Origin: a virus
Virus record (IMG/VR): IMGVR_UViG_3300021440_000017
Coordinates: 523-64,522 of that record
Reading direction: 5' to 3' (one strand)
Length of the DNA: 64,000 nt
Part shown: positions 1 through 64,000 of the stretch, piece by piece
Numbering within the stretch: the first letter of the stretch is position 1
How the letters are laid out: every line of letters starts with the position of its first letter
Position numbers and translations under genes: made by a program
The notes under the pieces: generated by a model
Told to the model about the DNA's origin: nothing
The model's database searches: none
Seen by the model: the letters and a program-made list of their open reading frames with translations, nothing else

Positions 1-159
1 CTGGCTCTTGTTCAGCAGCGTCTTCAACGGCTTGACCGCCTCGGTCGCTGCCTTCTTGGCGCGCTTGACGACGGTCTTCACCTTCTTCACGGCGACACGT
101 GCGGTAGCCTTGCTGGCGGTCTTGACCAGGGGCTTCGATTTGGCTTTCTTCTTCAACAT
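1..159 (-). CDS. Lys/Ala-rich basic (histone-like) protein, runs off window start
   Basis: Manual translation MLKKKAKSKPLVKTASKATARVAVKKVKTVVKRAKKAATEAVKPLKTLLNKSQ...; AAGGA SD upstream; not in ORF track. Confidence 0.6.
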   Translation of the reverse strand, partial: MLKKKAKSKPLVKTASKATARVAVKKVKTVVKRAKKAATEAVKPLKTLLNKSQ

Positions 160-184
160 GGGATGTTCCTTCAAGGATGGACGA

Positions 185-260
185 TGGTGCCGGCTGTCGG
201 GATCGAACTGACGACCTTCCGCTTACAAGGCGGGTGCTCTACCAACTGAGCTAAGCCGGC
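185..260 (-). tRNA. trnT: tRNA-Thr (anticodon TGT), CCA encoded
   Basis: Reverse complement GCCGGCT-TA-GCTC AGTTGGTA GAGC-A-CCCGC CTTGTAA GCGGA-AGGTC-GTCAG TTCGATC CCGAC-AGCCGGC-A-CCA gives a 76-nt cloverleaf. Confidence 0.95.
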
Positions 261-340
261 GATGCACGAACTGTGCGATACGAAATTAGCTGGCGCAGCG
301 CCAACCGTGTTTTACTCGTGTTTTCTCGTGGTTTGTCCTT

Positions 341-955
341 TCAGGTACGTTGTTGGAGGAACCGGCCGAATGCTTGCAGCGTCGCCAAGTTGTGCTGGAC
401 GTCCCGCGCTGCCGTGTGCGCAGCATCGTCAACGTCTCTGCCCGTACCCAGCGGGAGCTTGCGGTATAGCGTGCGCAGGTCCAGTTCGGCCTTATGCTTC
501 CACAGGTCCTTCTTGGCAAGGAACTGGTCACTGAGGGTCGCCAACACCGAGTAGTCGAAGCTCGACTTGTTGATCCACAGTTCGTCCAGCGGGAACGCCA
601 GTTCACGAAGGTCCGCAAGCACCGAACCCGGCGGTGCGGCATCCGCGCAGTTGAGCCTTGCGTTCAGGTCTTCGTACTTGCCGAGGGCCCAGGTGACGGT
701 GTTCGGGTCGATGAAGCGGCCTGCTGCCACCTGCGGCCAGATTTCGATGTGCCACAGCCACGTTTGCGCGCTGTGGGCCCTGTAGTAGGCGTCAACATCG
801 GCGACGAGCAGCGCGACTTCGTACACCACCGCGTTGGGACGCACAGCGAGGGTTTCACAGTCCACGGTGCCGATCTTGAGCACGGTCTGCACGGGCTCCG
901 TCTCGTAGACGACTCCCGGGTGATCCCCGTTCTTCAGCGTGATTGGCGTAACCAT
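341..955 (-). CDS. DEDDh 3'-5' exonuclease / exoribonuclease (DnaQ-like, phage type)
   Basis: VDCETLA (ExoI), SFDYSVL (ExoII), HTAARD (ExoIII) motifs. Confidence 0.8.
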   Translation of the reverse strand: MVTPITLKNGDHPGVVYETEPVQTVLKIGTVDCETLAVRPNAVVYEVALLVADVDAYYRAHSAQTWLWHIEIWPQVAAGRFIDPNTVTWALGKYEDLNARLNCADAAPPGSVLADLRELAFPLDELWINKSSFDYSVLATLSDQFLAKKDLWKHKAELDLRTLYRKLPLGTGRDVDDAAHTAARDVQHNLATLQAFGRFLQQRT

Positions 956-1074
956 CAGCCGAACGCCTTGGGCAGCAGTTGGACCACGCGCATACCGAAG
1001 TACGCGATGCCGCCGAGGCAGAAGCCGACGGCGATAGCTTGACGCAGGGTCAAGCTCGAAAGGAAGCGTTTCAT
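955..1074 (-). CDS. small single-pass membrane protein (39 aa)
   Basis: MKRFLSSLTLRQAIAVGFCLGGIAYFGMRVVQLLPKAFG; GGAG SD; TGATG overlap with exonuclease start. Confidence 0.55.
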   Translation of the reverse strand: MKRFLSSLTLRQAIAVGFCLGGIAYFGMRVVQLLPKAFG

Positions 1075-1091
1075 ACGTTCTCCAATGACGA

Positions 1092-1125
1092 ACGGGCCAG
1101 GGTCTGTCTTAGCACCCTGGCCCGT
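1092..1125 (-). terminator. 12-bp perfect hairpin, possible terminator or processing site
   Basis: ACGGGCCAGGGT-N10-ACCCTGGCCCGT in an intergenic gap; U-tract weak. Confidence 0.5.
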
Positions 1126-1134
1126 GGTTCTCGA

Positions 1135-1563
1135 TCAGCGCTTGCGCTTGCTCGCGGCCACCGGGATCGCCGCCGGCGACGCGGCCGGCAGCACCGGCAT
1201 CGGCGACGGTGCCGTGGTGGACACGGCTTTCGCCTTCTTGCCGGGTTTCGGCATCTTCACCTTGGCCTTGGCCGCGCGCTTCTCGTCACGCGCCTGCTTG
1301 TCCGCGATCTTGGCGCGCAGCCGGAGTTCGATGCGCGCGAGCGCTTCGCCGTGCAGGCTCCGCAGCAGCGAGTGCACGCCGGACTCGACGTCCTGGAGAT
1401 TCATGGCTGCCATGGCCTTGTCCAGCGCTTCTTTCAGCTTCTCGACGGTCTTCGCGTCGTCGAACTTGGTGGCCTGCTTCTCCACGGTGGCCGCCGCTGT
1501 GCGCAGCGTCTTGACCATCGAGGCCAGCGTCTTCTTCATGTTCTTCGTCGTTGCCATTGTCAT
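1135..1563 (-). CDS. basic coiled-coil protein with Lys/Ala/Pro-rich tail
   Basis: MTMATTKNMKK...AASKRKR; AAGGA SD before ATG at 1563. Confidence 0.65.
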   Translation of the reverse strand: MTMATTKNMKKTLASMVKTLRTAAATVEKQATKFDDAKTVEKLKEALDKAMAAMNLQDVESGVHSLLRSLHGEALARIELRLRAKIADKQARDEKRAAKAKVKMPKPGKKAKAVSTTAPSPMPVLPAASPAAIPVAASKRKR

Positions 1564-1961
1564 CAGTCCTTCTTGAGGTTTTCGCGGCTTTTGATCCCGG
1601 AGCCGCGAAATGCCGGGTTCTGGTACAGAAAGTGTCGCACTTCTGATCCCAGGTGAGCGAATGAGTTGCCTTCCACGTGGATGTGCAGCGTGCTGGTGTC
1701 TCGCACGATGGAGAGCCCGCTTCTGGTGTCCCACCGGTCCACGACGGTGATCGTCGAGAATTCGCCGAGGTCGGTGAGGTTGACGATGGCGTCGAGCACG
1801 GCGTTCACCGTGTAGAACCGGCGTACGCCTCGGTGAGCCAGATGTATGGGGACCGCGTTCACGGTCATGGCGTAGCGCATGCCGTAGTCGAACTGCTTGG
1901 CGATCAGCAGCAGGCTGCCGACGATGATCGCGGCGTACCCGAGAATCAGATACCAAGGCAT
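1563..1961 (-). CDS. hypothetical protein with N-terminal TM helix
   Basis: MPWYLILGYAAIIVGSLLLIAK...; GGAG SD; overlaps neighbours. Confidence 0.6.
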   Translation of the reverse strand: MPWYLILGYAAIIVGSLLLIAKQFDYGMRYAMTVNAVPIHLAHRGVRRFYTVNAVLDAIVNLTDLGEFSTITVVDRWDTRSGLSIVRDTSTLHIHVEGNSFAHLGSEVRHFLYQNPAFRGSGIKSRENLKKD

Positions 1962-2176
1962 GTTCGCACTCCGTTGCTGAGACACAGATAAACGATGGCG
2001 GCAACCAGCACGAGGTACACCGCGTAGGCGAGCCCCACGTGTACCGCCATCTGCTCGCGGTCCAGCGGCAGGATGGCCTTGCGACCGTACAGCGCAGCAC
2101 GCCACACGGATACGAGGCGGAAGAGAAAGAACACGGCGATCAGCAACGCTGAGGCCCAGGTGAGAACTTGGTGCAT
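1946..2176 (-). CDS. two-TM membrane protein
   Basis: MHQVLTWASALLIAVFFLF... and ...GLAYAVYLVLVAAIVYLCL; GAGG SD. Confidence 0.6.
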   Translation of the reverse strand: MHQVLTWASALLIAVFFLFRLVSVWRAALYGRKAILPLDREQMAVHVGLAYAVYLVLVAAIVYLCLSNGVRTCLGI

Positions 2177-2376
2177 GTGACCCTCGAATGTGGAAGAGCC
2201 CGAGTCGGGTATTCCGATTCGGACATACGTTGATCGAAGCCGAACTTGACCCAGGGACTGGCGTCTTCGACTGCGGAACACGCGGCATCGGACGCTTCCA
2301 TGCTCACGCCCTGAGCGGCGCAGTACATGGCGGCGAGGGCGCGGCCCAACGCGACTTGCTGTTGCGGCGTCGCCAC
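2140..2376 (-). CDS. hypothetical protein
   Basis: GTG start with AAGGGG SD just after ClpS stop. Confidence 0.45.
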   Translation of the reverse strand: MATPQQQVALGRALAAMYCAAQGVSMEASDAACSAVEDASPWVKFGFDQRMSESEYPTRALPHSRVTCTKFSPGPQRC

Positions 2377-2379
2377 CGC

Positions 2380-2787
2380 TCAGTCCCCCTTGGTTTCCAG
2401 TTCGACGGTGAACTGGAGTTCGCAGCCGCCCGTCTGCGACATCCGAGTGAAGAAGTCGCGGTCGGGCACCGCGCCCGCGATGAGCACGAGGGCTCGCTGG
2501 TGCATGGTGTCGGCCACGTCCTTGGAGACGACAGTGACGACGGAGGGCGCGTTCGTCGTGTGCACAGCCATCATGATCTGATGCGCCCGTCGCGCGTCCA
2601 CGGCGAAGCACTCGTTCAGGACTTCCGTGACGAACCTCGGGTTCGTGGAGCCGTCGTTGTGCAGCAGCACTGCGTACATGGGCGGCTTGGCCGGGGTTTC
2701 CTCGCGCACGGTGTCGAGTACCGGCGGACGGTCGATCACGGTGGTGTCACCGGGCACGGCGTTGCCGAAGATGCGTTCTGCGTTCAT
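2380..2787 (-). CDS. clpS: ClpS-like N-degron adaptor for Clp protease
   Basis: PPMYAVLLHND..T...FVTEVL..CF...A.QIMMAVH matches the ClpS core; GAGGA SD before ATG 2787. Confidence 0.85.
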   Translation of the reverse strand: MNAERIFGNAVPGDTTVIDRPPVLDTVREETPAKPPMYAVLLHNDGSTNPRFVTEVLNECFAVDARRAHQIMMAVHTTNAPSVVTVVSKDVADTMHQRALVLIAGAVPDRDFFTRMSQTGGCELQFTVELETKGD

Positions 2788-2795
2788 GATGATCC

Positions 2796-3035
2796 TCAAT
2801 CGTTCTCGACCGTCAGGCCGAAGTGTTGAACAGTGTGACGAAAGTCCTTCTTGGAGCACCCGAGCAGAATGGCTCGGAGCACACGCTCTTGGTGCTCCAT
2901 TTGGGCCTTCAGCTTCTCCAGTTCCCCGGCATGGTAGTCCGGGCACGAAGTCAGCAGGTGATCGACGATCGGCCCACGGTCGTCGAGGTCCACGCGGTTG
3001 TCGCCGCGCAGTGATCTGATTAGCGTTGTTGCCAT
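2796..3035 (-). CDS. hypothetical protein
   Basis: GAGG SD, operon packing. Confidence 0.6.
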   Translation of the reverse strand: MATTLIRSLRGDNRVDLDDRGPIVDHLLTSCPDYHAGELEKLKAQMEHQERVLRAILLGCSKKDFRHTVQHFGLTVEND

Positions 3036-3039
3036 GGCC

Positions 3040-3591
3040 TCACCATGTGGTTGAGACGAAGAACAGAATCTCGTCGGCGTACCGACGAAGACGAAAGCGA
3101 AAACCCGTAGCCAGCGGCGGCTCCCTTGGTGGCGGTTTGCCGCCGGCAGCTACGAGTTCGGCGTCGCGGCGTGCCTGCTCGGCGAGCTTGGTGTCAGCGG
3201 CAGCTTTCGCCACCAGGTCTTCCCACACCCAACACCCTTCGTGCGTGAACGGGAAGCTCCGTGGCGCACGGGTGATACCAGTGACTTCGGTGAGCCCGTC
3301 CATCGCACGTTGCACGTCACGCTGCGTCAGCGCGTTGCGGTCGTACTTGATTTCCGCACTGTGCGTGCTCCCGGGTATCACGCGGTTGTCGTTGTCGTAC
3401 CGAGCCTGGAACCTTCGACGAATCGGTCGAACTCCGGTGCGGTGTCCGAGTCGTGCTTCGAGCACGGCGGTGACCTCCTCGACGGTCAACGGCTTTGCCA
3501 TCGCCCGTACATCGTCAGCGGTCTTCGGCCTCGACGGCGGTACGTCGATCACCGGGCGTGGACCACTGTTCTTTCTTGTCAGCTTGCGCAT
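3040..3591 (-). CDS. hypothetical protein, first gene after promoter A
   Basis: MRKLTRKNSG...; AAGGAGA SD. Confidence 0.7.
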   Translation of the reverse strand: MRKLTRKNSGPRPVIDVPPSRPKTADDVRAMAKPLTVEEVTAVLEARLGHRTGVRPIRRRFQARYDNDNRVIPGSTHSAEIKYDRNALTQRDVQRAMDGLTEVTGITRAPRSFPFTHEGCWVWEDLVAKAAADTKLAEQARRDAELVAAGGKPPPREPPLATGFRFRLRRYADEILFFVSTTW

Positions 3592-3604
3592 GATTCTCCT
3601 TGTC

Positions 3605-3693
3605 GCTGGAATTTCCAAGTTGCATTGTCTTCCGGGTTTCCAGCATTGACCCGTCGGCAACCACAGTTTACCACAGTCCGGCTACCGTAGCAA
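3605..3693 (-). promoter_or_regulatory. sigma70-type promoter A plus conserved structured leader
   Basis: TTGCTA-17-TAAACT with TG extension; leader stem GCTGGAA/TTCCAGC enclosing ACC...AACTTGGAAA. Confidence 0.75.
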
Positions 3694-4281
3694 ACCGAAC
3701 TTGGTGAGAATCGCCAGGGCTCTGCCGTAGTCACACCCGGTATCTGAGCGGAACGTCAGCAGGTAACGGTCGGATTCCGAAGCGCCCATGTTGAAGTCGT
3801 GGTACACGTCGGTGTTGAACAGGATCGCCCCGTCTTCCACGCAGAACGTCCGGGTGCATGCCGGCTCGCGTAGCCCCGGCGTGTTCAACTCCAGTTCACG
3901 GGAGACCACGAGGTCGCCACGCTTGAGGTTCACACGGGGCGCATCCGACATGGTGGCTTCGGCGTACCACGAGGTCCGGCAGTCGTTGACGGAGCCCGTG
4001 CTGAGCACGTAGTTGATGCCCATGCGGAGACTGCCGCCGTCTTTGTGCGGACGGTAGTAGTAGCCCGGCGAGGTCACGAACAACTGCACGAACTTCGGTA
4101 CGAGTCCGAACTCCCGACCACCAGGGATCTCCGCGATCATCGCTGAGGCCACATCGTCCGGGTACGAGAACTTGCGGAAGCCCGGCCGTTCGTATTTCAA
4201 CGTGCGAGGCCCAGCAGCGAGTTCACGGATCACGTGCTCTCGTTCATGGTGGAACACACGGTAGTATGAGTCAGAGGTCAT
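3682..4281 (-). CDS. 2OG-Fe(II) oxygenase / cupin-like protein
   Basis: HxD (RPHKDG), distal His (ILFNTDVYHD) and following Arg (DRYLLTFR). Confidence 0.7.
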   Translation of the reverse strand: MTSDSYYRVFHHEREHVIRELAAGPRTLKYERPGFRKFSYPDDVASAMIAEIPGGREFGLVPKFVQLFVTSPGYYYRPHKDGGSLRMGINYVLSTGSVNDCRTSWYAEATMSDAPRVNLKRGDLVVSRELELNTPGLREPACTRTFCVEDGAILFNTDVYHDFNMGASESDRYLLTFRSDTGCDYGRALAILTKFGLLR

Positions 4282-4290
4282 GATGTCTCC

Positions 4291-4602
4291 TTAAGCGATG
4301 CGTGCTCTGAACCAGGCCATCGCGTCTTTCATGTACTGCACACGAGCAGCACGAAGTTCCGGGTCGCCCCGGTCGGACACGTAGATCACAGGGCCGTTCT
4401 CCATTTCGATCTGCAACACGTGGATGCTGACACACAGCCACGAGAGGCCGAACAGGTAGCGTCCATCCGTGTACGTGCAGACTCGACCCTCTCTCCAGTA
4501 CCGAAGCCCTCGGTACGCGGCCACGAGTTGTGCGCGCAGCACGCGCCAGGGCCGGATCATGTAGTAACCGTCCGGGATCGCCGGTACGTGCTTCACTGCC
4601 AT
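4291..4602 (-). CDS. hypothetical protein
   Basis: GAGGAG SD, operon packing. Confidence 0.6.
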   Translation of the reverse strand: MAVKHVPAIPDGYYMIRPWRVLRAQLVAAYRGLRYWREGRVCTYTDGRYLFGLSWLCVSIHVLQIEMENGPVIYVSDRGDPELRAARVQYMKDAMAWFRARIA

Positions 4603-4612
4603 ACGTTGCTCC

Positions 4613-4942
4613 TCAGGTGATGACTGGAATCGGGTCGGCCTCTCGAATCTCGATGCGCACGACTTCGCGGATGGAAACCCGCTCGCCTTGAATGCTCTTG
4701 CGCGTAGCCACCGAGAACCGACGCGAGAACGGCAGTTCCAGAGGCGTCCACGACTCGGCGGCGATGGCAGCCACCGTCTTGGGCAACAGCGTGGCGCACA
4801 CTTTGGGGTGCACCGTTTTGAGCAACTCGTCCAGGGTGATGCCCCGGGGTCGCCTGTACTCCACCACCCGGGAATCGCTCTCGCCCTCTTCTTCGTCGCC
4901 GAAGACTACGCGGTCCACGTTCAGTTCGATGATGATGCGCAT
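4613..4942 (-). CDS. hypothetical protein
   Basis: GGAGGG SD, operon packing. Confidence 0.6.
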   Translation of the reverse strand: MRIIIELNVDRVVFGDEEEGESDSRVVEYRRPRGITLDELLKTVHPKVCATLLPKTVAAIAAESWTPLELPFSRRFSVATRKSIQGERVSIREVVRIEIREADPIPVIT

Positions 4943-4944
4943 GT

Positions 4945-5406
4945 TCAGGCCCTCCGAGCCAGTTGGATTTCACGAGCGCGGTCAGCCACTCGCTTCTGCC
5001 TGAGCTTCAGAGCTTTGCGCTCCGCCGCGTCGAAGTCCTTGCGACGGAACTTGCCGAGCACGCCGACTCGGATGTGCACTGGAGCCTGCTTGCGATGCAC
5101 GCCGTGGACCACGAAATGAAAGCGTATGCCCTCGGGCGTCACGCGGTCCACGAGCGTGACGCCGGCGTCGGGCTTGCACTTGCAGTCGTACACCGGACGG
5201 TGCTTCTCTGCGTGTGCGGTTGCCGCGTCGAATGCCGGTTGCACGCCTCCGTACTTGGAGTCCGAGAAGAAGGCGTTGTGCTCGGGTGCAGCCTTGAACC
5301 GGACTTGCCAGCCGTTGAACTTCTCGGAAGTCACGCGGCTGACGTTCGTTGGTATTGAGAACCATTCGCTGCCCACGCGGAGCTTGCGGTAACGAACGGC
5401 GATCAC
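4945..5406 (-). CDS. AP2-domain-like DNA-binding protein
   Basis: GWQVRF...FFSDSKYGG..PAFDAA.AH resembles AP2 domains of phage/apicomplexan type; GTG start overlaps upstream TGA. Confidence 0.55.
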   Translation of the reverse strand: MIAVRYRKLRVGSEWFSIPTNVSRVTSEKFNGWQVRFKAAPEHNAFFSDSKYGGVQPAFDAATAHAEKHRPVYDCKCKPDAGVTLVDRVTPEGIRFHFVVHGVHRKQAPVHIRVGVLGKFRRKDFDAAERKALKLRQKRVADRAREIQLARRA

Positions 5407-5846
5407 AGCCAGGCCTCCGCCAGCGCCAGGGTTTCGTAGAGCGCGGGTATGCCCTTCTCGCCGGCGAACGCCGTGAACGTCCTGCTGTTGGTGTCCACGC
5501 GGATGCTGATGTACCGCAGAGAGGCAGACGACGACGGCCACTGTTCCGTGCTGGACAGCCGGCGCACGACTTCCGCGAAGTGGTGCAGTAGGTCTAGGGG
5601 CAGCCAGCGATTATCCGAGGCTGCGATCTTCAGCGGAGCCAGCAGCGTTTGCAATTCGCAATCGTGCAACAGCCGTTGAAAGTCCCGCTCGGTCATGGCT
5701 TCTTCGAGCTTCGTCGCGGTGGTCACCGGGCTGCCATTGCGTAGCCCTTCGTAGTAAGCGTAGACCTCATCGCGGGTGCGTGTCTCGCCCTCGACCAGGT
5801 GGAAGTGCGACTCGACGAGAATCGCAATCGGATCAGCGTTTGCCAT
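5403..5846 (-). CDS. hypothetical protein
   Basis: AAAGG SD, operon packing. Confidence 0.6.
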   Translation of the reverse strand: MANADPIAILVESHFHLVEGETRTRDEVYAYYEGLRNGSPVTTATKLEEAMTERDFQRLLHDCELQTLLAPLKIAASDNRWLPLDLLHHFAEVVRRLSSTEQWPSSSASLRYISIRVDTNSRTFTAFAGEKGIPALYETLALAEAWL

Positions 5847-5855
5847 GATGGCCTT

Positions 5856-6071
5856 TCAGCAAGAGAACAGGTAGTGGAAATTACCCGGATGGTCCGGGCA
5901 CGGATGCGGGTTGGCCTCGCCGGAACGGAACGTCGCATCACTCGACGGCGCCCACTGCGACCTCACACCTGTCGGGTGCTCGGTGTTGAGCCGCACGGTG
6001 GCCTCTTCGGGTTTCAGACACGTGCACACGCTGGCGTAGCACAGCCCGACGGAGTACGCTTCAAACTCCAT
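5856..6071 (-). CDS. small Cys/His-rich protein
   Basis: SVCTCL...HPTG...NPHPCPDHP...HYLFSC. Confidence 0.6.
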   Translation of the reverse strand: MEFEAYSVGLCYASVCTCLKPEEATVRLNTEHPTGVRSQWAPSSDATFRSGEANPHPCPDHPGNFHYLFSC

Positions 6072-6498
6072 GAACGCCTCCGCAACGGTGGATCACGGAG
6101 TTCAGGAGCCCTGGCGCCGGCGTGAACCCATGCCGGACGTACCACGCACACAGTTCTTCCGTGCTCGGGTTCCCAACTCCGTAGCTGTTGATCGGACACC
6201 AAATGCCTGCGTTGTGCGCCGTGGCAAGTCCGATCACGGTGGTCAGCAGGTTCGAGCCGATGCCCTGACGGCGTGAGCCATGCGGTACGATGATCCGGTT
6301 GAAGAACCAGATGGGGCGGCTCCAGAACGGGTCTTCGAGGTCCAAGGGGAAGCCGAGTTCGGCATTCGATTGGTACACGCGCGTGGCGTCTTCACGGCCC
6401 GTCGTGTACACCGTGAGGTCGGCCGACGCGATGTGCGCGACACCGACTTTGACGTACGCGGAGACGCTGCGGTCTACGACAGAGGCGACGACTTTCAT
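6061..6498 (-). CDS. GNAT acetyltransferase
   Basis: Acetyl-CoA motif VPHGSRRQGIGSNLL and terminal WYVRHGF. Confidence 0.8.
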   Translation of the reverse strand: MKVVASVVDRSVSAYVKVGVAHIASADLTVYTTGREDATRVYQSNAELGFPLDLEDPFWSRPIWFFNRIIVPHGSRRQGIGSNLLTTVIGLATAHNAGIWCPINSYGVGNPSTEELCAWYVRHGFTPAPGLLNSVIHRCGGVHGV

Positions 6499-7517
6499 TG
6501 GATGCTCCCGAACGTCGCGGCCAAGAACGACAGCACATCGGCCTTGGCGCGTTCACGTGACTCCGGGTGGCCGCCTGCATGCCGCGTTGCCGGAGTCATG
6601 CACGCACGCAGGTACTCTTGCAACTCGTTGCCCCGGTACTGCTGGCCGGTCTTCCAGTTCACCGAAGTGCCGTAGGCGACATCGGTTTCCGTCGTGCAGT
6701 CCGTCATGGACTGCGCACGGAACTCGTGGTACGGCCCGAGAGCATCGAAGCCGTGGCCGGCGCCTGGGTACGTGACGAGCTTGAACCCGGCCTTGGGGTA
6801 GTATTTGCGCACGAGGTCTGCGCAGTGCTCGTTCGGCGTCCAGTCGTCGGCGTCCCCGTTGAGCATGAGCACCGGCGCGTCGTTGCGGTTGCGGGAGTCC
6901 ACAATCGCCGACGAGCACGAGAAGTACAGCGGAATGTGCGCGACGAACTTGCGCGTGGTCACCGCCTCGGCGAATCGGTTGATCCACGTGAGGTACGCGA
7001 CGGACGCGCCGCGCGAGAAGCCCATGATGGCGATGCGCTTCGCGTCAATCCGGGGGTGCGTCGCCAGCAGATCGAGAGCCTTCAGCGCGTCCACCGTCTG
7101 CGACGCCACGGACACGGAGAAGAAGTTGCCCGTGTACGTGTCACGCACGCCACGGCCCGTGTAGGTGTCGATCACGAACGCAGCGATGCCAGCAGCGTTC
7201 AGCGTGTCGGCCCACACGCGGAAGTCTTTGCGCAGCACGCCGTCGCTGCCGTGAACGATGATCACGGCGGGCACCTTCTGGCCGTCAGCGACCACCGGCA
7301 TCTTCAACGTGCCGTGCACGACGACGGGTTCACGCTGCGGGTACCGGAGTGCCTGGAAGTCCGGCACCGAGAACGAGTTGAAGTAGATGCGGCCTGCGGA
7401 CTCCGCGTCGAGCGCCGTGACCGGAGCAGTTGCCGGCGCGGGAGCCAGTTCGGGTTCGACGGCGTGTGCCATCACGGATGCCAGTGCAAGCACCAGCGAC
7501 ATGAGAATGCGGTTCAT
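6495..7517 (-). CDS. exported alpha/beta hydrolase (dienelactone hydrolase family, Ser nucleophile)
   Basis: Signal peptide MNRILMSLVLALASVMAHA; HG, GFSRG, NGDADDWTP and YPGAGHGFD motifs. Confidence 0.85.
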   Translation of the reverse strand: MNRILMSLVLALASVMAHAVEPELAPAPATAPVTALDAESAGRIYFNSFSVPDFQALRYPQREPVVVHGTLKMPVVADGQKVPAVIIVHGSDGVLRKDFRVWADTLNAAGIAAFVIDTYTGRGVRDTYTGNFFSVSVASQTVDALKALDLLATHPRIDAKRIAIMGFSRGASVAYLTWINRFAEAVTTRKFVAHIPLYFSCSSAIVDSRNRNDAPVLMLNGDADDWTPNEHCADLVRKYYPKAGFKLVTYPGAGHGFDALGPYHEFRAQSMTDCTTETDVAYGTSVNWKTGQQYRGNELQEYLRACMTPATRHAGGHPESRERAKADVLSFLAATFGSIQ

Positions 7518-7966
7518 AGCGGCCCTTCGTAGCCAAGGTGGATGGTGGTGGCCCACTCTGAGTGGGAGATTCGGAGTTGCTGTTGCGTCAGCGCAGCGAG
7601 GTCGCGCACGCTCGGCTCACGTGTGGTCACGGCGTCCCCGAGCATCAGCGCGGTACGAACTCGGTGGAGTTCGACACACAGGGGTTTGAAGCCCGGTGGT
7701 TTCACGGCGCGCAGCTTCTGTTCTTCGGCCGCGAGCGCGATTGCCAGCGCGCAGACGATCAGGCCCTTGCGCGCCGGCGTTACCGGTGGCCGGTGATCTT
7801 CGCGTTCGAGCCAGGCGCGAAGTTGGGTTTCGTGCAGTTCCAGGTACGGCGTGCCCGAGTTCACGTACACGTTGAGCATCGGCCCTACGAAGCAGATGCG
7901 GATGTCAGCCCTGGTGCCGTAGTGCATCAACAGCCACGTGTACAGTTGGGTAAGCAACTCGCTCAT
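7514..7966 (-). CDS. hypothetical protein
   Basis: GGAGG SD, ATGA overlaps. Confidence 0.6.
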   Translation of the reverse strand: MSELLTQLYTWLLMHYGTRADIRICFVGPMLNVYVNSGTPYLELHETQLRAWLEREDHRPPVTPARKGLIVCALAIALAAEEQKLRAVKPPGFKPLCVELHRVRTALMLGDAVTTREPSVRDLAALTQQQLRISHSEWATTIHLGYEGPL

Positions 7967-8364
7967 GGTGCCTCCACAGTGAATCGGGCTTCACGCTTCA
8001 ACAGCCGGAACAACTCGAACGCGAACTCTTGCTTGGACACGGCAGCCGTGCACGAGAGCAACAGGTGCAGCCCGGTGCATTCTTCACCATGGACCACCAC
8101 GGGCTCGTTGAGCACAGTGTTCGCGTAAGCGAGGTCGAACAGCGCGTCGTAGTCGAAATCGTACACGAGGCGCCCGGCGGAGAACTCGGGCTTCACTGCG
8201 AAGCTCAGCGTGCGGTACAGCCCGTTCATGATCGCGTGCTCGATGTTTGCGCGCGGCACCGTCGTCGCCACGTAGCTGGACATGGGTTTGCCTGCCAACG
8301 TGTGATGCCACCAGCGTGCGTCGAACTTCCCTTTGTTCACGGTGACCGTGATCTTCATCGTCAT
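7963..8364 (-). CDS. hypothetical protein
   Basis: AAGGAG SD, overlap packing. Confidence 0.6.
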   Translation of the reverse strand: MTMKITVTVNKGKFDARWWHHTLAGKPMSSYVATTVPRANIEHAIMNGLYRTLSFAVKPEFSAGRLVYDFDYDALFDLAYANTVLNEPVVVHGEECTGLHLLLSCTAAVSKQEFAFELFRLLKREARFTVEAP

Positions 8365-8735
8365 CTCCTTTTGTGAGCGCCAGTGCGCTGCTCCTTAAGC
8401 TCGTCGTCTGACAGGTACTGAATGCCGCCCTTGTTATACGCCTGCCCCGTGCGAGCGGCCAGTGCTTTCTTCTCGGCACGCAGCGGATCGACCACGGGTT
8501 TCACCGCGACGCCCATTGATCTGGAACCGACGACGAGCTTGGCTTTTGTCGCTGCCAAGTCGTCGTCGGGCTCCACGCTCGCAGCGACCACGGTGATGCC
8601 CTTCGCTTTCGCACCGCGTTCCAACGGACGGTCGTGCTTCGCTAGTAGTTGAGCCCACGAGTCAGCGAGTTCACGCTGCTTCGCATTGGGCTTCTGCTTC
8701 TTGCGACGACCACGAGGCGCCTTGATGATCGTCAC
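8361..8735 (-). CDS. basic phage protein with C-terminal YNKGGIQY motif
   Basis: GTG start overlapping upstream TGA; TIIKAPRGRRKKQK...GQAYNKGGIQYLS. Confidence 0.6.
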   Translation of the reverse strand: MTIIKAPRGRRKKQKPNAKQRELADSWAQLLAKHDRPLERGAKAKGITVVAASVEPDDDLAATKAKLVVGSRSMGVAVKPVVDPLRAEKKALAARTGQAYNKGGIQYLSDDELKEQRTGAHKRR

Positions 8736-9688
8736 TGCGCCCCCGCGTCGAGTTCGGCTGCCAGCCGCGAAGCCGCCCGTTGCATGAGCGTGCGCGCTGC
8801 GCGCTCGGAACCACGGACACCGGTCTGCGCCCACGGCCAAAACACCGCGACGGAGAAACTGCGGGGGTGCGAGCGCGGAGGCAGCACCTGCGTGCTCACC
8901 GCGCCGAGTTCGGTTGCTTCGGCTGCCAGCGCTTCTGCGACCTTGCGCGTGCCGAGGCACCAGAGCTTCGTCTTGTGCACGCCCTTGTCGGCGCTGGAAT
9001 TCACGAAGATCGCGGGAGCGCGACGGCCATGCTTGATGGCGAGTGCGCGGGCCACCGTCGTCCACGTGTCAGCGTTGTGCAGTCGCTTCACGAGCCTTGC
9101 CGTCTCGTCCACGGTTTCCGTAGCGGGTTCGGGTTCGGGTGCTGCCGTTTCGCCCGGTGCGAGCACCACGTACGACTCAGCACGGAGCAGACGCACGGCG
9201 CGCGCCAGTTCGTCCTGGTGTTGCGCATCGTCGAACTCACGTTCATCGGTCACCGCTGCGTCCACCAGCGGACGAAACAGCGGGGCCAGCGCCACGAGTT
9301 CCGCGAGCACCGGCGACTTGTGTGCGGTCTTGCCGTAACGGGCGACCTCGTCTTCACCCTCGAAGAACTCGTGGAGGCTGGTCAGAGCGTTCACCGTCGT
9401 CAGCCCCGTGCAGCGAGCTTGGAACAGCCGGAGGCGTGCGTCATCCGGCACGAGTTCGGCGGCCTCGTGCTCCAGTTCGTACTGCTGGAGCGTCGCGTAT
9501 ATCTCGGCGACATCGGCGGGCACCGCCATGGACCGTGCCGTCGGGCCCCACTGCTCGATCACGGAAGTCATGATCTTCGTGGCCTCGTAAGCATCGAGCA
9601 CGACGCTGCCGGTGAACGGCACAACGAGCTTGCCGTGCTTGACGCCGGCCTTGGATTTCTTGGACTTGGGTTTGCGATTGGCGGCCAT
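8732..9688 (-). CDS. hypothetical protein (318 aa)
   Basis: GGAG SD, long ORF with phage-like codon use. Confidence 0.7.
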   Translation of the reverse strand: MAANRKPKSKKSKAGVKHGKLVVPFTGSVVLDAYEATKIMTSVIEQWGPTARSMAVPADVAEIYATLQQYELEHEAAELVPDDARLRLFQARCTGLTTVNALTSLHEFFEGEDEVARYGKTAHKSPVLAELVALAPLFRPLVDAAVTDEREFDDAQHQDELARAVRLLRAESYVVLAPGETAAPEPEPATETVDETARLVKRLHNADTWTTVARALAIKHGRRAPAIFVNSSADKGVHKTKLWCLGTRKVAEALAAEATELGAVSTQVLPPRSHPRSFSVAVFWPWAQTGVRGSERAARTLMQRAASRLAAELDAGAQ

Positions 9689-9702
9689 GATGGCACTCCA
9701 GA

Positions 9703-9715
9703 GTTGATATTGGTG
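9703..9715 (-). promoter_or_regulatory. 13-bp intergenic motif CACCAATATCAAC, copy 1 (identical copy at 26315-26327)
   Basis: Exact 13-bp match between two intergenic regions, both just upstream of a start codon. Confidence 0.5.
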
Positions 9716-9744
9716 TTCAGCAGGGGCCGTAGCCCCCGCCGGTC

Positions 9745-10302
9745 TTACTTGGCCTTGGCCGGTGCGGCCGAAGTCGGCTTCTGCACGGTGTAGCCCAGCC
9801 GCTTCAGCATCTTCACGGCGTCACCAGCGCGCTCGGCGTCGCGCTTGGCCTCACGCTTCTTCTGATCCACCACGTAGGCGTCCAGCAGCGGCTGAAGTTC
9901 TGCGTACACCGGCACGAGCACGGGGTCGATCACGGCGCGCAGCGTTTTCGGCATCGAGTAGTCGTACGGGTACTCGCTGGCGATGAAGCCGATGGCCTCG
10001 TGCAGGTCGTCGCGGTCGTCCACGTTCACGAGCATCGGCGGCTGCGCGAGCACGGCGGCGAGCACCGCCTTGTAGTGGCGGATCACGGCCTCGTCGGCCA
10101 TGTCGTCCACGAGTTCGCTCGCGCCGTCGATGCGGTGCTTGCGGAACGCCTTGAGCATGTCTTTGGGCATGCGGTCGTCGAGAATGCAGCACAGTGCGCC
10201 TCGCATGGAACTCATGTCCATGCTCGTGTGCACGATCACGGGGATCTCGACTTCGACTCGTTGCTGCTTGATCTTGATCTTGCGGTTGCGGTTGCGTGCC
10301 AT
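9745..10302 (-). CDS. hypothetical protein
   Basis: MARNRNRKIKIK...; AGGAG SD. Confidence 0.7.
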   Translation of the reverse strand: MARNRNRKIKIKQQRVEVEIPVIVHTSMDMSSMRGALCCILDDRMPKDMLKAFRKHRIDGASELVDDMADEAVIRHYKAVLAAVLAQPPMLVNVDDRDDLHEAIGFIASEYPYDYSMPKTLRAVIDPVLVPVYAELQPLLDAYVVDQKKREAKRDAERAGDAVKMLKRLGYTVQKPTSAAPAKAK

Positions 10303-10360
10303 GATGGCTCCTAGGTTGGTGGTATTGTTGCCGAGTAACGGACTCGGCGGCCGGTGATCT

Positions 10361-10852
10361 TCAGGCGCTCGCAGATGCGGCGAGCGTGGCTTTCGACGCC
10401 TTGGCGGCTGCGAAGTTGTAGCGAGTCTTCGCACGCTCCAAGTCGGCTTGCGCTCGGGCCAGCGCGCGCTGTGCCTTGCGCTTGTTCTCCGCGACGACTT
10501 TGGCCTTGACGGCTTGCACGTACGTTTCGAGCCGGAGCCGCGCCGCCTTGTACACGGCGACTTCGGCTTCGGTGGCCCGCCGGTACTTCGCTTGGGTCTG
10601 CACGCGGAGTACGTCACCGAGCTTGGCCGTCGGCCCGTGCTTCGCCACGAGGTCCGCGAGCTTCAGGTCGGACTTGAGCAGCTTGTCGCGCGTCGTGCCC
10701 GGCTTGTCCACGATGAACACGTTGCGGCCGACTTGGCGGAACTTCGAGCGGTACTTGAGCATCGCTGCGGGTATCGCCTTGTAGGTGCCTTCGACGTACA
10801 CGGTTTTCCCGTAGCGGCTGAGCCGCGTGAGTCGCACGTTGGTGCTTCGCAT
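10361..10852 (-). CDS. basic hypothetical protein
   Basis: MRSTNVRLTRL...; GAGGT SD. Confidence 0.7.
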   Translation of the reverse strand: MRSTNVRLTRLSRYGKTVYVEGTYKAIPAAMLKYRSKFRQVGRNVFIVDKPGTTRDKLLKSDLKLADLVAKHGPTAKLGDVLRVQTQAKYRRATEAEVAVYKAARLRLETYVQAVKAKVVAENKRKAQRALARAQADLERAKTRYNFAAAKASKATLAASASA

Positions 10853-10892
10853 GTGATTTACCTCTTTATCGTTCGATGGGTTAGCGCGGAGT

Positions 10893-11189
10893 TCAGTGGC
10901 CCGAGCGCGGGTCGTACTCCAGGGTGAAGCCGGCCTCGGCCAGCAGCGTGCGCACGATGTCGAGTTCGGCGTCGGTGGGCGGCCGATTCGCGTGGCCCAC
11001 GACATGACGGCACACGTTGTCGGTGCCGACAGACAGTGCCAGCCCGAACGGCGTGTCTTCGGCCGCGACCGCGAACACGCGCATGCCCTTGCGTTGAATG
11101 AACGTGCGGAACTGCGGATGTTCCAGCGCGTTGCGCATGACGCGGCCGGCTTCGGCCTGCTGCGCGTCGTCGAGTTCGGTCATCTTCAC
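10893..11189 (-). CDS. hypothetical protein
   Basis: operon packing. Confidence 0.6.
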   Translation of the reverse strand: MKMTELDDAQQAEAGRVMRNALEHPQFRTFIQRKGMRVFAVAAEDTPFGLALSVGTDNVCRHVVGHANRPPTDAELDIVRTLLAEAGFTLEYDPRSGH

Positions 11190-11611
11190 TTTCGATCTCC
11201 TGCAATGTACCGGTCAACGTGACCGGCGCCGTGTTCCGGGCCCACACCGTGTCCGTGGGTGTAGGACGCCTGCTCTTGCCACTCGCCACAGTAGAAGCAC
11301 TGCGCATCGGGTTCCGGGTGCCCGCACTTGGGGCACCGCCGAGTTCCGTCGGCACGCAGTGCGTCCACGACGAACCAGCGGATGTCCGCGCCGATGCCCC
11401 ACGCGACCTTGACGCTTCGATCATCTTGGCCCGGCACGAACGGCGAGCTATAGATTTCGAGTTCGGGTGCGGTCACAGTGGCAGGCACGAGCCCTGCGCG
11501 ATGCAAGTACGCGATGAACGTGGCGGCGCCCGCATCCGCGTCACCAGCATTGAGATACCCGTAGGCAGCACTGGCGTGCTGTGCTTCGTTGATGACAGTT
11601 CCGTTCTTCAT
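11186..11611 (-). CDS. hypothetical protein with C-terminal CxxC...CxxC zinc ribbon
   Basis: RRCPKCGHPEPDAQCFYCG. Confidence 0.6.
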   Translation of the reverse strand: MKNGTVINEAQHASAAYGYLNAGDADAGAATFIAYLHRAGLVPATVTAPELEIYSSPFVPGQDDRSVKVAWGIGADIRWFVVDALRADGTRRCPKCGHPEPDAQCFYCGEWQEQASYTHGHGVGPEHGAGHVDRYIAGDRK

Positions 11612-11618
11612 AGTCGCC

Positions 11619-11816
11619 TCAGTGCAGAACTCGGCGCGCGATCATCGTCAGCGCCTTGATCTTCGTGTTCGGATTCCGAGTCCGGTAGAACTCGGAGCGT
11701 GCGGCAGCGTCACAGACTGCCTGTTGCGTGCAGTGAACATGCACTGTGACGATCACCGCCTGGGGTGCTACGTCCGCGATGTCCACCACGTACGTGACTT
11801 CGTGACGGGGCCTCAT
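11619..11816 (-). CDS. hypothetical protein
   Basis: ATGA overlap. Confidence 0.5.
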   Translation of the reverse strand: MRPRHEVTYVVDIADVAPQAVIVTVHVHCTQQAVCDAAARSEFYRTRNPNTKIKALTMIARRVLH

Positions 11817-12211
11817 TTGCGAACCGGCATCGGCCGAGTTGCCGCAAAGCCGCCTTCGGGAAACTGCTGCGTGGTCGGAAACGGAACTTGCGTTACCGCG
11901 AAGCCCCCAACGTGCAGCGGCGGCTCGATGCCGTCACGTCCGCCCGTGCGGCTGTCGTTCGCAGCGCGTTCGACCGGCGCCGGCGGCAGCCTGGATTCGG
12001 CCATGCGAAGTCGGAGCTTGGTGGCCTCCAGTTGTTGCTTCACGATGTCCAGTTGCTTCACGACGCCGGCGTGCGCGTCGCGCCCGGCAGACACGCGCAG
12101 CTTGAGCATGCGGTTGTCGTTGCGCGCCTGCACGAGACGAAGTTGCAGCACGACGATGATGACGAAGGCAGCAGCGATGCTGACACCCATGAGTGAAATG
12201 ATCCAGTACAT
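11813..12211 (-). CDS. N-terminal TM plus coiled-coil protein, first gene after promoter B
   Basis: MYWIISLMGVSIAAAFVIIVVL; AAGGAG SD. Confidence 0.7.
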   Translation of the reverse strand: MYWIISLMGVSIAAAFVIIVVLQLRLVQARNDNRMLKLRVSAGRDAHAGVVKQLDIVKQQLEATKLRLRMAESRLPPAPVERAANDSRTGGRDGIEPPLHVGGFAVTQVPFPTTQQFPEGGFAATRPMPVRK

Positions 12212-12224
12212 GACTCTCCTTGTG

Positions 12225-12312
12225 GCCGAAATTTCCAAGTTCGTGTCGTCCGGTTTTCGGCGCTGCGACCTTCCGACAACCACATTTTACCAGAGAAAAT
12301 GCGGGTCAGCAA
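12225..12312 (-). promoter_or_regulatory. sigma70-type promoter B plus conserved structured leader
   Basis: TTGCTG-17-TAAAAT with TG extension; leader stem GCCGAAA/TTTCGGC enclosing ACC...AACTTGGAAA. Confidence 0.8.
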
Positions 12313-13022
12313 GTGAATTTTTCACGGGTTTCCACCGGGTTTTCGAGCGAACTTGGCGGGGTTGAAGCAAGGCGCTTGAAACGTGCGACGCGCCGCAGTA
12401 GCGCGGGTCTGAAGAACGCCAGGAGGTCTGCATACTCAGGCCACTTGGCCTCGAAAGCCAAGAGTTCAATCTCGATGTACCTGATGTCATCTTGCACAGT
12501 GAAGCTGCCTAGAACAGGTTGCATCGACTGGACCATGAGGAGCCAGCGCATGCAAGGTACTCGCTTCAGTGAGCCAGGCAGGTCATGTGTGTGATGCAGC
12601 ACGATGTGGTAGGCCAGCGTGATGATGGTTCTCACAGGCTCTTTCGTGTTCAACTTCGTGAACAACGCAGTCAGACAACGGTTGAGCAGTGCAGCTTCCT
12701 CATACCAGCGTTTGCGTTGCTCACGTTCAGCCTGAGTGAACGCTGCCGCATAGCTGGCACGCCCCGGACCCTTCTCTGGAAGGCGCGATAGTAAAGCCCC
12801 GGACTCAGAAAGGTAGAACCTTTTGGGGAGCTTGCGATCATTGACATCCGGCACCTTGGACACGTAAGGGACCTGAACATTGACAAACGCATCCGGACTG
12901 GTGGTCTTAGGCCATCGAAGATGCAATTCCGGGGGTCCGATTCCGACTTCAGGGGGCACGCAGCCTATTCCATGAACCATGTAGAAGTAGTCTACGGACT
13001 CCCGAGAATTGACGTACAGCAC
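12306..13022 (-). CDS. hypothetical protein, lower GC
   Basis: 238-codon ORF starting 4 nt after the helicase stop; start codon uncertain. Confidence 0.55.
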   Translation of the reverse strand: MLYVNSRESVDYFYMVHGIGCVPPEVGIGPPELHLRWPKTTSPDAFVNVQVPYVSKVPDVNDRKLPKRFYLSESGALLSRLPEKGPGRASYAAAFTQAEREQRKRWYEEAALLNRCLTALFTKLNTKEPVRTIITLAYHIVLHHTHDLPGSLKRVPCMRWLLMVQSMQPVLGSFTVQDDIRYIEIELLAFEAKWPEYADLLAFFRPALLRRVARFKRLASTPPSSLENPVETREKFTC

Positions 13023-13025
13023 AGG

Positions 13026-14561
13026 TCAGGCCTCCATACTGAACGTCGCAAAGCTGTAGCTAGGCACATTGACGCGGATGTACGTCGGACGCACATACGG
13101 AGAGAGTCGCGCGCCCGGGTCACGATACAACCCACGTGTGCCATCAAGCTCTTTCAACTGGTTTGTTCCCGCAGCGCTGTTTCGGTACCTGCGTTCCAGT
13201 GGAACTTCCAATGAAACACGACGGCCACTTTCAGCGTGATGCCACACGACCTGGGCCACAACCTCGAACAGCGTTATCTCCGGGCTTTGCGCACCGTAGG
13301 GTACCTCACGCTCGATGACTTGCCATTCCAAAACGGGAGCCAGCAATGTGAATCTGTCATCGAACAGCACGGGCTTCAGACTGCTCTGTGTGTCAATGCG
13401 TGGTTGCATGCCGGCGAAGCCAATGGAAGAATGGTTGACCTTCGGGCCGCGTCCATACACGTGGACGACACCTTCTTCTTTCATCGGCAGATCGTCCCAG
13501 TCGTCCAAGTCGCCGAACCGGTCACGGTTGCCCGCGAAGTCCAGTACCAAGCAGACCTTGTTGGGGAACATACGAATGCCGCGACCTACCGCTTGCACGT
13601 AGGTGCCCTTGAACGTGTAGGGTCGCAACAGAACCACGCAGTCTATCGCGGGGAAGTTGTACGACGTGGACAGCATGTTCACGTTTATCAGGTACGTGAG
13701 TTCCCCGCGCTCGAACGCGGCGATCACATCCGCATTCGTTTCCGGTGTCTTGTAGCTGACGAGCCCCACTTTCAATCCACGCTGCTTGCACAAGAACAAT
13801 GTGTGCTCAGCATGGGAAGTGTTGATGCAGAAAATGAGCACGTGCTTGTGCGCGGCACCGGGGACCGTAGTAGCGGCGACAAGTTCCGTGATCTGTTCGT
13901 TGAGGATTGCCAGCGCGGGCCTCAGCGTCAGCGCATCCACCTTCTGATCGTAGTTCTCCTGCTCGCGCTCGTTCAAGTCTTGCAGACTCAGCACTTGCTC
14001 TCGCGTGAGGCTGTGGTTGGCCTTCAGCGGACGGATTGGCGACAGGTGATTGAGCTTCACGCACTCACGGATCGTCGGGCCTGTGATCTGACGAGTGAAG
14101 AATCCGCTTCCGCCCGCAATCGGACCTGTGTCGAAACGATACGGAGTGGCGGAGAAGCCAATGATGCAGGCTTGCGGATGAGCGCTGAAGATCACTCGAT
14201 AGTCAGAGTCCGCGTGAAACGGTACACGGTGCGCTTCACTGAGGATGATCGCACCGAAGTAGTTGCGCGGGTATTTTTCGAGAATGCGTCGTTGGGCCTG
14301 TCGCGTCCACGACAGAATTCGCTCACCGGAAGGGCACTCTGTAGCCAACGCTATGTTCTGATCCCGATCGCGGGTCCAATCAGTCAACGTCAGCACGGGC
14401 TTATCGGTACGTGCGATCATGTACTCGCACACGTACTGCATCATCACGCCCTTTCCCGTACCTGTGGGAGACACGACAACGGGGTGATCTTCTGCATCCA
14501 GACTGCCTCCGTGGTACAGTTGCTGGAGTAACCGTTCTTGGAAAGGCCAAAGTGTTTTCAT
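13026..14561 (-). CDS. SF2 DExH-box helicase (RadD/UvsW-like) with atypical Walker B
   Basis: Q-motif LWPFQ, PTGTGK, IILSEAH, SATP, INVNMLSTSYNFP, QAVGRGIR. Confidence 0.9.
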   Translation of the reverse strand: MKTLWPFQERLLQQLYHGGSLDAEDHPVVVSPTGTGKGVMMQYVCEYMIARTDKPVLTLTDWTRDRDQNIALATECPSGERILSWTRQAQRRILEKYPRNYFGAIILSEAHRVPFHADSDYRVIFSAHPQACIIGFSATPYRFDTGPIAGGSGFFTRQITGPTIRECVKLNHLSPIRPLKANHSLTREQVLSLQDLNEREQENYDQKVDALTLRPALAILNEQITELVAATTVPGAAHKHVLIFCINTSHAEHTLFLCKQRGLKVGLVSYKTPETNADVIAAFERGELTYLINVNMLSTSYNFPAIDCVVLLRPYTFKGTYVQAVGRGIRMFPNKVCLVLDFAGNRDRFGDLDDWDDLPMKEEGVVHVYGRGPKVNHSSIGFAGMQPRIDTQSSLKPVLFDDRFTLLAPVLEWQVIEREVPYGAQSPEITLFEVVAQVVWHHAESGRRVSLEVPLERRYRNSAAGTNQLKELDGTRGLYRDPGARLSPYVRPTYIRVNVPSYSFATFSMEA

Positions 14562-14577
14562 ATGCGGCTCTCAGTTA

Positions 14578-14610
14578 GGCGCCGTTGTGATTAGCAACGG
14601 CGCCGTTGCT
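14578..14610. repeat. overlapping inverted repeat and 18-bp palindrome
   Basis: GGCGCCGTTG-N7-CAACGGCGCC overlapping AGCAACGGCGCCGTTGCT, intergenic. Confidence 0.75.
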
Positions 14611-14614
14611 CACG

Positions 14615-16165
14615 TCACATCGCGTAGAAGCCGGGGATCAGCCGCTCGCGGATGGTGCTCCAGCGTTCCATGTTCGGGAACTTGCCCTCGAAGTACGCAT
14701 CACGCAGTTCGCCCAGCTTCTCCTGGTCCGGCGTCTGCATGTCGTACGCCACGAAATCCGAGCCTTCGCGCTCGACACGGATGTAGCCGCGCAGACTGCG
14801 CTTCATGTGGTCCTTGTCGGTCTTGGGGTCCTTGAACATCGGCACCTGCTGACCGTTGATGATCGAGTTCGTGGCCTTGTACGCATGGTTGTACGTGTCC
14901 CGCGACACCAACTGGTAGGTGTAGCTGCCGATGCCGTACACCATGTTGGACGAGCAGAAGCCCCCGTCGAACATGCGCTGGTTGATTTCGGTGCCACGGG
15001 CGAGGTTGATGGCGTCCCCGTAGATGCCGCCGACATGCGGGTCGAGCAGCCAGTGCCCGGTCTGCGTGCGATGCGTCGCCGTCGTCTCCGGGTCGAACAC
15101 TTCGAGCATGCACCGGAGCAGCCCCTTCTGTTCCGGCGAACCTTGATCGGCATCGTCGTCACCCATCACGATCTTCACGGGGTCGCCCGAGTCCGGACGG
15201 ATCACGTACTTGGCGAGTCCGAACATGTCGGGTTGCCGTGCGAGAATCGCGGGCTTCAACTGGCGCAGGCCTTCGGTCGCCATCCACCAGAAGTCGTAGC
15301 TGTCGTTCACGTGGGAGACGATGCCACGCGGGTACAACTCGGTGATGAGGCGCTTGACGAAATCGACCTCACCTTCCGGGCCGTTCTGCGTGACCACGCC
15401 GTGCTCCGTGGCCGGCACCGAGCCCCCGAGCATTTCCATGCTCGCGTCGGCCATGTAGGCCCACTCCAGATAGTCCAGGGTGGAAATGCTGTCGGTGCCG
15501 GTGAAGCACGCTGAGTGCCCGATGTCCATGCTCCCGTCGAACACGCCGGACATGCCACGGAACGCGAAGTTGTGTCCTTGCCAGCGGATGAAGTTGGCGA
15601 TGCCGCCCGTCTTGTCGCAGAACTGCGTGAGCATGCGCCGGAACTCGTAGGCCGTCGTTGCGTTCGTCGGGGTTTTCCACACCTCTGATGACAACTGCGA
15701 CTCGATGTACGCGGCGACCCAGGATGTCGGAGCACCGCGTGTGGACCGCACCGTGAACGTCGGCACCCGCAGGTTCACACGCGAGCCCTCGGGCAACTGC
15801 TTCACGTGGATTGGCAGGAAGCCCAGGTCGTGCAGCGCGCCGATCTGTTCGGTCGAAACCGCCTTGGGTCCGAGCGCATAGTCCATGCGACGCTGGAACC
15901 GTGCAAGCACCATAGCCTTGGGCTTGCTGAAGAAGGTCTGGTGCCAGATGGCGTGCAAGAACATGAGCTTGCCCTGGAGGCCGAGCCACACGGTCTTGCC
16001 ATCCCAGTCCGGCAGCACCTGCGCGTGGCCGGCGCCGCGTGCCGTGAAGTTCAGGTACAGTTCTTCGGTGCCCGGCCGGTGTTGGCGCATGTGCCCCGGC
16101 TTGTAGAAGTCGGCCAGATGCGGCGCGAAGATGAAGTCCATCGGGTCCAGTGAATTCGGGATCAT
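14615..16165 (-). CDS. nadV: nicotinamide phosphoribosyltransferase-like enzyme (Nampt/NadV; candidate Namat of NARP1)
   Basis: ADFYKPGH, HNFAFRG, VPATEHG, IRPDSGDP, IYGDAI, SRDT, KDPKTD motifs. Confidence 0.9.
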   Translation of the reverse strand: MIPNSLDPMDFIFAPHLADFYKPGHMRQHRPGTEELYLNFTARGAGHAQVLPDWDGKTVWLGLQGKLMFLHAIWHQTFFSKPKAMVLARFQRRMDYALGPKAVSTEQIGALHDLGFLPIHVKQLPEGSRVNLRVPTFTVRSTRGAPTSWVAAYIESQLSSEVWKTPTNATTAYEFRRMLTQFCDKTGGIANFIRWQGHNFAFRGMSGVFDGSMDIGHSACFTGTDSISTLDYLEWAYMADASMEMLGGSVPATEHGVVTQNGPEGEVDFVKRLITELYPRGIVSHVNDSYDFWWMATEGLRQLKPAILARQPDMFGLAKYVIRPDSGDPVKIVMGDDDADQGSPEQKGLLRCMLEVFDPETTATHRTQTGHWLLDPHVGGIYGDAINLARGTEINQRMFDGGFCSSNMVYGIGSYTYQLVSRDTYNHAYKATNSIINGQQVPMFKDPKTDKDHMKRSLRGYIRVEREGSDFVAYDMQTPDQEKLGELRDAYFEGKFPNMERWSTIRERLIPGFYAM

Positions 16166-17001
16166 GGCTGGTTCTCCTGTTCAGGTTCGTAAGCGTAGGG
16201 GAAGACGTGGATGTTCTTCGGAACGTCGGCATCGGCGCGCAGCAGGTGCGCAACGTACACGTTGGCGAACCGCGAGGCGATCACCGGGTAGCCGGCGGAG
16301 AAGATGCCGTGCGTCACGTACAGGTCGATGCGCCCGTCGGTGAGCTTGCGCAGTTCGGCTTCGAGGTTCAGGAACGTGCGGCCGCCGTCGCAGATGTCAT
16401 CAACGATCAGGAAGTTCCGGGTGCCGACGTGTTCCGCGTACACCACGGCACCGGACAGCGCACCGGTCACGGGATCACGCGACTTGTCGGCGCGGACCCA
16501 CGCGAACCCGTAAGCCTTCGCCAGCGCTTCGACCTTTTTGATGGCGCCGGCATCAGGTGCCACGAGGATCGTGGTGTCCGCGAGCTTGCGAAGCAGCGGG
16601 GCGATGAAGTGCTCGACCCGCAGGTTCTTCACGTTGTTGAGCACCGCGAGTGCCACATCGCTGTGGACGTCCCACACGGTGACCGACTTGTAGCCCTGGA
16701 GGTTCACGAGGTCGCAGAACACCCGCAGGGAGTGGCTCTCGCCGACGGTGGTCACGCGATCTTGCCGGGCATACGGCAGGTACGGCAGCACCAGATGAAC
16801 GGCCGCCGCGCCGAGCCTGCGCGCAGCGTCGCCGAGCATGAACGTGAGCATCACTTCGTCGGACGACCACACCGGGGCAACCACAGTGACTTCACCGACG
16901 AGTTCTTGCACGGAGAAGCGGACCCACACTTCTCCTCCTGGGTAACGGCCGTGATCGTAGTTCACAGGTCGGCCTTGTTGATCGTTGACGAGTATCGTCA
17001 T
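16162..17001 (-). CDS. prs: ribose-phosphate pyrophosphokinase-like enzyme (Prs; candidate Adps of NARP1)
   Basis: YPGGEV, LPYLPYARQDR, VAPDAGA, LIVDDICDGGRTF, VTHGIFS. Confidence 0.9.
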   Translation of the reverse strand: MTILVNDQQGRPVNYDHGRYPGGEVWVRFSVQELVGEVTVVAPVWSSDEVMLTFMLGDAARRLGAAAVHLVLPYLPYARQDRVTTVGESHSLRVFCDLVNLQGYKSVTVWDVHSDVALAVLNNVKNLRVEHFIAPLLRKLADTTILVAPDAGAIKKVEALAKAYGFAWVRADKSRDPVTGALSGAVVYAEHVGTRNFLIVDDICDGGRTFLNLEAELRKLTDGRIDLYVTHGIFSAGYPVIASRFANVYVAHLLRADADVPKNIHVFPYAYEPEQENQP

Positions 17002-17038
17002 GTACGCCTTTCAGTTGTTGAACACGGGGATCAGAGCG

Positions 17039-18475
17039 TCAGGGTCGTAGGATACCTCCATTCTGTAGCAGCGTGATCGTGCGTGCAGCCGTCAGCGGCG
17101 TCACGCCAGGGATCGCGCATAGGTTTTGGAACACACGGTTTCGCGGGATAGAGAGACGACGAAGACCGCGAGCATGGCCGACCAGCGCAAGCGCCAGAAA
17201 CGCCCCTAGGGTTCTCACGTTCACGGCGGTTAGCGCAGCAAGCATGCCCTGATCCATCGGCACGTTGTCGAACCCGAGCCCCGAGCGGTAGTGCACGAAG
17301 TTCACGTGCAACGTCGTGGTGTCCCGAGCGATGGCCGTGGCATCAGCAACCGCTCGGTCGAATGCCGCAGCAGCACCCGCAGGAGCTGGCACGAACACCG
17401 CAGGTGCCACGTCTTCTGGCCTCGGCACCAGTTGTTCGGCTACGCGATTGACAACTTCGTCCGGGTCTTGCTCTGCCATGTCCTGCGCGTTGATCTCCTC
17501 TTCGTCTTCGTCGTCGTTTCGACGCACTCGGCGACCACGGTAGACACGACGACGCGGAAGCTCATCCTCGTCTTCTTCTTCGTCTTCCACTTCCTCCTCT
17601 TCTTCACCTTCGTCCCATTCGTCGCCTTCGTCTTCGTCCTCGAGTCCACGCGGGTACCAGCGAAGACCGGCTTCGGTTGCCCACGCTTGCAGCGCCGTGG
17701 TCAAAGCGTCGTCGATCTTGGCGTTGGCGAAGCCTCGGACTTGCACAACCGCGTTGTGGTCCGTTCGGACTTCAATGGTAGCCAAGGGGCGCTCACCAGC
17801 GGTACCACGGATGCTGTAGATCACCGTGTCCTTGCGTCCGAAGTACGAACGGACACAGTGGGACATCGTCGCGGACTCCGCTTCGTACGCGGGTCGCGTG
17901 TCGAGCTTCACGAGGAGCACTGGTGGGTCCACGTGGTCGAACGCCGTGGTTTCGACTACGGTGACGCCCTCGGTCAACGATGACATGAGCTTGGCTTTCG
18001 CCAACTGACGATCCCACAAGGCCACAGCGTCACGCAAGTGCGTCACGGTCATGCGGATGTCACGAGACGGCAACGTCAGCAGGTAGTCAGCCCAATGACG
18101 GTACATGTCCACTTCGTCGTCACCACCGGGCACCACCACGAACATCAGCGTGTTGTCTGCCAGTGCGGAAGCAGCCCACGGCGGCAACTCCGCAGGGTTC
18201 ACACTGTGAACAGCGTTGCGTGCCACGGCCCCGATGTCGAGGTCGATGTGGCAAGCCGTCAGCGCTTTCTGAATGATCGCAAGCCAGGGGCTGCGGATTT
18301 CACGTTCGGCCATGACCGGTAGTGCAGGCCCCTCGTTCAGAAGCCAGCGACGGAACGTCGATGTCCACCAGCGCTGGACATGCGGAGCGTCCTTGTACCG
18401 TTTGGCAAACCCCGTGACCCACTCGTCAACGTCGGGGACGTTGAGTACGTTGCGCGCCGGGGTGGCGGCTGCCAT
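17039..18475 (-). CDS. PcfJ-like domain protein with acidic linker and C-terminal HhH/alpha-CTD-like helical domain
   Basis: ESATMSHCVRSY...IYSIR...LATIEV...VVQVRGFAN; long E/D tract; C-terminal VRTLG...LCAIPGV. Confidence 0.7.
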   Translation of the reverse strand: MAAATPARNVLNVPDVDEWVTGFAKRYKDAPHVQRWWTSTFRRWLLNEGPALPVMAEREIRSPWLAIIQKALTACHIDLDIGAVARNAVHSVNPAELPPWAASALADNTLMFVVVPGGDDEVDMYRHWADYLLTLPSRDIRMTVTHLRDAVALWDRQLAKAKLMSSLTEGVTVVETTAFDHVDPPVLLVKLDTRPAYEAESATMSHCVRSYFGRKDTVIYSIRGTAGERPLATIEVRTDHNAVVQVRGFANAKIDDALTTALQAWATEAGLRWYPRGLEDEDEGDEWDEGEEEEEVEDEEEDEDELPRRRVYRGRRVRRNDDEDEEEINAQDMAEQDPDEVVNRVAEQLVPRPEDVAPAVFVPAPAGAAAAFDRAVADATAIARDTTTLHVNFVHYRSGLGFDNVPMDQGMLAALTAVNVRTLGAFLALALVGHARGLRRLSIPRNRVFQNLCAIPGVTPLTAARTITLLQNGGILRP

Positions 18476-18710
18476 ACGCGATCTCCTTTCCGAGCACGTG
18501 AACAACAGTGGTCTTGACCTCACAGGCCACAGCCATGTCGAGGTTGACACCGTGGATGCCATGGTTGGGCAACAGTGCTTGACGCGCAGCGGTTTCCGAG
18601 TACCGTGTGGCCTTGCCCAGGTCCGGAGTCCAGTACGGGTTGTCCGTCATGTCGCTGAACGTCAGGTACTTGCCCTTGGCGTTGCGCAGCACATACAGTG
18701 CGCTACTCAT
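18426..18710 (-). CDS. hypothetical protein (YxLRNxxGxYL...WT.D...A motif)
   Basis: ATGA overlap. Confidence 0.55.
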   Translation of the reverse strand: MSSALYVLRNAKGKYLTFSDMTDNPYWTPDLGKATRYSETAARQALLPNHGIHGVNLDMAVACEVKTTVVHVLGKEIAYGSRHPGAQRTQRPRR

Positions 18711-19047
18711 CGTCGAGCCCCAGCAACGATCGCTGGCGCGGCGTCAGCAGCGCCAGCGCCGCGGCCTTCTCCGCCGTTTCCAAGTCCGTGGCCTCGGCGA
18801 TGGCGAACGTGCAGGTCACGCGATACGGCGTAAGCACCGCGTCGTGCTTGCAGCCGATCAACGTCGGGTTGTTCAGGATGCGCAGCACCTGCGCTTCCGA
18901 CAACTGAGAAGCATGCTCCAGCGAGTTCTGGCGTTTGGGCAGCCACACTCCAGAGCGTTCACCTTCGCCTTCTTCGGCTGCATACAGCAGCCCGTTCTCG
19001 TTCTCGATCACGTAGAACGTGCGTGCGTCGTCGCGTTTCCAGTTCAT
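18703..19047 (-). CDS. hypothetical protein (YxIxNxxG motif)
   Basis: ATGA overlap. Confidence 0.6.
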   Translation of the reverse strand: MNWKRDDARTFYVIENENGLLYAAEEGEGERSGVWLPKRQNSLEHASQLSEAQVLRILNNPTLIGCKHDAVLTPYRVTCTFAIAEATDLETAEKAAALALLTPRQRSLLGLDDE

Positions 19048-19994
19048 GTCCGAATCCTATGGTTGACGATGGTGGCACCACGGCGGGCGTCACCAGCAAT
19101 GAACGAGTTCCACCAGAAGATGCCGGTCTTCCGGTTCTTGAAGTGGCCTATGACCTCGCGGAGCTTGCCGCGTGCAGCGAACACCGCCCTGATGTCCGCC
19201 GTCGTGACCAGCTTCTTCCGGCCGAGCAGCGACTGATCGTCCACGAGGAAGATGTCGAGCGTGTGATAGTCGAAGAACGGAGGCTTGTGCTTGGCCGCGC
19301 GCTTGGCGTTCAGGTTCTTGGGCGCCTTCACCGCGAGCACCGTGCGTAGGTTCCGCGTGTTCACGAGCGCGAGAGCGCGGAGCGCGACGCCGACGTCCTC
19401 CATGATGTCGTTCATCAAGAAGTCCATGAGCGTGGCTTCCGTGATGCCCGAGTGTCCGTCGCGGAGTTCGGCGGCGACCATCATCGGCAACAGAGGCCCT
19501 ACGTCGGCCACGTACTTGTGCGTGTGCCCATCGAGGTAGAACACAGAGGTCTGGTTGTCACGGTGGAACAGCCCGACACCCATGCTCGGCATCCACGCCT
19601 TCATGTGGTCGATGTAGTACCAGACCACGAACGCGATTTCCGCTGGCTGTCGCAGCGTGGCCTTCAGCGCGAGGGCAAGCGGGGACACGCTGCGTTCCAA
19701 GTCCAGCGCGAGCACCAGCCTGGAACTGGACTTGGACGTGTTGATGCCCTGACTGTTGATCGGCGCGGTGTCCACGCTGTCGGGCACCTCGTACTCGAAC
19801 ACGACCTCGGGGAAGACCATGCGGATGTATGGCACTTGCGGCAGCAGCACCTTGGCCCGGAGGTTCCGGGGTGGTGGCAGCAGCATCTTGTGCGCGCGAA
19901 GCAGGGCGTCCATCATGTTGACGAACACTGGGGCGTCGTAGCCTGCTGTGAGCATTCTCGCCGCCATGTCCAGGCACTGTGTTGTGAAGTTCAT
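19044..19994 (-). CDS. phage hypothetical protein with C-terminal GH.K...G.FWW...G motif
   Basis: 316 aa, GGAGG SD. Confidence 0.7.
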   Translation of the reverse strand: MNFTTQCLDMAARMLTAGYDAPVFVNMMDALLRAHKMLLPPPRNLRAKVLLPQVPYIRMVFPEVVFEYEVPDSVDTAPINSQGINTSKSSSRLVLALDLERSVSPLALALKATLRQPAEIAFVVWYYIDHMKAWMPSMGVGLFHRDNQTSVFYLDGHTHKYVADVGPLLPMMVAAELRDGHSGITEATLMDFLMNDIMEDVGVALRALALVNTRNLRTVLAVKAPKNLNAKRAAKHKPPFFDYHTLDIFLVDDQSLLGRKKLVTTADIRAVFAARGKLREVIGHFKNRKTGIFWWNSFIAGDARRGATIVNHRIRT

Positions 19995-20028
19995 CGGACC
20001 TCCGTTCTGGTATTTACCGTACGTTGGG

Positions 20029-20517
20029 TTAGCCGATGCCCACGGCTTTCCAGCCGGACTTGAGCTTGAGCACCGTGTTCTCGCCCCAGGCGCTCGCCAA
20101 CGCTTCGGTCTTGAACCGCTTCGCCTGTGCCGGATCGTCGGTCACGCGCACTTTGATCTTGCCTCCGTCGTCGCGGCGAGCGTTCACGAGATACCGATCG
20201 CCTCGGCCGAGTCCATCGCGGAACACCCAGGGCCCGGTCTTGCTGGCGCGCACGCGCACGGTACCGCCCTTCAGCGCGGTCAACAACTGGATCATGAAGT
20301 CCACGTTGTCGCCGATGGTCGCGCCATCGTAAGGGAAGTTGAACCCGGCACGGTCTGCGATTTCCGTGCCGTCGGCCTTGATGATGTACTTGCGCACGCC
20401 GGCGAACTCTTTGCCGTCGGGCGCCGTGCTGATCTGCGCACGCCACACCACGGACTTGGAAACCGCGTGCTCTGCGAGCGTCCTCGCGGTCCATTCGCCT
20501 TCAGTTTTCTTCGCCAT
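20029..20517 (-). CDS. PC4/YdbC-like ssDNA-binding domain fused to a small phage domain
   Basis: WRAQISTAPDGKEFAGVRKYIIKADGTEIADRAGFNF resembles the PC4 beta-sheet; AAGGAG SD. Confidence 0.55.
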   Translation of the reverse strand: MAKKTEGEWTARTLAEHAVSKSVVWRAQISTAPDGKEFAGVRKYIIKADGTEIADRAGFNFPYDGATIGDNVDFMIQLLTALKGGTVRVRASKTGPWVFRDGLGRGDRYLVNARRDDGGKIKVRVTDDPAQAKRFKTEALASAWGENTVLKLKSGWKAVGIG

Positions 20518-20833
20518 CGGAATCTCCTTCGTCTTTGTGAAATCTCGGGCCACAGTTCTCGCAGTTGGGGTCGCCGCAACCAGAACCGAGCAGGGTCAGC
20601 GCCGCCGTGAACGCCGCCGCCATGGACTCGGCAGCGACTTCGGGTTTCAGCGGCGGGTAGTACCGCAGGCACATGGTCGTGAGCCCGGGGCATGCGCGTT
20701 CGTCTTCGCGTCCGGGCTCCGCGTTGTCGTGCAGCCATCGGTAGAAGCACTTGGAGCACGACGGGGACGACCAGTCTTGCATGTCCGGCGTGACCTGTTG
20801 CTCCGTGAGGCTAGTGATCGGCGGTATCGGCAT
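20501..20833 (-). CDS. Cys-rich hypothetical protein
   Basis: CSKC...C...C and CGDPNCENC. Confidence 0.55.
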   Translation of the reverse strand: MPIPPITSLTEQQVTPDMQDWSSPSCSKCFYRWLHDNAEPGREDERACPGLTTMCLRYYPPLKPEVAAESMAAAFTAALTLLGSGCGDPNCENCGPRFHKDEGDSDGEEN

Positions 20834-21206
20834 TGTCGCCTCCAGAGAGTTCGGCCAGCGTTCGCTCCACTGCCTTGCGCACTCGCGGCACCCACAGTGG
20901 AGACGCGCGGAGTTCGGTCAGCAGCGCCTCGACGTTCGGCTGGAAGCCGATCCAGACCTCGGACACCGAGGAGCTGATGACCACGATCTTGTTCTCGTTC
21001 TTCACGAGGTCGCGGGCGGCCACCTTGGACTTGACCACGAGCTTGGTCTTGCGGCCCGCGACCTTGATGCTGAGTAACCACTTGGCATCTGCCGGGTTCT
21101 TCGACCGGGTGCGCTCCAACTTGGAGAACGCAGCGTCGCCCAGGTACGGCAGCAGAGCCGTCAACCGGGCTTCCAGCGCGAGTTGCAGTTGTGACTTGTC
21201 GCTCAT
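20811..21206 (-). CDS. hypothetical protein
   Basis: AAGGAG SD. Confidence 0.65.
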   Translation of the reverse strand: MSDKSQLQLALEARLTALLPYLGDAAFSKLERTRSKNPADAKWLLSIKVAGRKTKLVVKSKVAARDLVKNENKIVVISSSVSEVWIGFQPNVEALLTELRASPLWVPRVRKAVERTLAELSGGDNADTADH

Positions 21207-21526
21207 TCAGAGTCTCCTTTTGTTGCAGGTGCGAGAGCCGCACGGATGTCTTCGGGGGTGAGCGTGCGGGAGCTCGGTTGGAATTCTTCCGCACACATGA
21301 GCTTGTAGCAGTAGACCACGGTGGACTGCGCCTGGCCGCCGCGCACCAACTTCTGCAGCCTGGCGATGCACTCTTCGTCGGACTCCGCGTGGAACACTTC
21401 GGGTGCAGCGTTTGCGCCTGGCCGGAGTATCACGTAGTTCGGCGGCGGAGTCTTCGACTTGGCCCACGCTGCTGGAACAGCGCGCTCGGCGCCGCCAGCT
21501 TCAAACGGTGGAGGGTTGCCGCCCAT
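21203..21526 (-). CDS. hypothetical protein
   Basis: start 2 nt after upstream stop. Confidence 0.55.
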   Translation of the reverse strand: MGGNPPPFEAGGAERAVPAAWAKSKTPPPNYVILRPGANAAPEVFHAESDEECIARLQKLVRGGQAQSTVVYCYKLMCAEEFQPSSRTLTPEDIRAALAPATKGDSE

Positions 21527-21527
21527 G

Positions 21528-21815
21528 TCAGTTCTCACTGTGCTCAGCGTCGAGCACTGCAAGTTGCTGCTTCACGACATCGAGGCAGTTCTCCGCGCGG
21601 TCGATGTGCGCGGCCATCGTTTGCACTTCATCGGCCAGCACTTCGTCCGGTGTCAGCGGCCTGGTGTCCGGGTCCGTCAGCGGCCCTCGGAACACGTGCC
21701 CGATTCGAGAGCGCCACACGCCTGTGGCGATTCTCGTCTGGTAGTGCTCGGCGCGTAGTTGCGACTGGCGGGCTTCCGCCAGCGCCAGCGCCGCTCTCAG
21801 TTCTGGTCCCCTCAT
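21528..21815 (-). CDS. hypothetical protein
   Basis: AAGGAG SD, ATGA overlap. Confidence 0.6.
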   Translation of the reverse strand: MRGPELRAALALAEARQSQLRAEHYQTRIATGVWRSRIGHVFRGPLTDPDTRPLTPDEVLADEVQTMAAHIDRAENCLDVVKQQLAVLDAEHSEN

Positions 21816-22516
21816 TTGCGACTCCTTGCTGCGAACTCGCGCAGCTTCTCTGCCACGAAATGCACACCGTTGCCCTGGTGGCACTCGCTGGCGATGTTGT
21901 GGATCAACTTGATGACCCTGCTGTTGACGCTCCCGTGCGAGCAGATCACGCACGGCCGGCTACTGCACTTGCGCTTGATGCCCGTGTCCGAGTTGTGCGG
22001 GTCCACCCACACGATGTCCAGAGTGGGCACCTTCTGCTGTAGCTCGACGCGGTGCTTCTCGAACACGCCGGCCACCGCGACCTTGAGCTTCGGGGGCAGC
22101 AGCACTTCGAGCGGCCGTTGCTCGAACTTCATGTGCGGCGGTGCCCCGGACACGTTGACGCTGATGGTCACGGGCTCCGGTTCGGCAGCAGCAGCCGCAG
22201 CCGCAGCGTTCTTCAGCGCCTGGATTTCCGCGTCGAGTTCGGTTACGAGCGTGACCAGCGCGCTCACTGTCATCGACCCACGGCCCGGCACTTGGTACTC
22301 GCGCGGCGCCATCAACGTCGTGACGAACTTGCGGAGTTCGACAGGGGAGAACGTCATGCGGCGTCGATCGGGCTCCAGCACGTGCTGCGCGCCGTGATAC
22401 AGCAACGCAGCCTTGACGGTCGTGGTCGTCGCACCGATGCTCTGAACCTCCAGGATCTCGCGCACGCTCTGCACGACGAGATCCCGTTCAGCGACTTTCC
22501 ATACGATTCTGGTCAT
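21812..22516 (-). CDS. hypothetical protein (coiled coil plus C-terminal alpha/beta domain)
   Basis: AAAGGA SD. Confidence 0.65.
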   Translation of the reverse strand: MTRIVWKVAERDLVVQSVREILEVQSIGATTTTVKAALLYHGAQHVLEPDRRRMTFSPVELRKFVTTLMAPREYQVPGRGSMTVSALVTLVTELDAEIQALKNAAAAAAAAEPEPVTISVNVSGAPPHMKFEQRPLEVLLPPKLKVAVAGVFEKHRVELQQKVPTLDIVWVDPHNSDTGIKRKCSSRPCVICSHGSVNSRVIKLIHNIASECHQGNGVHFVAEKLREFAARSRK

Positions 22517-23397
22517 CGCAGTCCTTTCACCAGTGAACGTGCCACGCTGTAGCTCGTGCTGAAGTTGTGGGGGCATGCTTCGAGAAAGTCGAGCGCGCAC
22601 TGCGTCTTGCCCGGAAGATCGTCACGGAGTTCGTCGTGAACCAGCATCCAGAATAACCGGGCTGCCAACGAGTCCGGACCCGTTGCCGTCGGCAGCGGCT
22701 CGCCCGCGCGGTACTTCTCACGCCAGCGAGCGACGAACGCCTCCGCGTCGATCACGGGTCGAACGATGGTCCCTGATAGCTCCTGGTTGATGCGGCACCA
22801 GTAGCAGCTTCGATGCACATAGTGCAAGTCGTAGCCGCCGCGTCCGTGAACGACACGGGCGTTCTCCAGCGGGTTCGGCCAGTCCGTGACGTTCGGACAG
22901 CACGCGAGCACGCCCGGGTACTTGAGGTCCACGAGTCTCCGCAACTCGTCCATGCCCGCCGGCGTGAAGTACCGGGTGACGCTCGTGAGCTCCCAGTTGA
23001 GGTAGTGAGCGGAGAACTCGACCTTGGGGATCAGCCAGTTCGTGATCTTCGCGGGGTCGCCGGCGACTTCGTAGTGGACGCCCCGGGTGAACGACCGCTG
23101 CCAGTTGCAGTACGGCTGCATACTCGCGTCGTCGAACGACCGTGCCTGGCACTCGTAGCGCCAGCCGTCGTCCCCGATTGCCGTGTACCCGTAGTGCGAC
23201 TCGGACGGCCGGTACTCGCCCTTGGACACGACTTCGGCGTCGATCACGAGCTTCACGACGTGCAGGTTGTTCACGGCGTCAGCGTCCACGTGCTCGGGAC
23301 GGGTGACCCGCGTCATGCCGAAGTCTTCATCGCCCTCGGCGACGATCAGCAGCGTCTCACCTACGCGGTAGGCATGGTGGTCAAGACTCATCGTCAT
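22513..23397 (-). CDS. hypothetical protein
   Basis: GAGGAG SD. Confidence 0.65.
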   Translation of the reverse strand: MTMSLDHHAYRVGETLLIVAEGDEDFGMTRVTRPEHVDADAVNNLHVVKLVIDAEVVSKGEYRPSESHYGYTAIGDDGWRYECQARSFDDASMQPYCNWQRSFTRGVHYEVAGDPAKITNWLIPKVEFSAHYLNWELTSVTRYFTPAGMDELRRLVDLKYPGVLACCPNVTDWPNPLENARVVHGRGGYDLHYVHRSCYWCRINQELSGTIVRPVIDAEAFVARWREKYRAGEPLPTATGPDSLAARLFWMLVHDELRDDLPGKTQCALDFLEACPHNFSTSYSVARSLVKGLR

Positions 23398-23539
23398 TCT
23401 CCTCGTCGGCGTCAGCCGTTTGGGTTTCGGGGAACTCCGCACTGGTGTCGCGTGCAGCGCGCTTGGCAGCGAGGGCCTCGCGCACGGACTTGGCGAGTTC
23501 GGCGATGCCGGGCAGTTCGTTCAGCGGTAGCACGCTCAT
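23381..23539 (-). CDS. small acidic-tailed protein (52 aa)
   Basis: Manual translation MSVLPLNELPGIAELAKSV...DADEENDDES; GGAG SD, ATGA overlap; not in ORF track. Confidence 0.5.
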   Translation of the reverse strand: MSVLPLNELPGIAELAKSVREALAAKRAARDTSAEFPETQTADADEENDDES

Positions 23540-23781
23540 TTCGGGGCGCTCCAGTCTTGCACGTGGTGAACGACGATGCCCGGACCCAGGTCATCGCAAG
23601 TCATGGGTGCCCGACCCTTGGGCACTTCCACGTGGCGGCACTCGCCGGTCACCGGGTTGAAGTACATCACGGGGCGCGAATGCCACCATGCAGAGAGCAG
23701 CAGCGCGATGATGACGGCGACGATCGCCCACGTATAGTGGCGGTGCCACGCGGGTTCGCGGTGGATGAACAACAGTCTCAT
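23536..23781 (-). CDS. single-TM membrane protein
   Basis: WAIVAVIIALLLSAWW; AGGAGG SD. Confidence 0.6.
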   Translation of the reverse strand: MRLLFIHREPAWHRHYTWAIVAVIIALLLSAWWHSRPVMYFNPVTGECRHVEVPKGRAPMTCDDLGPGIVVHHVQDWSAPK

Positions 23782-23794
23782 GCTTCCTCCTGGG

Positions 23795-24058
23795 TTACGA
23801 AAGGGGCGTCACGCGCAACACGTGACTGACGTTGGACGAGTAGCAGCGGCCGAGAGCCTCGGCGCCGATTCTCCGCTTCACCTTCTTCGGGTCTAGCCAC
23901 GTGTTCTGCTTGTAGAACCCGGTGGCCTTGAACTCGGTGCCGGCGACCGTACCTTCACGTTCGCCCAGCCGGTTCACCAGCTTCTGCCGTTCTTCGAGGA
24001 GCGCCGCGACCTCTGCGTCGATCTCCCCGATTCGGTCTACTGCTTCTGCGATCTTCAT
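23795..24058 (-). CDS. hypothetical protein
   Basis: AAGGAGG SD preceded by C(UUCG)G hairpin. Confidence 0.7.
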   Translation of the reverse strand: MKIAEAVDRIGEIDAEVAALLEERQKLVNRLGEREGTVAGTEFKATGFYKQNTWLDPKKVKRRIGAEALGRCYSSNVSHVLRVTPLS

Positions 24059-24094
24059 GGAACCTCCTTGTGAACGCGGCCGAAGCCGCTGATG

Positions 24095-24370
24095 TCAGAG
24101 CATATCGAGCACGACGTTAGCGGCATCGACGAACGATGCTGCTTGCTTTCTTGTTTCTTCCGTATCGTCTTTCAACAACGAACGTGCTTGCAACTGCAAC
24201 GCTGCGAACAGTACCTCGCGTAAGAGCCTGTGCCGCTCAAGCACTGCTAACTGATACTCACTGGGCTTATGTCTTGCGGCATTCGCAGCGAAACTTGTGC
24301 ATGCCGCATTCATTTCACGTGCTGCCCGTTGTTCGCTTCCGATTGTACGGAGTGGTAGTTGTAGTTTCAT
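24095..24370 (-). CDS. hypothetical protein, AT-richer, first gene after promoter C
   Basis: MKLQLPLRTIG...; GAGGA SD. Confidence 0.6.
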   Translation of the reverse strand: MKLQLPLRTIGSEQRAAREMNAACTSFAANAARHKPSEYQLAVLERHRLLREVLFAALQLQARSLLKDDTEETRKQAASFVDAANVVLDML

Positions 24371-24383
24371 GGTTGTCCTCTTC

Positions 24384-24461
24384 GCTGAATTCTCCAAGTT
24401 CGCTCGGGTTTCAGCGGTTGACCCGGCAACCACATTGTACCACATCCGAACTCGGGGTAAA
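24384..24461 (-). promoter_or_regulatory. sigma70-type promoter C plus conserved structured leader
   Basis: TTTACC-16-TACAAT with TG extension; leader stem GCTGAA/TTCAGC enclosing ACC...AACTTGGAGAA. Confidence 0.7.
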
Positions 24462-24463
24462 CC

Positions 24464-24682
24464 CTAGCGCGGACGCGGGTGCTGCGCCGGGTACAGCAGG
24501 CGGTACAGCCGCCGGACCACGGCGATCAGCACGAACATCCAGACGACTAGCGCGAGGCCCAGGTAGTCGCGCACGGCGTTGCGCACGATCAGTGGTGCCC
24601 ACAGTTCGGAGCCGGTGCCCACAAGGGTGAACACCGCGAGCGTGACGGCCATGCACCAGTCCTTGAACCTCGTGAACGTCAT
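24464..24682 (-). CDS. two-TM membrane protein
   Basis: AVTLAVFTLVG... and LGLALVVWMFVLIAVV. Confidence 0.55.
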   Translation of the reverse strand: MTFTRFKDWCMAVTLAVFTLVGTGSELWAPLIVRNAVRDYLGLALVVWMFVLIAVVRRLYRLLYPAQHPRPR

Positions 24683-25362
24683 GATGCGCCCCACTGAAGC
24701 TCGGAGAGTTCGCAGGTGAAGAACTTGCGGAACCGGTTGTACAGCGCTGTGATCTCCTCGGTGGTGGCGCGACGCACGAACACGTTGCGGCCTATGTCCA
24801 CCAGTTCCCCGATGTTCGCCCATTCACCGTCAGCGGTGTACGTGACGCCGACGCGCGTGCCTGACTTGAGGTACATCTGCTGAGGGTACTTGATGACCAC
24901 CAGGGGCTCTTCGGTTTCCGGTTCGTCACGGGTCACCAGCGGCGTGCCATCGAGCCGCCACGTGTTGCCCGTGGCCGACACGCGGACTTCGCGGACGATG
25001 GCCGTGCGCAGGAACCTCGCAAGGTCCGCGTCACCGTAGTGCGCCTTCGTGTACGGCGGCAGCAGACCAGAGACTGCCGCTTCCACGGACTCGAACACCG
25101 TGGCGTCTGTGGGCGCCACTGAAGTTTCGTCGCCGTCGTGCTCGCTGTTGTGCGTCCCTTGCATGAGGAACGTCGTGCCCTTCGGGTTCGTGACCGTGTA
25201 CCCGACCACGTGCGGGTCGTTCATCATGGGCCCCACGATGGGGTCGCGGTTGACGATCAGCCCGTCGGTCGCCAGCGCTTCGTCCAGGTAGTCGCTGGCG
25301 TCGTCGCGGTTGCGTTGACCGTGGACGGCGACGCCCACGACGAAGTGAAAAACCTTGCTCAT
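24679..25362 (-). CDS. hypothetical protein
   Basis: GGAGG SD. Confidence 0.65.
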   Translation of the reverse strand: MSKVFHFVVGVAVHGQRNRDDASDYLDEALATDGLIVNRDPIVGPMMNDPHVVGYTVTNPKGTTFLMQGTHNSEHDGDETSVAPTDATVFESVEAAVSGLLPPYTKAHYGDADLARFLRTAIVREVRVSATGNTWRLDGTPLVTRDEPETEEPLVVIKYPQQMYLKSGTRVGVTYTADGEWANIGELVDIGRNVFVRRATTEEITALYNRFRKFFTCELSELQWGAS

Positions 25363-25643
25363 ACGGCCTCCATGTCACGAGTTGGAAATACCAGGTCCAG
25401 GGGCGGCGCTTCGCCGGCGACGAGTTCATCGCCATCCAGCGGCGTGAAGCTCGGCTCGCTCCAGAAGATTTCGACGCCGTTGTCGTCGAGCACGGGGCTG
25501 ACGGACCACACAGGGTAGCCATAGTCGCCCTCGTCGGACTCGCAGATAATGCGGCTGACGAGCGTGACGAACATCCCGGCGTACTGAACGTAGACGCCGG
25601 GGTCTGTGATCTGGACGCGCTGCCCAGGGTAGAGAACACTCAT
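25359..25643 (-). CDS. SH3/KOW-like small protein
   Basis: LYPGQRVQITDPG...YAGMFVTLV; GGAG SD. Confidence 0.5.
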   Translation of the reverse strand: MSVLYPGQRVQITDPGVYVQYAGMFVTLVSRIICESDEGDYGYPVWSVSPVLDDNGVEIFWSEPSFTPLDGDELVAGEAPPLDLVFPTRDMEAV

Positions 25644-26032
25644 GTACGTGCTCCAGGAAAGTACTTGGGTGAGAACCAGTGATGGGTCTTCGAGCCCGGG
25701 TTGTTGAATTGCATGATCCACAGTTCGGGGAACTGCTCAGGGTACCGGATCATGGCCCGATGCATGGCGAACGCATCAATCTCGTCGTGGCAGAACTCCA
25801 GCACCCGGGCGACCTTGTCGTCCATGGTGGTGCCGTAGATTGCCCAGCCACCAGTGGCTTCCACGATGGGCGAGCCCCGGTACGAGTACCAACGACGGCG
25901 GAACTCCACAGTCGTCGGCGTCGAACCCGGGCCCTCCAGCATGTAGCCGGTGACTTCGTAGCCCCGATCAGCGAGGTACTGCTGTTGCTGATCGGGGCTC
26001 ATGGCATTCCACCGGTGAATGCTCATGTTCAT
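25640..26032 (-). CDS. hypothetical protein
   Basis: operon packing. Confidence 0.6.
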   Translation of the reverse strand: MNMSIHRWNAMSPDQQQQYLADRGYEVTGYMLEGPGSTPTTVEFRRRWYSYRGSPIVEATGGWAIYGTTMDDKVARVLEFCHDEIDAFAMHRAMIRYPEQFPELWIMQFNNPGSKTHHWFSPKYFPGART

Positions 26033-26035
26033 GGG

Positions 26036-26281
26036 TCAGGCCCAGAAAGTGCGGACTGCACGCGCGAACGCTGCGGCCGGCGTGCCGCCCTCTTCCCAGG
26101 ACTTCCACTGCGCGCCGGTGCGCAAGCCGGCGTAGAACTTGCCTTCTTCCACGACGACGGACAGACGCGGCAGGCCCGGTGCGGACACCGTGATGTGACG
26201 ACGGAACCGCCGGAAGCGCACGGGCACGGCCTCGCGGTTGAGGCTGATGACACGGGTGACGAGTTTGGACTTGGAAGCCAT
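26036..26281 (-). CDS. basic hypothetical protein
   Basis: MASKSKLVTR... Confidence 0.55.
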   Translation of the reverse strand: MASKSKLVTRVISLNREAVPVRFRRFRRHITVSAPGLPRLSVVVEEGKFYAGLRTGAQWKSWEEGGTPAAAFARAVRTFWA

Positions 26282-26314
26282 GATGATCTTTCGTTTGGGC
26301 ACTGTGGCCCGATG

Positions 26315-26327
26315 GTTGATATTGGTG
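26315..26327 (-). promoter_or_regulatory. 13-bp intergenic motif CACCAATATCAAC, copy 2
   Basis: Identical to 9703-9715. Confidence 0.5.
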
Positions 26328-26369
26328 AACGTACTAGCAGTTGGGTTCTCTGGTGGTGGGGCCTCCTAG

Positions 26370-26630
26370 TTAGACAAGGTGAACGTGCTTGCGCAACGCG
26401 CGCATGACCTGGGAGTAGCCGTGCTTGTCGAACACGTCACGAACGAACGAGTTCTCTTCAGCGGACACGAACATCGCGGGCCTGTCAGCATCGAGTGCAG
26501 CTTCCAGTGCCGACTCGTTGTCCACGGGCTCGCCGCACTCGATGCCGCAAGTCACGCAGTCGCTGCCGATCTGCTCCCACACGGCGTAGCACACACGGCT
26601 CAGCCGGGCAATGACGGTGGCGTCGATCAT
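26370..26630 (-). CDS. hypothetical protein
   Basis: GGAGG SD. Confidence 0.6.
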   Translation of the reverse strand: MIDATVIARLSRVCYAVWEQIGSDCVTCGIECGEPVDNESALEAALDADRPAMFVSAEENSFVRDVFDKHGYSQVMRALRKHVHLV

Positions 26631-26902
26631 GATGCCTCCAGGGTCAGCGGGTAGCTCTTGCGCTCGCCGCCGAGGTCGATGATGAAGCCCGAGAACTGCA
26701 CGCGCGCGAGCTTCCGTGCTTTGCACGTGGGGCACCACGTGTAGGTACCGTTCTCCCAAAACGTGGGGCTCTCGGTATCGCCGGGGATCACGTGGCCGTG
26801 TTCGGCGCAGGTGATGACTCCGGTGCCACGAGGTTGCGGGTCAGCGATGATGCCCGCACGAACGAGCTTCAGCACTTGTGAGGGACGGTAGACGGTTGTC
26901 AT
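26627..26902 (-). CDS. zinc-ribbon-like hypothetical protein
   Basis: CAEHGH...WCPTC. Confidence 0.55.
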   Translation of the reverse strand: MTTVYRPSQVLKLVRAGIIADPQPRGTGVITCAEHGHVIPGDTESPTFWENGTYTWCPTCKARKLARVQFSGFIIDLGGERKSYPLTLEAS

Positions 26903-27267
26903 TTGGGTTTCCCATTGGTGACCAGCGCTGCTAGCGCCAGTAGCTGCCAAATCCATACGGAGAATTCGGCGTTGAAGTACGTGCAGGCCAGAGACACGGC
27001 GCACGCGACATTGGCGATTGCTGCTGCCCGTGCTCCGTACCACGGAGGCAGCACCACGAAGTACGTTGCGAGTTCCATCGTGAAACTCGCCAACGCGCGA
27101 CCCAACGTGAAGCCCTTGGAGTGCATGTACGCGAAGTCCAGCACGGTGAACAGCAGGGCTGTCACGAGGTACGCGGCTCTCGTGATTTCCGGGTCACCGA
27201 AGTGCCGGGCACGAGAGAAGAACCAGAGCCGAAGGTGGTCGGCTACCAGGGCGGTCACGAAGGTCAT
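26899..27267 (-). CDS. multi-pass membrane protein
   Basis: three to four hydrophobic segments. Confidence 0.6.
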   Translation of the reverse strand: MTFVTALVADHLRLWFFSRARHFGDPEITRAAYLVTALLFTVLDFAYMHSKGFTLGRALASFTMELATYFVVLPPWYGARAAAIANVACAVSLACTYFNAEFSVWIWQLLALAALVTNGKPK

Positions 27268-27854
27268 GACAGCCACTCGATGCGGATGCGACGGCCCCGG
27301 AGCTTGCCGCGATGGCGCCGGTGAAACGCCTCGGCATCCCGCAGCGCCGTGAAGCGGAGTTCGCACCGGTTGTCGCGGCTGCGCACACGGAGCCCAGTGG
27401 CGACGAACTTGATTGCGTACGTCCAGACTTGGCGGTCTTCCACGTAGTCATCGTCGTCCCCGTCGTCGGGGTACCAGGGCTCGTCGTGCTCGCGCAACTC
27501 GTCGAGTTCGGCGGCCAGCGCGTCGTTGATCTCCCGGCGGCAGCCACGGCACCGGTAGTACACGGGTCCGGCCATGCCCTCGTCAGGGTCACGCATGGCG
27601 AACAGCGGCGTGTCGCCGGTGCCACACCGGTCGCAGCGCCCGATGAACGCGCCGCCGTCCATCGCGGCTTTCTCCGTGCGGTACCGCTCCAGGCACTCCG
27701 CGCACACGTCGAAGTATTCGGCACCGAACGAGTCGGTTTCGCCCTGGATGCGAGCCACCGCACGGCGGTCGTCGTGGTCATCACACACGGCGTCATCGGG
27801 CAGCCGGACATGCGCACCCGGCAGCGTGGAAACGGGTCCAGAAACGTGAGCCAC
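27264..27854 (-). CDS. Cys-rich zinc-finger phage protein
   Basis: CDDH...QGETDSFG...CAEC...CDRC...CRGC; AAAGGAGG SD, GTG start. Confidence 0.7.
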   Translation of the reverse strand: MAHVSGPVSTLPGAHVRLPDDAVCDDHDDRRAVARIQGETDSFGAEYFDVCAECLERYRTEKAAMDGGAFIGRCDRCGTGDTPLFAMRDPDEGMAGPVYYRCRGCRREINDALAAELDELREHDEPWYPDDGDDDDYVEDRQVWTYAIKFVATGLRVRSRDNRCELRFTALRDAEAFHRRHRGKLRGRRIRIEWLS

Positions 27855-27998
27855 AATGGGCCTCCTTTCAGCGTCGGAAGAAGATGGTGACGAACGTCGT
27901 GGTGTCGTGCTGCACACGGCACGCCTCGACGACGAAAAACGAGAACCGGAGCGGTATGCAGCACAACGCCCGGGTGAACAGCGAGTCGCGGCGCGCGA

Positions 27999-28361
27999 TC
28001 ACGATGCGGCCTCCTGCGGAATCACGAACCGCAACATGATGCTGCCCGTGTACAGAACTTCGATGCGCACGGCCACGTGCTTGCCGAGCCCGAGGTTGCG
28101 GTGGTACTCGGCGTCGCCAGCCAGATGCTTGCCCATGCCGTGCTTGCTCTGGTACCAACGAAACCGCTGGGCCACCTTGGTGTTCAGCATCGCCAGCAGC
28201 GGCTCGAAGTCTTCGACCCGGAGCTTCGAGCCCCACACGCGGTAGCTGATTTCCGTGGCCGATGCCGTCTTGTTCGACAACGGCAGCCCGAAGTCAGCGG
28301 CGTGCTTCTCGACCACGTGGGCCATGCGCTTGATCGTCGTCAGCGAAACTTCGTCAGTCAT
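27999..28361 (-). CDS. hypothetical protein
   Basis: GGAGGG SD. Confidence 0.6.
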   Translation of the reverse strand: MTDEVSLTTIKRMAHVVEKHAADFGLPLSNKTASATEISYRVWGSKLRVEDFEPLLAMLNTKVAQRFRWYQSKHGMGKHLAGDAEYHRNLGLGKHVAVRIEVLYTGSIMLRFVIPQEAAS

Positions 28362-29032
28362 GTGCCCTCCGGCAATTTCATGGACTTGACCACGGCAGCG
28401 AATGCCTGTGGCGCGGTAGCAGCAGAGAAGTACCCGTCATCGGCCATGCGGTACACGACTCCAGGCACCTCGTTGTACACGTGAATGACGCCGACCGACT
28501 CACCGCCCGGCGCGTACACCACGTACGCGGTACCCGCATGCGGCGTGCCCGAGCCAATCGGAAACCGCTCTTGCACGCGAAGTTCCACTGAAGTGCCCCG
28601 GTGTTGCACCACCGCCTTCTTCTCGGTGACGATGCACGGGGAGCCCGAAGTTCGCGCCGCGTCGAATGCCGTGGCCCTTTCGGTCATCGCCGCGAAGTCT
28701 GCGTGCTCGGCCACGATGGCCGCACGCCACTGCCCGTGATTCCCGTTCGCGTGCGCCACGCGCAGCCGCTTCAGCAGACGATGGTCAGCCAGGGTGTCGG
28801 TGTCGCCCCTGATGCGTGCAGCACGCGAGTACCAGCCTTCGCGGTACCTCATCACACGCTCGGAACCGGACAGCCTGTCGATGCCACCGTCAGGGTACAG
28901 CACTGCGATGTTCGTGTCCGACACGTACACCACGGCTTCGTCATCAGGCCGTCCGTCGTGGAACAGCAAGTCCGCTTTCAGCCAGTTGCGGCTCAGCAGG
29001 CTGCGATTCGCAAGTTGTTGTTCTTGGTTCAT
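28358..29032 (-). CDS. hypothetical protein
   Basis: MNQEQQLANR...; GGAGG SD. Confidence 0.65.
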   Translation of the reverse strand: MNQEQQLANRSLLSRNWLKADLLFHDGRPDDEAVVYVSDTNIAVLYPDGGIDRLSGSERVMRYREGWYSRAARIRGDTDTLADHRLLKRLRVAHANGNHGQWRAAIVAEHADFAAMTERATAFDAARTSGSPCIVTEKKAVVQHRGTSVELRVQERFPIGSGTPHAGTAYVVYAPGGESVGVIHVYNEVPGVVYRMADDGYFSAATAPQAFAAVVKSMKLPEGT

Positions 29033-29043
29033 GTTGCCTCCGC

Positions 29044-29421
29044 TCAGAACAAATGGTGCGCGAGCTTGGCGAATGCGACGTTCGCCCTGGACGCATAATC
29101 GTGAACATACGAGCCGGGTGCGACGCACGCGCGCGCAATGTAATAGGTGCCTCGGCGCGCTTGCTTCTCGAAGACTTCGACACGGCAGCGGCCCACGCTG
29201 GCAATGCCGATCCGCTTCAAGTTCAGGCCCTTCGTAGCGTCGTCGAACTTGAACTTCACGTTCTTCACGATTCCACGACACCGAACAGCACGCACCACGG
29301 TGCCCGTCCAGTATTGGGTGCCTTCCAGCGCCGGCAGATCGCGCACAGCGTTGGCCTCTGCCAGATCGCACAGCGCAGTGTGATGGCCCTGAATCACGCT
29401 TCCACAGTCATAGCACTTCAT
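29044..29421 (-). CDS. hypothetical protein, first gene after promoter D
   Basis: MKCYDCG...; AAGGA SD. Confidence 0.65.
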   Translation of the reverse strand: MKCYDCGSVIQGHHTALCDLAEANAVRDLPALEGTQYWTGTVVRAVRCRGIVKNVKFKFDDATKGLNLKRIGIASVGRCRVEVFEKQARRGTYYIARACVAPGSYVHDYASRANVAFAKLAHHLF

Positions 29422-29433
29422 GATTGTCCTTCC

Positions 29434-29521
29434 GTTGAAATTTCCAAGTTGGTTTCCGGTGCGGTTTTCAGCGTTGACCTACCGTTGACCACATTTTACC
29501 AGAAAAAACCGGGGTCGGCAA
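29434..29521 (-). promoter_or_regulatory. sigma70-type promoter D plus conserved structured leader
   Basis: TTGCCG-17-TAAAAT with TG extension; leader stem GCTGAAA/TTTCAAC enclosing ACC...AACTTGGAAA. Confidence 0.8.
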
Positions 29522-29728
29522 GTGGCAAACCGCACGTTTTTCGACCGTACGCGAGCGAACTTGGAAATTCCACACGGTGGGCCACCTACGTGAACCACCG
29601 GATTTTCCGCGTCCCCGTGTTTCCGTACGGCAAGCGCCAGCGGCGTCTCCGGCGGCCCACGGTGGCCGGTGATTGCCGTGCCAATGTCGCCTGTTGGCAC
29701 CCCGTTTTTCACCCCGTTTTGTGGACCG

Positions 29729-29736
29729 TAATTTCA
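29729..29736 (+). promoter_or_regulatory. candidate late-promoter motif TAATTTCA (also 34787, 48298, 58015)
   Basis: AT-rich 8-mer recurring upstream of structural genes in a GC-rich genome. Confidence 0.45.
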
Positions 29737-29815
29737 CGTCGGACAACGGTGGCGGATGCCGCACACGGAACCCGTACCCAAGTCTTGATCCCTCAACCAT
29801 GCAAGGAGTTCAACG

Positions 29816-31480
29816 ATGACCCGGAAAGCGATTCTCCAACGGGCTCACGTCTTGAACGCTGCCAGCTTGCAGGCCGCCGCAGCCATGGCTGTCGTGGCGA
29901 CGACGGAAGCGCAACCTCCGAAGGCGGAAACCGCAAGTTTCAAGTGCGGTGACTGCTCGACGATCTTCGCTTCCAACGCCGACACCCAGCCGTTCTGCGT
30001 GTCCTGCGGTTCGCAACACGTGAAAGCGGAGGCCAGCGATGGTCTGCCGCCGGAAACCCTCCCCGGGGATTCCGAGCTTTCGGCTTACGTGTGTGCGTCG
30101 TGCGGCATCTACAACGTGCTGGCTTCCGTTCACGTGAAGGAACTGGAAACGCATGCTCACTGTGTCGCTTGCGGCACGGCGCATGCCTTCAACCTCACGG
30201 CAGAAGCCGACGACGATGCCCAGCAGCAGCAAGACGACGAGCAAGGTGCCGACGACGGCGCCGGTGCCCAGCAGCAGCAAGAAGCGACAACGGTGGACCC
30301 GGCAGCAGCGGCAGCAGCCGCCAAGGCCGCGGAAACCAAGCCGGCGTCTCCGGTGGAAGCCGGCGGCGGGCTCGCCAACTTCGGCGACAAGAAGGCTCCG
30401 CCGATCACCGCCACCGAAGACCTGAACGAACCCATCGACGAGAAGGTGGAACGTGGCCTGGACGGCGGCATCGCCGGCGAGCAGACCGCTTCGGGACCCG
30501 CGTGCGCAGCCGACCAGCAAGGTCAGCAACAGGGCCAACAGCAAGGCCAACAAGCCAGCGACCAGCAACAACAAGACCCGGGCACGGACGTGGAAACCGT
30601 TCCGCTGGCCGACGACGAGTTGCTGCAGGACAACGGCGGACAACAGCAACAAGACCAGGGCCAAGCCGTGGAAATGTCGCTGCTGGCGGCCGCGCTGCAA
30701 GCCGACCCCAAGGCGAAGCTCTCGCTGGTGCACGCCGGCACGCGCATCCTCGCGCTCGTCAACGACCTGCATGTGGCGACACTGCAACAGGACGCTGTGG
30801 CCGAGTTCGCCGGCGTGTTCGACAAGGCACCGTTCGCGCAGTCGATCCTGCACGCGGCAGCCGACAAGGGCGTGCTCGCGGCGCTGCACGACTACGGCTT
30901 CACCATGAAGAAGCTGGTCATCCCGCTGACGGCATCGGTGAGCGCACTCGTGCGCGCCGGCGTCGCGGAGAAGACGAAATCGCTGGAGGCGGTGACCGCT
31001 TCGCTGGCGGAAGACCTGAAGCAGTCCCTGTCCATCGCGGCGGTCGGTCTGAACAAGGGCTTCTGGAAGTCGAAGAGCAACCCGCTGAAGGCAGCGATGG
31101 CGCAGACCCTGGCGAATCTCGGCGTCGGCAACCCCAACCGGGTGGTCGCGTCGGTGTTCGCGTCGGCGGGAGACCAGTACATCAAGCTGCTGCTCGCCAC
31201 TGCGCTCGAACTGTCGCAGAAGCCTGTCGAAGTCCGCAACGAAATCGCGACGACCCTCGGGGACATCGCGGTGCAAGCGGAAGCAGGACCTGACGACGAG
31301 GAAGACGAGGACAACGACGGCGATCACGAGTTCCGTGCATCGGCGGCGACGTTCGACGTTCCGGCCACGCCGCTCAAGGCCCCTGTCACCGCTTCGACGG
31401 ATCGTTCCCCTGCCAAGGTCACCAGCATTCGCGCGATCCGCGCGAGCGTCGGTGGTCCCCTCTTCACCAAGCGCGCCTGA
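29816..31480 (+). CDS. probable prohead core/scaffolding protein with CxxC zinc motifs and Gln-rich linker
   Basis: Directly upstream of decoration and capsid genes; four CxxC; QQQG repeats; acidic. Confidence 0.6.
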   Translation: MTRKAILQRAHVLNAASLQAAAAMAVVATTEAQPPKAETASFKCGDCSTIFASNADTQPFCVSCGSQHVKAEASDGLPPETLPGDSELSAYVCASCGIYNVLASVHVKELETHAHCVACGTAHAFNLTAEADDDAQQQQDDEQGADDGAGAQQQQEATTVDPAAAAAAAKAAETKPASPVEAGGGLANFGDKKAPPITATEDLNEPIDEKVERGLDGGIAGEQTASGPACAADQQGQQQGQQQGQQASDQQQQDPGTDVETVPLADDELLQDNGGQQQQDQGQAVEMSLLAAALQADPKAKLSLVHAGTRILALVNDLHVATLQQDAVAEFAGVFDKAPFAQSILHAAADKGVLAALHDYGFTMKKLVIPLTASVSALVRAGVAEKTKSLEAVTASLAEDLKQSLSIAAVGLNKGFWKSKSNPLKAAMAQTLANLGVGNPNRVVASVFASAGDQYIKLLLATALELSQKPVEVRNEIATTLGDIAVQAEAGPDDEEDEDNDGDHEFRASAATFDVPATPLKAPVTASTDRSPAKVTSIRAIRASVGGPLFTKRA

Positions 31481-31496
31481 GCGCCAAGGAGCAACC

Positions 31497-32192
31497 ATGC
31501 TGCTGTTTCCCAACACACGTCACGACGGCTCGTACGAGCGTCCCCTCGCCGCCGGCGTCGTCATCGAAGCCGAAGGCCAAGCGCTGATCGGCGTGTACAC
31601 GGCCGGTGTCTTCGGCGTCAAGCCGAGCACCGGCGCCGCGAACGAAGTGTTCGCCGGCGTGAGCCTGAGCCGTCCGATCTCGCCGACGCACATGCCCGTG
31701 GTCGAACGTCTGACGGTGCCGGCTTCCGGCGTCGTCGCACTGAAGGCCGCCCCCGTGGCCGGCTCGGCGCGCATCGCCAACGCCGCGTCCAACGCGGTGT
31801 TCACGCAAGTCGCGGGCGCCCCGGCAGCCGCGACCGAAGTGAAGGTGGACGCCACCGCATCGCTGACCTTCCAGGCCGCCATCGCCGGCACCGTGGTCAT
31901 CGCCACGTACCTGCGTGACCTGACCGTCGCGCAATCCCTGATGGTGCAAGGCAACCAGGACATCGGCGGACCGGCCGGCGCGTACTTCGGCCAAGTCGGC
32001 CTGATCGTGCGCGGCGACGTGTACACCGACCAGTTCGACACCACGGCCGACTGGTCCAACCCCGTCGATCTGCGCCTGGGTGCGAACGGCAAGTTCACCA
32101 TCGGCGGAACCGGCACCAAGGTGCCCGGCTACGTGCTCGCCACCCCGGTGGAAGGTGCCGCATTCCTGGGCATCCACATCAACGCCGCCTGA
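31497..32192 (+). CDS. probable head decoration/structural protein
   Basis: Position between scaffold and capsid; Ala/Gly/Val beta-rich; AAGGAG SD. Confidence 0.55.
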   Translation: MLLFPNTRHDGSYERPLAAGVVIEAEGQALIGVYTAGVFGVKPSTGAANEVFAGVSLSRPISPTHMPVVERLTVPASGVVALKAAPVAGSARIANAASNAVFTQVAGAPAAATEVKVDATASLTFQAAIAGTVVIATYLRDLTVAQSLMVQGNQDIGGPAGAYFGQVGLIVRGDVYTDQFDTTADWSNPVDLRLGANGKFTIGGTGTKVPGYVLATPVEGAAFLGIHINAA

Positions 32193-32224
32193 TCGTCGGT
32201 CACACCCTCCAAGGAGATTTCAAC

Positions 32225-33310
32225 ATGAAGCACAGCATCAAGGGTCTGACATTCAGCACCCCCGTCGTGGCGGCAACCGCCCTCAACCGTGGTCGCGGCT
32301 CCGAACGCTTCGTCGCCAGCAACGGCGATCTGAACGCGAGCAGCAAGAAGGACCTGCTGCAACAAGCGGCGGCGTTCCTGACGCTCGCGTCGCAGACCGG
32401 CGCGGTGCCCGAAGCCGAAGCCGTGTCGGCCGAAGCGCTCGCCAAGGCGCACAAGCAGATGATGACGGCGGCGACGCAAGACCCCACCGCGCACAAGGAG
32501 CTCGGCGAGGTCATGGCCGACGAACTGTACCAGGCAGCCAACCGCGAAGGTTTCGCGCGGCGCTTCCTGGCGAAGCAGACGCTCGGCCAGGGCCAGACCC
32601 CGCGTGTCCACATGCGCATGAAGAACGTCACGGCGGCCATCAGCACGAGCGCGACGCAGACGCACACGCAACTCGTCCGCGACAACCTGTACACGCCCCC
32701 GGAGTTCTACAACCAGACCCGGCCGTTCGTCGAGATGAAGGACATCGTCACGGCGACCGGCGACGTGCTGGAAGAGAAGTTCGTCGAAGCGACCGAGGGC
32801 ATGGGCGTCCAGGAAGACCGCACGTGGCGGAACCTGTGTCTCCAGACCGTCGGCATCGACAACGACCCGGTGACGTTCTTCGGCTCGATGACCGCCAGCG
32901 GCCTGATGAACCTGCGCAACCAGGTGTCGCGCTGGAACCTGCCGGTGGCCTACTGGCTGGTCGCCAACGACATCTGGAACGACATCGTGGGCGATTCCAG
33001 CTTCCAGCAGGTGATCGACCCGGTGTCCAAGCACGAACTGCTGCTGACGGGCCAACTCGGCGTGATCTACGGCATGACCGTGATCTCCGACGCCTACCGT
33101 CACCCGCAGCACCGCGTGATCGACCAGGGCGAAATGTGGTGCATCGCCGATGCCGTCAACCACGGCATGATGACGGATCGCGGCGGCATCGAGTCGAGCC
33201 CGATCGACGTGTCCATCGAAGGCATCCCCGGCCGTGGCTGGCACATGGTGGCGCTGCTGTCCATGGTCGTCGCCAACTCGCGCTCGGTCGTGCGCGGTCG
33301 TCGCGTCTGA
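32225..33310 (+). CDS. major capsid protein (HK97-like)
   Basis: Size, strong SD, high codon bias, position in head module; recalled similarity to capsids of large myoviruses, not searched. Confidence 0.75.
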   Translation: MKHSIKGLTFSTPVVAATALNRGRGSERFVASNGDLNASSKKDLLQQAAAFLTLASQTGAVPEAEAVSAEALAKAHKQMMTAATQDPTAHKELGEVMADELYQAANREGFARRFLAKQTLGQGQTPRVHMRMKNVTAAISTSATQTHTQLVRDNLYTPPEFYNQTRPFVEMKDIVTATGDVLEEKFVEATEGMGVQEDRTWRNLCLQTVGIDNDPVTFFGSMTASGLMNLRNQVSRWNLPVAYWLVANDIWNDIVGDSSFQQVIDPVSKHELLLTGQLGVIYGMTVISDAYRHPQHRVIDQGEMWCIADAVNHGMMTDRGGIESSPIDVSIEGIPGRGWHMVALLSMVVANSRSVVRGRRV

Positions 33311-33362
33311 TCTCCAGGGTGGGGACTAGTCCCCACTCGCTCAACCCTCACAGGAGAAACAG

Positions 33363-33851
33363 ATGAAGACGACGTACTTCAAGTCGAAGGAAATGGTGAT
33401 CGCGGCGTGCGCGCTGCTTCGCCAAGGTCAGCACGCCAAGGCCGGCGCCGCGCTGATGAAGGCCAGCCAGATGCCGGACTTCGAGGACATGGTCGAGGAC
33501 ATGAACGACCAGCAGCAGCAAGCGCAGCAAGCCGCTGCCGAAGCTGCGGCCGCCGCCAAGAAGGGCGACCCGAAGGAGAAGCAGGTGTCCGCGCTGGCGT
33601 CCATCGTCGAAGGCATGGCCGACGGCGTGAACGACATCGGCATCGACGACCTGCTGGAAGACCTGGACTACGAGCCGGGCGACGAGCCGCCGGAGCAGGA
33701 AGAAGTCGGCGTGGACGCGCCAGGGAACCCCGGTTCCGTGAACGTCGATGTCGATGACGACCGTCCGGAAACGGCATCGCTGTCGCCGGCGCGTCAGCGG
33801 CTGATGCGCGCGCAGGCGAACCTCCAGGTGCTGACGAAGCGCGGCAAGTAA
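33363..33851 (+). CDS. acidic hypothetical protein (head module)
   Basis: AGGAG SD. Confidence 0.7.
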   Translation: MKTTYFKSKEMVIAACALLRQGQHAKAGAALMKASQMPDFEDMVEDMNDQQQQAQQAAAEAAAAAKKGDPKEKQVSALASIVEGMADGVNDIGIDDLLEDLDYEPGDEPPEQEEVGVDAPGNPGSVNVDVDDDRPETASLSPARQRLMRAQANLQVLTKRGK

Positions 33852-33884
33852 GCGCCTGCTGCGCCGCTCGTGGCTGCTTCGAGA

Positions 33885-33925
33885 AGCCCTGTGAGTGTTC
33901 TTCGCTCACAGGGCTTTCTTCGTTT
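33885..33925 (+). terminator. rho-independent terminator after head genes
   Basis: AGCCCTGTGAG-N9-CTCACAGGGCT followed by TTCTTCGTTT. Confidence 0.85.
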
Positions 33926-33936
33926 ACGGAGTGACA

Positions 33937-34650
33937 ATGCGCACCGTTGAACAACAACCCGCCCCTGTAGAAGAAGAGGTGATCCGCGGCCTCATGAAGA
34001 TGCTGTCGGAGACGTTTAACGTCGTGGACGGTTCTTCCTTGTTCTACGGCCCCTCAAGCACGAAGATGATCGCAGCGAACCAGCAGCGGTTGAAGACCGC
34101 TGGCAAGTCTCTGTCGTGGCCGATCATGTTCGTGAAACTCTCAGCAGCGTCCCGGAACCTTCAGGTACCAGGGTACAACCAGAAGTCGCTTGCCCGTCAT
34201 GGCGTGTACGTGACCCGGGACAACGGCGACCGCAGCTACATGCGCAAGCTCCATCCCATGCGAGTGGACATGGAGTTCGAGATCGCGTACCTCATCGACG
34301 ATCAACGTAAAGCCCTGAGATTCGTCAGCGACTGGATGACACTCGGCCAGGAGAACCGGCTGAACTTCACCGTGGCGTACTACGGTGTGGGCATCGACAT
34401 CGCCGTGGCCTTGTCTCCGGACATCACGGTGCCGGAGAAAGAGGGCAGCGTGGACGAAGCGTTGAACGTGTACGAGTTCGGCACGAGTCTCACCGTAGGC
34501 GGCTACATGACGGCGCAGCATGTGGACAACGACTCCGAAATCTTCCTCGTGAAATCCGTGAACGTCGGAGTGCAGCCCGTTGACGACGTAGATGCACTCG
34601 GCTCTTCCAAGATTCTGAACGCCGCACTCGCATACAGGAGCACCAGATGA
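33937..34650 (+). CDS. probable neck/tail terminator protein
   Basis: Position upstream of sheath; alternating beta pattern (RVDMEFEIAYL). Confidence 0.5.
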   Translation: MRTVEQQPAPVEEEVIRGLMKMLSETFNVVDGSSLFYGPSSTKMIAANQQRLKTAGKSLSWPIMFVKLSAASRNLQVPGYNQKSLARHGVYVTRDNGDRSYMRKLHPMRVDMEFEIAYLIDDQRKALRFVSDWMTLGQENRLNFTVAYYGVGIDIAVALSPDITVPEKEGSVDEALNVYEFGTSLTVGGYMTAQHVDNDSEIFLVKSVNVGVQPVDDVDALGSSKILNAALAYRSTR

Positions 34651-35045
34651 ACCTTCCGCCAACCGTCGTGGAGATGCCACTGCGGGATTCAGCACGTGTG
34701 CTGTACTTCGACCTCAAGGCTTACGAGTCCGGGCGCAAGTTCCACCGCAACGTGCTGGCCGCTCGCAACGCCGTGGCTCCGGCCGCTAATTTCATCACGG
34801 AGCAAACGCTGGTTGTTCCAAGCTCGTCAACCCCGACCGAGGCAACCCACACCTTTCAAGGTACACCGGGTAACGTCGTCACGGTCATGGCTGCAAGTGC
34901 CCCACTCCGAGTACGGGTCACGCGAGACACGGGGGTCTGCGACCTCGGCCTCCAGACTCTGATGATCCTTACATCGCCGTGCCTGAGCATTACCCTCGTC
35001 AACGAGAGTGCGCAACCCGTCGATGTGGAACTGATTCACGCCTAA
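34647..35045 (+). CDS. hypothetical structural protein
   Basis: ATGA overlap, AGGAG SD. Confidence 0.6.
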   Translation: MNLPPTVVEMPLRDSARVLYFDLKAYESGRKFHRNVLAARNAVAPAANFITEQTLVVPSSSTPTEATHTFQGTPGNVVTVMAASAPLRVRVTRDTGVCDLGLQTLMILTSPCLSITLVNESAQPVDVELIHA

Positions 35046-35062
35046 CCCATAGGAGAACGAAC

Positions 35063-35272
35063 ATGGCTGAAAAGCTATTGAACATGGGTCCGGTGTCCGT
35101 ACCAATCCCCGTCGTGAACGGTGATGGCGCACGGGACACCGTGACTCTCCAACCAGGTGGCCGGCTGACGCTGCCGCTGGGCTACAAAGTCGATCCGGGG
35201 TTCGCAGCCGCCGGTCATCCGAAGGTGTACGTGAACGGCACACCGATGGGCAACGTCAACAAGGGGGCCTGA
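35063..35272 (+). CDS. small hypothetical protein preceding sheath
   Basis: AGGAG SD. Confidence 0.6.
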   Translation: MAEKLLNMGPVSVPIPVVNGDGARDTVTLQPGGRLTLPLGYKVDPGFAAAGHPKVYVNGTPMGNVNKGA

Positions 35273-35273
35273 C

Positions 35274-37229
35274 ATGCCACTCACCTACGAAAGCTCCGAC
35301 GTTTACCTGGAGGAGCGTGACCTCAGTGCCGAAGCGCAACCGGCTCCCACGAGCATCGGCGCACAGGTGTTCGCGTCGCGGCGTGGTCCGCTGGGCCGCC
35401 GCAAGATGACGAGCGTCGAGCGCTTCATCCAGAAGTACGGCAAGCCCGACGCGGCAGTGTCGTTCGGCCACTACACGGGCATCGCGTTCCTCGACGAGGC
35501 CACCGAACTCTGGTGCAATCGCGTGGTAGGTGCCGGCGCGACGTACGGCGGCCTGGTCATGCAGAAGCGGCAGACGCCGCCGGCTGACGCGACCCCGGTG
35601 CTGCGCGGCTTCACCATCGGCAAGCCCGAAGACCTGGACTTCTCCGAGGTCGGCGGCGCAGGCTCGCTGTTCGACAACGTGTTCGCGCTCTGGTGCGAAG
35701 GTCCGGGTTCGTACTCGCAGAGCCTCCGCGTCCGTGTCGTCAGCAACAACCTGCCTGTCGTCACCGGTGTGCAAGCCGCCGACTTCTCGACCGTCGGCGT
35801 CGCCATCGTGGGTGTTCCGCTGAACGGCAGCATCCAGCCGGGCAACTACGGCTACGTGGTCACCGCGTTCAACTCCGTGGGCGAGACACTGGCGTCGGCG
35901 GTTGCCACCGTGGTGATCGCAAGCACGAACACCAGCGTGTACCTCTCGTGGCAGCCTGTCGAAGGTGCCACCGGGTACAAGGTGTACGGGCGCACGAACG
36001 GTCTGGACGGCGTGCTCGGCACCACAGGCGGCGGCACGCTGTTCTTCATCGACCGTGGCGTTTCCGCACCGGATGCCGCGTCCAAGCCTCCGGTGACGCA
36101 GGTGTTCACGAACGAGTTCGTGCTCGAAGTCTACGACACCGAAATCTCCGTGGCGAACCCCGTGGAAGCCTTCGCGTGCTCGCTCGTGGAGCAGGTGGAC
36201 GGCTTCGGGCGCCAACTGGAAATCGAGCAGTCGGTCAACCCGTTCTCCGACTACATCCAGGTGAAGTCCAACGCCCGAGTGTTCGCGCCGAACCCGATGC
36301 CGGTGCTGTACACGACCGCGAAGATCCCGCTGGCCGCTGGCTCGTCGGGTTCCGCTGTGCTCGCCTCGGACATCAGCGCCGGCTGGGACGAGTTCCGCGA
36401 CCCGGAGAAGACGGATGTGCGCATCCTCATCAACGCCGGGTACGCGATTCCGAGCGTGCAGTTGCACATGGACGCGGTGGCTTCGGCGCGGGCCGACTCC
36501 GTGGCCGTGCTGGACGTGCCGAGCACGAAGCAGAAGTCGCAGGCGGCGGTGGACTACCGCAATCTCGACCTGAACCTGAATTCCAACCGCAGTGCGCTGT
36601 ACACCCCGGACCTACTGGTCGAGGACGTGTACAACGGCAAGACCCTGTTCGTGCCGCCGTCCGGGCACATCGCCGGGGTGTTCGCCAAGACCGACCGCGT
36701 GGCCTACCCGTGGTTCGCACCCGCCGGTCTGAACCGAGGGCTGCTGCGCGTGCTCTCCGTGCGCTACCAGTACGACCGTGGTGACCGCGACAGCCTGTGG
36801 CGCGCGCAGGTGAACTACGTGCGGAACTTCCAGGGCCTGGGTCGCGCCGTGTGGGAGCAGCGCACGCTCCAATCGCTGCTGTCCGGCTTCTCGTTCATCA
36901 ACGTCCGGCGTCTCATGGACTTCCTGGCGCTGACGATCCGGCGGACCATGTACGGCAAGGAGTTCGAGCCGAACGACGACATCCTGCGCCGCGAAATCCG
37001 CATCATCATCGAGCGCATTCTCGTCGCCGTGCAGCAAGCACGCGGCGTGAACAAGTTCCTGGTGGTGTGCGACAACCGCAACAACCCGAAGTTCGTGACC
37101 GCACAGGGGCAACTGAACGTGGACGTGTTCGTCGAACCGACGCTGCCGGCCGAGAAGATTCGCGTGCGCATGAACCTCACTCAGCAGGGCGTGGACTTCA
37201 CGGAACTGCTGGCAAACACCGGCCTGTAA
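35274..37229 (+). CDS. tail sheath protein with inserted FN3/Ig-like domain
   Basis: N-terminal VYLEERDLS, VPPSGHIAG, WFAPAGLNRG, INVRRL, DVFVEPTLPAEKI sheath motifs. Confidence 0.95.
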   Translation: MPLTYESSDVYLEERDLSAEAQPAPTSIGAQVFASRRGPLGRRKMTSVERFIQKYGKPDAAVSFGHYTGIAFLDEATELWCNRVVGAGATYGGLVMQKRQTPPADATPVLRGFTIGKPEDLDFSEVGGAGSLFDNVFALWCEGPGSYSQSLRVRVVSNNLPVVTGVQAADFSTVGVAIVGVPLNGSIQPGNYGYVVTAFNSVGETLASAVATVVIASTNTSVYLSWQPVEGATGYKVYGRTNGLDGVLGTTGGGTLFFIDRGVSAPDAASKPPVTQVFTNEFVLEVYDTEISVANPVEAFACSLVEQVDGFGRQLEIEQSVNPFSDYIQVKSNARVFAPNPMPVLYTTAKIPLAAGSSGSAVLASDISAGWDEFRDPEKTDVRILINAGYAIPSVQLHMDAVASARADSVAVLDVPSTKQKSQAAVDYRNLDLNLNSNRSALYTPDLLVEDVYNGKTLFVPPSGHIAGVFAKTDRVAYPWFAPAGLNRGLLRVLSVRYQYDRGDRDSLWRAQVNYVRNFQGLGRAVWEQRTLQSLLSGFSFINVRRLMDFLALTIRRTMYGKEFEPNDDILRREIRIIIERILVAVQQARGVNKFLVVCDNRNNPKFVTAQGQLNVDVFVEPTLPAEKIRVRMNLTQQGVDFTELLANTGL

Positions 37230-37242
37230 AGGAGCAACGAAC

Positions 37243-37752
37243 ATGACGCGCACGAGCTTCCGTGACGTGGCGGGTCTGCCCGACCCGCTGCTCACCTACA
37301 ACTTCGACCTGTTCTTCGACAGCATCCCCGGTGGTGCAGGTCTGGACAGCCGAGGCATCACCATCCGGTGCATGACCACGGCACTGCCAGGCATGCAGAT
37401 CGACCAGGTGACGGTGCCGCTGCACGGGGTCGAGGTGAACTACGCGGGGCGGCAAATCTACACCAAGCAGTTCACGGCGACGCTGCACGAGACACGGGAC
37501 TCCGGCGTCCGTGCGGCGATGCGTGGCTGGATGGAGTTCGCCCGGAACAACCGCAACAACAGCGGCAACTACAAGACGAACTACGCGCGCACCGCCGAAA
37601 TGGCGGTGTACGACGACATCCCGAACGAGATCAAGCGCGTGAAGATTTTCGGGTGCTTCCCGCTGAGCTTCGACGACTTGCAGATGGACGGGAGCACGAG
37701 CACGAGCGCGCAGTACAACGTGACGTTCAGCTTCGACTACACCGAGGAGTGA
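37243..37752 (+). CDS. tail tube protein
   Basis: Follows sheath; DPLLTYNF...YAGR...F.GCFP...F.FDY (T4 gp19-like). Confidence 0.85.
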   Translation: MTRTSFRDVAGLPDPLLTYNFDLFFDSIPGGAGLDSRGITIRCMTTALPGMQIDQVTVPLHGVEVNYAGRQIYTKQFTATLHETRDSGVRAAMRGWMEFARNNRNNSGNYKTNYARTAEMAVYDDIPNEIKRVKIFGCFPLSFDDLQMDGSTSTSAQYNVTFSFDYTEE

Positions 37753-37756
37753 CCCG

Positions 37757-38356
37757 ATGTCGCAACTGCTTGACCAGCTAGTCAGCAGGGGCATCGCGGA
37801 TGTGTCTTCGTCGCTGGGGAAATCAGCGCCGGCAGCAGCAAGAGGCGGAGCGGGTGGTGCGAATACACGTAGCTGGCGAACCGCTGCGCTGTCTCGTGCC
37901 GACCCGCTTCTGCAATTCGACTGGGACATCCACATCCAGGTCGGAGGGCTGACGCACCGGCCGGAGTTCGTCGAGAACATCGTGGTGCCCGGAACCACGG
38001 TGGAAGCGGAGCCGATCTACCGGGCAGGTTCTCGCGTGTACATCGCAACGGTGCACAACGTGGGGGCCGTGAGCATGCGGCTCTACGAAGACATCCAGAT
38101 GTCGTCCACGAAGTTCCTGCGCTCGTGGTTCGGACTGATCGTGAAACCCAATGGCGACCACGGGCTACCCGTGGAGTACAAGGGAGTCATCGAAGTGTAC
38201 CCGACTGATGCACGGGGTACGCGAGTCGCCAAGATCAAGTGCATCAATGTGTTCCCCACGCAGAACCCACCTCTGACCTTCGGGTCCGAGAACGAGCGGC
38301 AGTCACTCGACGTGGAGTTCTCCTGTGACGTGGTGGAGTACGAGTTCTACAAGTGA
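37757..38356 (+). CDS. tail tube-like / baseplate tube initiator
   Basis: DPLLQFDW...YKG.I.VY...VFPT...VEFSCD resembles the tube fold. Confidence 0.65.
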   Translation: MSQLLDQLVSRGIADVSSSLGKSAPAAARGGAGGANTRSWRTAALSRADPLLQFDWDIHIQVGGLTHRPEFVENIVVPGTTVEAEPIYRAGSRVYIATVHNVGAVSMRLYEDIQMSSTKFLRSWFGLIVKPNGDHGLPVEYKGVIEVYPTDARGTRVAKIKCINVFPTQNPPLTFGSENERQSLDVEFSCDVVEYEFYK

Positions 38357-38409
38357 CGGCGGTTCGCCGCTGACCCTAGAGGTACATCATCAACGCGAGA
38401 GGTACGTGC

Positions 38410-39396
38410 ATGTCTACGCCCAACGACAATGGATTCAATCTTCCCGATGACCTGACGACTGTGGACCCCAAGGCCGTCGTCGGTCAACGCAGTGCTGGTT
38501 ACGGACGAGGTGCCTTTGTGACCCGCGTCCCGGAACCCGGCAACAACGGCGACGCTGCCGCAATGGCAGCACTGACTGAGCATCGCCAACCTCCCGACTC
38601 GCAATACCTGGTGACCGGTCTGCCAAGCCTGTGTGCGTTGTATACCGGTTCGACGGACAACAGCATCGGCGTCCGGCGCTTCAACAACGACGACGTGCTG
38701 AAAATCTACGACGCCCGCGCCGAGAAGAGCCTGCGAATGCTCGCGGAAGCCGTGGGCGCCACGCTCGACGGGTTCTCCATTTGGGACCTCACGGTCGGTG
38801 ACTTCTGGTACCTCATGTACTGGCACCGCCTGCACTCGTACCCGAAGAACCCGTTCATCGTGTCCTGGACGTGTACGGCCGATCCGCACCTACAGGACGT
38901 GCGAGACGAGAAAATCAGCGTCAAGACGCTGGAGCAGGAGATGATCCTCAAGAACTCCGATCTGGACATCGTGGAACTGGATGTCCCTGGGTTCACCACG
39001 CTGCTGGAGAAGATCAAGACGGACTTCGGGGTCACCGCGACGGCCATGCGCATGGGCGACTACGTGCGGCTGATCGAGATGGAGGACGAGAACGAAGAAG
39101 CGATGCGCAAGTCCATGGAAACCCAGGGCAAGTCCGTGCCGAAGTACCGAGCGTCGGACTTCTTGCGCGCGCGGCACGCAGCACACCTAAGTTCCGTCCA
39201 CGGGGCCTCGTTGGAGCAGCGAAGCTCAGCGCTGATGACCTTGGCGGACTTCAGCCTCTGGCCGTGGCTCGACAAGGTAGCCACAGGGTCTGAGCACGGC
39301 GTGCGGGAGACCTACGGCGTGCGCTGCGCAGTGTGCAACACCCGAGCGGAAGTGGAGGTGGCGCTTGATGCGCTGACCTTTCTTCCCGAACTATAA
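38410..39396 (+). CDS. tail/baseplate assembly chaperone (T4 gp26-like)
   Basis: LPS, LTVGDF.YL...R..SY, terminal CAVC...L..L.FLP; upstream of tape measure. Confidence 0.65.
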   Translation: MSTPNDNGFNLPDDLTTVDPKAVVGQRSAGYGRGAFVTRVPEPGNNGDAAAMAALTEHRQPPDSQYLVTGLPSLCALYTGSTDNSIGVRRFNNDDVLKIYDARAEKSLRMLAEAVGATLDGFSIWDLTVGDFWYLMYWHRLHSYPKNPFIVSWTCTADPHLQDVRDEKISVKTLEQEMILKNSDLDIVELDVPGFTTLLEKIKTDFGVTATAMRMGDYVRLIEMEDENEEAMRKSMETQGKSVPKYRASDFLRARHAAHLSSVHGASLEQRSSALMTLADFSLWPWLDKVATGSEHGVRETYGVRCAVCNTRAEVEVALDALTFLPEL

Positions 39397-39406
39397 GGCA
39401 TCGGAC

Positions 39407-39580
39407 GTGTTCGACCGTGACTACTCGATCATGGCGAAGCTGCACGTCGCGTTGCCCTTCGACCGCGTGAGCTTCCAGCGGTTTCTGTACATCAGTGACT
39501 GTGTAGCCCGTGACCTCAGGCGGGAGGAAGAAGAGATGCGCAAGCTGCGCGCTCGTCAAGCTGCGGGCTTCAACCGGTAA
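39407..39580 (+). CDS. small chaperone partner (gp51/gpT-like), +1 frame relative to upstream gene
   Basis: Open frame 39377-39580; GTG at 39407 with TAAGG SD; ...RFLYISDCVARDLRREEEEMRK; not in ORF track. Confidence 0.6.
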   Translation: MFDRDYSIMAKLHVALPFDRVSFQRFLYISDCVARDLRREEEEMRKLRARQAAGFNR

Positions 39581-39592
39581 CGGAGAACGATC

Positions 39593-42052
39593 ATGAGTGA
39601 AGACGCGCTGATGGCTCGCGCTAAGGCCTTCTTCGAGGGCAAGTCCAAAGGCGGGACCAAGCTCAAGGGTGACGAAGACCCGGAACTCCAGACGTTCCTG
39701 AAGAGCCTGGAAAAGCAGGTGAAAGCTGCGCAGAACGACAAGGACTTCAAAGCCAGTCTCGTGCGCACGCTGGCCGTACTCGAACGGGAAATCCGCAGCC
39801 GTCGTGACGCCGCTACGCCCGGAATCGTGAACGCGGCTGCCGCATCAGGCCAACGGTTGTCCGGTGACGAAGTGGCTGCGCAAGCGTTGCGTGCGGTGCC
39901 ACGTGAACTCCGGTACCTACAGTCATCGGGTCTGGCCTTGGTTGCCGCGCTCAACGGCAACTCGAAGATGACCGAGAAGGAGCTGCGCAAGTTCAGCGAC
40001 CGTAGCTCGGCGTTCGCCGCGGGCATCGACAAGCTGCGCACCTCTGGTCCCAAGGGTGCGGACTACGCTCAGGAACGTGGAGCCGGTGGTATGTCCTTGA
40101 CCGAGCGGTTGCAGCAGCACCGTGAAGGTCAACTCATGGACACGAAGCGCCATGAGGAGCTGCTGAAGAAGCTGGACGAGACAGCGGATCGCGGAGACAA
40201 GCGCAGCAAGGAGACGTCAGACGCAACGAAGCTTGGGCTAACCGCGCTGTTCGGTCCGGCGGCTCCGTTGTTCCAACTGTGGTTCGACGCCAAGGAAGAC
40301 TGGAAGCGCATGCGTGGCGACACCAAGTCCACGCTTGACACCCTGAAGTCCAAGTTCCGATGGGACCGTGCTGAAGCCGAAGACGAGAAGAAGTATGAGC
40401 GGAGAAAGACCTCGCTGTGGGAGCGCATGCTCGGAGCACTGCGCCGGCAGTCTCAAGGAGAGTCCGGACGCGGCATGCTCGGATCGTTGTTCGGCGACGG
40501 CCCAGGTCGTGGACGCATCGGGAGAATCGCACGTGGCGCTGGCCGTGTACTTGGGAGAACTGTTCGTGGCGCTGGTCGGCTACTCGGTGCAGGTGGCCGT
40601 GGGCTAGCTGCCATCGGCCGGGGTGCCGTCGGACTCGCTGGTCGTGGCCTCGCTGGTATTGCGGCCTCTGGTGCAGGAGCGTTGGCAGGTGCAGCGACAG
40701 CCGTGGCCGGAGCCGGGTACGCCGGGTACAAGGCTGGTGAGTGGCTGAACGACAACGTGCTAACCGACGAGCAGAAAGAGGCGATCGGCAACGCCATTGG
40801 CCCAGCTATCGACTACATCATAGACGGCGGCAAGTCCGTAGGGTCTGCTTTGGCCTCAGCGGGGTCGAACATCGCAGGGTTCTTCGACAAGGTGGGCTCG
40901 AACATCGGCATCGGCTTGTTCAACGTGAAGGAAGAACTGGGCAAGAAGTTGGATGATGCCGGCACCACCGTGAAGAAGTGGAGTGACGATGCGAAAACGA
41001 ACCTCGCGGACTTTTGGGACGCCTTCAAGTCCCGTGCTACGAATAACCCGGTGGTCAACAACGTCCGCGACTTTTTCAATCCACAAGCCGGCGGGAACAA
41101 GCTAGACCCAAGCCAGATGTCAATGGGGGAGCGCGCAAGGTCTGCGGTGAGCAATCTCGTGGATCGTGGTGCTTCCTTCTTTGGCGGCGGTTCTGGTGGG
41201 CGCATGCAAGAGGCGCTAGAAGCACAGATGACGCGCTCGGGTATCACAGACCCGAGAGAGCGAGCCATGATGCTGGCACAAATGAGTCACGAGTCATCGG
41301 GCTTCAAATCCGGAGAAGAGTCTTTCAACTACCGTGATGCGGACCGGTTGGCTTCGGTATCTGGACAGGCACGCAAAGCAGGCCCCGCTGCCATACAAGC
41401 GGCCATGGCAAAGGGCCCTGAAGCGATTGCCGAACTGATGTATGGCGGCCGCATGGGTAACGTAGACCCAGGTGACGCCTACAAATTCCGTGGGCGTGGA
41501 GTGATCCAGCTAACCGGACGCGAAAACTACGAGAAGTACGGCAAGAAGCTGGGCATTGACCTGTTGTCCAATCCGGAACTTGCCAAGGACCCGGAAATCG
41601 CGGCGAAGATCGCTACCCAATACTGGCAAGACCGCAACCTTGGCTCGGCTGCACGGGCTGGTGACGTAACAGCGGTGACACGCGGCATCAACGGTGGTAC
41701 TAACGGGTTGGCCGATAGGCAAGCTCGCTACGACTACTACATGAAGCAGCAAGGTGCAGGGCCAGCAAACGCATTCGCTACGTCAACGGCAGGTGCCGGC
41801 CGCGCTGGGTTCGCGGGCACTGCGCTGGACCCGAGAAGAACGGACTACGCGGCTGCACGACCTGCTGGGGTCCCCGGCTACGAACGCGCAGCCGCGAACT
41901 CTGGTAGCCCTGTGGTGGTTCAACCGCCGGCGCCAGCCGCAGGTTCAGGTGGTGCCACGACCTCCAGTGCGAACAAGGTGGGCATGTCCAACTCGGACTT
42001 CTACGTGGACGACCTCGGGCTCATCATCATGAACCGTGGCTACAACGGCTGA
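39593..42052 (+). CDS. tape measure-like protein with C-terminal GH19 lysozyme/chitinase domain
   Basis: Helical N-terminus, Gly/Arg-rich repeats; AQMSHES, FRGRGVIQLTGRENY, INGGTNGLADR. Confidence 0.85.
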   Translation: MSEDALMARAKAFFEGKSKGGTKLKGDEDPELQTFLKSLEKQVKAAQNDKDFKASLVRTLAVLEREIRSRRDAATPGIVNAAAASGQRLSGDEVAAQALRAVPRELRYLQSSGLALVAALNGNSKMTEKELRKFSDRSSAFAAGIDKLRTSGPKGADYAQERGAGGMSLTERLQQHREGQLMDTKRHEELLKKLDETADRGDKRSKETSDATKLGLTALFGPAAPLFQLWFDAKEDWKRMRGDTKSTLDTLKSKFRWDRAEAEDEKKYERRKTSLWERMLGALRRQSQGESGRGMLGSLFGDGPGRGRIGRIARGAGRVLGRTVRGAGRLLGAGGRGLAAIGRGAVGLAGRGLAGIAASGAGALAGAATAVAGAGYAGYKAGEWLNDNVLTDEQKEAIGNAIGPAIDYIIDGGKSVGSALASAGSNIAGFFDKVGSNIGIGLFNVKEELGKKLDDAGTTVKKWSDDAKTNLADFWDAFKSRATNNPVVNNVRDFFNPQAGGNKLDPSQMSMGERARSAVSNLVDRGASFFGGGSGGRMQEALEAQMTRSGITDPRERAMMLAQMSHESSGFKSGEESFNYRDADRLASVSGQARKAGPAAIQAAMAKGPEAIAELMYGGRMGNVDPGDAYKFRGRGVIQLTGRENYEKYGKKLGIDLLSNPELAKDPEIAAKIATQYWQDRNLGSAARAGDVTAVTRGINGGTNGLADRQARYDYYMKQQGAGPANAFATSTAGAGRAGFAGTALDPRRTDYAAARPAGVPGYERAAANSGSPVVVQPPAPAAGSGGATTSSANKVGMSNSDFYVDDLGLIIMNRGYNG

Positions 42053-42064
42053 CGAGGAGCAATC

Positions 42065-42910
42065 ATGCCAGGTATAGATAGGATAGTAGGTGACACAGGT
42101 AGCAACATTCGAGAGTCGCAAGACTATCGAGCACAGGCCGCTGCTGAAGAACTAGCTGCTCGTGGGCTCAATCCGAACTACTTTGCGCGCCTTGTATATC
42201 AATCGACAGCCGGCGATGACCCGGGCGTCATCACGCTGGCGCTACCGGAGAACTTCCAGTTCAACTTCAGTTCGAGCTTCGACCAGCCGTTCGCGCAAGG
42301 CATCGTGAACGCACCGGGGTTGTCGCAAGTGACGAAGTTCTTCGGCGCGTCGCTCACGTCCCAGTCGATGTCCGTGCAGGTGTGGCAAGGTTCGTCGTGC
42401 CCCGAGTTCAACCTCACGTTCCAGTTGATCGCGGAAACCGATTCCGTGAAGGACATCTTGCTGCCGGTATCCAGACTGTCGCGGCTCGTGGTGCCCGGCG
42501 TCGTCGGCGGCTTGCTGGCACCACCAGGACCGCGTCTGGACCCGAAGAAGGTTGCGGAAGCTGGCGTAGTCGCCGCCAAGTCAATCCTCGGTGTCGGCGT
42601 GCAGGGTGGTGGCATCGCCGGCGTGCTGACCGGCGGCTTCGAGGGCTTCGTACCTGCGCTGTCCGCCACGGCAACGAACATCGGCAACGCGCTGGACGGC
42701 ATCCTCAAGGAACCGGCCAACAACGTGACGCTGCACATCGGTCGGTTCTTGAAGTTCCCGTCGGTCGTGATCCAGAACGTGTCGCAGACGTACGACACGG
42801 TGTTCGACAAGCGTGGGCTCCCGCTGAAAGCCAGCATCGACATCACGCTCAGCACCTGGTACGTGCCGGTCAAGGACGACATCAACACGATCTTCCAGCT
42901 TCAGGGGTGA
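42065..42910 (+). CDS. baseplate/tube initiator protein
   Basis: VQVWQGSSCPEFNL.F...VVIQNVSQTYD...PLKA.I.ITL; position. Confidence 0.65.
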   Translation: MPGIDRIVGDTGSNIRESQDYRAQAAAEELAARGLNPNYFARLVYQSTAGDDPGVITLALPENFQFNFSSSFDQPFAQGIVNAPGLSQVTKFFGASLTSQSMSVQVWQGSSCPEFNLTFQLIAETDSVKDILLPVSRLSRLVVPGVVGGLLAPPGPRLDPKKVAEAGVVAAKSILGVGVQGGGIAGVLTGGFEGFVPALSATATNIGNALDGILKEPANNVTLHIGRFLKFPSVVIQNVSQTYDTVFDKRGLPLKASIDITLSTWYVPVKDDINTIFQLQG

Positions 42911-42913
42911 CGC

Positions 42914-43294
42914 ATGCCTACGAACAGCAATGAACGTCGAGCCTACGTGCCGCTGTCGGTACTCACCGACGCTGCCGGCGCACTCGAACTGAGCCTGGAC
43001 CTGCTGAGCGCCACGTACTCGAACATCCACGACCAGAACATCAGCTCCCAAACGTACCAAGTCACCGAGAGCGAAGCCGGAGCCCCTGATGCCATCGCTG
43101 ACAGGTTCTACGGGGACTCACGGCTCTGGTGGGTGATCTGCACCTTCAACTCCGTGATCGACCCGTACACGGAAATCACTGCGGGGAAACGCCTGTTGAT
43201 CCCTTCGCTGGACGAGGTGATGCTGTATCTCACTCGTGACGACGTGTCTGCGTCCTCAACGTCAAACCGCGTCGGTTCCATTGGGGTACTCTGA
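42914..43294 (+). CDS. baseplate wedge protein, LysM-like (T4 gp53 / P2 gpX type)
   Basis: PDAIADRFYGDSRLWWVI...N...DP...G..L.IP. Confidence 0.8.
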   Translation: MPTNSNERRAYVPLSVLTDAAGALELSLDLLSATYSNIHDQNISSQTYQVTESEAGAPDAIADRFYGDSRLWWVICTFNSVIDPYTEITAGKRLLIPSLDEVMLYLTRDDVSASSTSNRVGSIGVL

Positions 43295-44466
43295 TGCTCC
43301 GGATAAAGCAAGACGTATTCCTCGGCTTCGTCATCGGCGGTGTGGACTACCCGCTGGAGGCTACTGGGTTCAACTCGCTGAAGATCGTGAGCTCCCGCAG
43401 CATCTCTGTACCCATGGTCGAGATGGAACTCGTGGATTCCTTCAACTTCTTCTCCGAGAAGGTGACGCTGGCCGACGGTGTGCAGTTGAAAGTCCTGCTT
43501 GGTACGTCGCAGGAAGAGTACGACACCATGGTCTTCCGCGTGTTCTCGTTCTCGGACCCGAAGGCCGGTGGTAGCACGTCCGTGAAGATCATCGGGTACC
43601 TCGACGTTGTGGCCTACTACATGGCTACCGCGAACAAGCCAATCTCGGGCACGAGCTACAACGTGCTGAAGGCCATGGCTGACATGGCTGGCATGACCTT
43701 CGAGGGGGACGCAACGTCAGATGACCAGGTGTGGATACCCGGCAACGACAGGTACTGCCAGTGGGCGCGCAAGATCGTGGCACATGCGTACGGCAACGAC
43801 ATGAGCCTGATGGCGCTGGCGGTGACGCCGCTCAAGGTCATGCGGTACCGCGATGTCATGGCCCTAGACGTTTCGGGTGACATGCCCGCGTTCGTCAACG
43901 GTGACTCGCGTCCGAAGTCCAAGATTTTCCAGATGCGGGACTCACACTCGCTGTCTCGCTCCGGGTCGAACAACGCCAGTGGGGCATACGGTCATCGCAT
44001 CGTCGTGCAACGAGCGAACGCCGAGCTACAGACCGTACGCGATGCGATACGGTACAAGCGGTTCGCCTCGTTCACGAACGTCGCCAAGGACGTGCGAGAC
44101 GCTGTGAAGAACGCCGAAGGGTCGCCGGGCGTGCTGAACACGCAGTTCTCGCCCATCGAATGCGGCAACGTGCACGAGCACTACTGGGAAGCGCAGTACC
44201 AGAACGCTCGGCTGTCTCGCCTGTTCTCCACAGGTGCAACGCTGCTCGTCGAAGACCGGACGAAGATTGAAGTCCTCGATCCGGTAAAGTACATGCCGAG
44301 TTCAGCGCCAGGTGCGACAGGCGCTGAAGCCAAAGAACAAGTGCAGGGCATCTACGTGGTGACCAGCAAAGCCGTGGTCGTGCAAATGGGCAACTACTTC
44401 GAGCGCTTCGAGTTGTACACGTCAGGTCCAAGCACGGACCCGGCAGCGCTTGGCAATCAGGAGTGA
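43294..44466 (+). CDS. baseplate hub protein (gp27/gpD-like)
   Basis: Size and position between LysM protein and spike; terminal GIYVVT. Confidence 0.7.
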   Translation: MLRIKQDVFLGFVIGGVDYPLEATGFNSLKIVSSRSISVPMVEMELVDSFNFFSEKVTLADGVQLKVLLGTSQEEYDTMVFRVFSFSDPKAGGSTSVKIIGYLDVVAYYMATANKPISGTSYNVLKAMADMAGMTFEGDATSDDQVWIPGNDRYCQWARKIVAHAYGNDMSLMALAVTPLKVMRYRDVMALDVSGDMPAFVNGDSRPKSKIFQMRDSHSLSRSGSNNASGAYGHRIVVQRANAELQTVRDAIRYKRFASFTNVAKDVRDAVKNAEGSPGVLNTQFSPIECGNVHEHYWEAQYQNARLSRLFSTGATLLVEDRTKIEVLDPVKYMPSSAPGATGAEAKEQVQGIYVVTSKAVVVQMGNYFERFELYTSGPSTDPAALGNQE

Positions 44467-44469
44467 CGG

Positions 44470-45147
44470 ATGAGCACGACAGGGATGGTCGATCCGCTGG
44501 AGCAGCAACGGAGTCGCAACGACTACGACGGCCAATTCTTCCTCGGTACTGTGGTGGACAACGAAGACCCGCAGAAGGAAGAGCGGCTGCGCATTCGCAT
44601 TCCGAACCTGCTAGGGGAAGAACTGTCCGACACTGAGCTACCGTGGGCACGTCCGGTGAAGCACCGCGTGCGTGGCAGCAATTCCCAGGTACAGTCGCTG
44701 TCGGTCCCCGTCGTGGGTTCCAAGATGATCGTGGTGCTGCAAAACGGTGATCCGTACCATCCGCTGTACCTGGGCTCGCTGCTGGTGGGCGCTGATGTGG
44801 CCTCGGTGCTGACAACGAACTACCCGAAGCGGTACGGACTCCGCGACGACAAGGGCAACCACATGTTCGTGGACACGCAGACCGGTGACATGGAACTCCG
44901 GCATTTCTCGGGCACCACGCTGAAGATCGTACCGGACGGCTCGGTGTCGGTCACGAGTCCGAAGAACCTGACAGTGGCCTTCGACGGCAACGCCAGTGTC
45001 GCTGTCAAGGGCAACCTGTCGGCAACCGTGGATGGCAATGCCAGTGCCGTGGTCAAGGGCACTCTGGATGTCAAAGCTGATGGCGCAACGACCATCGAGT
45101 CTTCCTCGGGTATCACGATCACGGCACCGACCGTGGACATCAACTAG
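44470..45147 (+). CDS. baseplate central spike (gp5/gpV OB-fold plus beta-helix)
   Basis: GTVVDNEDP...R.RIRIP...LPWA...PVVGS.M.V.L.NGDP..P.Y.G; VxGN repeats. Confidence 0.9.
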   Translation: MSTTGMVDPLEQQRSRNDYDGQFFLGTVVDNEDPQKEERLRIRIPNLLGEELSDTELPWARPVKHRVRGSNSQVQSLSVPVVGSKMIVVLQNGDPYHPLYLGSLLVGADVASVLTTNYPKRYGLRDDKGNHMFVDTQTGDMELRHFSGTTLKIVPDGSVSVTSPKNLTVAFDGNASVAVKGNLSATVDGNASAVVKGTLDVKADGATTIESSSGITITAPTVDIN

Positions 45148-45155
45148 GAACCACC

Positions 45156-45533
45156 ATGGCCGCGACGTGGATCGACGTTAACAGCAACTACGGCATCACC
45201 GTGGCCGGTGGTGAACTCGCCCTCGATGTCATAGCCGTGAAGAACAGCATCGAGAACATCCTGAGTACGCCAATCGGCAGCCGGCCGTTCCAACGGGACT
45301 ACGGTTCCAAGCTGTACCACTTCCTGTTCGAGCCGGGTGACGCGATGACCGAAGAGGACATTCGGGTGTCGCTGATCCAAGCTCTCGGTAAGTGGGAGCC
45401 ACGGATCACCGTGGACGCACAGCGCACCGTCGTGAAGCAGCAGGGCTCGGCGGGCTACGTCATCGACGTGCATTTCACCATGGTCGTACCGCAGACACGC
45501 GAGTCCGTCCAATTCGTAGCAAAGAGGATCTGA
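45156..45533 (+). CDS. baseplate wedge subunit gp25/gpW-like
   Basis: SIENIL.TPIGSRPF.RDYGS.L..FLFEP...WEPRI. Confidence 0.9.
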   Translation: MAATWIDVNSNYGITVAGGELALDVIAVKNSIENILSTPIGSRPFQRDYGSKLYHFLFEPGDAMTEEDIRVSLIQALGKWEPRITVDAQRTVVKQQGSAGYVIDVHFTMVVPQTRESVQFVAKRI

Positions 45534-45535
45534 CC

Positions 45536-47254
45536 ATGGCAACGATTTCACTAAGCCGCATCCACCCGGACTACGGGCAAATCCGAGCGCAGTTGCAACT
45601 GGCACTGGCTGGCCTGGACACCTGGAAAGACCTGTTGCCGACGGCGACGGGCCAAGCGGTGATCGACTTCGTGGCCGCCGTCGGCGACATGGACCAGTAC
45701 GGGATCGAGCACGCTTACCGCGAAGCGTTTCTCTCCGCACGCAAGTCCTCGTCGGTGTACGCGATTGCGAAGATGCTGGGTGTGCGCCTCGCTCGCAAGG
45801 TACCTGCCGCAGCCACTGTATCGTTGTCTCGCAAGGTCACGGCAACGACGCTGACGATCCCGGCGTACACGGTGTTCAACGGCGGCGGCGTCTCGCTGTT
45901 CAACCGTGAGCCCGTGGTGTTCAACATCGGGGTCACCTCGGTCCCCGTGCAGTTGTACGAGGGGCAGGTCAAAGAGCTTCAGCAACTGGCCGACGGCTCG
46001 GACTTCCAAGCGTTCATCGCGTCGGAACGGGACTTCACGATTTCCGACGCCGATGTGCAGGTACTCGCCGGCAACACGGAGATCCCAGTGACGCAATCCG
46101 GGCTGTGGACGCTGAAGGGCGTCCCAGGCGTACAAGACCTGACGCAAGAGCGCGGTGAACTCCTACTCGTGTTTGGCAACGACATCTACGGGTACAAGCC
46201 TGTGGTCAACACGCTGCTGACGTTCCGGTATGTCGTGAACCAAGGAGCATCAGCGAACTCCGCGAGGTTCACAGGGCAGAGCGTTACCGTACCGGACTTC
46301 GCGGACGTGAAGGGCGTTGCCAGCACGGGTTTGACCGCAGGTGCGAACGAGCGTGACCCTGGCTTCTACCGTCGGTTCGGCCCACAACTGTTCTCCAGTT
46401 CCGAGCGTGCGGTGACCGAAGACGAGTTCCAGGCCACAGCCGTGAACTACCCGTCGGTGGTCGATGCGTTGATCGTCGGCCAGCGCCGGTTGAGCCCGAG
46501 TGACAACCGTTACATGAACCTCGTTCGCGTGTCGCTGCTCACGAACAGCACGTGGGGAACACCGCAGCGGGAAGCGTTTCTCCGGTACTACCAGACACGC
46601 ACGATGTTCCCAACGCGGTTCTACTTCGAGGACCCGTCGTCACTGACTGTCGATGTCGAGGCCAACGTGTACTGTCGCTTCGAGGGTGACCTGAACGAAG
46701 TGCAGGCTGCCGTGCAGCAGTCACTGGCGACGTTGTTCGCTCCGAGAGCCGGCATCATCGGGCTGAACTTCTTCAAGTCCGACATCGAGGCGGCGATCCG
46801 CACGGCGAGTCCGCACATCGAGTTCTTCGAGTTGCTGAACCCAGTGACCGATGTGTACCCGATGTTCAAGCCGCCCAAGCCGCCGATAGTGACGGAGGTA
46901 CCTGGTGGAGGCACTCTCGCTGCTGGACCAGTGGCGTACGCGGTTACCGTGATGACGCCCCTTGGTGAGACACTGGCAGACAACATCGGCACGCAGGTGC
47001 TGGCAGCAGCAGGCTCAGCAGCGCACGTCGAGTGGAACGCGATCCCCGGCGCGCTCGGGTACCGTGTATACGGTCGGAGCTTCCCCGGTGCGAGGCTGCT
47101 GGCAACCACAGCGGCATCGGCCACGAGCTTCACGGACGTGGGCTTCCCGCTGACGACAGTGGAACCACCGGTGGTTGACACCAGCGGAGTACGGTACTGC
47201 ACGCTCGGGAACACCGTGCTCAACATGTTCTACACGGCACGGAGGCTCACATGA
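45536..47254 (+). CDS. baseplate wedge protein gp6/gpJ-like with inserted FN3/Ig-like domain
   Basis: E.FL.SARK.SSVY.IA..LG, RAVT..EF, position after gp25. Confidence 0.85.
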   Translation: MATISLSRIHPDYGQIRAQLQLALAGLDTWKDLLPTATGQAVIDFVAAVGDMDQYGIEHAYREAFLSARKSSSVYAIAKMLGVRLARKVPAAATVSLSRKVTATTLTIPAYTVFNGGGVSLFNREPVVFNIGVTSVPVQLYEGQVKELQQLADGSDFQAFIASERDFTISDADVQVLAGNTEIPVTQSGLWTLKGVPGVQDLTQERGELLLVFGNDIYGYKPVVNTLLTFRYVVNQGASANSARFTGQSVTVPDFADVKGVASTGLTAGANERDPGFYRRFGPQLFSSSERAVTEDEFQATAVNYPSVVDALIVGQRRLSPSDNRYMNLVRVSLLTNSTWGTPQREAFLRYYQTRTMFPTRFYFEDPSSLTVDVEANVYCRFEGDLNEVQAAVQQSLATLFAPRAGIIGLNFFKSDIEAAIRTASPHIEFFELLNPVTDVYPMFKPPKPPIVTEVPGGGTLAAGPVAYAVTVMTPLGETLADNIGTQVLAAAGSAAHVEWNAIPGALGYRVYGRSFPGARLLATTAASATSFTDVGFPLTTVEPPVVDTSGVRYCTLGNTVLNMFYTARRLT

Positions 47255-47922
47255 CTGAGCGGGTCGGACTGCTGGCTCCTCAACTGGAGAAGTCCAAGGT
47301 ATGGCGCGACTTCGCAGCCGCTGTAGACCGAGTGTTCACAGACCTCGGGATCGACGGTGCACGTGATCTGCTGGCGTCGTTGCGTGCGCCGTTGAACCTC
47401 AAGGACGTGGTCGGTGCCGAACCCGGTGGCGCGCTCACTGCACTAGACGTGATCCCCAGGGCGGAGCGTCAGACGCTGGTGCGCAACGCCGAGCTCCTTG
47501 GGTTCCGCTTCTACGACAGCGCGATTCTCGACGCTGAAGACTACGTGCGGCTCTGCATGTTCCTCGGTCAATACTACGACGAGGACAAGGGTACCGCAAG
47601 GTTCGCGGATTTCATGGGGTTCATGGCGAACGTCAAGCTCCAAGTGGTACCGACGTGGACGCAGGACTACGTGACGTTCCTCAAGGAAGGCGACCCCGGC
47701 ATCGGTGTACCCGTGTACCGTGGAGGACCGTGGTATCCGACGACGCACGTGGTGCTCAGCTTCGGACTCGGCAAGTTTGCAGGCGTGGACCGGAACTCGC
47801 TGATCGAGTTCTTCTACTACTTTGCGAACATCAACCTCGTGCTATGGGCCATTGAAATGACGGACGACGCCAGTATGTCCGTGAACATCAGTGGCGCAGG
47901 CACACTCGACATCTGGCTCTGA
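47251..47922 (+). CDS. baseplate wedge protein gp7/gpI-like
   Basis: Follows gpJ-like gene; DKGT..F..F. Confidence 0.6.
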   Translation: MTERVGLLAPQLEKSKVWRDFAAAVDRVFTDLGIDGARDLLASLRAPLNLKDVVGAEPGGALTALDVIPRAERQTLVRNAELLGFRFYDSAILDAEDYVRLCMFLGQYYDEDKGTARFADFMGFMANVKLQVVPTWTQDYVTFLKEGDPGIGVPVYRGGPWYPTTHVVLSFGLGKFAGVDRNSLIEFFYYFANINLVLWAIEMTDDASMSVNISGAGTLDIWL

Positions 47923-47924
47923 CC

Positions 47925-48290
47925 ATGCAAATGTGCGAACCACACTACGCAGCGCTGCGTACGGAAATCGAAAACCAAGGGATGGCTTCGATGATTCCAG
48001 AGACAGCGGAGCAAGCACGTGCCTCCGTGATAACAGCGCTGGAGGAAGCGCAGACGGGGGTGCAAGAAGGACCGTTCGATCCGCTGCTCACCGCCGTGTT
48101 CCAAATCTACGGGAACGCCGTACGCACCGGCGGTCTATACCTGCTGGCGGGTGACTACTGCCCGTTGTGCGAAGTGCGCAAGCACGTGCCTGCGGCGGAA
48201 AACAACGCCGACGCCCTGTGGATTTCCGGCTGCGTCACGGCCATAGCCGAACACGTACGGGAGAACGGGCTGCTCAAGCCACCGAACTGA
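47925..48290 (+). CDS. hypothetical protein
   Basis: YCPLC motif; packing. Confidence 0.55.
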   Translation: MQMCEPHYAALRTEIENQGMASMIPETAEQARASVITALEEAQTGVQEGPFDPLLTAVFQIYGNAVRTGGLYLLAGDYCPLCEVRKHVPAAENNADALWISGCVTAIAEHVRENGLLKPPN

Positions 48291-48358
48291 AACCCGGTAA
48301 TTTCAAGACCGTGCGCGAGAATGCACGCCACTGCAAACCACGTCCGAAAAGGAACCTC

Positions 48359-48739
48359 ATGAAACTCGACCTCTCCCCCATCGTCGTCGGTCTGGACGGA
48401 AACGCGCTGAAGCGCAGCGCCGTCAACAAGGAGTTCGGTGACGAGCCGCTGACCTTGGCTTTCGCCCTCGCTCACGTGCTCTCCGTCGCCGTGGAAGACG
48501 TGGGCGTGCTGGAGCAAGCGGCCGCGAACCCCGCGAACCCCGACGCGGACTCCGTGCGTGCGCGAGCCTTCGCCATGAAGGTCGAGCGTGGCAACCTCGC
48601 GTTGCGCCTGGCAGCCGTTGTCGGCGATGCGGCCACCGCCGTGGAACTGACGCCGGAAGAACTGGTGCTGCTGAAAACCGTCGCGGGACCACGTCTCATG
48701 CCCATCGTGCTGGCACAGGTGAACCGCGTCATCGGCTGA
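48359..48739 (+). CDS. small protein, possible fibre assembly chaperone
   Basis: AAGGA SD; ...VELTPEELVLLK.. helix pattern. Confidence 0.55.
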   Translation: MKLDLSPIVVGLDGNALKRSAVNKEFGDEPLTLAFALAHVLSVAVEDVGVLEQAAANPANPDADSVRARAFAMKVERGNLALRLAAVVGDAATAVELTPEELVLLKTVAGPRLMPIVLAQVNRVIG

Positions 48740-48760
48740 TCCGACGCAAAGGAACTCCAA

Positions 48761-49657
48761 GTGGACCTGACAATACTCGACTCTGGCCGGACCGCTTCTC
48801 TGAACTCCGGAGTGCCCGGCATCAAGATCGAAATCGGTAGCTTCACCCTGGGCTCAGCGTTCGGGTACGCGGTGAATCCCGCAACGGACACGGCGCTGCA
48901 CGGTGCCGTGCTGTACACGGGGACGCCCATCGGGTACTCCGTGATCGACGCGGACACTTGCGAGTTCATGTTGCAGGTCCCTGGCAACGTCGGCACCTTC
49001 AACTTCGGTGAGGTAGGGCTCCACCTGGTTTCTGGTGCGCTGTACGCAGTCGGCGTGCTGCCGGGTTTGCAGCAGAAGATCGCGGCGCCCGGCACCGGCT
49101 GGAACACGATCAACATCAGGGCGAGGCTGCACGAATCGGGGTTGCCGGCGACCATCACCTTCGTGATTCAGGAGATCACGGCGGGTGCCATCATCGAGCT
49201 TCCCAACTGGTCCACGCTGAACCGTCCTGCGGATGCACCGTCCAACGTGTACATCGTGCATGACGCTGACGACTTGGGCAACGACGCGCTGGTCACGAGA
49301 AGCCATGATGGCACATGGGACGTCAGCACACACGGGTACCCCGTTGTCGAAGCCGGCGCGTTCACTGTCGGTCCTGGTGCCACGGGGTCCGCGCTGCTGG
49401 CTTCTGGCGTGCTGCCGATGGAAGCGAGCTTCCCGCTCGGTCGCTACCTGATCCAGCCGAAGACCGGAGCACAGGCTGGCAACATCCGCAAGGTCACGAG
49501 CGTCTCGGGCTCAGTGCTTCACTGGTCACCGTCGTTCGGTGCGCCGCTGGACACCGGTGACGAGTTCGAGATCCTTCAATCCACCGCGAGTCTGTCGGAA
49601 ACAGTGGGCACCGACATCGCGTTGTTTCACGCACTTGCCACACGGAGCTTCTCATGA
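48761..49657 (+). CDS. tail fibre baseplate-anchor protein (P2 gpH N-terminal-like)
   Basis: LTILDSG...IEIGSF.LG...GTFNFGEVGL...G.LYAV. Confidence 0.7.
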   Translation: MDLTILDSGRTASLNSGVPGIKIEIGSFTLGSAFGYAVNPATDTALHGAVLYTGTPIGYSVIDADTCEFMLQVPGNVGTFNFGEVGLHLVSGALYAVGVLPGLQQKIAAPGTGWNTINIRARLHESGLPATITFVIQEITAGAIIELPNWSTLNRPADAPSNVYIVHDADDLGNDALVTRSHDGTWDVSTHGYPVVEAGAFTVGPGATGSALLASGVLPMEASFPLGRYLIQPKTGAQAGNIRKVTSVSGSVLHWSPSFGAPLDTGDEFEILQSTASLSETVGTDIALFHALATRSFS

Positions 49658-49974
49658 CCATTTCCTACAAGGGCGGTGGCATGCCGCTAACGACCGTGGC
49701 GCAAGCGCTGCACACGGTCGCTGCCGGAACCAAATCTGCGGTTCCCGTGAGTGTCCACGTCACGAACGTCGATAAGGAGTTCCGCCGACGGCTGAACTTC
49801 TGGCTGTCGATCACCGGAGGCCGCAACATGATTGTGGTCAACGGCGCCGAGGTCGAGTTCGGGGTCACCACGGTGTTCGCAGGTCCCGCACTGAACCCCG
49901 GCGAATCGCTGATGGCGTACGCCGAGACACTCGGGCTGCTGGTGGCAGCGTCGTCCACAGGAGAACAACGATGA
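49654..49974 (+). CDS. small beta-rich fibre-associated protein
   Basis: ATGA overlap; PALNPGESL.A. Confidence 0.55.
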   Translation: MTISYKGGGMPLTTVAQALHTVAAGTKSAVPVSVHVTNVDKEFRRRLNFWLSITGGRNMIVVNGAEVEFGVTTVFAGPALNPGESLMAYAETLGLLVAASSTGEQR

Positions 49975-50741
49975 AATTTCCGACCAAGCGCGTTGCGCTA
50001 CCGTACACGCTGAGTCCTGGCGACGAGGGTGTTCTCGAACTCCAGAACTCGGGCACGCTGTACGTGCCGGCAACGATTCCGTTGATGGTCCGGCGGTTCT
50101 CCGTGATCCTCATGAACCAGTCTGCTGGTTCCGTCACCCTGGAATCCCCGGTAGCGAATCTCAGCGTGCACGGGGCGACCGAGACAGCGACGATCGTGAT
50201 TCCAGCGGGGCGTGCCGTGCTGCTGGCCGCGCATGACGGCGTGGCACGGTGGTTGGTGGTGAACATCACCAACCTCTCCAGCGGTGCTCCAGTGGGCGCT
50301 GTTGGTGCTCCAGTAGGGGCTGTTGGTGGCTCTGGAACAGCGGTTCTCCAGTGGGGTCCGCAAGGTGGCGACACCATCAACGGAGTTTCCTGGCTGAGCA
50401 ACCCCACGCTGGCAAACGGGGGCACGTTCAACTACGTGCTACACGTGACGAATCCGAGTTCCTCGGCGGTCGGCTTCAACGGCGCTACCGCCGTGTACAG
50501 CAAAGCCACGGGGAACCCGCCACCGGGTGTCATCAACGTGCCTGCAGGTGGCAACATCACGGTCACTGGCAACATCACGGTGAACGGAGCAGTCGGCTCA
50601 CCAGGCTTCATCCGGCTGACGCTGCACGATCCGTTCGGCGCGGTACAGCGTTCGGACATCAACTTCGTTGTCGGCCCCGCACCCGTCGGAGCACCGCCGG
50701 TAGGCGCACCTCCGGTCGGTGGCACCGGCGTCGGCGACTGA
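49971..50741 (+). CDS. fibre-associated protein with GAPVG/GAPPVG repeats and Ig-like domain
   Basis: SGAPVGAVGAPVGAVGG and GPAPVGAPPVGAPPVGG. Confidence 0.6.
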   Translation: MKFPTKRVALPYTLSPGDEGVLELQNSGTLYVPATIPLMVRRFSVILMNQSAGSVTLESPVANLSVHGATETATIVIPAGRAVLLAAHDGVARWLVVNITNLSSGAPVGAVGAPVGAVGGSGTAVLQWGPQGGDTINGVSWLSNPTLANGGTFNYVLHVTNPSSSAVGFNGATAVYSKATGNPPPGVINVPAGGNITVTGNITVNGAVGSPGFIRLTLHDPFGAVQRSDINFVVGPAPVGAPPVGAPPVGGTGVGD

Positions 50742-50753
50742 CAGGAGAACACC

Positions 50754-51074
50754 ATGGAAATTGGAACACCACGGTCATCGGGGCCCTACCCGCTGAAGCA
50801 CGTCTCTGCCCCGTACGTCATGGACGCGAACGACATCGGGTTGACGATCATGGTCGCAGCAGGTGCCGGTGCCGTGACGCTGCCCCCGGTGGACCCGAAC
50901 GTCACGGAGTTCCCGTTCATCATCGTGAACGGCACCGGAGCAGCGTTGACGATCACAGGACCTATGGCAGTGCATGGAGTACCCGGGTCCTCGTACTCGC
51001 TGGCGACGGTGCTCGCGCTGATCGGCACGCGGTACGCAGGAGACGCTCAGTACCGGGCGGAACTCATCGGCTGA
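50754..51074 (+). CDS. small fibre-tip-like beta-sandwich protein
   Basis: KHVSAPYVM...D.G...VTLP...F.IVN.T similar to N-terminus of the previous gene. Confidence 0.55.
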   Translation: MEIGTPRSSGPYPLKHVSAPYVMDANDIGLTIMVAAGAGAVTLPPVDPNVTEFPFIIVNGTGAALTITGPMAVHGVPGSSYSLATVLALIGTRYAGDAQYRAELIG

Positions 51075-51079
51075 CGGTG

Positions 51080-51733
51080 ATGAAGCTGACGGTACCAAGG
51101 CTCAGCGAGTACGTCGGACCGGCGCTGGACTTCCCGAGAGAACCGATTCGGGTGTTCAACGTGTGGACGCCCGCGCGAGCCGCGATGATCCGTGCTGAAC
51201 TCGATGCCGTGCAATCCGAAGCTGAAGCCCTGGTGTTTCAGACGAACGGGAACGCAGGCTACGAGAACCCTGGGGTGCGCTCGTGCACGGTACTGAACCC
51301 CGGTGCGGAGCTACGGGCCTCGGTCACCAGCGATCTGCTCTCCGTGTTTCGTCCGTTCGTCCAGGCAGAACTGAAGATGCAGCGTGCCTCGTTGCACGGA
51401 GAAATCCAGTTCATCAGGTACCGCAAGCGGGATTCAGGGCGAGCCGATCACTTCGTGTTTCACGCGGATGCCGCGATCTTCGTGAACGGCCGATGGCTTG
51501 TGAACACGCCTGAGCGGCATCTGACGTTCAGTGCGTACGTCAACGACGACTTCTCAGGCGGAGACTTCGTGTTCAAGAACGTGGTCCACGATGGCGGAGT
51601 ACCAGTGACAGTGCAACCTCGACCAGGGCTCGCGCTGCTGTTTCCGTCGGACCCACGGTATGAGCACGCAGTGACGCCAATGCGTAAGGGCACTCGGTAC
51701 GCAATGGTCGGGTGGCTGACAATGGAGGCTTGA
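51080..51733 (+). CDS. 2OG-Fe(II) oxygenase, prolyl 4-hydroxylase-like
   Basis: QFIRY...HAD...RHLT.S.YVNDDFSGG...F...P..G.ALLFPS...HAVTP..KGTRY. Confidence 0.9.
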   Translation: MKLTVPRLSEYVGPALDFPREPIRVFNVWTPARAAMIRAELDAVQSEAEALVFQTNGNAGYENPGVRSCTVLNPGAELRASVTSDLLSVFRPFVQAELKMQRASLHGEIQFIRYRKRDSGRADHFVFHADAAIFVNGRWLVNTPERHLTFSAYVNDDFSGGDFVFKNVVHDGGVPVTVQPRPGLALLFPSDPRYEHAVTPMRKGTRYAMVGWLTMEA

Positions 51734-51755
51734 ACGGGTGCTGCGGCACCCTTCT

Positions 51756-52331
51756 TCATTTCCGGTGCTCGGGTAGCAAGAACACGTGACGGATCGCCAT
51801 CTCCTGGTCGAACATGGCAGTACCCATCACCTCGTCCCAGTAGAACGAGAACGCGGACACCGTGCGTGGAGGCAACTGTTCTTCCAGTGCCGACACGTAC
51901 CGTCCGGTCTTGCGGCGAGCAACGCGGTCCCACACGCGGTCGTGCTGCTCTGCGCGGGCCGCTGGCGTGTACGTGAAGTACCGGTAGTACCGCTTGGACT
52001 CAGCGTACTCGATGGCGGCATCCAGTAGGATGCCCAAGCCGTTCATCGGAAGCCCGTTGCTTGCCGTTTGATCGCTGATGACGAGAAGCAGCAACCAGGC
52101 ACGCTGGCTCGTCATCAGCTTCTGCAACAGGTAGCACCAGATGCGCCCCTCGCTGTCCACGAGGCCCCAGGTGCGGTACATTTCGTTCTCGGGCACTAGG
52201 TACTGGTTCTCCAGGTAGTGCCGTGCGTACATCGGGTTGGCGAGGGGCGCACCGTCTATGTCAGTTGGGTTGCCCTGGCGGATGCGCATAAGTTGGTCGG
52301 CATGTTCGGGGCGGAGTCGGAGTACGTTCAT
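51756..52331 (-). CDS. GNAT-fold-like protein
   Basis: ..LRPEH..QL..I; G.GILLD.AIEYAES pattern. Confidence 0.5.
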   Translation of the reverse strand: MNVLRLRPEHADQLMRIRQGNPTDIDGAPLANPMYARHYLENQYLVPENEMYRTWGLVDSEGRIWCYLLQKLMTSQRAWLLLLVISDQTASNGLPMNGLGILLDAAIEYAESKRYYRYFTYTPAARAEQHDRVWDRVARRKTGRYVSALEEQLPPRTVSAFSFYWDEVMGTAMFDQEMAIRHVFLLPEHRK

Positions 52332-53317
52332 GTGCGTCCTAGTGGGTGGTTGATTAGCGAGAGCAGATCGCGGTACGGGATCTCCGTAGACGACCAGCAA
52401 CGGAAGGGCATGCTCGTGCGCACGGCTTCGGACTCCGTGAACACCTGCGTGAGTTCACGTTCGTAGCCCGTGTACTTCACGCGAGGTCGCAGTCCATAGG
52501 CACGGTCTTTCACGAGGTCCGAACTGTGAACCCGACGGTTGTACTGGCCGGCGACGAGGCGGACGAGAAACGGGTTCGCCAGATACGCAGCCCATAGCTC
52601 CAGACTGTACTGGTAGAACGACGGGATGACCCTGTGGTTGTCGGTCCAGTGCAGGTACTTCTGGAACGCAGGGAACCGCTCATGGTCGTGGAACATGAAC
52701 GTGCCCTTGCTGTAGTCTCCGTCGATCTGCGCTTGAAGGTCCGGCACGTAGTTGACCTCGGGTTCGTTGAACCCGGACACGAGGGCACCCGGTGTGTCGC
52801 GCACAGCGACGTACCACGGTGCGTAGCCCACATGCTTGCACTGGCTTACACGCGCGAGTTCACGAGCCTCACCGCTGTCGATCAGCACCTGCATGTCGAT
52901 GTCGAAAAATCGGTAGTCGAGCCCGAGCTTGTGCGCGAGTCGCAATGCCGGCACCAGATCGTGACGATTGCCTCCGCGCGCATGCCGGATCAGCAACGTA
53001 GTGAACGGGACACCAGCGTCCAAGAACCTCCGGACCATGTACTCGGAATCAAGGCCACCGCTGAGCATCAGCACCAGGTCTTCGCCGTGGAACCTGTCGG
53101 CGATAGCCCGAGCGTTGAGTACCGCTTCGTCACGTAGAGTACCAAGAGCCCTGGTGAGCCCTCGATTGATCTTCATCACGTACGTTGCGTCCTCGTGCAC
53201 ACGGAACAAGCCGGGGAACCCGGCGTACCCGTAAGCGAACCACGAGTCGGCAGTGAACCTCGGTGTGGGAACCAAGTTCAGGCGCACCCACGCTGCGACG
53301 AGTTCGTCATTGTCCAT
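52328..53317 (-). CDS. PP-loop adenine nucleotide alpha-hydrolase family protein
   Basis: LVLMLSGGLDSE. Confidence 0.7.
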   Translation of the reverse strand: MDNDELVAAWVRLNLVPTPRFTADSWFAYGYAGFPGLFRVHEDATYVMKINRGLTRALGTLRDEAVLNARAIADRFHGEDLVLMLSGGLDSEYMVRRFLDAGVPFTTLLIRHARGGNRHDLVPALRLAHKLGLDYRFFDIDMQVLIDSGEARELARVSQCKHVGYAPWYVAVRDTPGALVSGFNEPEVNYVPDLQAQIDGDYSKGTFMFHDHERFPAFQKYLHWTDNHRVIPSFYQYSLELWAAYLANPFLVRLVAGQYNRRVHSSDLVKDRAYGLRPRVKYTGYERELTQVFTESEAVRTSMPFRCWSSTEIPYRDLLSLINHPLGRT

Positions 53318-53972
53318 CGGGGTCTCTTTGTGGAAGCGTCACTGGTCCGTGATACATGCGCACGACGTTCAGCGTCTGAGGATGGACCTCGACGAACGAG
53401 TTCTCCAGGCCGAAGTGCACCACATGGTTGTACACGAGGACCGCCAGTATATGAGCGAGCACCACGGGGCGTACGGACTCTGCGGAGTCCGGCATCGGAA
53501 ACCCGAGCCGTGCGTCCCACACCTGCACGTACCCTTGCGGGCTCGTGTTGAACCGGAACACACGGCCGAACGCGACCTCAGCGTCGGTCACGATCTCCTG
53601 GGTGTCCACGAGAATGATCGACGCTCGTTCTCGCGGGACGTCCACGTTAAAGAACGGGGACAGCAGGTCGTGTACGACGGAGTTTTCGGTAAATACAGAC
53701 ACGTCGTCCACTTGGTTCCCGTGCCACTTCGCATCTGGTGTCACGACGGGGGCACACACAGCGGTCATCTGCGTGTGGTACTCGGGGCCTGGTGTCCAGC
53801 CGGACGCTACTGATGTCAGCAGCGACCGGTACGCTTCATGCACAGGCACCTGACCACGCAGGGTCTTTCGCAGGATCTCAGTCGGAGACAGCGCGAACAA
53901 CACACGGGCGCCGCCATGCGTGATTTCGACGACGGTGTACCCCAGGGCTTCTTTCTCAGCTTTCCAGGTCAT
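53307..53972 (-). CDS. hypothetical protein
   Basis: GGAGG SD. Confidence 0.65.
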   Translation of the reverse strand: MTWKAEKEALGYTVVEITHGGARVLFALSPTEILRKTLRGQVPVHEAYRSLLTSVASGWTPGPEYHTQMTAVCAPVVTPDAKWHGNQVDDVSVFTENSVVHDLLSPFFNVDVPRERASIILVDTQEIVTDAEVAFGRVFRFNTSPQGYVQVWDARLGFPMPDSAESVRPVVLAHILAVLVYNHVVHFGLENSFVEVHPQTLNVVRMYHGPVTLPQRDPDGQ

Positions 53973-54020
53973 CTGGTCCTCCAGTAGTTCACAACTGATT
54001 TACCCACGTTCGGAGTTCAC

Positions 54021-54803
54021 ATGTACGTCTCGGATCATGCACGTCGCATTCTCATTCCCATTCATCTGCTGTTCGCCGCAGTGACGGCCGCCTGGGTGTA
54101 CAACGGGGCTCACGTACCGTGGCCGGCAGCAGTTCTCGCCGTCGCATGGTGGACGCTGCTCTCTGGGCTTGGCATCGCCGTGGGATTCCACCGGTACTTC
54201 AGCCATCTGGCGTTTCCGGCCAAGCCGTGGGCGCGCAAGCTCATGCTCGGCGCCGGAACACTCGCTGGGCAGGGGTCACCGATCTTTTGGGTGGCGTTGC
54301 ACATGGGCTACCACCATCCGCATTCGGACGAACGGAAAGACGTGCACTCCCCGGTGCACGGCATCTGGTCTGCGTACATGGGGTGGATGATCCGGCTACG
54401 GCCTGACGATGTGAGTCTCAAGTACGCGGTGCGGTTGCTCAGGGACCCGCTGATCGTCACCGTGCATCAGCGGTACTACACGGTGTTCTGGCTGGCGTAC
54501 GCAGCGATACTCGGGATCGCAGCTACAGCAGGGCTACCGTACGTCATGGCCGTGATGACCGCGCTTATCGTCGCCGTACACCAGGAGTGCGCGGTGAACG
54601 TGCTGAACCACAGTCGCTGGTTCGGTTACGTGAACTACTACACGGGAGACAACAGCGTGAACAACGTGGTCACTGGCCTCTTGTGTTGGGGCCAGGGGTG
54701 GCACAACAACCACCATCAGTTGCCTGGCCGAGCGAACTTCGGTGTCCGATGGTTCGAGTACGACCCGACACGGTTGCTGATTCCCCTGGTTCGCGCACGC
54801 TGA
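54021..54803 (+). CDS. membrane fatty-acid desaturase (delta-9/OLE1-like)
   Basis: His boxes HRYFSH, HMGYHH, HNNHH; SD...D.HSP..G; VN.LNH; TM helices. Confidence 0.9.
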   Translation: MYVSDHARRILIPIHLLFAAVTAAWVYNGAHVPWPAAVLAVAWWTLLSGLGIAVGFHRYFSHLAFPAKPWARKLMLGAGTLAGQGSPIFWVALHMGYHHPHSDERKDVHSPVHGIWSAYMGWMIRLRPDDVSLKYAVRLLRDPLIVTVHQRYYTVFWLAYAAILGIAATAGLPYVMAVMTALIVAVHQECAVNVLNHSRWFGYVNYYTGDNSVNNVVTGLLCWGQGWHNNHHQLPGRANFGVRWFEYDPTRLLIPLVRAR

Positions 54804-54813
54804 GGACACGATC

Positions 54814-55887
54814 ATGAACGTAAACCCCGTTGAGCAGTTCCCCACCGCCGTGCTCTGGAAAGACCTGATGAGTCCCGAGGGCATTGTCGCCATGTCCAAG
54901 ACACTTGGTCCCGGCACCGTGTTCTTTCTCAATGCGGAACCTCGTGACTACGAGGAGTTCCGTGCGCTCGGCATCGACGTGCGCCCGCGGTCACAGGTGT
55001 CTACGTCGCTGGTCACCGTGGAACGACCAGGGCAGACGCAGATAACGGCGACTACGAGCGCGGCGTCCGCAGTCATGGGCAAGTCGTGGTCGCTGATCTG
55101 CGACGCCGGAGTCCGCACGTTCGTCGTCGAGAACGGCAAGGTGTGGTCCTCAGTGTGCAAACAGCGCAAGCTCATGGGTGTGCCCGACAAGTTCGAGATT
55201 TCTGATTACCCGACACGGTGCATGCGCAACGCCTGCGACTACCACTTCGACGCGCTGGCTCCGAAGCACGGCAGCGAGAACCTGGAACTCCCGAACTTCA
55301 GGAAGTTCGAGGTGCCCACGGAACTCGCATCGACAGTGGAAGACGTGCGCGTAGCGCTGCTCACGAAGCTGCAACGTGAGGAAGCAGGGTACGCAACAGG
55401 CGTCAATCGTCAACGGTATCCGAACACGCCGTTCAAGACCACGAGGTCAGTGCTACTGCGCAAGCACTGCAACATCCGGGCGTACAACTGGCAAGCGAAC
55501 CTGCAAGGGAGCTACGAAGACGTGGAGTGCGCGGATGATCCCACGTGGATGACTCCGTACTCGGAAGCAGGTGTATTCGCTCGTGAACTGCTGCCGAAGA
55601 TCGTCGGGGTCGAGTGGCAAGACATCGGCCAGATCATCCTGTCGAAGCTGCCGGCCGGAGAGGTCATCACCACGCACTGGGACGCCGGCTACTACTTCGA
55701 GTTCTACAACCGGTACCACTTCGTCCTCGATACGAACGACGACTGTGACTTCATGATCCGGGACGAGACAACGAACATGAAGGTTGGGAGCATCTACCGC
55801 ATCAACAACATCGTCCGGCACTCAGTGGCAAACCGGGGCACCACGGACCGTTATCACGTGGTCGTGGACGCGAGGTACCGTCGATGA
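54814..55887 (+). CDS. protein with C-terminal Asp/Asn beta-hydroxylase-like 2OG domain
   Basis: ITTHWD...RYH.VL...G.IYRINN..RHSVAN...DRYHVVVD. Confidence 0.8.
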   Translation: MNVNPVEQFPTAVLWKDLMSPEGIVAMSKTLGPGTVFFLNAEPRDYEEFRALGIDVRPRSQVSTSLVTVERPGQTQITATTSAASAVMGKSWSLICDAGVRTFVVENGKVWSSVCKQRKLMGVPDKFEISDYPTRCMRNACDYHFDALAPKHGSENLELPNFRKFEVPTELASTVEDVRVALLTKLQREEAGYATGVNRQRYPNTPFKTTRSVLLRKHCNIRAYNWQANLQGSYEDVECADDPTWMTPYSEAGVFARELLPKIVGVEWQDIGQIILSKLPAGEVITTHWDAGYYFEFYNRYHFVLDTNDDCDFMIRDETTNMKVGSIYRINNIVRHSVANRGTTDRYHVVVDARYRR

Positions 55888-57461
55888 CTGACGCAGTGGT
55901 GTTCGCGGGGTACTCCCGTGCGGCAATCGGGGTGAAGCCAGCGGGAGCACACATCATCGCCAACGTGTTTCGCCGTGCAGGACTCACTGCTGTCGTCATA
56001 GACATGTGCACGGTGCTCACCCGGGAGCAACGGCAGAAGCTGTTGCGTTCGCACGTGACGCCGTACACGAAGTTCGTGTGCCTGAGCACCACGTTGTTTG
56101 GGCTTGCCGGCGACATGGTTACGGAGATCGAGGAGGTGGATGCGAGCATGACCACGATGTTCGGAACCCTGCGGCGTCGCGCGCCGGCAGCGACGTTCAT
56201 CATAGGCGGGTCGAAGGTCACAGCGGGTGACCGCACGACCATGGACTTCGACTACGGAGTGATCGGGCAAGGCGAAACGACGTTGCTGGCAATCGTGAAC
56301 CACGTGCTGTACGGTGATCCCCTGGTCACGGACTTCACGGTGAACAACGTGCGGTACGTCAGCGACAAGACCTACCCGTACGGGACGTACAACACGGATG
56401 ATCTCCTGGAGTTCACGGCGGATGACGGAGTAGCTCCGGGAGAGACGCTACCACTGGAGTTCGGTCGCGGCTGCGTGTTCAAGTGCAGCTACTGCATGTA
56501 CGCGCTGACCGGCAAGGAGTTTGGTGACTACACGAAGCCCGCGAAGCTGCTGGCCGATGCCATGCGCCGGAATTACGAGCGCTTCGGGACCACCAGGTAC
56601 GTGCTGACCGACGACACGGTGAACGACAGCCTGGAGAAGGCCCGCGTGTGGGAAACGGCAGTGTCCATGCTGGACTTCCCGGTTGAGTTCGGCGGGTACA
56701 TGAGGCTCGAACTGTTCCACAAGTACCCGGAACTCATCGAGTTGTACGCGCGCACGGGGCTGCGCGCGGTGAACTTCGGCGTCGAAACCTTCAACAAGGT
56801 CGCGGGCTCAGCCGTCGGCAAGGGGTTCGGAGAACGCGGCCGTGACACGCTGCTGGCGCTGCGTGCTGCCTGGGGTGACAACGTACACGTGTCCACGAAC
56901 TTCATCATCGGATTGCCGACGGAGACAGAGGAGCAGATACGAGCAGATGCCGAGTGGCTCCGAAGAACTCGTGCCTGTCACTCTGCCACGTACTACAAGC
57001 TGCTGGTGGCCCGTGACCGGTCACAGCAGGGATTCGGACCGGAGTACGCCGGCTACTACCGCGAGACGGACGAGCCGTTGCCTCCGCAACTGGACTGGAC
57101 AGCGTACCTGCGTCGGTACATCAACTGGAAGTCCCCGTGCATGTCGTTGGCGCAAGCTCATCGGTTGCAAGTGGACCTGAACACCAAGTGGGAGAACTGG
57201 CGGTGGAGTCTCGACGCGACCGTTAGCGCCTTCGGCTTCATGGCGCTGCGTCGCTGGTACTCTCAGCACGAGTTGACGCACAGCACGCGCGTAGGCTACG
57301 CCGAGCACCTACGGGAAATCGCGGAACTCCGGCGTGACACGTACGCGGCACTCATGGCCGAAGTGCCCTCGACAAGGGGTAACCCGATACGTGTCACGCC
57401 CAAGATCGTGCCTGCTTCGTCGCTGGCGTTCGTGAACAAGTGGGACAAGCGAAAGGTCTGA
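55884..57461 (+). CDS. radical SAM enzyme with N-terminal B12-binding-like domain
   Basis: EFGRGCVFKCSYC (CxxxCxxC), DDTVN, FGVET, FIIGLPTET; N-terminal FIIGG. Confidence 0.85.
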   Translation: MTDAVVFAGYSRAAIGVKPAGAHIIANVFRRAGLTAVVIDMCTVLTREQRQKLLRSHVTPYTKFVCLSTTLFGLAGDMVTEIEEVDASMTTMFGTLRRRAPAATFIIGGSKVTAGDRTTMDFDYGVIGQGETTLLAIVNHVLYGDPLVTDFTVNNVRYVSDKTYPYGTYNTDDLLEFTADDGVAPGETLPLEFGRGCVFKCSYCMYALTGKEFGDYTKPAKLLADAMRRNYERFGTTRYVLTDDTVNDSLEKARVWETAVSMLDFPVEFGGYMRLELFHKYPELIELYARTGLRAVNFGVETFNKVAGSAVGKGFGERGRDTLLALRAAWGDNVHVSTNFIIGLPTETEEQIRADAEWLRRTRACHSATYYKLLVARDRSQQGFGPEYAGYYRETDEPLPPQLDWTAYLRRYINWKSPCMSLAQAHRLQVDLNTKWENWRWSLDATVSAFGFMALRRWYSQHELTHSTRVGYAEHLREIAELRRDTYAALMAEVPSTRGNPIRVTPKIVPASSLAFVNKWDKRKV

Positions 57462-57462
57462 C

Positions 57463-58017
57463 ATGGATTTCGGAGCGGACTTCCGATTGCTGGAAGCAGA
57501 AGTACCGGCACGGTTGTGCCTTCGTGCGGTTGCCGAGATACAAGAGCGTGCAGCCGCTGGGGACTTCGACAACGTAGACAACCGCGCGCGGCATCGGCTG
57601 TATCCCGAGTTGGCCGAAGCGGATGTCGTGTACCTACGAGCCCCTGTACTTCAGGGACAGCCCGGTGTGCGCGGCGACATACTGGACTGTGAGAACACGC
57701 CGGCGGTGGCGAAGTTCCCTTGGTGCTGGGTTGCACTGAGAACGGCGCTACCAGACGCCGTGTTCGGTCGTGTGATGGTCTCCCGTGTGGACGGTCCCGG
57801 TCGAGTAGCCACGCACGTGGACGCTGGTGCCATGGCCGTGCAACACCGAAGGCACCATGTGTGTCTCACAGTGGAAGACGCGGAGTTCACGGTGGGTACC
57901 ACGACAGTGAGGATGGAGCCGGGGTCCGTGTGGGAGATCAACAACCGACGGCCGCACTCGGTCACGAACCACAAAGGGCTACGGTTGCACCTGATCGCTG
58001 ACGTGGTTCCACGCTAA
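57463..58017 (+). CDS. Asp/Asn beta-hydroxylase-like 2OG-Fe(II) oxygenase
   Basis: VATHVD...RHHVCL...PGSVWEINN.RPHSVTN...RLHLIAD. Confidence 0.85.
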   Translation: MDFGADFRLLEAEVPARLCLRAVAEIQERAAAGDFDNVDNRARHRLYPELAEADVVYLRAPVLQGQPGVRGDILDCENTPAVAKFPWCWVALRTALPDAVFGRVMVSRVDGPGRVATHVDAGAMAVQHRRHHVCLTVEDAEFTVGTTTVRMEPGSVWEINNRRPHSVTNHKGLRLHLIADVVPR

Positions 58018-58047
58018 TTTCAGAGCACCTGTGAAAGAGAGGCTGCA

Positions 58048-58371
58048 ATGGCTTACCAGATCAAAGTGCAAGTGACGAAGACGAAGCCCGGCGCGAGATT
58101 CCTGCGGGAAGTGCCGGTGGACGAACCGACGCGCAAAGCCGTGTACGACCTGTACGGGATCAAGGACGTGGCGACCGGCTACCTGGGTCGAACGTACACG
58201 AGTGACGACACCGGTGCGACCGAGACACTGACCGAGACGTGGGAGTCGAAGGCCGCGTGGCTGGCGTACCGGAAAGCGAACGCTGCGGCGGCCACGGCAG
58301 CGGACAAAGCAGGAGCAGCGTTTCACAAGGCGGAGGGCAACACGCTGTTGATTACCACCGTCGTAACCTGA
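58048..58371 (+). CDS. small protein, possible dimeric alpha+beta barrel (ABM-like)
   Basis: TETWESKAAW.AY; GAGG SD. Confidence 0.45.
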   Translation: MAYQIKVQVTKTKPGARFLREVPVDEPTRKAVYDLYGIKDVATGYLGRTYTSDDTGATETLTETWESKAAWLAYRKANAAAATAADKAGAAFHKAEGNTLLITTVVT

Positions 58372-58400
58372 AGGAGCCTACCGTGCAAGGTTCACCTGTA

Positions 58401-58748
58401 ATGGACTTCCTTGCCGGCGTTCTCAACTACACGGACCCCGCGACGTTCGGGGCCGGAATCACCGGAGCGTCGATCTACTACGTGCTGTTCGCGGATCGCG
58501 GTCGCTGGGCAAACATCGCGTTGTTCCTAATCTCGATACCCGTAGCGCTGCACGTGTCTCCGATCTTCGCGGTGAAGACCGGGCTGCACGGAAGCGGTGT
58601 TGCGCTGTTCACTGGAGCACTAGGACTCATGTTCATCGAGAAGCTCGCGTTCTACACGAGGCATCCGTCGGCGTTCATCAAGACGCTGCGCGATGCACGT
58701 GCTGCGTTACGACACGACACAGGAGGCGGTGATGACGCTCGACCCTAG
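58401..58748 (+). CDS. holin-like three-TM membrane protein
   Basis: Three hydrophobic helices, basic C-terminus; TAATTTCA motif about 380 nt upstream. Confidence 0.5.
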   Translation: MDFLAGVLNYTDPATFGAGITGASIYYVLFADRGRWANIALFLISIPVALHVSPIFAVKTGLHGSGVALFTGALGLMFIEKLAFYTRHPSAFIKTLRDARAALRHDTGGGDDARP

Positions 58749-59130
58749 CATGATTACGGAGACGTACATGGTCATCGTGACGATCACACACGTGCTATTC
58801 GCAGTCATCGTCCTGCGGCTCTACCAGTTGGTGAAAGCTGCGGGGTTCGGAGAGCAATCGTGGGCACTCAGGATCGGGGTGATCCTCATCGTCGCCGGAA
58901 CGCTGACGCTGGCGATGATCCCGACGACGTTGCCAGCGGTAGCCACCGTCAAGGACGTGAGCATGGACGTGCTCATCTGGTCGCTGCTGCGAACCCTCGG
59001 GCTCATCATCGTGTGCTCACTGATCTTCACGAACATCGCGCGGTTCAAGCCGTGGGACGGACACAGCGAGCGACGCACGGGTCTGACAAGACCGGCGACG
59101 CTTGACGACCGAGTGAACTCCCGCCACTGA
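58732..59130 (+). CDS. three-TM membrane protein (holin/antiholin-like)
   Basis: Hydrophobic helices; C-terminal WDG..ERR; AGGAGG SD. Confidence 0.5.
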   Translation: MTLDPSMITETYMVIVTITHVLFAVIVLRLYQLVKAAGFGEQSWALRIGVILIVAGTLTLAMIPTTLPAVATVKDVSMDVLIWSLLRTLGLIIVCSLIFTNIARFKPWDGHSERRTGLTRPATLDDRVNSRH

Positions 59131-59143
59131 GACGTTGCCATTG

Positions 59144-59175
59144 GCCGGGCTGGCGCAAGTCACCCCGGCTTTTTT
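59144..59175 (+). terminator. rho-independent terminator
   Basis: GCCGGGCTG-N8-CACCCCGGC followed by T6. Confidence 0.75.
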
Positions 59176-59230
59176 CACGCCCAAATCGAGTGGGTAAATG
59201 CGGTTACGGATCAACCGCTTTGGAGCATTC

Positions 59231-60568
59231 ATGGGACTACGTATCGTTGTGAGCGACGCCGGCTACTACCCGTCCTTGGTAGACCGTCTCGTCTCCGAGG
59301 GACACACCGTACATCTGACGATGCCGAACTTGCCGCCGGGTGCAACGCTGGGCTACCTTCCCGGAGACGGCACGTACATGACGGATGAACAAGTGGTGCT
59401 CGCTGCCGTCGCCAACAGCATCGACCTGTACGTCGGCTTCGAGTTGGGCGACACGCTGGGCACGACGCTGCGGATGTTCGATCTGCCGGTGCTGATGCAC
59501 GACGAATCGGCCTTCCGTCTGGAGACGAACCGCGCGCTCGGCGCAGCGTTCATCCAGCACCGAGTCTCCGGTGTCCGCGTTGCCAAGGCACAGACGTTCG
59601 ACTCGTTGCCGGAAGTCAAGAAGTTCCTGGCGGGCAGCAAGAGCAAGCTCGTGGTGAAGCCGGCTCCGAACTCCGTCGGTCAGGCAGACAACGACCTGCG
59701 ATGCCACTTCAGCACACCGCCTCATCGCAACACGTTGGCGCTCGTGGCCGAAGATGGCGGGTACTTCGACGAAGACGGACAGGGTAGCGTTCGCATCGAG
59801 GAGTTCCTCCCTGGTGTGGAAACATGTGTGGGTTGCATGTTCGACGGCACGAAGTTCGACACCGTGTTCTACATCTGCCATGAGCACAAGGATGCGCAGA
59901 ACGATAGCCGCAGTGGCGTGCTCACGGGGGAGGTCGGCAGCACGCTGACATGGCACCACCGTGTACAGAATCCAGTGGTGGACGCGCTGCTGGACGAAGT
60001 GGCGCAGAGCCTGAAGGGCACTGGTGCGGGGTTCATCGACCTGAACCTCATGCTTGACCCCAAGAGGAAGACCGTGACGCTGATCGAGTGGACGGTGCGT
60101 TGGGGACGCCCGACAATGGAACTGGTGCTCGCCACGTACATGGGCGATTTCGGTGCCTACCTGCACAGGGCAGCGGCGGGCAAAATCGGCACGGTGGTCG
60201 CGGATTACGCGAAGGCAGCCCTGGGTATCGTGGTCTACCCATACGGCTATCCGTTGGTGCCAGGCAACGAGAAGCCACAGCAGTACCCTCCGTGCTTCAA
60301 GAAAACCAAGGGCGCTGCGCTGTACCCGCTGACGTGTGTGCGGCTGACCCCCACGACGTACATCGCGCAGGATCGGTACGCGGTGGCGGTCGCGGTGGCA
60401 GACACGATACCGAACACGGAGGAGCAAGTGCTGATGCTGCAAGCACGAGCAACGGCGCTAGCCGCTCGTATGGACATTCCAGGCAACACATGGCGTGACG
60501 ACATCGGCAGCCATTGGCTCGACGACCTGGAAACCGCACGTATCTGCCTGGGGCTCAACCGTGGTTAA
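59231..60568 (+). CDS. ATP-grasp amide ligase, PurD/GARS-like but divergent
   Basis: LVVKP, IEEFLPG.E, EHK......G.LTGE.GS, LIEW.VRWG.P; lacks GSGGREH. Confidence 0.8.
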   Translation: MGLRIVVSDAGYYPSLVDRLVSEGHTVHLTMPNLPPGATLGYLPGDGTYMTDEQVVLAAVANSIDLYVGFELGDTLGTTLRMFDLPVLMHDESAFRLETNRALGAAFIQHRVSGVRVAKAQTFDSLPEVKKFLAGSKSKLVVKPAPNSVGQADNDLRCHFSTPPHRNTLALVAEDGGYFDEDGQGSVRIEEFLPGVETCVGCMFDGTKFDTVFYICHEHKDAQNDSRSGVLTGEVGSTLTWHHRVQNPVVDALLDEVAQSLKGTGAGFIDLNLMLDPKRKTVTLIEWTVRWGRPTMELVLATYMGDFGAYLHRAAAGKIGTVVADYAKAALGIVVYPYGYPLVPGNEKPQQYPPCFKKTKGAALYPLTCVRLTPTTYIAQDRYAVAVAVADTIPNTEEQVLMLQARATALAARMDIPGNTWRDDIGSHWLDDLETARICLGLNRG

Positions 60569-61544
60569 CGAGACGACAGTCAGAGCCCTGGTGAACCAGG
60601 CGGATGCGGTGCCCCCTTTGGTACACGCCACCGTGGTCAAGCTCGTGGAAATAGAAGCGGGGCTCAACGCCGTGCTCAAGCCCGAGTTGGAACTGCTGCT
60701 GGACGAGCGTGTACTCCTCGTGGACGGTACAGCGAGAATGCAGTGGCGCGATGACATGTGGCATCCGTTCTTTCACGATCTGATTCCGTTTCCGGACTGG
60801 GACGTCGATGCACAGTCACTCGACCTCGTACTCGGGCACTGCGACGATGGCAAGACCGGGTTCAACCTCTACGGGTTCACCGAGGACATTGAATCCGTGC
60901 ACGAGCTTGCGGTGGAAACCGAAATCCACGTGTTCACGAGGGCCACGAGTGCTCCGCTAGCCCGGCTGAACTCGAAGCAACGGAATGCCATCGGCAACAC
61001 GGCGATACCCGAGGGCATGACGTTGCACCCGTGCGTTGACTCGTCGGTGTACCGGTTGCTTCCGCTCATGGTCAGTTCCTGGGTGTACAAGCACAACGTG
61101 GACGACGTGGGCAACCTCGTGCAAGAGATTTGTTCGTGGACGTACGTGGCCGAAGCGGCGAAGATGAACAGAGCCTGGCTGTGGATGCTGAAGTACGAGG
61201 AACAGCCGGTGTCGCTGATCGGCTTGGTACAGCACGACGAAGACACTGCGGTGTTCCAAGCGTTCTGGCAACTGCCCTTCGACTACGGGCTGAACAACGG
61301 ATACGATCCGAAGCGGCCGTTGGGCACGCTCATGCTCGCAAACGCGCTGACCACAGTGTCTCTTCAAGGCTTCGACACTGTGCTCACATGGCCGTCCTTT
61401 ACCGGACCCGGAGAGCCCATGAGCTACGAAGCGTACAAGCGCAAGTTCAGCAACGAACGCCGCGCCGCGTACTCGTACTACGGGACACACGGCAAAGCCA
61501 CACCACCGTACTATGACCTGACAACCAAGGAGCTACGCAAGTGA
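60561..61544 (+). CDS. GNAT-fold protein (Acetyltransf_6/FemAB-like)
   Basis: LGTLML.NAL...G......G..YEAYKRKF; GTG start overlapping upstream stop. Confidence 0.55.
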   Translation: MVNETTVRALVNQADAVPPLVHATVVKLVEIEAGLNAVLKPELELLLDERVLLVDGTARMQWRDDMWHPFFHDLIPFPDWDVDAQSLDLVLGHCDDGKTGFNLYGFTEDIESVHELAVETEIHVFTRATSAPLARLNSKQRNAIGNTAIPEGMTLHPCVDSSVYRLLPLMVSSWVYKHNVDDVGNLVQEICSWTYVAEAAKMNRAWLWMLKYEEQPVSLIGLVQHDEDTAVFQAFWQLPFDYGLNNGYDPKRPLGTLMLANALTTVSLQGFDTVLTWPSFTGPGEPMSYEAYKRKFSNERRAAYSYYGTHGKATPPYYDLTTKELRK

Positions 61545-62455
61545 AACCGTTGAAGATCGTGAAGGACTGGGACCACGTGTACGAGCACGCGGCGCTGTAC
61601 CGAATGGGTTTCGGACACGGGCCGGCGCACATCGCGTACGAGACGGTGCTGATGCTGCAAGTCCTCGACCGCGTGCTGAACACTGTGGACCCGATCACCG
61701 TGCTCGAACTCGGTTCGGGTCCGCGTTCGTTCTACAAGGACGCGTTCTTGCGCTACGCGCCGACTGCGCTGAAAGCTCCGGTTGCCAAGTACCTAGGCTC
61801 CGACTTCGTGGTCGAGCCGGGCGTTCGCGATGTGATCCCCTGGGACTTCACCAAGGTGCTGAAGACGAAGCTCCGCGTGAACGTCGTACTGATGCCCTAC
61901 TACCTCGTGAACTCGCTGATGGACTTCACGACGTTCAAGCCCATGAGTCAGCCACTGGTGCAGCAGTTCTGGAACTCGGTGTCCACAGTGCTCGAGCCCG
62001 GTGGCTTGCTCGTGGCGCACACGCCGTACCAGTCTGAGGCGAAGCGCGACCGGTGGAAACGCGAGAGGTTCATACAGCACGCGCTGATCGGCTACCACTT
62101 GGTGCCCGAAGTGGAAGCCGTGTTCGGCTTGCAACCAGGCACGTTGAAGACCCCGGTGTTCTACAAGTCGCACAGGTCAGTTGGGCACGACGACGTGTAC
62201 AACTGGGACACCGTGCGGCGCATCGTCATCAACGGGGAGACCACACGAGGTCAGCCTGTATCGCTGGAAGCACGGTTCCGCAAGTCCACGCTGTACTACC
62301 CGGTGGGCAAAATCCAGTACGTGCAGTCGCAGAAGCTCGTACCTGTGGCGAAGTTCTTGGATGCCGAGCGTGCGGACTTCGAGGACCTGGTGACACCGGT
62401 AGCTCTCAAGGCCTTCACGGACACGCAGTATTGGACGGTGTACCGCAATGCCTGA
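61541..62455 (+). CDS. class I SAM-dependent methyltransferase
   Basis: VLELGSGP motif I, YLGSD, VLEPGGLLV. Confidence 0.75.
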   Translation: MKPLKIVKDWDHVYEHAALYRMGFGHGPAHIAYETVLMLQVLDRVLNTVDPITVLELGSGPRSFYKDAFLRYAPTALKAPVAKYLGSDFVVEPGVRDVIPWDFTKVLKTKLRVNVVLMPYYLVNSLMDFTTFKPMSQPLVQQFWNSVSTVLEPGGLLVAHTPYQSEAKRDRWKRERFIQHALIGYHLVPEVEAVFGLQPGTLKTPVFYKSHRSVGHDDVYNWDTVRRIVINGETTRGQPVSLEARFRKSTLYYPVGKIQYVQSQKLVPVAKFLDAERADFEDLVTPVALKAFTDTQYWTVYRNA

Positions 62456-62918
62456 CGTGACGCTGTACGAAATCGAGTACGACCAGACCGTAGACACCGT
62501 GTACGATCTGCTGTCGTTGCTCGAAGAGTACCCTGTAGGCTGTGCGCCTGAAGACGTGGCACACTGGATGTCCAACTGGGATCGCTTCCGCATTGTGCTG
62601 GCCTACCGAAGGGGTAAACCAGTGGGGTTCGCCGTGGTGTTCGTCACACCCGGCTACAAAGAGATGCCCTTCGATGTGAACCACGTGCTGCTCGACGTGC
62701 TGTACGTTAGAGCCCGCTACCGTGGTCAGAACATCGGGCAGGTACTTGTGGACTACGTGAAGTCCGAGTACCCATCGGGATTCACCGTGCGCACGGACGT
62801 GGCCGACGCCATTCGCTTCTACAAGCGTGAAGGCTTTCGCGTGCTACAAACGGAGCCGCATGCGCTGGAACTAGGCACAACAGGGACGAGACTAGCATGG
62901 CAACCGAAGAAGCGATGA
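62448..62918 (+). CDS. GNAT acetyltransferase
   Basis: LYVRARYRGQNIG..L; AIRFYKREGF. Confidence 0.9.
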   Translation: MPDVTLYEIEYDQTVDTVYDLLSLLEEYPVGCAPEDVAHWMSNWDRFRIVLAYRRGKPVGFAVVFVTPGYKEMPFDVNHVLLDVLYVRARYRGQNIGQVLVDYVKSEYPSGFTVRTDVADAIRFYKREGFRVLQTEPHALELGTTGTRLAWQPKKR

Positions 62919-63664
62919 GCGTAGGGGACTCGAAGGTCGAGCACGCCGTCCGCACGCTAGCGAAGATGGCGCAGGTCTATGGGGCTCACGAGTTCCAGAT
63001 GCAGTACGAGCACTTCAGCATCGGCGAGTTGCCTTACGAGGTCAGAGAGACAGGAGATCGTGGGTTCATCCCCATACCGTTCGCTCAGATGGAGTTTCCG
63101 GCAGAGTGGGAGACCGTGCTCAACGCGCTAGGTCAAGAACGAGCGTCGCTTATCCGGGTCGTAGACGATGGGTCCTCGGACTGCGTGGTGGACGTACCCG
63201 CAACCAAGGAACTGCTGTGGAAGCAGCAGCGGAGATTCGCACGCACATGGGTCGAGAACCTGGTATTCACGACGGAGGCGCCTGCGACATCCGTGATCGA
63301 AGAACTGCTGGAGTCGAACAAGAAGCGGTGGCTAGCCCGAGGTATCGTCCAAGAACCTGGCTCCCTGGCGACGACGCTACTGCGGTTGGCACACGTCTTC
63401 GGTCCACGTACCGTCTACTACGTGTGGGACGCCTCTAAACTCATCGCCGTGATCGAGACGCAGGATCTTCCATCGGGACCGACGTATTGGGTAAATACCT
63501 ACCTATGCGCGGACGCCAACCGTAGTGGTCTTGGCAACACGTGCCTGCTGTACCTGATGCTTCAGCATCTAGGGCACTCCGTAGACCTTGGAATCTCGAT
63601 CCTGGAGTACAAAGCGCTGTGGAAACCACGTATCACGTCTGTCAAGGGGTTTGACTGGCTATGA
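62915..63664 (+). CDS. GNAT-fold protein (Acetyltransf_6-like)
   Basis: GLGNTCLL.L...VDLGIS..EYKALW; ATGA overlap (alternative start 62897). Confidence 0.6.
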   Translation: MSVGDSKVEHAVRTLAKMAQVYGAHEFQMQYEHFSIGELPYEVRETGDRGFIPIPFAQMEFPAEWETVLNALGQERASLIRVVDDGSSDCVVDVPATKELLWKQQRRFARTWVENLVFTTEAPATSVIEELLESNKKRWLARGIVQEPGSLATTLLRLAHVFGPRTVYYVWDASKLIAVIETQDLPSGPTYWVNTYLCADANRSGLGNTCLLYLMLQHLGHSVDLGISILEYKALWKPRITSVKGFDWL

Positions 63665-64000
63665 AGAAAGCTCTGTGCGTCTTCGCGCATCCTGATGACT
63701 CGTTCCTCTTCGCGCACAACATCAGACGCAGCACCCCTGATGTCGAGTGGTTCGATCTGTGCCTCACGTACCGTGCAGATCAGCGCAGAGGTCGAGAGTT
63801 CGTACAGGCCTGCGCCATCATGGAATCGCAGCCGTTGCTAGCGGGGCTCATCGACAACGTGTATGAGACGCCAGCACCGAGCGTGTACCAAGAGGCAGTA
63901 ACGCATACCCTGGGTACCGCAGGCTTGACCTTGGATGACTTCACTACGGTGGTCACGCACAATCCAGTTGGCGAGTACGGGCATGGTCATCACAAAGCTG
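63661..64000 (+). CDS. PIG-L/LmbE family de-N-acetylase, runs off window end
   Basis: LCVFAHPDD and VVTHNPVGEYGHGHH; not in ORF track. Confidence 0.85.
   Translation, partial: MKKALCVFAHPDDSFLFAHNIRRSTPDVEWFDLCLTYRADQRRGREFVQACAIMESQPLLAGLIDNVYETPAPSVYQEAVTHTLGTAGLTLDDFTTVVTHNPVGEYGHGHHKA

Follow-up and report, generated by a model that had tools for sequence, protein, structure and literature searches.

What kind of element is the short leader that follows four early promoters of an uncultured freshwater jumbo phage, and at which step of gene expression would it act? The window analysed here (the whole stretch of 64,000 nt) contains four full copies of a promoter-leader cassette, A to D, all on the minus strand, whose features are collected in Table 1.

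Layout and copy number of the cassette

Each copy consists of a sigma70-type extended -10 promoter (TGGTAAAAT-GTGGT) followed by a leader of 45-65 nt. In 4/4 copies the -10 hexamer has TGG before it and GTGGT, then GGTC(A/G), after it, with a -35 element 16-17 nt upstream (TTGCTA, TTGCTG, TTTACC and TTGCCG); at the sequence level the repeat thus contains a sigma70-like early promoter, TTGCYN-N16-17-TG-G-TAAAAT, in all four. With 0.72 occurrences expected, TGGTAMAMTGTGGT is found 4 times. The leader core in this phage is a 7-bp stem enclosing a loop that starts with A(A)CC and ends with AACTTGGA(A/G)A (AACTTGGARA), placed 2-4 nt before the Shine-Dalgarno sequence (SD). Similarity among the copies ends at the ATG, the first genes behind the cassettes are mutually unrelated, and each promoter heads a gene block of 5-12 kb. 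An earlier, sequence-only reading of this DNA had proposed such a shared layout at four minus-strand sites, which reads as it was described, including the stem sequences GCTGGAA/TTCCAGC, GCCGAAA/TTTCGGC, (C)GCTGAA/TTCAGC(G) and GCTGAAA/TTTCAAC, the last with one C.A mismatch.

A profile HMM run over 99 kb of the phage found exactly four full copies (83-99 bits; next match 9.8 bits), and no partial ones. The count covers these 99 kb of a phage whose ENA contig is 229 kb; along about 18 kb more of that contig no fifth copy was found. An inverted partial match at 21112-21136 proved to be coding sequence without a promoter, and a leader peptide was discarded as a candidate, an ATG-initiated frame being present only in copy A. 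Because the sole public sequencing run containing DNA of this phage is a DNA run, transcription starts were predicted from the -10 element.

Table 1. Features of the four cassette copies (positions within the window)
Feature	Position	Strand	Remarks
Copy A, -35 TTGCTA	3688-3693	-	17-nt spacer to -10
Copy A, extended -10 TGGTAAACT + GTGGT	3660-3673	-	-10 hexamer TAAACT 3665-3670
Hairpin A, GCUGGAA / 26-nt loop / UUCCAGC	3605-3644	-	pair probability 0.88-1.0
Copy A, loop motif AACUUGGAAA	3612-3621	-	
Copy A, SD AGGAG 3596-3600 and ATG 3589-3591	3589-3600	-	183-aa first gene 3040-3591
Copy A, U box (upstream inverted copy) CCAAGTTCG	3696-3704	-	last codons (T-K-F-G) of gene 3682-4281
Copy B, -35 TTGCTG	12307-12312	-	overlaps stop codon of gene 12306-13022
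Copy B, TGGTAAAAT + GTGGT	12279-12292	-	-10 hexamer TAAAAT 12284-12289
Hairpin B, GCCGAAA / 23-nt loop / UUUCGGC	12225-12261	-	pair probability about 0.75
Copy B, loop motif	12232-12241	-	
Copy B, SD AGGAG and ATG 12209-12211	12209-12220	-	132-aa first gene 11813-12211
Copy B, U box CCAAGTTCG	12348-12356	-	P-S-S in upstream gene; frame differs from copy A
Copy C, -35 TTTACC	24456-24461	-	directly after upstream gene's stop codon
Copy C, TGGTACAAT + GTGGT	24429-24442	-	-10 hexamer TACAAT 24434-24439
Hairpin C, CGCUGAA / 20-nt loop / UUCAGCG	24383-24416	-	inner helix CCGAG/CUUGG; z = -3.2
Hairpin C, stem pair without outer C/G, (C)GCTGAA/TTCAGC(G)	24384-24415	-	
Copy C, loop motif AACUUGGAGA	24391-24400	-	
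Copy C, SD AGGAC and ATG 24368-24370	24368-24379	-	91-aa first gene 24095-24370
Copy C, U box variant CCGAGTTCG	24447-24455	-	in -35/-10 spacer
Copy C, second nested inverted repeat	joins 24459-24469 and 24401-24411		
Copy D, -35 TTGCCG	29516-29521	-	first leftward promoter, divergent control region
Copy D, TGGTAAAAT + GTGGT	29488-29501	-	-10 hexamer TAAAAT 29493-29498
Hairpin D, GCUGAAA / 25-nt loop / UUUCAAC, one C.A mismatch	29434-29472	-	pair probability only 0.15
Copy D, loop motif	29441-29450	-	
Copy D, SD AGGAC and ATG 29419-29421	29419-29430	-	125-aa first gene 29044-29421
Copy D, extended U box	29556-29572	-	15 nt, 93% complementary to 29436-29450
Copy D, nested repeat	joins 29527-29535 and 29459-29467		

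The leader hairpin in related phages

The tail sheath and the gene next to the control region served to find relatives. Three related phages (L168, L169 and L171; sheath 50-74% identical) carry the same promoter and hairpin and contribute five further copies (L168, L169a, L169b, L171a and L171b), in which direct reading gave the arms CGCAGAA/UUCUGCG, CACCAGA/UCUGGUG, GCUGGU/ACCAGC, CAGUG/CACUG and GGAGA/UCUCC; the loop motif ACUU(G/U)GAAA is retained despite the different stem arms. Copies D and L171a are syntenic, as are C and L171b, and directly behind both L171-syntenic cassettes this phage has an extra ORFan (two comparisons). The phage belongs to an uncultured clade of freshwater jumbo myoviruses, distant relatives of phiRSL1-type phages. 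The promoter block and leader are absent from phiRSL1, BCSR5, Motura and BcepSauron, cultured distant relatives with sheaths 36-38% identical. Scans of IMG/VR, JGI metagenome contigs and 185,579 species genomes with exact leader patterns gave chance matches only, lacking promoter or arms, and the leader motif is thus neither borrowed from a host nor widespread. A family-level pattern matched only an unrelated AT-rich coding region in IMG/VR, a scan of IMG/VR with exact sheath peptides gave no match, and the helicase as a route to relatives led to a nearest non-self homologue of 32% identity.

For the structural comparison, a covariance model was seeded from two copies and the leaders were then realigned. 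The two model-based alignments used are biased toward the structure, and scores are weak (10-15 bits) for the three most distant copies. In these alignments 95% and 93% of cells pair, with compensatory changes on both sides in 6/7 and 7/7 pairs (12 and 20 cells). None of 500 shuffles reached the covariation score, and slid controls paired in at most 45% of cells. RNAalifold independently predicted the same stem; on MAFFT alignments, in which the 5' arm was out of register, it missed the stem. For the four own copies alone, neutral simulation gave a p of about 8e-4. Pair probability reaches 0.75-1.0 in copies A, B and C and in that of L168, is about 0.5 in both L169 copies and falls to 0.04-0.15 in copy D and in L171a and L171b, and whole-leader z-scores are unremarkable except in copy C. 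An inner helix (CCGG/UUGG) shows no covariation and is lost in L171a, and a GGUC-GAC helix outside the stem was rejected, as relatives do not retain it. A covariance-model match at L161:6848-6896 turned out to be a tRNA.

Searched with Rfam 15 at the gathering threshold, the window yielded a tRNA as its only match, and at E up to 5 no match overlapped a leader at the four loci. These comparisons indicate that the leader is a real, conserved RNA hairpin that is absent from Rfam, and it is a candidate new RNA family. The sequence-only reading had argued from four paralogues for a covarying stem around an invariant loop motif that belongs to no known family, and had proposed a covariance model with scans of genome, relatives and Rfam as the check. 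The core of that reading is supported, with a covariation score that none of 500 shuffles reached, five more copies in three phages that keep the pairing with different arms, and no Rfam family at the four sites; support for a covarying structured leader now far exceeds what four paralogues allow.

Position of the hairpin and comparison with known systems

The stem lies about 2-4 nt from the SD in 8/9 copies, with a distance of 2-3 nt in seven and stem and SD abutting in the eighth; in L168, 36 nt separate hairpin and SD, and a second hairpin comes after the first. Over the nine copies, the stem begins between 2 and 16 nt from the predicted transcription start, and loop length varies between 15 and 42 nt. 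In this phage and in L171 the stem comes after 11-16 unpaired nt, and in L168 and L169 it starts 2-4 nt from the predicted 5' end. Since spacing is fixed to the SD and not to the start, and terminator-like sites are not enriched, we favour control of translation or stability over put/nut-like antitermination. The translational control site that the sequence-only reading had offered as an option is accordingly the better fit of its two proposals, the distance to the SD being fixed and that to the predicted start variable.

We regard it as about an even bet that the unit is an early-operon expression cassette whose leader hairpin acts on RNA at the ribosome-binding site through a trans-acting factor. 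The analysis shows the repeat with its promoter consensus and its spacing, the stem that covaries around an invariant loop, the synteny and the lack of an Rfam family, whereas the transcription start, the action at the ribosome-binding site and the factor itself are inferred. Transcription from an extended -10 promoter (TGGTAAAAT) of the host sigma70 type would yield a short leader RNA beginning at the predicted position, and its conserved core would fold into a hairpin with a stem of 5-7 bp conserved as pairing and not as sequence, the loop of 15-26 nt ending in the invariant ACUU(G/U)GAAA next to the 3' arm. The hairpin would display this motif to a putative conserved factor where the 30S subunit docks, possibly a ribosome/S1-type component, an RNA chaperone such as Hfq, a phage translational repressor or a nuclease, and would thereby set the translation and/or lifetime of the first cistron. 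The cassette would be portable, preceding unrelated genes, with gene gain or loss immediately after it. Something conserved must presumably read the invariant 9-nt loop motif, and the cassette offers a tractable model for finding that reader, be it ribosome, chaperone, repressor or nuclease.

Leader hairpins that stabilise the 5' end or enhance translation are found in E. coli ompA, B. subtilis aprE and the early-RNA stabiliser of phage SP82. Like them, the hairpin lies near the mRNA 5' end with a strong ribosome-binding site closely downstream, and in L168 and L169 it starts almost at the predicted 5' end (see above); unlike them, it is preceded by unpaired nucleotides in this phage and in L171, and the invariant loop motif has no counterpart there. 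The start-associated sequences SAS and ESAS of Cluster K mycobacteriophages (Pope et al. 2011, PMC3203893) are likewise conserved repeats found at the translation starts of some of the non-structural genes, with an inverted repeat of variable spacer immediately upstream of an SD-containing box, and a role in translation initiation is suspected in both cases. However, ESAS arms are 17 bp long with a subcluster-wide consensus and a spacer of 4-13 bp, whereas the arms of the present element measure 5-7 bp and covary with no sequence consensus, conservation resides in the loop, and a promoter forms part of the element, unlike in SAS and ESAS. The 13-bp SAS GGGATAGGAGCCC, found 3-8 bp before the start codon in Cluster K, is absent from the leaders studied here.

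The closest layout is that of the PeSL (promoter-early stem-loop) cassettes of T4-type phages (Arbiol et al. 2010, PMC2839356; Comeau et al. 2014, PMC4122927). Each is a composite repeat, about 100 bp long, that fills the interval between one gene's stop codon and the ATG of the next, and both combine a sigma70-like early promoter, a stem-loop and an SD ahead of ORFans. At PeSL cassettes, related phages differ by gene gain or loss, to which the extra ORFan behind each of the two L171-syntenic cassettes may be a parallel (two comparisons). PeSL stem-loops, however, are G/C-rich, lie within or just before the promoter and terminate upstream transcription, whereas here the hairpin is in the 5' UTR beside the SD, 11-16 nt after the predicted start, with an A/U-rich stem, a loop of 20-26 nt bearing an invariant motif and no U tract; it was also absent from the terminator-scan listing. 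A PeSL genome carries about 50 copies, compared with 4 in at least 99 kb here, where each copy heads a multi-gene block, and the phage lineage differs. The present unit is thus a variant, hitherto uncatalogued, of a kind of promoter-hairpin cassette that other large phages also carry. Such phages repeatedly use portable promoter-hairpin-RBS cassettes for early genes of unknown function; the present one is an unusually clean case, with few copies and compensatory changes at orthologous positions of several phages, and could also be used as a small expression part in high-GC hosts, probably betaproteobacteria.

Two readings in which the hairpin has another function, or none, have to be weighed against this. 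Processive antitermination, in which a put-like leader RNA, or a nut-like RNA together with a phage protein, modifies the polymerase to pass terminators, would agree with an element placed directly after every promoter of the class, each heading a long block, and promoter-proximal structured leader RNAs are indeed a feature of phage early operons with HK022 put or lambda nut. HK022 put, however, needs two stem-loops, which are adjacent and together about 70 nt long, and here one helix is conserved, the inner one failing in L171a; lambda nut needs a boxA and a 5-bp boxB hairpin with a GNRA-like pentaloop, and here direct reading of nine leaders found no boxA-like sequence (CGCUCUUUA-like in lambda) and the loops are far larger. 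Nor are there terminators evident to overcome: the operons had been described as having internal hairpins, yet terminator-like sites on either strand are rarer than in shuffled sequence (10 vs 16.0; 7 vs 11.9), and the tight packing of genes leaves little room for Rho. With the spacing locked to the SD and not to the promoter, the put/nut-like element that the sequence-only reading had thought plausible is highly improbable. Also very unlikely, in our view, is that the cassette is a recombination linker only, supplying promoter, ribosome-binding site and homology for gene shuffling, as proposed for PeSLs, with a hairpin that has no RNA function. PeSL cassettes are documented gene-shuffling sites (PMC2839356), and both the unrelated first genes and the extra ORFan behind the two L171-syntenic cassettes would be expected of a linker, but homology would favour identity and not diverged complementary arms around an invariant loop in phages with sheaths this far apart.

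The loop motif recurs, inverted, upstream of the promoter

Upstream of 4/4 own promoters lies an inverted copy of the loop motif, the U box, at offsets of -31, -64, -13 and -63 from TGGTA; it had been missed in the sequence-only reading, and a pure RBS-linked RNA hairpin leaves it unexplained. It is also present in L168, L169b and L171a and weak or absent in L169a and L171b, with positions ranging from -13 to -75. Complementarity between U box and loop motif exceeds all 284 background windows in four copies, and the repeat is copy-specific, reaching past the shared core to 16 nt in L171a and 15 nt in copy D, with the U box following each copy's own variant (ACTTTG/CAAAGT). Where it is coding, in two own copies, the U box is read in different frames, so that selection appears to act on the nucleotides. 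In copy D it is intergenic DNA, and since the only promoter recognisable in D, L171a and L168 is downstream of it, no early-strand transcript should cover the U box there; direct reading of the control region found no plus-strand promoter that would put it into a transcript. The strand asymmetry of its G.U pairs is mixed and so favours neither RNA nor DNA as the level concerned.

Operators that bracket a promoter, in the manner of the gal operators or the phi29 p4 sites, offer one account: loop motif and U box would be DNA sites for a phage or host DNA-binding protein that brackets or loops the promoter and switches early transcription off or on, the hairpin being secondary. The presence of the inverted motif at all four promoters and in three relative copies, the change of reading frame, the position in the control-region copies and the complementarity above background all agree with it, and still we consider it rather unlikely, since a protein recognising a fixed sequence leaves the both-side arm changes with retained pairing unexplained, complementarity that is copy-specific and extends past the core points to pairing and not to a common recognition site, the U box varies in position and is weak or absent in two copies, and the loop-motif site, at about +37, is outside the polymerase footprint. 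Alternatively, the leader could report the origin of the transcript: in read-through RNA the U box would pair with the loop motif and open the hairpin, locally started RNA without the U box would form it, and the first gene's translation, processing or decay would differ between the two kinds. Read-through RNA should exist, because the upstream genes extend to promoters A, B and C with no terminator in between and with their stop codons inside the promoters. Folding with upstream sequence included predicts the long-range pairing in B (probability 0.72) and D (1.0), but not in A or C (0-0.05), and the helix has early-strand-only G.U pairs in C (-21.8 vs -15.6 kcal/mol) and L171a (-34.8 vs -28.2 kcal/mol), whereas B, D and L169b favour the opposite strand. 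As the U box is strongest in the control-region copies, where no upstream early transcript is expected, and the SD is free in both conformations, such a switch seems quite improbable, and an RNA hairpin acting at the ribosome-binding site remains our preferred reading.

The promoter-bracketing inverted repeat is a feature outside current models of such cassettes, and we know of no described phage cassette with a copy-specific repeat in this layout. Conceivably, though we hold it unlikely, the leader loop motif and the upstream sequence co-evolve as a copy-specific repeat of up to 16 nt around the promoter that could form a two-state device, a hairpin in locally started RNA and a long-range duplex wherever the RNA, or DNA, also contains the upstream copy. 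If so, the phage could treat read-through and local transcripts differently, or couple promoter activity to leader structure.

A promoter–leader cassette in the early arm

The sequence-only reading had described one shared layout at four minus-strand sites, and direct reading of the sequence reproduced that description exactly. Each cassette consists of a sigma70-type extended -10 promoter, a leader hairpin (copies A–D; see the table), a Shine-Dalgarno (SD) sequence and the ATG of a first gene. The -35 hexamer (TTGCTA, TTGCTG, TTTACC, and TTGCCG in copies A–D, respectively) is followed by a spacer of 16–17 nt with TGG at its end, a -10 hexamer of the TAAAAT type, GTGGT, and GGTC(A/G). The 7-bp stem encloses a loop of 20–26 nt that starts with A(A)CC and ends with AACTTGGA(A/G)A; the SD (AGGAG or AGGAC) lies 2–3 nt past the stem, and similarity among the four copies ceases beyond the ATG. 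The TGGTAMAMTGTGGT block was found 4 times (0.72 expected). A profile HMM run on a 99-kb composite (the IMG/VR record plus ~16 kb more of the ENA contig) returned exactly four full copies (83–99 bits), the next-best match being an inverted fragment (9.8 bits).

The phage is a myovirus with a GC content of 62%, and the sole public run containing its DNA is a freshwater metagenome. The IMG/VR record that contains the window spans 83.1 kb (CheckV completeness 34%); the same phage is present in ENA assembly ERZ27251996 as contig k141_1135534 (229,055 bases; L161), where the window corresponds to ~34.9–98.9 kb in reversed orientation. The leftward gene arm, which diverges from the rightward virion genes, holds all four promoters in its first 26 kb. 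Copy D holds the first promoter of this arm, and at copies C, B, and A the promoter overlaps the stop codon of the preceding gene, with no terminator in between. The nearest cultured phages (Burkholderia BCSR5, Achromobacter Motura, BcepSauron, and Ralstonia phiRSL1) share only 36–38% sheath identity, and the cassette was not found in these four.

The early arm also encodes NAPRTase-like, PRPP-synthetase-like, and ClpS-like genes and two PcfJ-like paralogues, with a homologue at the syntenic place in the relative L171. The phage has two tRNA genes, one of which was read by eye (anticodon loop CUUACAA, probably Val); a covariance-model match at the latter was false.

Positions of the cassettes and of other features of the phage and its relatives
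Feature	Sequence	Position	Strand	Remark
Hairpin, copy A	window	3605-3644	minus	
Hairpin, copy B	window	12225-12261	minus	
Hairpin, copy C	window	24383-24416	minus	
Hairpin, copy D	window	29434-29472	minus	
ORFan behind copy C	window	24095-24370		
ORFan behind copy D	window	29044-29421		
Divergent control region	window	29422-29815		
Promoter-like GCGGAAAATCCGGTGGTTCACGTAGGT	window	29584-29610	minus	upstream of copy D U box
Terminator-like hairpin	window	29678-29700	plus	9-bp stem, then CCCGTTTTTC
Candidate late promoter TAATTTCA	window	29729		
tRNA gene	window	188-260	minus	Rfam tRNA, 66.4 bits
tRNA gene	L161	6800-6880	plus	
NAPRTase-like gene	window	14615-16165		
PcfJ-like gene	window	17039-18562		
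PcfJ-like gene	L161	13883-15058		
Hfq homologue	L161	18221-18478		85 aa
Sheath gene	window	35274-37229		
SD context AACTTGGAGAACGTATG	L127	19249-19265		
SD context AACTTGGAGGTACATACATG	L129	3242-3261		
Control region with tandem units	L166	4270-4345	minus	
Control region with tandem units	L167	4280-4350	minus	

Relatives and the covarying stem

Within the phage itself, two changes in the stem are compensatory (U-A to C-G in copy B; A-U to G-C in copy A) and one position is mismatched (C.A in copy D), a pairing outcome with p ~8e-4 in a neutral simulation. Four paralogues by themselves are thin evidence for a hairpin, and we regard the sequences of relatives as the decisive data for the predicted structure. 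Relatives were sought via sheath homologues (74–60% identity; Logan and JGI assemblies) and via homologues of the rightward gene adjoining the control region, and the early arm could be read in three of them: L168, L169, and L171 (L172 and L171 are one phage). TGGTA(A/G)AAT(G/A)(T/A)GGT was present on the early strand in 3/3, and downstream of it come a hairpin, then an SD and an ATG. The stem arms of these five further cassettes were CGCAGAA/UUCUGCG and CACCAGA/UCUGGUG in L171, GCUGGU/ACCAGC and CAGUG/CACUG in L169, and GGAGA/UCUCC in L168; despite such very different arms, the loops end at their 3' side with ACUUGGAAA, ACUUUGAAA, or ACUUGAAAA.

MAFFT was unable to register the 5' arms, and a covariance model seeded with copies B and D was used instead: six copies were realigned, the model was rebuilt, and nine copies were then realigned. 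In the six-copy alignment, fitted to this model as was the nine-copy one, 95% of the cells were paired and 6/7 pairs changed on both sides (12 cells), with slid controls at ≤45% and 0/500 shuffles reaching the covariation score. With nine copies and one partial U-box match, 93% of the cells were paired and 7/7 pairs (20 cells) changed on both sides (slid controls ≤42%; 0/500 shuffles), which bears out the earlier proposal of a covarying stem; RNAalifold independently predicted the same stem. The three most distant copies scored only 10–15 bits against the model and were accepted because each lies exactly between the promoter block and the SD-ATG, and in one of the L169 copies (L169b) the stem read by hand is in a different register from that of the model. 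Predicted thermodynamic support is uneven, with a stem pair probability of 0.75–1.0 in four copies, ~0.5 in two, and 0.04–0.15 in copy D and both L171 copies.

The early arm of L171 is colinear with that of our phage, and its two cassettes occupy the positions of copies D and C, directly behind each of which our phage has an extra ORFan. Apart from this, the first genes of the nine cassettes are unrelated to one another, suggesting that the cassette predates the genes that it is predicted to drive and that gene content turns over at its downstream edge. So far the cassette is confined to one uncultured clade. In two distant relatives (L166 and L167; sheath 60% identical) the leader has diverged; in their control region, TGGTAAAAT(G/A)TGGTAAAAT units are repeated in tandem (two to three overlapping units, period 10 bp), and a perfect palindrome, TATATTAG-N6-CTAATATA, lies close upstream of the -35. 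In our phage, the GTGGT that follows the -10 looks like a remnant of such a tandem -10.

An inverted copy of the loop motif upstream of the promoters

Upstream of the promoters lies an inverted copy (U box) of the loop motif (D site), reading CCAAGTTCG at copies A, B, and D and CCGAGTTCG at copy C. Its offsets from TGGTA (A, -31; B, -64; D, -63; C, -13) match only in B and D, and the U boxes of A and B, which fall within the upstream genes, are in different reading frames there. At copy D the repeat extends to 15 nt and is accompanied by a second, nested repeat. The repeat is also present in L168, L169b, and one L171 copy (L171a), where it spans 16 nt and matches the variant of the motif present in that copy (ACUUUG with CAAAGU). 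In four copies, U–D complementarity by duplex energy was above that of every one of the 284 background windows; in A and B it was marginal.

Since the match is copy-specific, it resembles pairing between nucleic acids more than a protein site common to the copies. Candidate explanations for the repeat are a DNA operator pair, an RNA switch that would depend on read-through, and a by-product of the origin of the cassette; the upstream arm is not expected to be transcribed in the control-region copies, and the G.U asymmetry of the repeat was mixed. Within the control region, GCGGAAAATCCGGTGGTTCACGTAGGT resembles the promoter/leader start CTGGTAAAATGTGGTCAACGGTAGGT and looks like a degenerate second promoter copy; were it active, the U box of copy D would enter a transcript. 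The terminator-like hairpin of this region has the U box on one side and the candidate late promoter on the other, and no plus-strand promoter feeding it was found in the control region.

Known systems and a possible role at the ribosome-binding site

Cassettes of this kind are already known: the PeSL elements of T4-type phages place a conserved promoter, a stem-loop, and a ribosome-binding site ahead of early ORFans, and turnover of gene content like that suggested here is described for them (PMC2839356); the ESAS of Cluster K mycobacteriophages has, as here, an inverted repeat directly upstream of the SD (PMC3203893). Our element lacks the defining features of PeSL, ESAS, put, and nut. In agreement with its earlier description as unlike known families, no Rfam family matched the leader, and we consider it a candidate new RNA family. 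The put/nut-like antitermination suggested at the same time was not supported: terminator-like sites were fewer than in shuffled sequence, the leaders contained neither a boxA-like sequence nor a second conserved stem, and nothing in the sequence points toward such a role.

In seven of the nine copies, stem and SD are 2–3 nt apart, and in an eighth they are directly adjacent; the predicted start-to-stem distance varies from 2 to 16 nt and loop length from 15 to 42 nt. This stable spacing on one side and variable spacing on the other suggests that what selection maintains is the position of the hairpin relative to the ribosome-binding site, not to the promoter. We infer where transcription starts, at what level the element acts, and that a trans-acting factor exists, and favor a hairpin that would act post-transcriptionally at the ribosome-binding site, in translation control and/or mRNA stabilization. 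The loop motif is invariant across phages whose proteins are 50–74% identical, which implies a conserved reader; the predicted factor would recognize ACUUGGAAA as displayed by the hairpin. The phage encodes an Hfq homologue ~22 kb past the left end of the window, along the early arm (Pfam PF17209, 28.0 bits, cut-off 27, E 1.7e-6); this putative RNA chaperone could be a candidate reader of the A-rich leaders. The loop motif also resembles a ribosome-binding site of the phage itself, as AACTTGGAG recurs as the SD context of two further genes.

Follow-up and report, generated by a model that had tools for sequence, protein, structure and literature searches.

The eight-gene region g1 to g8 (Table 1), which lies within the 64,000-nucleotide window of viral DNA analyzed here, carries a version of an enzyme cassette that recurs in many other viral contigs. 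The fixed core of this cassette is a PP-loop enzyme, a GNAT protein, and a desaturase, usually accompanied by an AspH-type enzyme, and a radical SAM enzyme is a frequent accessory. In most phages the cassette centers on an acyl-carrier-type protein, a gene that is missing from the 83-kb record of this phage. The enzyme classes and their genetic linkage are established, and we tentatively read g2 to g8, at slightly less than an even chance, as a single pathway in which a hydrophobic acyl group is modified and then attached via an amide bond.

Table 1. Features of the region, in window coordinates
Feature	Coordinates	Strand	Assignment	Basis or remark
g1	51080..51733	+	Prolyl-4-hydroxylase-type 2OG-Fe(II) oxygenase, 217 aa	Pfam 2OG-FeII_Oxy_3, PHROG 61
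Hairpin	51736..51751	+	Terminator-like GC hairpin, T-rich tail	Within 22-nt convergent gap g1/g2
g2	51756..52331	-	GNAT-fold protein (predicted), 191 aa	ESM Atlas model, weak profile matches
g3	52328..53317	-	Stand-alone asparagine-synthetase-B-type PP-loop amide synthetase, 329 aa	Profile and fold
g4	53307..53972	-	Lineage-specific protein, tentative E1-like (ThiF/MoeB-type) non-catalytic scaffold, 221 aa	Fold matches
Divergent intergenic region	53973..54020		48 nt	Carries GTGGGTAAAT at 53998-54007, minus strand, 26 nt 5' of g4
g5	54021..54803	+	Integral-membrane His-box (di-iron) fatty-acid desaturase family, 260 aa	Pfam FA_desaturase
g6	54814..55887	+	Two-domain protein, 357 aa	N-terminal four-Cys twitch/SPASM-like domain and C-terminal AspH-type cupin
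g7	55884..57461	+	Class-B-like radical SAM protein, 525 aa	Pfam Radical_SAM; N-terminal Rossmann (cobalamin-type) domain
g8	57463..58017	+	Small AspH-type cupin 2OG oxygenase, 184 aa	Pfam Asp_Arg_Hydrox

Layout of the locus

All eight open reading frames have coding-type GC3 (0.73 to 0.80), and the same genes are called on the 229-kb ENA contig of the same phage. The genes are arranged divergently, with g2, g3, and g4 on the opposite strand to g1 and to g5, g6, g7, and g8, and they are tightly packed: g4 and g3 overlap by 11 nt, and the g3/g2 and g6/g7 pairs overlap by 4 nt each. The 5' flank consists of baseplate and fiber genes, represented by Phage_tail_fib in this phage and additionally by gp25 and base_V in a syntenic relative, and small multi-TM proteins, candidate holins, are encoded downstream. 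Inspection of motifs showed that those required for catalysis are intact in g1, g3, g5, g6, g7, and g8. The presence of eight genes, their divergent order, the fiber-side flank, and the enzyme classes assigned in the preliminary description were all upheld by ORF coordinates, GC3, flanking genes, and Pfam, profile, fold, and motif evidence. The phage itself has a GC content of 61% and a genome of ~230 kb, and its lineage differs from that of the T4-like pelagiphages and cyanophages.

The 10-mer GTGGGTAAAT ahead of g4 has one further exact copy, at 59190-59199 on the plus strand, ahead of the next enzyme operon, and its match count at one mismatch was reached in 13 of 100 shuffles. No sigma-70-like promoters were seen in a scan of the region. 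Terminator-like sites in the region are not more numerous than the shuffled expectation, and the one at 51736-51751 is a lead based only on its position.

g1 matches Pfam 2OG-FeII_Oxy_3 at 49.3 bits (GA 27), and its HxD...H triad is made up by H128-A-D together with the His of YEHAV further downstream. It is syntenic and 48 to 53% identical in two related loci, L249 and L250, and a homologue is absent from 160 cassette loci. g1 is the last gene of the fiber operon, with a terminator-like hairpin after it, and it has no counterpart in the wider cassette. It is probably separate from the pathway of g2 to g8; it probably belongs with the proline-rich fiber proteins and may serve proline-rich fiber linkers.

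Enzymes of the cluster

Pfam is blind to the GNAT and PP-loop character of g2 and g3, and both classes were confirmed by profile and fold comparisons. The pyrophosphate-binding loop of g3 (SGGxDS) is S86GGLDS and is nearly invariant over 29 homologues, and in fold its synthetase domain resembles AsnB and beta-LS more than it does other PP-loop families. g3 is clearly an amide synthetase of the AsnB/beta-lactam-synthetase type and not of the QueC or TtuA type, which sharpens the original PP-loop call. It has only 329 aa and no Ntn glutaminase or glutaminase-like domain at its N terminus. For g2, translation from a TTG at 52400 instead would give 214 aa. The ESM Atlas model of g2 (pTM 0.69) aligns at TM 0.65 to 0.70 with GNAT N-acetyltransferases and many GNAT clusters, its features score 0.96 to viral clusters, and its profile gave weak GNAT matches against the PDB (E 0.006 to 0.16). 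g2 had no match to OlsB (Acetyltransf_5). The modeled fold of g2 is thus that of a GNAT protein, in keeping with the GNAT-like label first given to it.

g4 occupies the position filled in other phages by a small GNAT protein and a carrier protein. Its model matches McbB, LynD/TruD, PaaA, and MccB, and the AFDB clusters that it matches are named TOMM cyclodehydratase, SagC, and leader-peptide-binding; on these fold comparisons, g4 is tentatively a non-catalytic scaffold of the E1-like (ThiF/MoeB) type. Two other identities were rejected. A diverged form of the 182-aa GNAT-like protein found at the same position elsewhere received an hhalign probability of 0.1%, and an Atlas feature lead to an AHL synthase or FeeM scored 0.81, no better than noise, and gained no support from fold comparison.

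g5 matches FA_desaturase at 50.5 bits (GA 29.7) and has three His boxes (H57RYFSH, H94MGYHH, and H228NNHH) and four TM-like segments; it is 61 to 64% identical to its counterparts in L249 and L250. Two of the downstream genes encode AspH-type cupins. g6 matches Asp_Arg_Hydrox at 49.0 bits (GA 22.6) over residues 261 to 353, with H288-W-D and a downstream His, and g8 matches it at 29.3 bits (GA 22.6), with H118-V-D and a downstream His. The four-Cys domain of g6 spans about residues 92 to 153 (55087-55272) and resembles the C-terminal Cys domain of viral 300- to 370-aa radical SAM proteins (hhalign E 1e-4, probability 57%, 62 columns), the same proteins that were returned as its Atlas structure matches. 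These 62 columns are the sole match of the N-terminal half of g6, for which word search found no homologues. g6 is 43.5% identical to its counterpart in L249.

g7 matches Radical_SAM at 55.7 bits, above the gathering score, and its C197xxxC201xxC204 motif is invariant across 33 homologues. Its B12-binding Pfam match (E 2.9e-5, 24.3 bits) lies below the GA of 32.1, and conserved S68 and G108-G109 are compatible with SxL and GG motifs; g7 is a putative cobalamin binder. The best NCBIfam match, to TIGR04072 ("lipid biosynthesis B12/radical SAM"), reached 82 bits against a cutoff of 360, and unrelated class-B enzymes score alike against this model; membership in that family was dropped. g7 alone found no match in the PDB, and its profile found only generic class-B or MiaB-type proteins (TokK, AprD4, and CysS). 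The planctomycete proteins reached by the profile are KedN5- or PhpK-like.

Co-occurrence across viruses

Eighty viral loci were collected via the PP-loop protein, using a subset alignment since the full alignment was too divergent for a DNA scan; many of these come from related phages, with 51% or higher identity to the query, and the counts are not independent. A homologue of g2 directly follows the PP-loop gene in 74 of the 80 loci, and a desaturase gene adjoins this pair in 72. The PP-loop, g2, and desaturase genes are adjacent with -4-nt overlaps in 62 loci, the median gene gap is -4 nt, and this adjacency has survived both rearrangement and deep divergence. Of the 80 loci, 62 carry AspH genes and 24 carry radical SAM genes; AspH-type genes are found in 43 of 84 loci centered on the radical SAM gene. 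A carrier protein with a DSL motif is encoded ahead of the PP-loop gene in 36 of the 80 loci; in related phages it has 72 to 74 aa, and the copy in locus L199 clears the Pfam cutoff. Runs of desaturase paralogues occur in the relatives' loci that have carrier protein, PP-loop, g2, and desaturase genes. Overall, g2, g3, g5, the AspH type (g6/g8), and g7 recur jointly in many unrelated viral contigs with translational coupling. Three relatives keep fiber genes, g1, g4-g3-g2, the desaturase, and AspH together, and g7 and g8 are additions found, in comparison with them, only in this phage.

The cassette is present in at least 180 to 480 viral contigs, from T4-like pelagiphage relatives to 200- to 500-kb phages, as well as in predatory bacteria. 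At least 483 relatives of g7 were found in IMG/VR by an alignment-based scan of viral contigs, where a scan with the single sequence gave nothing. Among 50,697 GenBank phage records, nothing matched the region, the radical SAM protein, or the PP-loop protein, either closely or at the protein level, and the only matches to g5 were in Pelagibacter phage Mosig and in a record labeled "Acinetobacter phage" whose content resembles a bacterial chromosome.

The preliminary description held that a pathway would be refuted if the genes did not co-occur in other phages; they do co-occur in many viral contigs, and that objection therefore fails. Its proposal of a linked pathway rather than isolated auxiliary genes stands for g2, g3, g5, the AspH genes, and g7, but probably not for g1. 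The fixed core is smaller than the eight-gene set, radical SAM genes are found in under a third of the loci, and g1 closes the fiber operon.

Proposed pathway and other readings

In the pathway we propose, an acyl or acyl-amino-acid intermediate would be kept as a thioester, in most related phages on their own 72- to 74-aa carrier protein and in this phage on host ACP or CoA or on a protein recruited by the E1-like g4. Desaturation of the chain, or another oxidation of it, would fall to the membrane di-iron enzyme g5, the cupins g6 and g8 would hydroxylate it, and g7 would modify an unactivated carbon, most likely by methylation. g3 would adenylate a carboxylate and form an amide, and g2 would transfer the acyl group onto an amine acceptor. 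Electrons may come from the four-Cys domain of g6, in the role that rubredoxin has in polyyne cassettes. The infected cell would then contain an N-acyl amide (a lipoamino acid, aminolipid, or lipopeptide, for instance), which might plausibly alter the envelope, for example, so that superinfection or binding of phage to debris is blocked, or have bioactivity of its own. Several observations weigh against this scheme. In the 83-kb record of the ~229-kb phage, neither PP-binding nor a phage carrier-protein HMM had a match, no AMP-binding match indicated an ANL ligase (nor did any of the eight genes have one), and no thioesterase was found among the scanned proteins. We know of no AsnB-type enzyme that loads a carrier protein. 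The lipid-type NCBIfam match of g7 is far under its cutoff, and the relatedness of the phages behind the 80 loci means that their counts are not independent events.

Other difficulties for an acyl-amide product count in favor of modification of a ribosomal peptide or protein, which we nevertheless consider unlikely. The enzymes would act on a small precursor or on a protein of the virion or tail fiber and yield a lipopeptide or lipidated protein; g4 would be a leader- or protein-binding scaffold, g3 would form an isopeptide, amide, or lactam as lasso cyclases do, AspH and P4H enzymes would hydroxylate Asp, Asn, and Pro, g7 would C-methylate, g2 would N-acylate, and the desaturase would edit an attached lipid. 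Ribosomal peptide lipidation by GNAT proteins is known (PMC8784127), the best fold matches of g4 are leader-peptide-binding E1-like proteins of peptide pathways, and the fold class of g3 includes lasso cyclases and beta-lactam synthetase. Peptide modification is also typical of AspH, P4H, SPASM, and class-B radical SAM enzymes, genes for SPASM radical SAM (34 loci), ATP-grasp, TauD, and PhyH proteins abound in related loci, and the cluster adjoins fiber genes in this phage, in L250, and in cultured Mosig. A search for a precursor peptide among the 80 loci found no conserved small ORF except the carrier protein, the other small ORF families being IscU-like, glutaredoxin-like, and PAAR-like proteins and spurious antisense ORFs, and leader peptidase, YcaO, and LanM were absent from the scanned proteins. 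A little less probable again is remodeling of existing lipid A, LPS, capsule, or aminolipids of the host envelope, altering receptor display or membrane properties through LpxO/OlsC-like acyl hydroxylation, membrane acyl-chain desaturation, and amidation of uronic or amino-acid carboxylates. In its favor, the Asp_Arg_Hydrox family takes in LpxO and OlsC, O-antigen pathways include Asn-synthetase-type amidotransferases, and in Mosig a sugar aminotransferase and a carbamoyltransferase lie near the AspH-desaturase pair. In addition, pelagimyophage "host recognition clusters" hold LPS-type glycosyltransferases and radical SAM cassettes (PMC7029224), and aminolipids are reported to influence phage attachment in Ruegeria (PMC9938194). 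However, g6 and g8, which may still be distant relatives of LpxO and OlsC, have no NCBIfam match at E 0.1 to curated LpxO/OlsC-type models and no TM-like segment, the cluster in the window lacks a glycosyltransferase, and a dedicated carrier protein and two GNAT proteins favor synthesis over the editing of a pre-made lipid.

The genes might also be independent auxiliary genes pooled in a hypervariable island by the tail genes, with the desaturase tuning membrane fluidity, a role proposed for its cyanophage counterparts, and the oxygenases acting on separate targets. Accessory genes and copy numbers do differ greatly among phages, the nearest relative lacks the radical SAM gene and g8, and both stand-alone desaturases (described as AMGs; PMC5776448) and tandem dioxygenase arrays (PMC2938197) are known from cyanophages. 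We find this account improbable, since co-residence in an island cannot explain the order of overlapping PP-loop, g2, and desaturase genes kept through rearrangement and deep divergence. Most improbable, to the point that we give it very little weight, is hypermodification of DNA or tRNA bases as an extension of the neighboring 7-deazaguanine-type operon: GTGGGTAAAT lies ahead of the g4 operon and again ahead of the PurD-like/QueC operon downstream, base-modification pathways use PP-loop, radical SAM, and 2OG enzymes, and g3 has a weak QueC-like PHROG match, but g3 is of the AsnB type, known base modifications have no role for a membrane desaturase or an ACP-type carrier, and the cassette in other phages has no QueC genes close by.

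Significance

It is conceivable, although we lean against it, that hundreds of aquatic phages, this jumbo phage among them, encode a self-contained natural-product-type pathway. An AsnB-type amide synthetase, GNAT proteins, membrane desaturases, AspH hydroxylases, and a class-B radical SAM enzyme would operate in it around either a carrier protein or an E1-like scaffold. During infection it would make lipids or lipopeptides of a new class, amide-linked and unsaturated, hydroxylated, or methylated, for host-envelope rewiring or as a bioactive molecule. Phage auxiliary genes are usually read singly, and this cassette is a multienzyme unit organized like a biosynthetic gene cluster. Were its product a lipid or lipopeptide, viruses would count as an unrecognized source of membrane-active chemistry in lakes and oceans, and its constant position by tail and baseplate genes would connect such chemistry with host recognition or the control of superinfection. 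The combination of an AsnB-type enzyme, a carrier protein, and a membrane desaturase is undocumented, so the biochemistry would be new. With four to eight genes, the cassette is compact and open to heterologous expression and lipidomics. Our literature search found no published description of it, in agreement with the initial view that no described pathway has this set, and the unit is missing from papers that deal with cyanophage desaturases, Shemin-pathway phages, and boreal jumbophages.

Comparison with known systems

The pelagimyophage "host recognition cluster" and cyanophage dioxygenase arrays likewise lie beside fiber or baseplate genes, and islands of T4-like aquatic phages share radical SAM cassettes, AspH, desaturase, and 2OG oxygenases with this cluster; these papers report gene content only, and the unit of PP-loop, GNAT, desaturase, and carrier proteins was not recognized (PMC7029224; PMC2938197). 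Peptide pathways offer a second likeness. Selidamides, goadvionins, microcin B17 McbB, and the lasso cyclase share with the phage cluster GNAT acyl transfer, an AsnB-fold amide-forming enzyme, and, if the tentative reading of g4 is right, an E1-like scaffold, and RiPP pathways share tailoring by hydroxylases and class-B radical SAM methylases (PMC8784127). In contrast to RiPP pathways, the phage loci lack a recognizable precursor peptide, leader peptidase, YcaO, and LanM, g3 lacks the N-terminal domain of lasso cyclases, and a membrane desaturase is part of none of these pathways.

Ornithine-lipid and aminolipid pathways (OlsB, OlsC, and OlsE) place an amide-linked acyl amino acid in the membrane. 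With the phage cassette they share GNAT-like N-acyltransferase logic (OlsB), AspH-family hydroxylases (OlsC/LpxO type), and a membrane di-iron oxidase (OlsE). Unlike them, the phage has no OlsA-type O-acyltransferase, g2 does not match OlsB, and g5 is an FA_desaturase rather than an FA_hydroxylase; nothing in the ornithine-lipid system corresponds to the PP-loop enzyme, carrier protein, and radical SAM enzyme of the phage cassettes.

In JamABC, which makes a terminal alkyne, and in the polyyne cassettes cay and pgn, the acyl chain is edited while tethered (PMC9828172; bioRxiv 10.1101/291195). These systems and the phage relatives have in common a small carrier protein, an ATP-using activating enzyme, membrane His-box desaturases, one or several in tandem, and perhaps a redox helper. 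This phage has the membrane His-box desaturase (g5) but neither a carrier protein nor an ANL-type ligase in its 83-kb record, and the phage activating enzyme is an AsnB-type PP-loop amide synthetase rather than an ANL fatty acyl-AMP ligase. The phage cassette additionally has AspH cupins and a class-B radical SAM enzyme, and where polyyne cassettes have a rubredoxin-type partner, the four-Cys domain of g6 is a candidate redox module. GNAT proteins appear to stand in place of the thioesterase, which would imply transfer of the acyl group to an amine rather than its hydrolysis.

A candidate tailoring cluster beside the fibre genes of a jumbo phage

The window was drawn from an 83.1-kb IMG/VR viral contig (bases 523-64522; 34% complete according to CheckV), and a 229-kb ENA metagenome contig also represents this phage, which is therefore a jumbo phage of ~230 kb, with 61% GC. 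A plus-strand structural block lies 5' of the eight enzyme genes, g1 to g8; its products match Phage_tail_fib in the window phage, and GPW_gp25 and Phage_base_V in a syntenic relative. The preliminary description of eight ORFs and their enzyme classes was borne out by coding-type third-position GC (0.73-0.80 across the eight ORFs), by agreement with the independent gene calls of the 229-kb contig, and by Pfam matches and intact motifs. An additional B12-binding match of the radical SAM protein g7 fell below the Pfam cut-off.

Genes of the cluster, and examples of two proteins found in cassette-bearing phage loci
Feature	Type	Position	Strand	Support
g1	P4H-type 2OG oxygenase	51080-51733	+	Pfam 2OG-FeII_Oxy_3 above gathering score; HxD intact
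g2	GNAT-fold protein	51756-52331	-	ESM Atlas model, GNAT fold
g3	AsnB-type PP-loop amide synthetase	52328-53317	-	SGGLDS intact
g4	221-aa E1-like candidate	53307-53972	-
g5	desaturase	54021-54803	+	Pfam FA_desaturase above gathering score; three His boxes, four TM-like segments
g6	AspH-type cupin	54814-55887	+	Pfam Asp_Arg_Hydrox above gathering score; HxD intact
g7	class-B-like radical SAM	55884-57461	+	Pfam Radical_SAM above gathering score; CxxxCxxC intact
g8	AspH-type cupin	57463-58017	+	Pfam Asp_Arg_Hydrox above gathering score; HxD intact
Examples in other loci	IscU/NifU-like and glutaredoxin-like proteins	L169 7946-8335, L169 2623-2853; also L170, L173, L175

Two small proteins encoded 3' of the cluster (58383-59130) appear multi-TM by eye and are 56% and 31% identical to their counterparts on L250, a contig from a related phage; the preliminary description labels them holin-like. 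The exact 10-mer GTGGGTAAAT has only two copies, at 53998-54007 (-) and 59190-59199 (+), each lying 26-32 nt 5' of the start of an enzyme operon (g4-g3-g2 and a PurD-like operon, respectively) and oriented with that operon. The 10-mer is possibly a promoter element of the phage; at one mismatch its count was not significant (13/100 shuffles).

A PP-loop, GNAT-fold, desaturase and AspH core recurs in viral loci

No close relative of the g7 family was found in GenBank phages. Metagenomes yielded some 30 homologues (37-47% identity) and IMG/VR at least 483 relatives, and contigs carrying g7 homologues showed the same enzyme types adjoining. Neighbourhoods of 10 kb around the radical SAM gene were counted in 84 loci with HMMs built iteratively from the window proteins: 43 contained AspH-type genes, 25 the PP-loop family of g3, 22 a desaturase and 18 g2, and all four were absent from 59 control loci (0.86 Mb) surrounding distant planctomycete-type radical SAMs. 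Co-occurrence was stronger in a reciprocal sample of 80 viral loci fetched via the PP-loop protein, from at least 180 such loci in existence. In this sample g2 was present in 74 loci, always directly downstream of the PP-loop gene, and desaturases were found in 72, AspH-type genes in 62 and radical SAMs in 24, although many of the 80 loci come from related phages, so that fewer independent events lie behind these counts than the figures suggest.

Directly upstream of the PP-loop gene, 36 of the 80 loci encode a protein of 72-74 aa that bears the carrier-protein motif LDSL(D/E)xVEL, one copy of which exceeds the Pfam PP-binding cut-off (21.7 versus 20.8 bits). The contiguous order carrier-PP-loop-g2-desaturase was seen in 30 loci, PP-loop-g2-desaturase in 16 and desaturase-PP-loop-g2 in 16, and the median intergenic distance within the cassette is -4 nt, indicating translational coupling. 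A cassette of carrier protein, PP-loop gene, g2 and desaturase is also seen in the relative L006 (11580-14098). A 182-aa, weakly GNAT-like protein precedes the carrier protein in 53 loci, and further recurrent partners include TauD and PhyH dioxygenases, SPASM and other radical SAMs, ATP-grasp enzymes and a 390-aa PP-loop paralogue. In the window phage the unit is kept at 22-24% PP-loop identity, and elsewhere it persists in rearranged orders, which argues for functional coupling and not for shared ancestry alone.

Several loci carry runs of paralogues. Those in the viral loci L036 (2828-15211; ~10 desaturases), L058 (1567-15003) and L086 (2154-12096; seven PP-loop genes in each of the latter two) all surround a single radical SAM gene. 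Five AspH genes are present in each of L054 and L063, and six radical SAMs in L087, a gammaproteobacterial MAG contig where they form a tandem array of class-B-like paralogues of ~500 aa each (4759-16649). Among cassette-bearing phage loci, 19 encode an IscU/NifU-like Fe-S scaffold and 19 a glutaredoxin-like protein; these plausibly serve the nearby Fe-S and di-iron enzymes.

The cassette is not limited to viruses, since it also occurs on L090 (1-21140), a Bdellovibrionales MAG contig with two radical SAMs, a PP-loop gene, two desaturases, g2, AspH and the 182-aa GNAT protein; this contig further encodes a short-chain dehydrogenase/ketoreductase and a transketolase split in two. The genes that follow (TerC, LysR, superoxide dismutase and EamA) identify this as a genuine chromosomal context. 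Separately, a GenBank record named 'Acinetobacter phage MD-2021a' (L167; CAKLQH020000002.1 46237-64866), in which trpB/trpC, btuB, baeSR and acyl-CoA dehydrogenases flank a desaturase, looks like bacterial chromosome and not phage.

Close relatives separate core, accessory and lineage-specific genes

Two homologues of g4 were found, on L249 and L250/L251, contigs whose fibre and baseplate proteins are 44-65% identical to those of the window phage. Both have the order fibre genes, g1, g4, g3, g2, and then a divergent desaturase and an AspH-type gene, with identities of 48-53% for g1, 37-39% for g4, 52-54% for g3, 52-56% for g2 and 61-64% for the desaturase. L250 lacks g7 and g8 and encodes in their place a GNAT protein, a protein of 187 aa and one of 360 aa (6324-7406) in which an SGGIDS PP-loop motif can be read by eye. 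From this gene content, the radical SAM and second cupin constitute an accessory arm, and g1 and g4 are lineage specific. The arm seems to have been swapped as a block in L250, the closest relative. Neither a carrier protein nor an ANL ligase was found in the 83-kb contig of the window phage.

To the preliminary description the eight genes looked like a biosynthetic pathway. That reading is supported for the core, in which the PP-loop gene, g2, desaturase and AspH recur together, and it is extended by the carrier protein of the relatives and the AsnB-type identity of g3; g1 probably belongs with the fibre linkers instead. This gene runs in the same direction as the fibre genes, a hairpin with a T-rich tail (51736-51751) comes directly after it, and a nearby 256-aa fibre protein (49971-50741) contains GAPVGAVGAPVG and GAPPVGAPPVG tracts, with GSPAPTGSPPTG tracts at corresponding positions in the L250 equivalents (14140-14916 and 13241-14131). 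It is therefore more likely that g1 hydroxylates proline-rich fibre linkers than that it serves the cassette. All three related phages have a P4H-type oxygenase gene in the same operon as these small proline-rich fibre-region proteins, one or two genes further 3'.

Pfam gave no name to g2 or to the N-terminal half of g6. The ESM Atlas model of g2 matches many GNAT clusters (TM 0.65-0.70), and its PDB profile matches are weak. The N-terminal half of g6 contains, ahead of the AspH cupin, a four-cysteine stretch (residues 92-153; 55087-55272) that aligns (hhalign E 1e-4, probability 57%) to the twitch/SPASM-like domain at the C-terminus of small radical SAM proteins from viruses, a match supported by Atlas structures. 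The domain could function as an Fe-S or redox module, or as a shared module for substrate binding. It also stands alone in Atlas viral proteins of 110-130 aa.

A possible route to a lipoamino acid, aminolipid or lipopeptide

Enzyme classes and their linkage are established here; the remaining mechanism we infer from known family chemistry. Hydrophobic acyl groups are substrates of membrane His-box enzymes. In the scheme that we tentatively favor, at somewhat under even odds, g5 would desaturate an acyl chain, g6 and g8 would hydroxylate it, g7 would possibly methylate it, and g3 and g2 would finish it with one or two amide bonds, giving a lipoamino acid, an aminolipid or a lipopeptide. The carrier that the window phage lacks on its 83-kb contig may be host supplied, or its role may be taken by a binding partner of g4.

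The main rival, a peptide or protein substrate, is suggested by the putative E1-like fold of g4 and by oxygenases of peptide type, and we consider it unlikely. Direct editing of lipid A, lipopolysaccharide or aminolipids seems a little less probable still. There is only a small chance that these are unlinked auxiliary genes, and nucleic acid modification is very improbable.

Elements of the proposed acyl-tailoring unit have been seen in other phages. Pelagimyophage genomes are reported to carry a desaturase, AspH and 'radical SAM cassettes', without assigned function, in a 'host recognition cluster' by the tail fibres (PMC7029224). In the cultured Pelagibacter phage Mosig, the genes next to the tail fibres include an AspH-desaturase pair, a GNAT protein, TauD and MoaA-like radical SAMs. 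For cyanophages, Iyer and colleagues described dioxygenase genes in tandem arrays (PMC2938197), and Roitman and colleagues described desaturase genes that stand alone (PMC5776448). These three papers and the Mosig record contain no account of the PP-loop/GNAT/desaturase/carrier unit.

The desaturases of JamABC and of the cay/pgn polyyne clusters use acyl chains that are attached to a dedicated carrier protein; a ligase loads the chain, a thioesterase releases it, and a rubredoxin helps (bioRxiv 10.1101/291195; PMC9828172). The phage unit similarly combines a carrier, an ATP enzyme and at least one desaturase, but it has an AsnB-type amide synthetase in place of the ligase and GNAT proteins in place of the thioesterase. 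In the biosynthesis of goadvionins and selidamides, GNAT enzymes move ACP-bound or fatty acyl groups onto amines (PMC8784127). It is from this shared skeleton and this acyl transfer to amines that acyl-chain tailoring with amide bonds is proposed, and we rate the unit as a putative variant of known thiotemplate-type acyl tailoring.

Follow-up and report, generated by a model that had tools for sequence, protein, structure and literature searches.

Bacteriophage systems that place 7-deazaguanines in DNA combine DpdA with FolE, QueD, QueE and QueC, with or without QueF, ArcS2, Gat-QueC and DpdL/M/N (Hutinet 2019, PMC6884629; Cui 2023, PMC10516641). One of these enzymes, DpdN, belongs to the PurN superfamily and formylates preQ1 (PMC10516641). 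In Streptomyces, the QueC homologue RoyL joins 7-carboxy-7-deazaguanine (CDG) with amino acids, lysine among them, and its clusters also hold ATP-grasp, TauD and fatty-acid desaturase genes (preprint 10.64898/2026.04.15.718813). According to the same preprint, the tailoring enzymes of bacterial 7-deazapurine clusters include the TauD, fatty-acid desaturase and Asp/Asn hydroxylase families, and the absence of a nearby DNA transglycosylase is a criterion for calling such a cluster a metabolite cluster.

In this study, we report an operon of ten genes that is a candidate 7-deazaguanine tailoring cassette. The window, that is, the whole stretch of 64,000 nucleotides analysed, corresponds to bases 523-64522 of an 83.1-kb IMG/VR viral record with a contig completeness of 34%. 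Six genes, the first starting at 59231, fill the rest of the window, and four more, a glycosyltransferase among them, follow on the contig. This layout supports the initial annotation in its proposal of one tightly packed operon of modification enzymes continuing past the window. All genes lie on the forward strand, in the order PurD-like ligase, Fem1, N-methyltransferase (NMT), small GNAT, Fem2, PIG-L-like protein, GT-B glycosyltransferase, SAM methyltransferase, QueC-like ligase and HAD-like protein. The ORFs in the window were found at the positions previously given (59231-60568, 60561 or 60591-61544, 61541-62455, 62448-62918, 62897-63664 and 63661 onward), with junction overlaps of 4-22 nt (GTGA at 61541, ATGA at 63661, 8 nt at 62448 and 22 nt at 62897). 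Just upstream, a terminator-like hairpin (GCCGGG...CCCGGC, then T6; 59144-59175, forward strand) was read directly from the sequence and divides the operon from the small genes before it. It was missed by a consensus terminator scan because its loop is 14 nt long. In this phage lineage the operon is located in the late/lysis region, not among replication genes, and it contains no transporter or regulator gene.

The founding member of the cassette is a PurD-like ATP-grasp carboxylate-amine ligase of 445 aa (59231-60568), assigned from PF01071, TIGR00877, profile matches to PDB and motifs; its start is preceded by GGAG, 8 nt upstream. It scored 34.7 bits against PF01071 (GARS_A; cut-off 27) and 66 bits against TIGR00877 purD (cut-off 288), and the profile of its family matched PurD structures only in PDB (1e-33 to 1e-22). 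IEWTVRWGRPT stands at the site of the PurD motif EFNxRFGDPE, for which the family consensus is ExTxRxGxP, with T where PurD has the Mg-binding N, and the GxGGREH N-domain loop of PurD was absent. Judged from its sequence, the family is a PurD paralogue, and the failure of the PurD motifs and of the purD cut-off agrees with the earlier proposal that the enzyme is unlikely to serve purine synthesis. A pattern scan of 185,579 species genomes gave one weak match to the family only, and among GenBank phages there was no family-level match, only two at 22-24% identity. No published description of the enzyme set or of the ligase family was found in the searchable literature, in line with the initial annotation, which had not recognised the set as a described phage system.

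The second gene, Fem1 (60561-61544, with GTG at 60561 or 60591 as the start), codes for a protein of the tandem-GNAT type of FemX and MprF, which are aminoacyl-tRNA-dependent transferases. This phage's own copy had no Pfam match, and the assignment comes from the AlphaFold model (pLDDT 67.5, pTM 0.73), whose top Foldseek matches in PDB were the MprF C-terminal domain (5vrv/7duw), A-PGS (4v35) and FemX (7z6a/1ne9), and from Atlas structure matches to PF13480/PF02388 clusters (TM 0.64-0.72); the positional counterpart in locus L012 matched PF13480 (27.2, cut-off 22). Fem2 (62897-63664, 255 aa), a second Fem-like protein of the Acetyltransf_6 type, likewise had no Pfam match of its own. It was assigned from Atlas feature and structure matches to PF13480/FemAB clusters and was joined by jackhmmer to L004:13698-14531, which carries PF13480, and to family members in L018, L015 (two copies), L016, L029 and L031. 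Between them, the small GNAT N-acetyltransferase (62448-62918, 156 aa) matched PF00583 (1.2e-11), PF13508 (3.1e-11) and the phrog_1249 acetyltransferase, and had an orthologue in L004 only. Of the three GNAT folds initially annotated, this one is thus a clear Pfam GNAT, while the other two are tandem-GNAT Fem/MprF-like proteins by model and Atlas, without a Pfam match. The SAM methyltransferase annotated at 61541 (NMT, 61541-62455, 304 aa) was upheld by a class I fold and by motif I, VLELGSG, in the alignment. Its predicted model is weak (pLDDT 56), and the solved folds nearest to that model are amine N-methyltransferases (CalS10, CypM, TylM1, DesVI and CcbJ as top Foldseek matches); its Atlas feature matches were methyltransferase clusters.

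The sixth gene encodes a PIG-L/LmbE-like protein, a putative metal-dependent de-N-acetylase (63661 to the window end at 64000, 113 of 177 aa, ending at window-equivalent position 64194). The deacetylase assignment made earlier stands on its motifs, AHPDD and HNPxGEYGHxHHK (GHxHH), but not on its score, which was under the Pfam cut-off (PF02585, 2.3e-5, 25.3 bits against 28.2); the L015 orthologue is 38% identical. Beyond the window, in window-equivalent positions, follow a putative GT-B glycosyltransferase (64182-65210; PF00534 at 4e-4, under the Pfam cut-off; L015 orthologue at 33%), a SAM methyltransferase (65207-65791; PF13489 at 6.7e-12), a QueC-like PP-loop ligase (65792-66568; PF06508 at 4.5e-18, phrog_1550 at 3e-20) and a small HAD-like protein (66580-66975; DxDGVL motif only, no Pfam match). 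The QueC-like gene changes the reading of the operon, and it was invisible to the initial annotation because it lies 1.8 kb past the window end. The protein has neither the YPDC motif for the substrate nor the His in YxQxHxxE (motifs as in PMC13329287), so its substrate may not be CDG.

Comparison of 16 related loci with the ligase, from more than a dozen unrelated phages and with a GC content of 38-62%, showed, and strongly, the conserved co-occurrence on which the initial annotation had made its proposal depend. All 16 have a Fem-like gene besides the ligase. The Fem1 family adjoins the ligase in 15 of the 16 (the L031 record ends inside the ligase), and the NMT family was found in most of them, sometimes in two copies in loci of type B, where it is also present in the majority. 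A QueC-like gene lies within 10 kb of the cassette in 13 loci; L013 has two copies about 48 kb away on its 68-kb record (record coordinates), and L014 and L032, with upstream flanks of less than 1 kb each, have none. The conserved core consists of one to three QueC-like PP-loop ligases, the PurD-like ligase, one or two Fem/MprF-like proteins and an amine-N-methyltransferase-like protein, and it recurs across unrelated phages, always together with genes of the deazaguanine pathway. A QueE-like gene follows the cassette directly in L007 (phrog_2076, 3.9e-42) and is also present in L013, L029, L030 and G001, and QueD in G001 and L030. L012 and L030 have FolE as the immediate upstream neighbour of the ligase and DpdA right behind QueC, and QueF was found in L012 (PDB 4f8b, 2.7e-13); in both loci the ligase and Fem-like pair is set between FolE/QueF/QueC and DpdA. 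The closest relative, L004, has an ArcS2 core with the exact C-x3-KPY-x2-S-x2-H motif (PMC10516641). In other lineages the neighbours of the cassette are genes for replication and nucleotide metabolism. Fourteen of the 16 loci, L004 included, have neither PIG-L nor the glycosyltransferase, which recur together only in the L015 lineage and are both accessory to the cassette.

Upstream of the operon, Pfam identified on the forward strand a fatty-acid desaturase (54021-54803), two Asp/Asn beta-hydroxylase-like genes (54814-55887 and 57463-58017) and a B12-binding radical SAM protein (55884-57461). The relative L018 likewise has FA_desaturase, Asp_Arg_Hydrox, TauD and GNAT families upstream of its cassette, and the oxidative families of 54021-58017 were absent near the cassette in unrelated lineages. 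These genes are possibly associated tailoring genes, an association that we only infer.

We consider, with confidence about evenly balanced, that the operon is a phage-borne 7-deazaguanine tailoring cassette, most likely making a hypermodified base that takes the place of guanine in virion DNA. In two lineages the ligase and Fem-like pair is wedged among FolE, QueF, QueC and DpdA. The hypermodified DNA base, one of three targets initially suggested, is now the favoured one. The enzymatic steps, all of which we infer from fold or family, with two modest models among them (pLDDT 56 and 67.5), would be as follows. CDG, or preQ1 in some lineages, would be supplied by phage or host enzymes; the QueC-like protein would adenylate the CDG carboxylate and couple an amine or amino acid in place of ammonia, as RoyL does; and the PurD-like ligase would put glycine or another amino acid on a free amine. 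The chemistry of PurD itself is the joining of glycine to an amine, here on a new acceptor. The Fem-like proteins might then attach more aminoacyl groups taken from aminoacyl-tRNA, and NMT and the GNAT might cap the terminal amine. In this phage and one other lineage only, the glycosyltransferase could attach an N-acetylhexosamine that PIG-L would de-acetylate. The product would probably be an aminoacylated, methylated, amino-sugar-bearing 7-deazaguanine, a new tailoring branch, and in virion DNA such a guanine would block restriction and CRISPR nucleases.

A free peptidyl-7-deazapurine made during infection, analogous to roseomycin, huimycin or dapiramicin and not installed in DNA, is a less probable alternative; it could act as an antibiotic, enzyme inhibitor or signal. 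A metabolite of the roseomycin kind is conceivable because DpdA was seen neither on the contig (34% complete) nor beside the cassette in the closest relatives. No DpdA/TGT of any known subfamily was found on the 83-kb contig (PF01702, DpdA1/2 profile, hhalign), in the 10-kb surroundings of any type B cassette, this one included, or in a further stretch of about 30 kb from the relative behind L018, and the contig showed no FolE, QueD or QueE either. The lack of a nearby transglycosylase in the type B loci is the very feature by which the preprint assigns a 7-deazapurine cluster to metabolites. The repertoire also matches, with a QueC-like amide synthetase, ATP-grasp, SAM methyltransferase, beta-hydroxylases and fatty-acid desaturase, and a glycosyltransferase plus methyltransferase acting on preQ0 are known from huimycin (PMC7439116). 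However, DpdA may simply be unseen on so incomplete a contig, the arrangement in L012 and L030 and the lack of a transporter or regulator argue against a free metabolite, and every known phage 7-deazaguanine pathway ends in DNA (PMC10516641).

It is improbable that the pathway is centred on a sugar, such that an N-acetyl sugar of a virion glycan, LPS or other glycoconjugate would lose its acetyl group to PIG-L and the exposed amine would be re-acylated by the ligase and GNATs. This scheme follows the logic of mycothiol and bacillithiol, in which GT4, PIG-L, ligase and GNAT act in that order, and a GT-B, PIG-L, ligase, GNAT and possible HAD phosphatase do share one operon, in the late/lysis region, with PIG-L and the glycosyltransferase recurring jointly in L015. 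Nevertheless, these two enzymes cannot be the entry point, a role that the initial annotation had given to PIG-L, because they are absent from L004 and most other loci, in which the ligase is retained along with the Fem-like and QueC-like genes. The constant QueC-like, QueE, FolE and DpdA partners are left unexplained, the cassette of other lineages is set among genes of replication and nucleotide metabolism, and nothing ties the cassette to virion glycans or host LPS, the other two suggested targets.

We regard as very unlikely that the QueC-like protein joins deazaguanine to a protein N-terminus, as Cap9/QatC of type IV CBASS/Qat, or that the cassette counters such a defence, either through consumption of CDG or through a mimic of the conjugate. 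Anti-phage systems are known in which QueC-family enzymes have taken on protein conjugation as a new role (PMC13329287), but the NCBIfam QatC match is weak (2e-4, 20 bits against a cut-off of 280), the TGT-like Cap10 and QatB/QatD partners are absent, several lineages have the full preQ1 pathway with DpdA, and Fem-like and PurD-like partners are foreign to CBASS/Qat systems. Finally, although its best named relatives are PurD, an ordinary auxiliary purine-biosynthesis PurD among unrelated morons is effectively refuted by its sequence (66 bits against 288, both PurD motifs missing); further pur genes are lacking, and the gene order is fixed over 16 loci.

With respect to known enzymes, the ligase resembles PurD (glycinamide ribonucleotide synthetase, EC 6.3.4.13; TIGR00877; PDB 1gso, 2yw2, 2yrw) in its three-domain ATP-grasp with near full-length profile alignment, in its ATP-binding Lys and Glu residues and in its likely chemistry, which would join an amino-acid carboxylate to an amine; it differs in lying far under the equivalog cut-off, in the lost GxGGREH loop, in ExTxRxGxP for EFNxRFGDPE and in the lack of purine-pathway context. 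FemX/FemABX and the MprF C-terminal domain (PF02388, PF13480, PF09924) share the tandem-GNAT fold of about 320 residues and are the best structural match for gene 60561 and the best Atlas match for genes 60561 and 62897, whereas this phage's copies have no sequence-level Pfam match, and in such a setting neither lipid II nor phosphatidylglycerol can be what they act on as acceptor. Mycothiol and bacillithiol synthesis (MshA/BshA GT4, MshB/BshB PIG-L, MshC/BshC ligase, MshD GNAT) shows the same order of enzyme types, but the ligase here is an ATP-grasp and not MshC or BshC, most relatives do without the glycosyltransferase and PIG-L, and QueC-like genes are the constant partners.

Huimycin/dapiramicin synthesis (HuiC SAM methyltransferase and HuiG glycosyltransferase on preQ0; PMC7439116) is similar in a glycosyltransferase that puts N-acetylglucosamine on 7-deazaguanine beside QueC-family genes and in its SAM methyltransferase, a likeness by description of the enzymes only; huimycin is an actinomycete metabolite without de-N-acetylation or amino-acid ligases. 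The Streptomyces peptidyl 7-deazapurine clusters (roseomycin A, with RoyL as deazapurine amide-bond synthetase; preprint 10.64898/2026.04.15.718813) share a divergent QueC homologue with ATP-grasp and SAM methyltransferase, beta-hydroxylases, TauD-type oxygenases and a fatty-acid desaturase, and the joining of the CDG carboxylate to an amino-acid amine, our QueC-like protein being likened to RoyL by description only. Unlike the operon, these bacterial clusters make metabolites and contain regulators, they have a PF13535 ATP-grasp instead of a PurD-like one, and they lack Fem-like proteins. The phage 7-deazaguanine DNA systems (PMC6884629, PMC10516641) have in common with this locus a phage-borne QueC-family gene in the operon, the FolE, QueD, QueE, QueF, ArcS2 and DpdA that relatives of the cassette carry beside the same ligase, and a purine-pathway paralogue, there the PurN-like DpdN decorating preQ1. 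This contig differs from them in having no visible DpdA or CDG-synthesis genes. Their eight known bases bear at most a methyl or formyl on the side chain, and the PurD-like ligase, Fem-like tandem GNATs, TylM1/CypM-like methyltransferase, PIG-L and glycosyltransferase occur in none of the described Dpd pathways.

The 83.1-kb IMG/VR viral record from which the window was taken (bases 523-64522) has an estimated completeness of 34%, and the G+C content of the window is 62%. The early genes are on the minus strand, and the plus strand carries those for structural proteins, lysis and enzymes; the sole tRNA of the window is a tRNA-Thr (TGT anticodon, 185-260, minus strand). A GC hairpin followed by T6 is found at 59144-59175. 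Downstream of it come ten genes, each overlapping the next by 4-22 nt or separated from it by less than 12 nt. With positions past 64000 given as window-equivalent coordinates from locus L003, the continuation of this record, the plus-strand genes are g1 (59231-60568, PurD-like ATP-grasp ligase), g2 (60561 or 60591-61544, tandem GNAT, family Fem1), g3 (61541-62455, methyltransferase-like, NMT), g4 (62448-62918, small GNAT), g5 (62897-63664, Fem2), g6 (63661-64194, PIG-L-like), g7 (64182-65210, GT-B glycosyltransferase, GT), g8 (65207-65791, SAM methyltransferase) and g9 (65792-66568, QueC-like). The last is g10 (66580-66975; L003:4003-4398), a small HAD-like ORF of 131 aa whose N-terminus, MIAYDLDGVLVSD, carries the HAD-type DxDG motif (DxDGVL); it had no Pfam match and no homologue among the other cassette loci. 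Given the small overlaps and gaps after the hairpin, the single operon described in the initial annotation is confirmed, and it extends beyond the part then visible. A GH19 lysin and a type IB topoisomerase lie 3′ of it.

The ligase g1 passed the ATP-grasp profile PF01071 (GARS_A; 34.7, cut-off 27) and failed the GAR synthetase equivalog TIGR00877 (66.4 bits, cut-off 288). A profile of its family (40 members) matched only PurD chains in the PDB (1e-33 to 1e-22, positions 50-434, nearly the full length), and these two profile results give g1 the three-domain fold of PurD. The N-terminus of g1, VVSDAGYYPSLVDRLVSEGH, is missing the GxGGREH loop of PurD, as is the whole family, and at the EFNxRFGDPE site of PurD the sequence reads IEWTVRWGRPT. 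T288 and R290 of the resulting ExTxRxGxP motif are invariant in the 40 members. Among the 150 best profile matches in 1.84 billion representatives, none had the PurD form of the motif and all had ExTxRxGxP, with T for the N of PurD; the narrow G[RC]P subfamily comprises about 36 clusters and is thus far smaller than the T-type PurD-like group around it. The sampled members of this group were all metagenomic proteins without names. The loss of both motifs and the low TIGR00877 score agree with the earlier view that this ligase is unlikely to serve purine synthesis. PurD joins the carboxylate of glycine to an amine. Since in the phage family the ATP-grasp core is intact but the conserved loop of the N-domain is gone, the amine acceptor is likely to differ from that of PurD. 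A tblastn search of GenBank phages with g1 gave two matches only (22-24% identity), none at family level, and a single-sequence IMG/VR scan found nothing. In a motif-limited pattern scan of 185,579 species genomes the one weak match was in an Acidobacteriota MAG (22% identity), which suggests that the family is nearly absent from those genomes.

Neither g2 nor g5 had a Pfam match, and their same-position homologues in relatives matched PF13480 above the cut-off. A model of g2 built with 15 homologues (pLDDT 67.5, pTM 0.73) resembled the C-terminal domain of MprF, alanyl-PG synthase (A-PGS) and FemX with a Foldseek probability of 1.0, and Atlas models of g2 and g5 concurred on a tandem GNAT fold (TM 0.55-0.72). 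On these models both are putative Fem/MprF-type transferases (PF02388/PF13480/PF09924). At the sequence level, profiles of Fem1, Fem2, PIG-L and GT matched nothing in the PDB, and hhalign related Fem1 to Fem2 with a probability of only 4%. Protein g3 carries SAM-methyltransferase motifs; the nearest folds to its weak model (pLDDT 56) were the amine N-methyltransferases CalS10, CypM, TylM1 and DesVI, and a homologous-protein search with the methyltransferase-like protein returned only itself. Protein g4 is a plain GNAT. Both g6 and g7 were below threshold in Pfam (g6 against PF02585, PIG-L/LmbE: 25.3 bits, gathering cut-off 28.2) and keep their motifs; AHPDD and GHGHH of g6 are intact and invariant with its orthologue in L015, a phage locus of 38% GC, where identities are 38% for g6 and 33% for g7.

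The PP-loop of g9 (SGGLDS) is that of canonical QueC (SGGxDS). Its C-terminal zinc-binding motif is C-x7-C-x2-C-x2-C, with x7 for the canonical x8. The substrate motifs of canonical QueC (PF06508 cluster 1) are YxQxHxxE, VPxRN and YPDC (PMC13329287); g9 has YGQPYLTKE without the His, a partial VFGRN, and VRDK in place of YPDC, and it fails TIGR00364 (54.8, cut-off 150.3). The residues described for RoyL, a Streptomyces QueC homologue, are Tyr41, His45, Glu48, Arg104, Asn105, Asp132 and Cys139 (preprint 10.64898/2026.04.15.718813). Compared with this description rather than with the RoyL sequence, g9 keeps the equivalents of Arg/Asn and Asp and not those of His and Cys. On defining features, therefore, the predicted proteins fall outside both PurD and canonical QueC. 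A second PP-loop protein of 329 aa (52328-53317, minus strand, LSGGLDSEY) lies in the upstream divergent cluster, with a weak N-terminal match to PF06508 (E 0.005) and no phmmer homology to the QueC-like genes of other loci. It may be a second QueC-like gene of this phage, since related loci of the same layout often hold two or three.

Sixteen ligase-encoding loci from Logan, ENA, JGI and IMG/VR, with GC contents from 38% to 62%, were compared by placing gene families with iterated HMM searches. The neighbourhood search that had been proposed returned conserved co-occurrence: Fem1 adjoins the ligase in 15 of the 16 (the remaining one, L031, ends within the ligase), and one to three QueC-like genes lie within 10 kb of it in 13. 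L013 has two QueC-like copies elsewhere on its 68-kb record, and the loci without one, L014 and L032, each have an upstream flank of less than 1 kb. NMT occurs in most loci, with two copies in L007, L013 and L029, and Fem2 in half of them (8/16). The small GNAT g4 is common only to this phage and L004, and PIG-L and GT only to this phage and L015. From this distribution, the conserved unit is QueC-like, Fem2, ligase, Fem1 and NMT, and the sugar enzymes are add-ons.

Genes of 7-deazaguanine synthesis accompany the ligase in several relatives. A QueE-like gene lies directly 3′ of the cassette in L007 (phrog_2076, 3.9e-42), another is on record G001 (6.5e-31), and more were found in L013, L029 and L030; QueD is present in G001 (91 bits) and L030. 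Two layouts can be distinguished. In type A, seen in L012 (on G001, 80% complete) and L030, the gene order is FolE (1e-25), ligase, Fem1, QueF, canonical QueC and DpdA, that is, a full preQ1 pathway together with the DNA transglycosylase, the ligase and Fem1. QueF of L012 matched PDB 4f8b (2.7e-13), and the DpdA proteins, which have the DSGAF motif, were recognised with the Vibrio K251 and Arthrobacter Sonali proteins. The L012 gene for QueF, the preQ0 reductase (11318-11716, minus strand), lies between a Fem-like gene and QueC against the direction of an otherwise co-directional cluster; in L030 the homologue (13718-14155) runs in the direction of its neighbours, and its QueF motif is degenerate. 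Type B, to which the window belongs, consists of divergent QueC-like genes, Fem2, ligase, Fem1 and NMT. The closest relative, L004 (ligase identity 51%, with GH19 and TopoIB synteny as here), encodes at L004:14528-16002 a QueC with canonical substrate motifs and without the zinc-binding cysteines, followed by a stand-alone ArcS2-like core of 214 aa with an exact C-x3-KPY-x2-S-x2-H, the ArcS core motif (PMC10516641). Taken together, the cassette probably performs deazapurine chemistry. No FolE, QueD or QueE was found on the 83-kb contig of this phage, which has the QueC-like gene only, so 7-carboxy-7-deazaguanine (CDG) would have to be supplied by the host or by genes in the two thirds of the genome that lie beyond the contig.

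Three things are observed: which genes make up the set, that the set is conserved, and that deazaguanine genes constantly accompany it. From these we infer the following steps. In type A, the obvious candidate for the ligase acceptor would be the aminomethyl group of preQ1; a parallel is DpdN, of the PurN superfamily, which formylates that amine (PMC10516641). In type B, entry into the pathway is likely to be through the divergent QueC-like proteins. RoyL activates CDG by adenylation and then joins it to lysine, ornithine, diaminobutyrate or D-Ala-D-Ala, and the clusters that encode RoyL also contain ATP-grasp, SAM methyltransferase, beta-hydroxylase, TauD and fatty-acid desaturase genes (preprint 10.64898/2026.04.15.718813). 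The ligase and both Fem-like proteins would then extend the chain, NMT and GNAT would cap its amine, and GT would add a hexosamine to be de-acetylated by PIG-L; in huimycin, a GT and a methyltransferase are able to act on preQ0 itself (PMC7439116). Just 5′ of the operon (54021-58017, plus strand) are a fatty-acid desaturase, two Asp/Asn beta-hydroxylase-like proteins and a B12 radical SAM enzyme, and at the same position L018:1953-5224 encodes a fatty-acid desaturase, a P-loop nucleotide kinase (PF18751), Asp_Arg_Hydrox, TauD and a GNAT. Desaturase, hydroxylase and TauD families are listed among the tailoring enzymes of bacterial 7-deazapurine clusters (preprint 10.64898/2026.04.15.718813). 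A gene previously read as holin-like (58048-58371, plus strand) showed a faint match to ABM (antibiotic biosynthesis monooxygenase; E 0.01, 16.5 bits), too weak to call.

We see about an even chance that the product is a DNA base. This destination is favoured because DpdA adjoins the ligase cassette in two lineages (L012 and L030), because the cassette sits among replication genes in L007, L010, L016 and L017, and because DNA is the endpoint of every deazaguanine pathway known from phages (PMC10516641). Against it counts the result of the search for DpdA subfamilies 1-3 (PF01702, a three-sequence DpdA1/2 profile, the phiST DpdA3 CGPG_00065, and hhalign of all mid-sized ORFs), which found DpdA beside the cassette only in those two loci and none on this 83-kb contig (34% complete), in type B flanks or in about 30 kb of replication region walked out from the L018 relative. 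That stretch encodes a primase with a probable intein, RNase H, DHFR, ThyA, PIF1 helicase and NT5C; the DnaG/Toprim primase behind L018 (L035:17845-19821, minus strand) matched Hom_end and LAGLIDADG_3, as would be expected if an intein or a homing endonuclease had been inserted. Of the two downstream gene types that the initial annotation had regarded as informative, a putative glycosyltransferase was present (GT-B, 64182-65210). A thymidylate-synthase/hydroxymethylase route (5-hmdU, 5-hmdC) found no support: ThyA occurs in G002 and, near DHFR, in the record of L018, and none was found on this contig.

A free metabolite, in favour of which the lack of DpdA on this contig would speak, is nevertheless rather unlikely given the DpdA genes beside the ligase in two lineages and the DNA endpoint of the known phage pathways. 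Modification of a glycan or LPS centred on the sugar enzymes, the logic built on PIG-L in the initial annotation, is quite improbable: PIG-L and GT do stand in this operon and in L015, but L004 has the core without PIG-L, GT or the second methyltransferase. A mycothiol/aminoglycoside-type reading (GT, PIG-L, ligase, GNAT) was dropped on the same locus. Protein deazaguanylation, or counter-defence to it, is barely plausible. Returning to the DNA base, we consider it possible rather than probable that many phage lineages substitute guanine of their DNA by a 7-deazaguanine bearing a short N-methylated amino-acid chain, with a de-acetylated amino sugar in this phage, built by a PurD paralogue and Fem/MprF-like enzymes using charged tRNA.

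Known phage 7-deazaguanine DNA bases number eight, all of them small. If the cassette acts in this way, it would add a peptide-like, here glycosylated, family of deazaguanine decorations, and three kinds of enzyme would newly join those that modify nucleobases: an amine N-methyltransferase, a PurD paralogue and Fem-like transferases that depend on tRNA. With charged-tRNA chemistry on DNA, a DNA base would for the first time undergo tRNA-dependent aminoacylation, and no known deazaguanine modification would come close to this one in size. Bases of such bulk should stop restriction enzymes, CRISPR nucleases and DNA glycosylase defences, and they would also offer useful handles for DNA chemistry. 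A roseomycin-like metabolite would be equally new, as a rare virus-borne natural-product pathway. Either outcome can be put to the test, as the ligase family serves as a marker with which the loci are easily located. Full-text literature searches gave no description of this enzyme combination, in keeping with the initial impression that it is not a described phage system. DpdA is the signature protein of phage 7-deazaguanine DNA modification (PMC10516641), and as none was seen in this phage its cassette is not classed as a Dpd system. In its predicted function it resembles a side branch for tailoring within the phage 7-deazaguanine pathways, and it resembles the bacterial peptidyl-deazapurine clusters as well.
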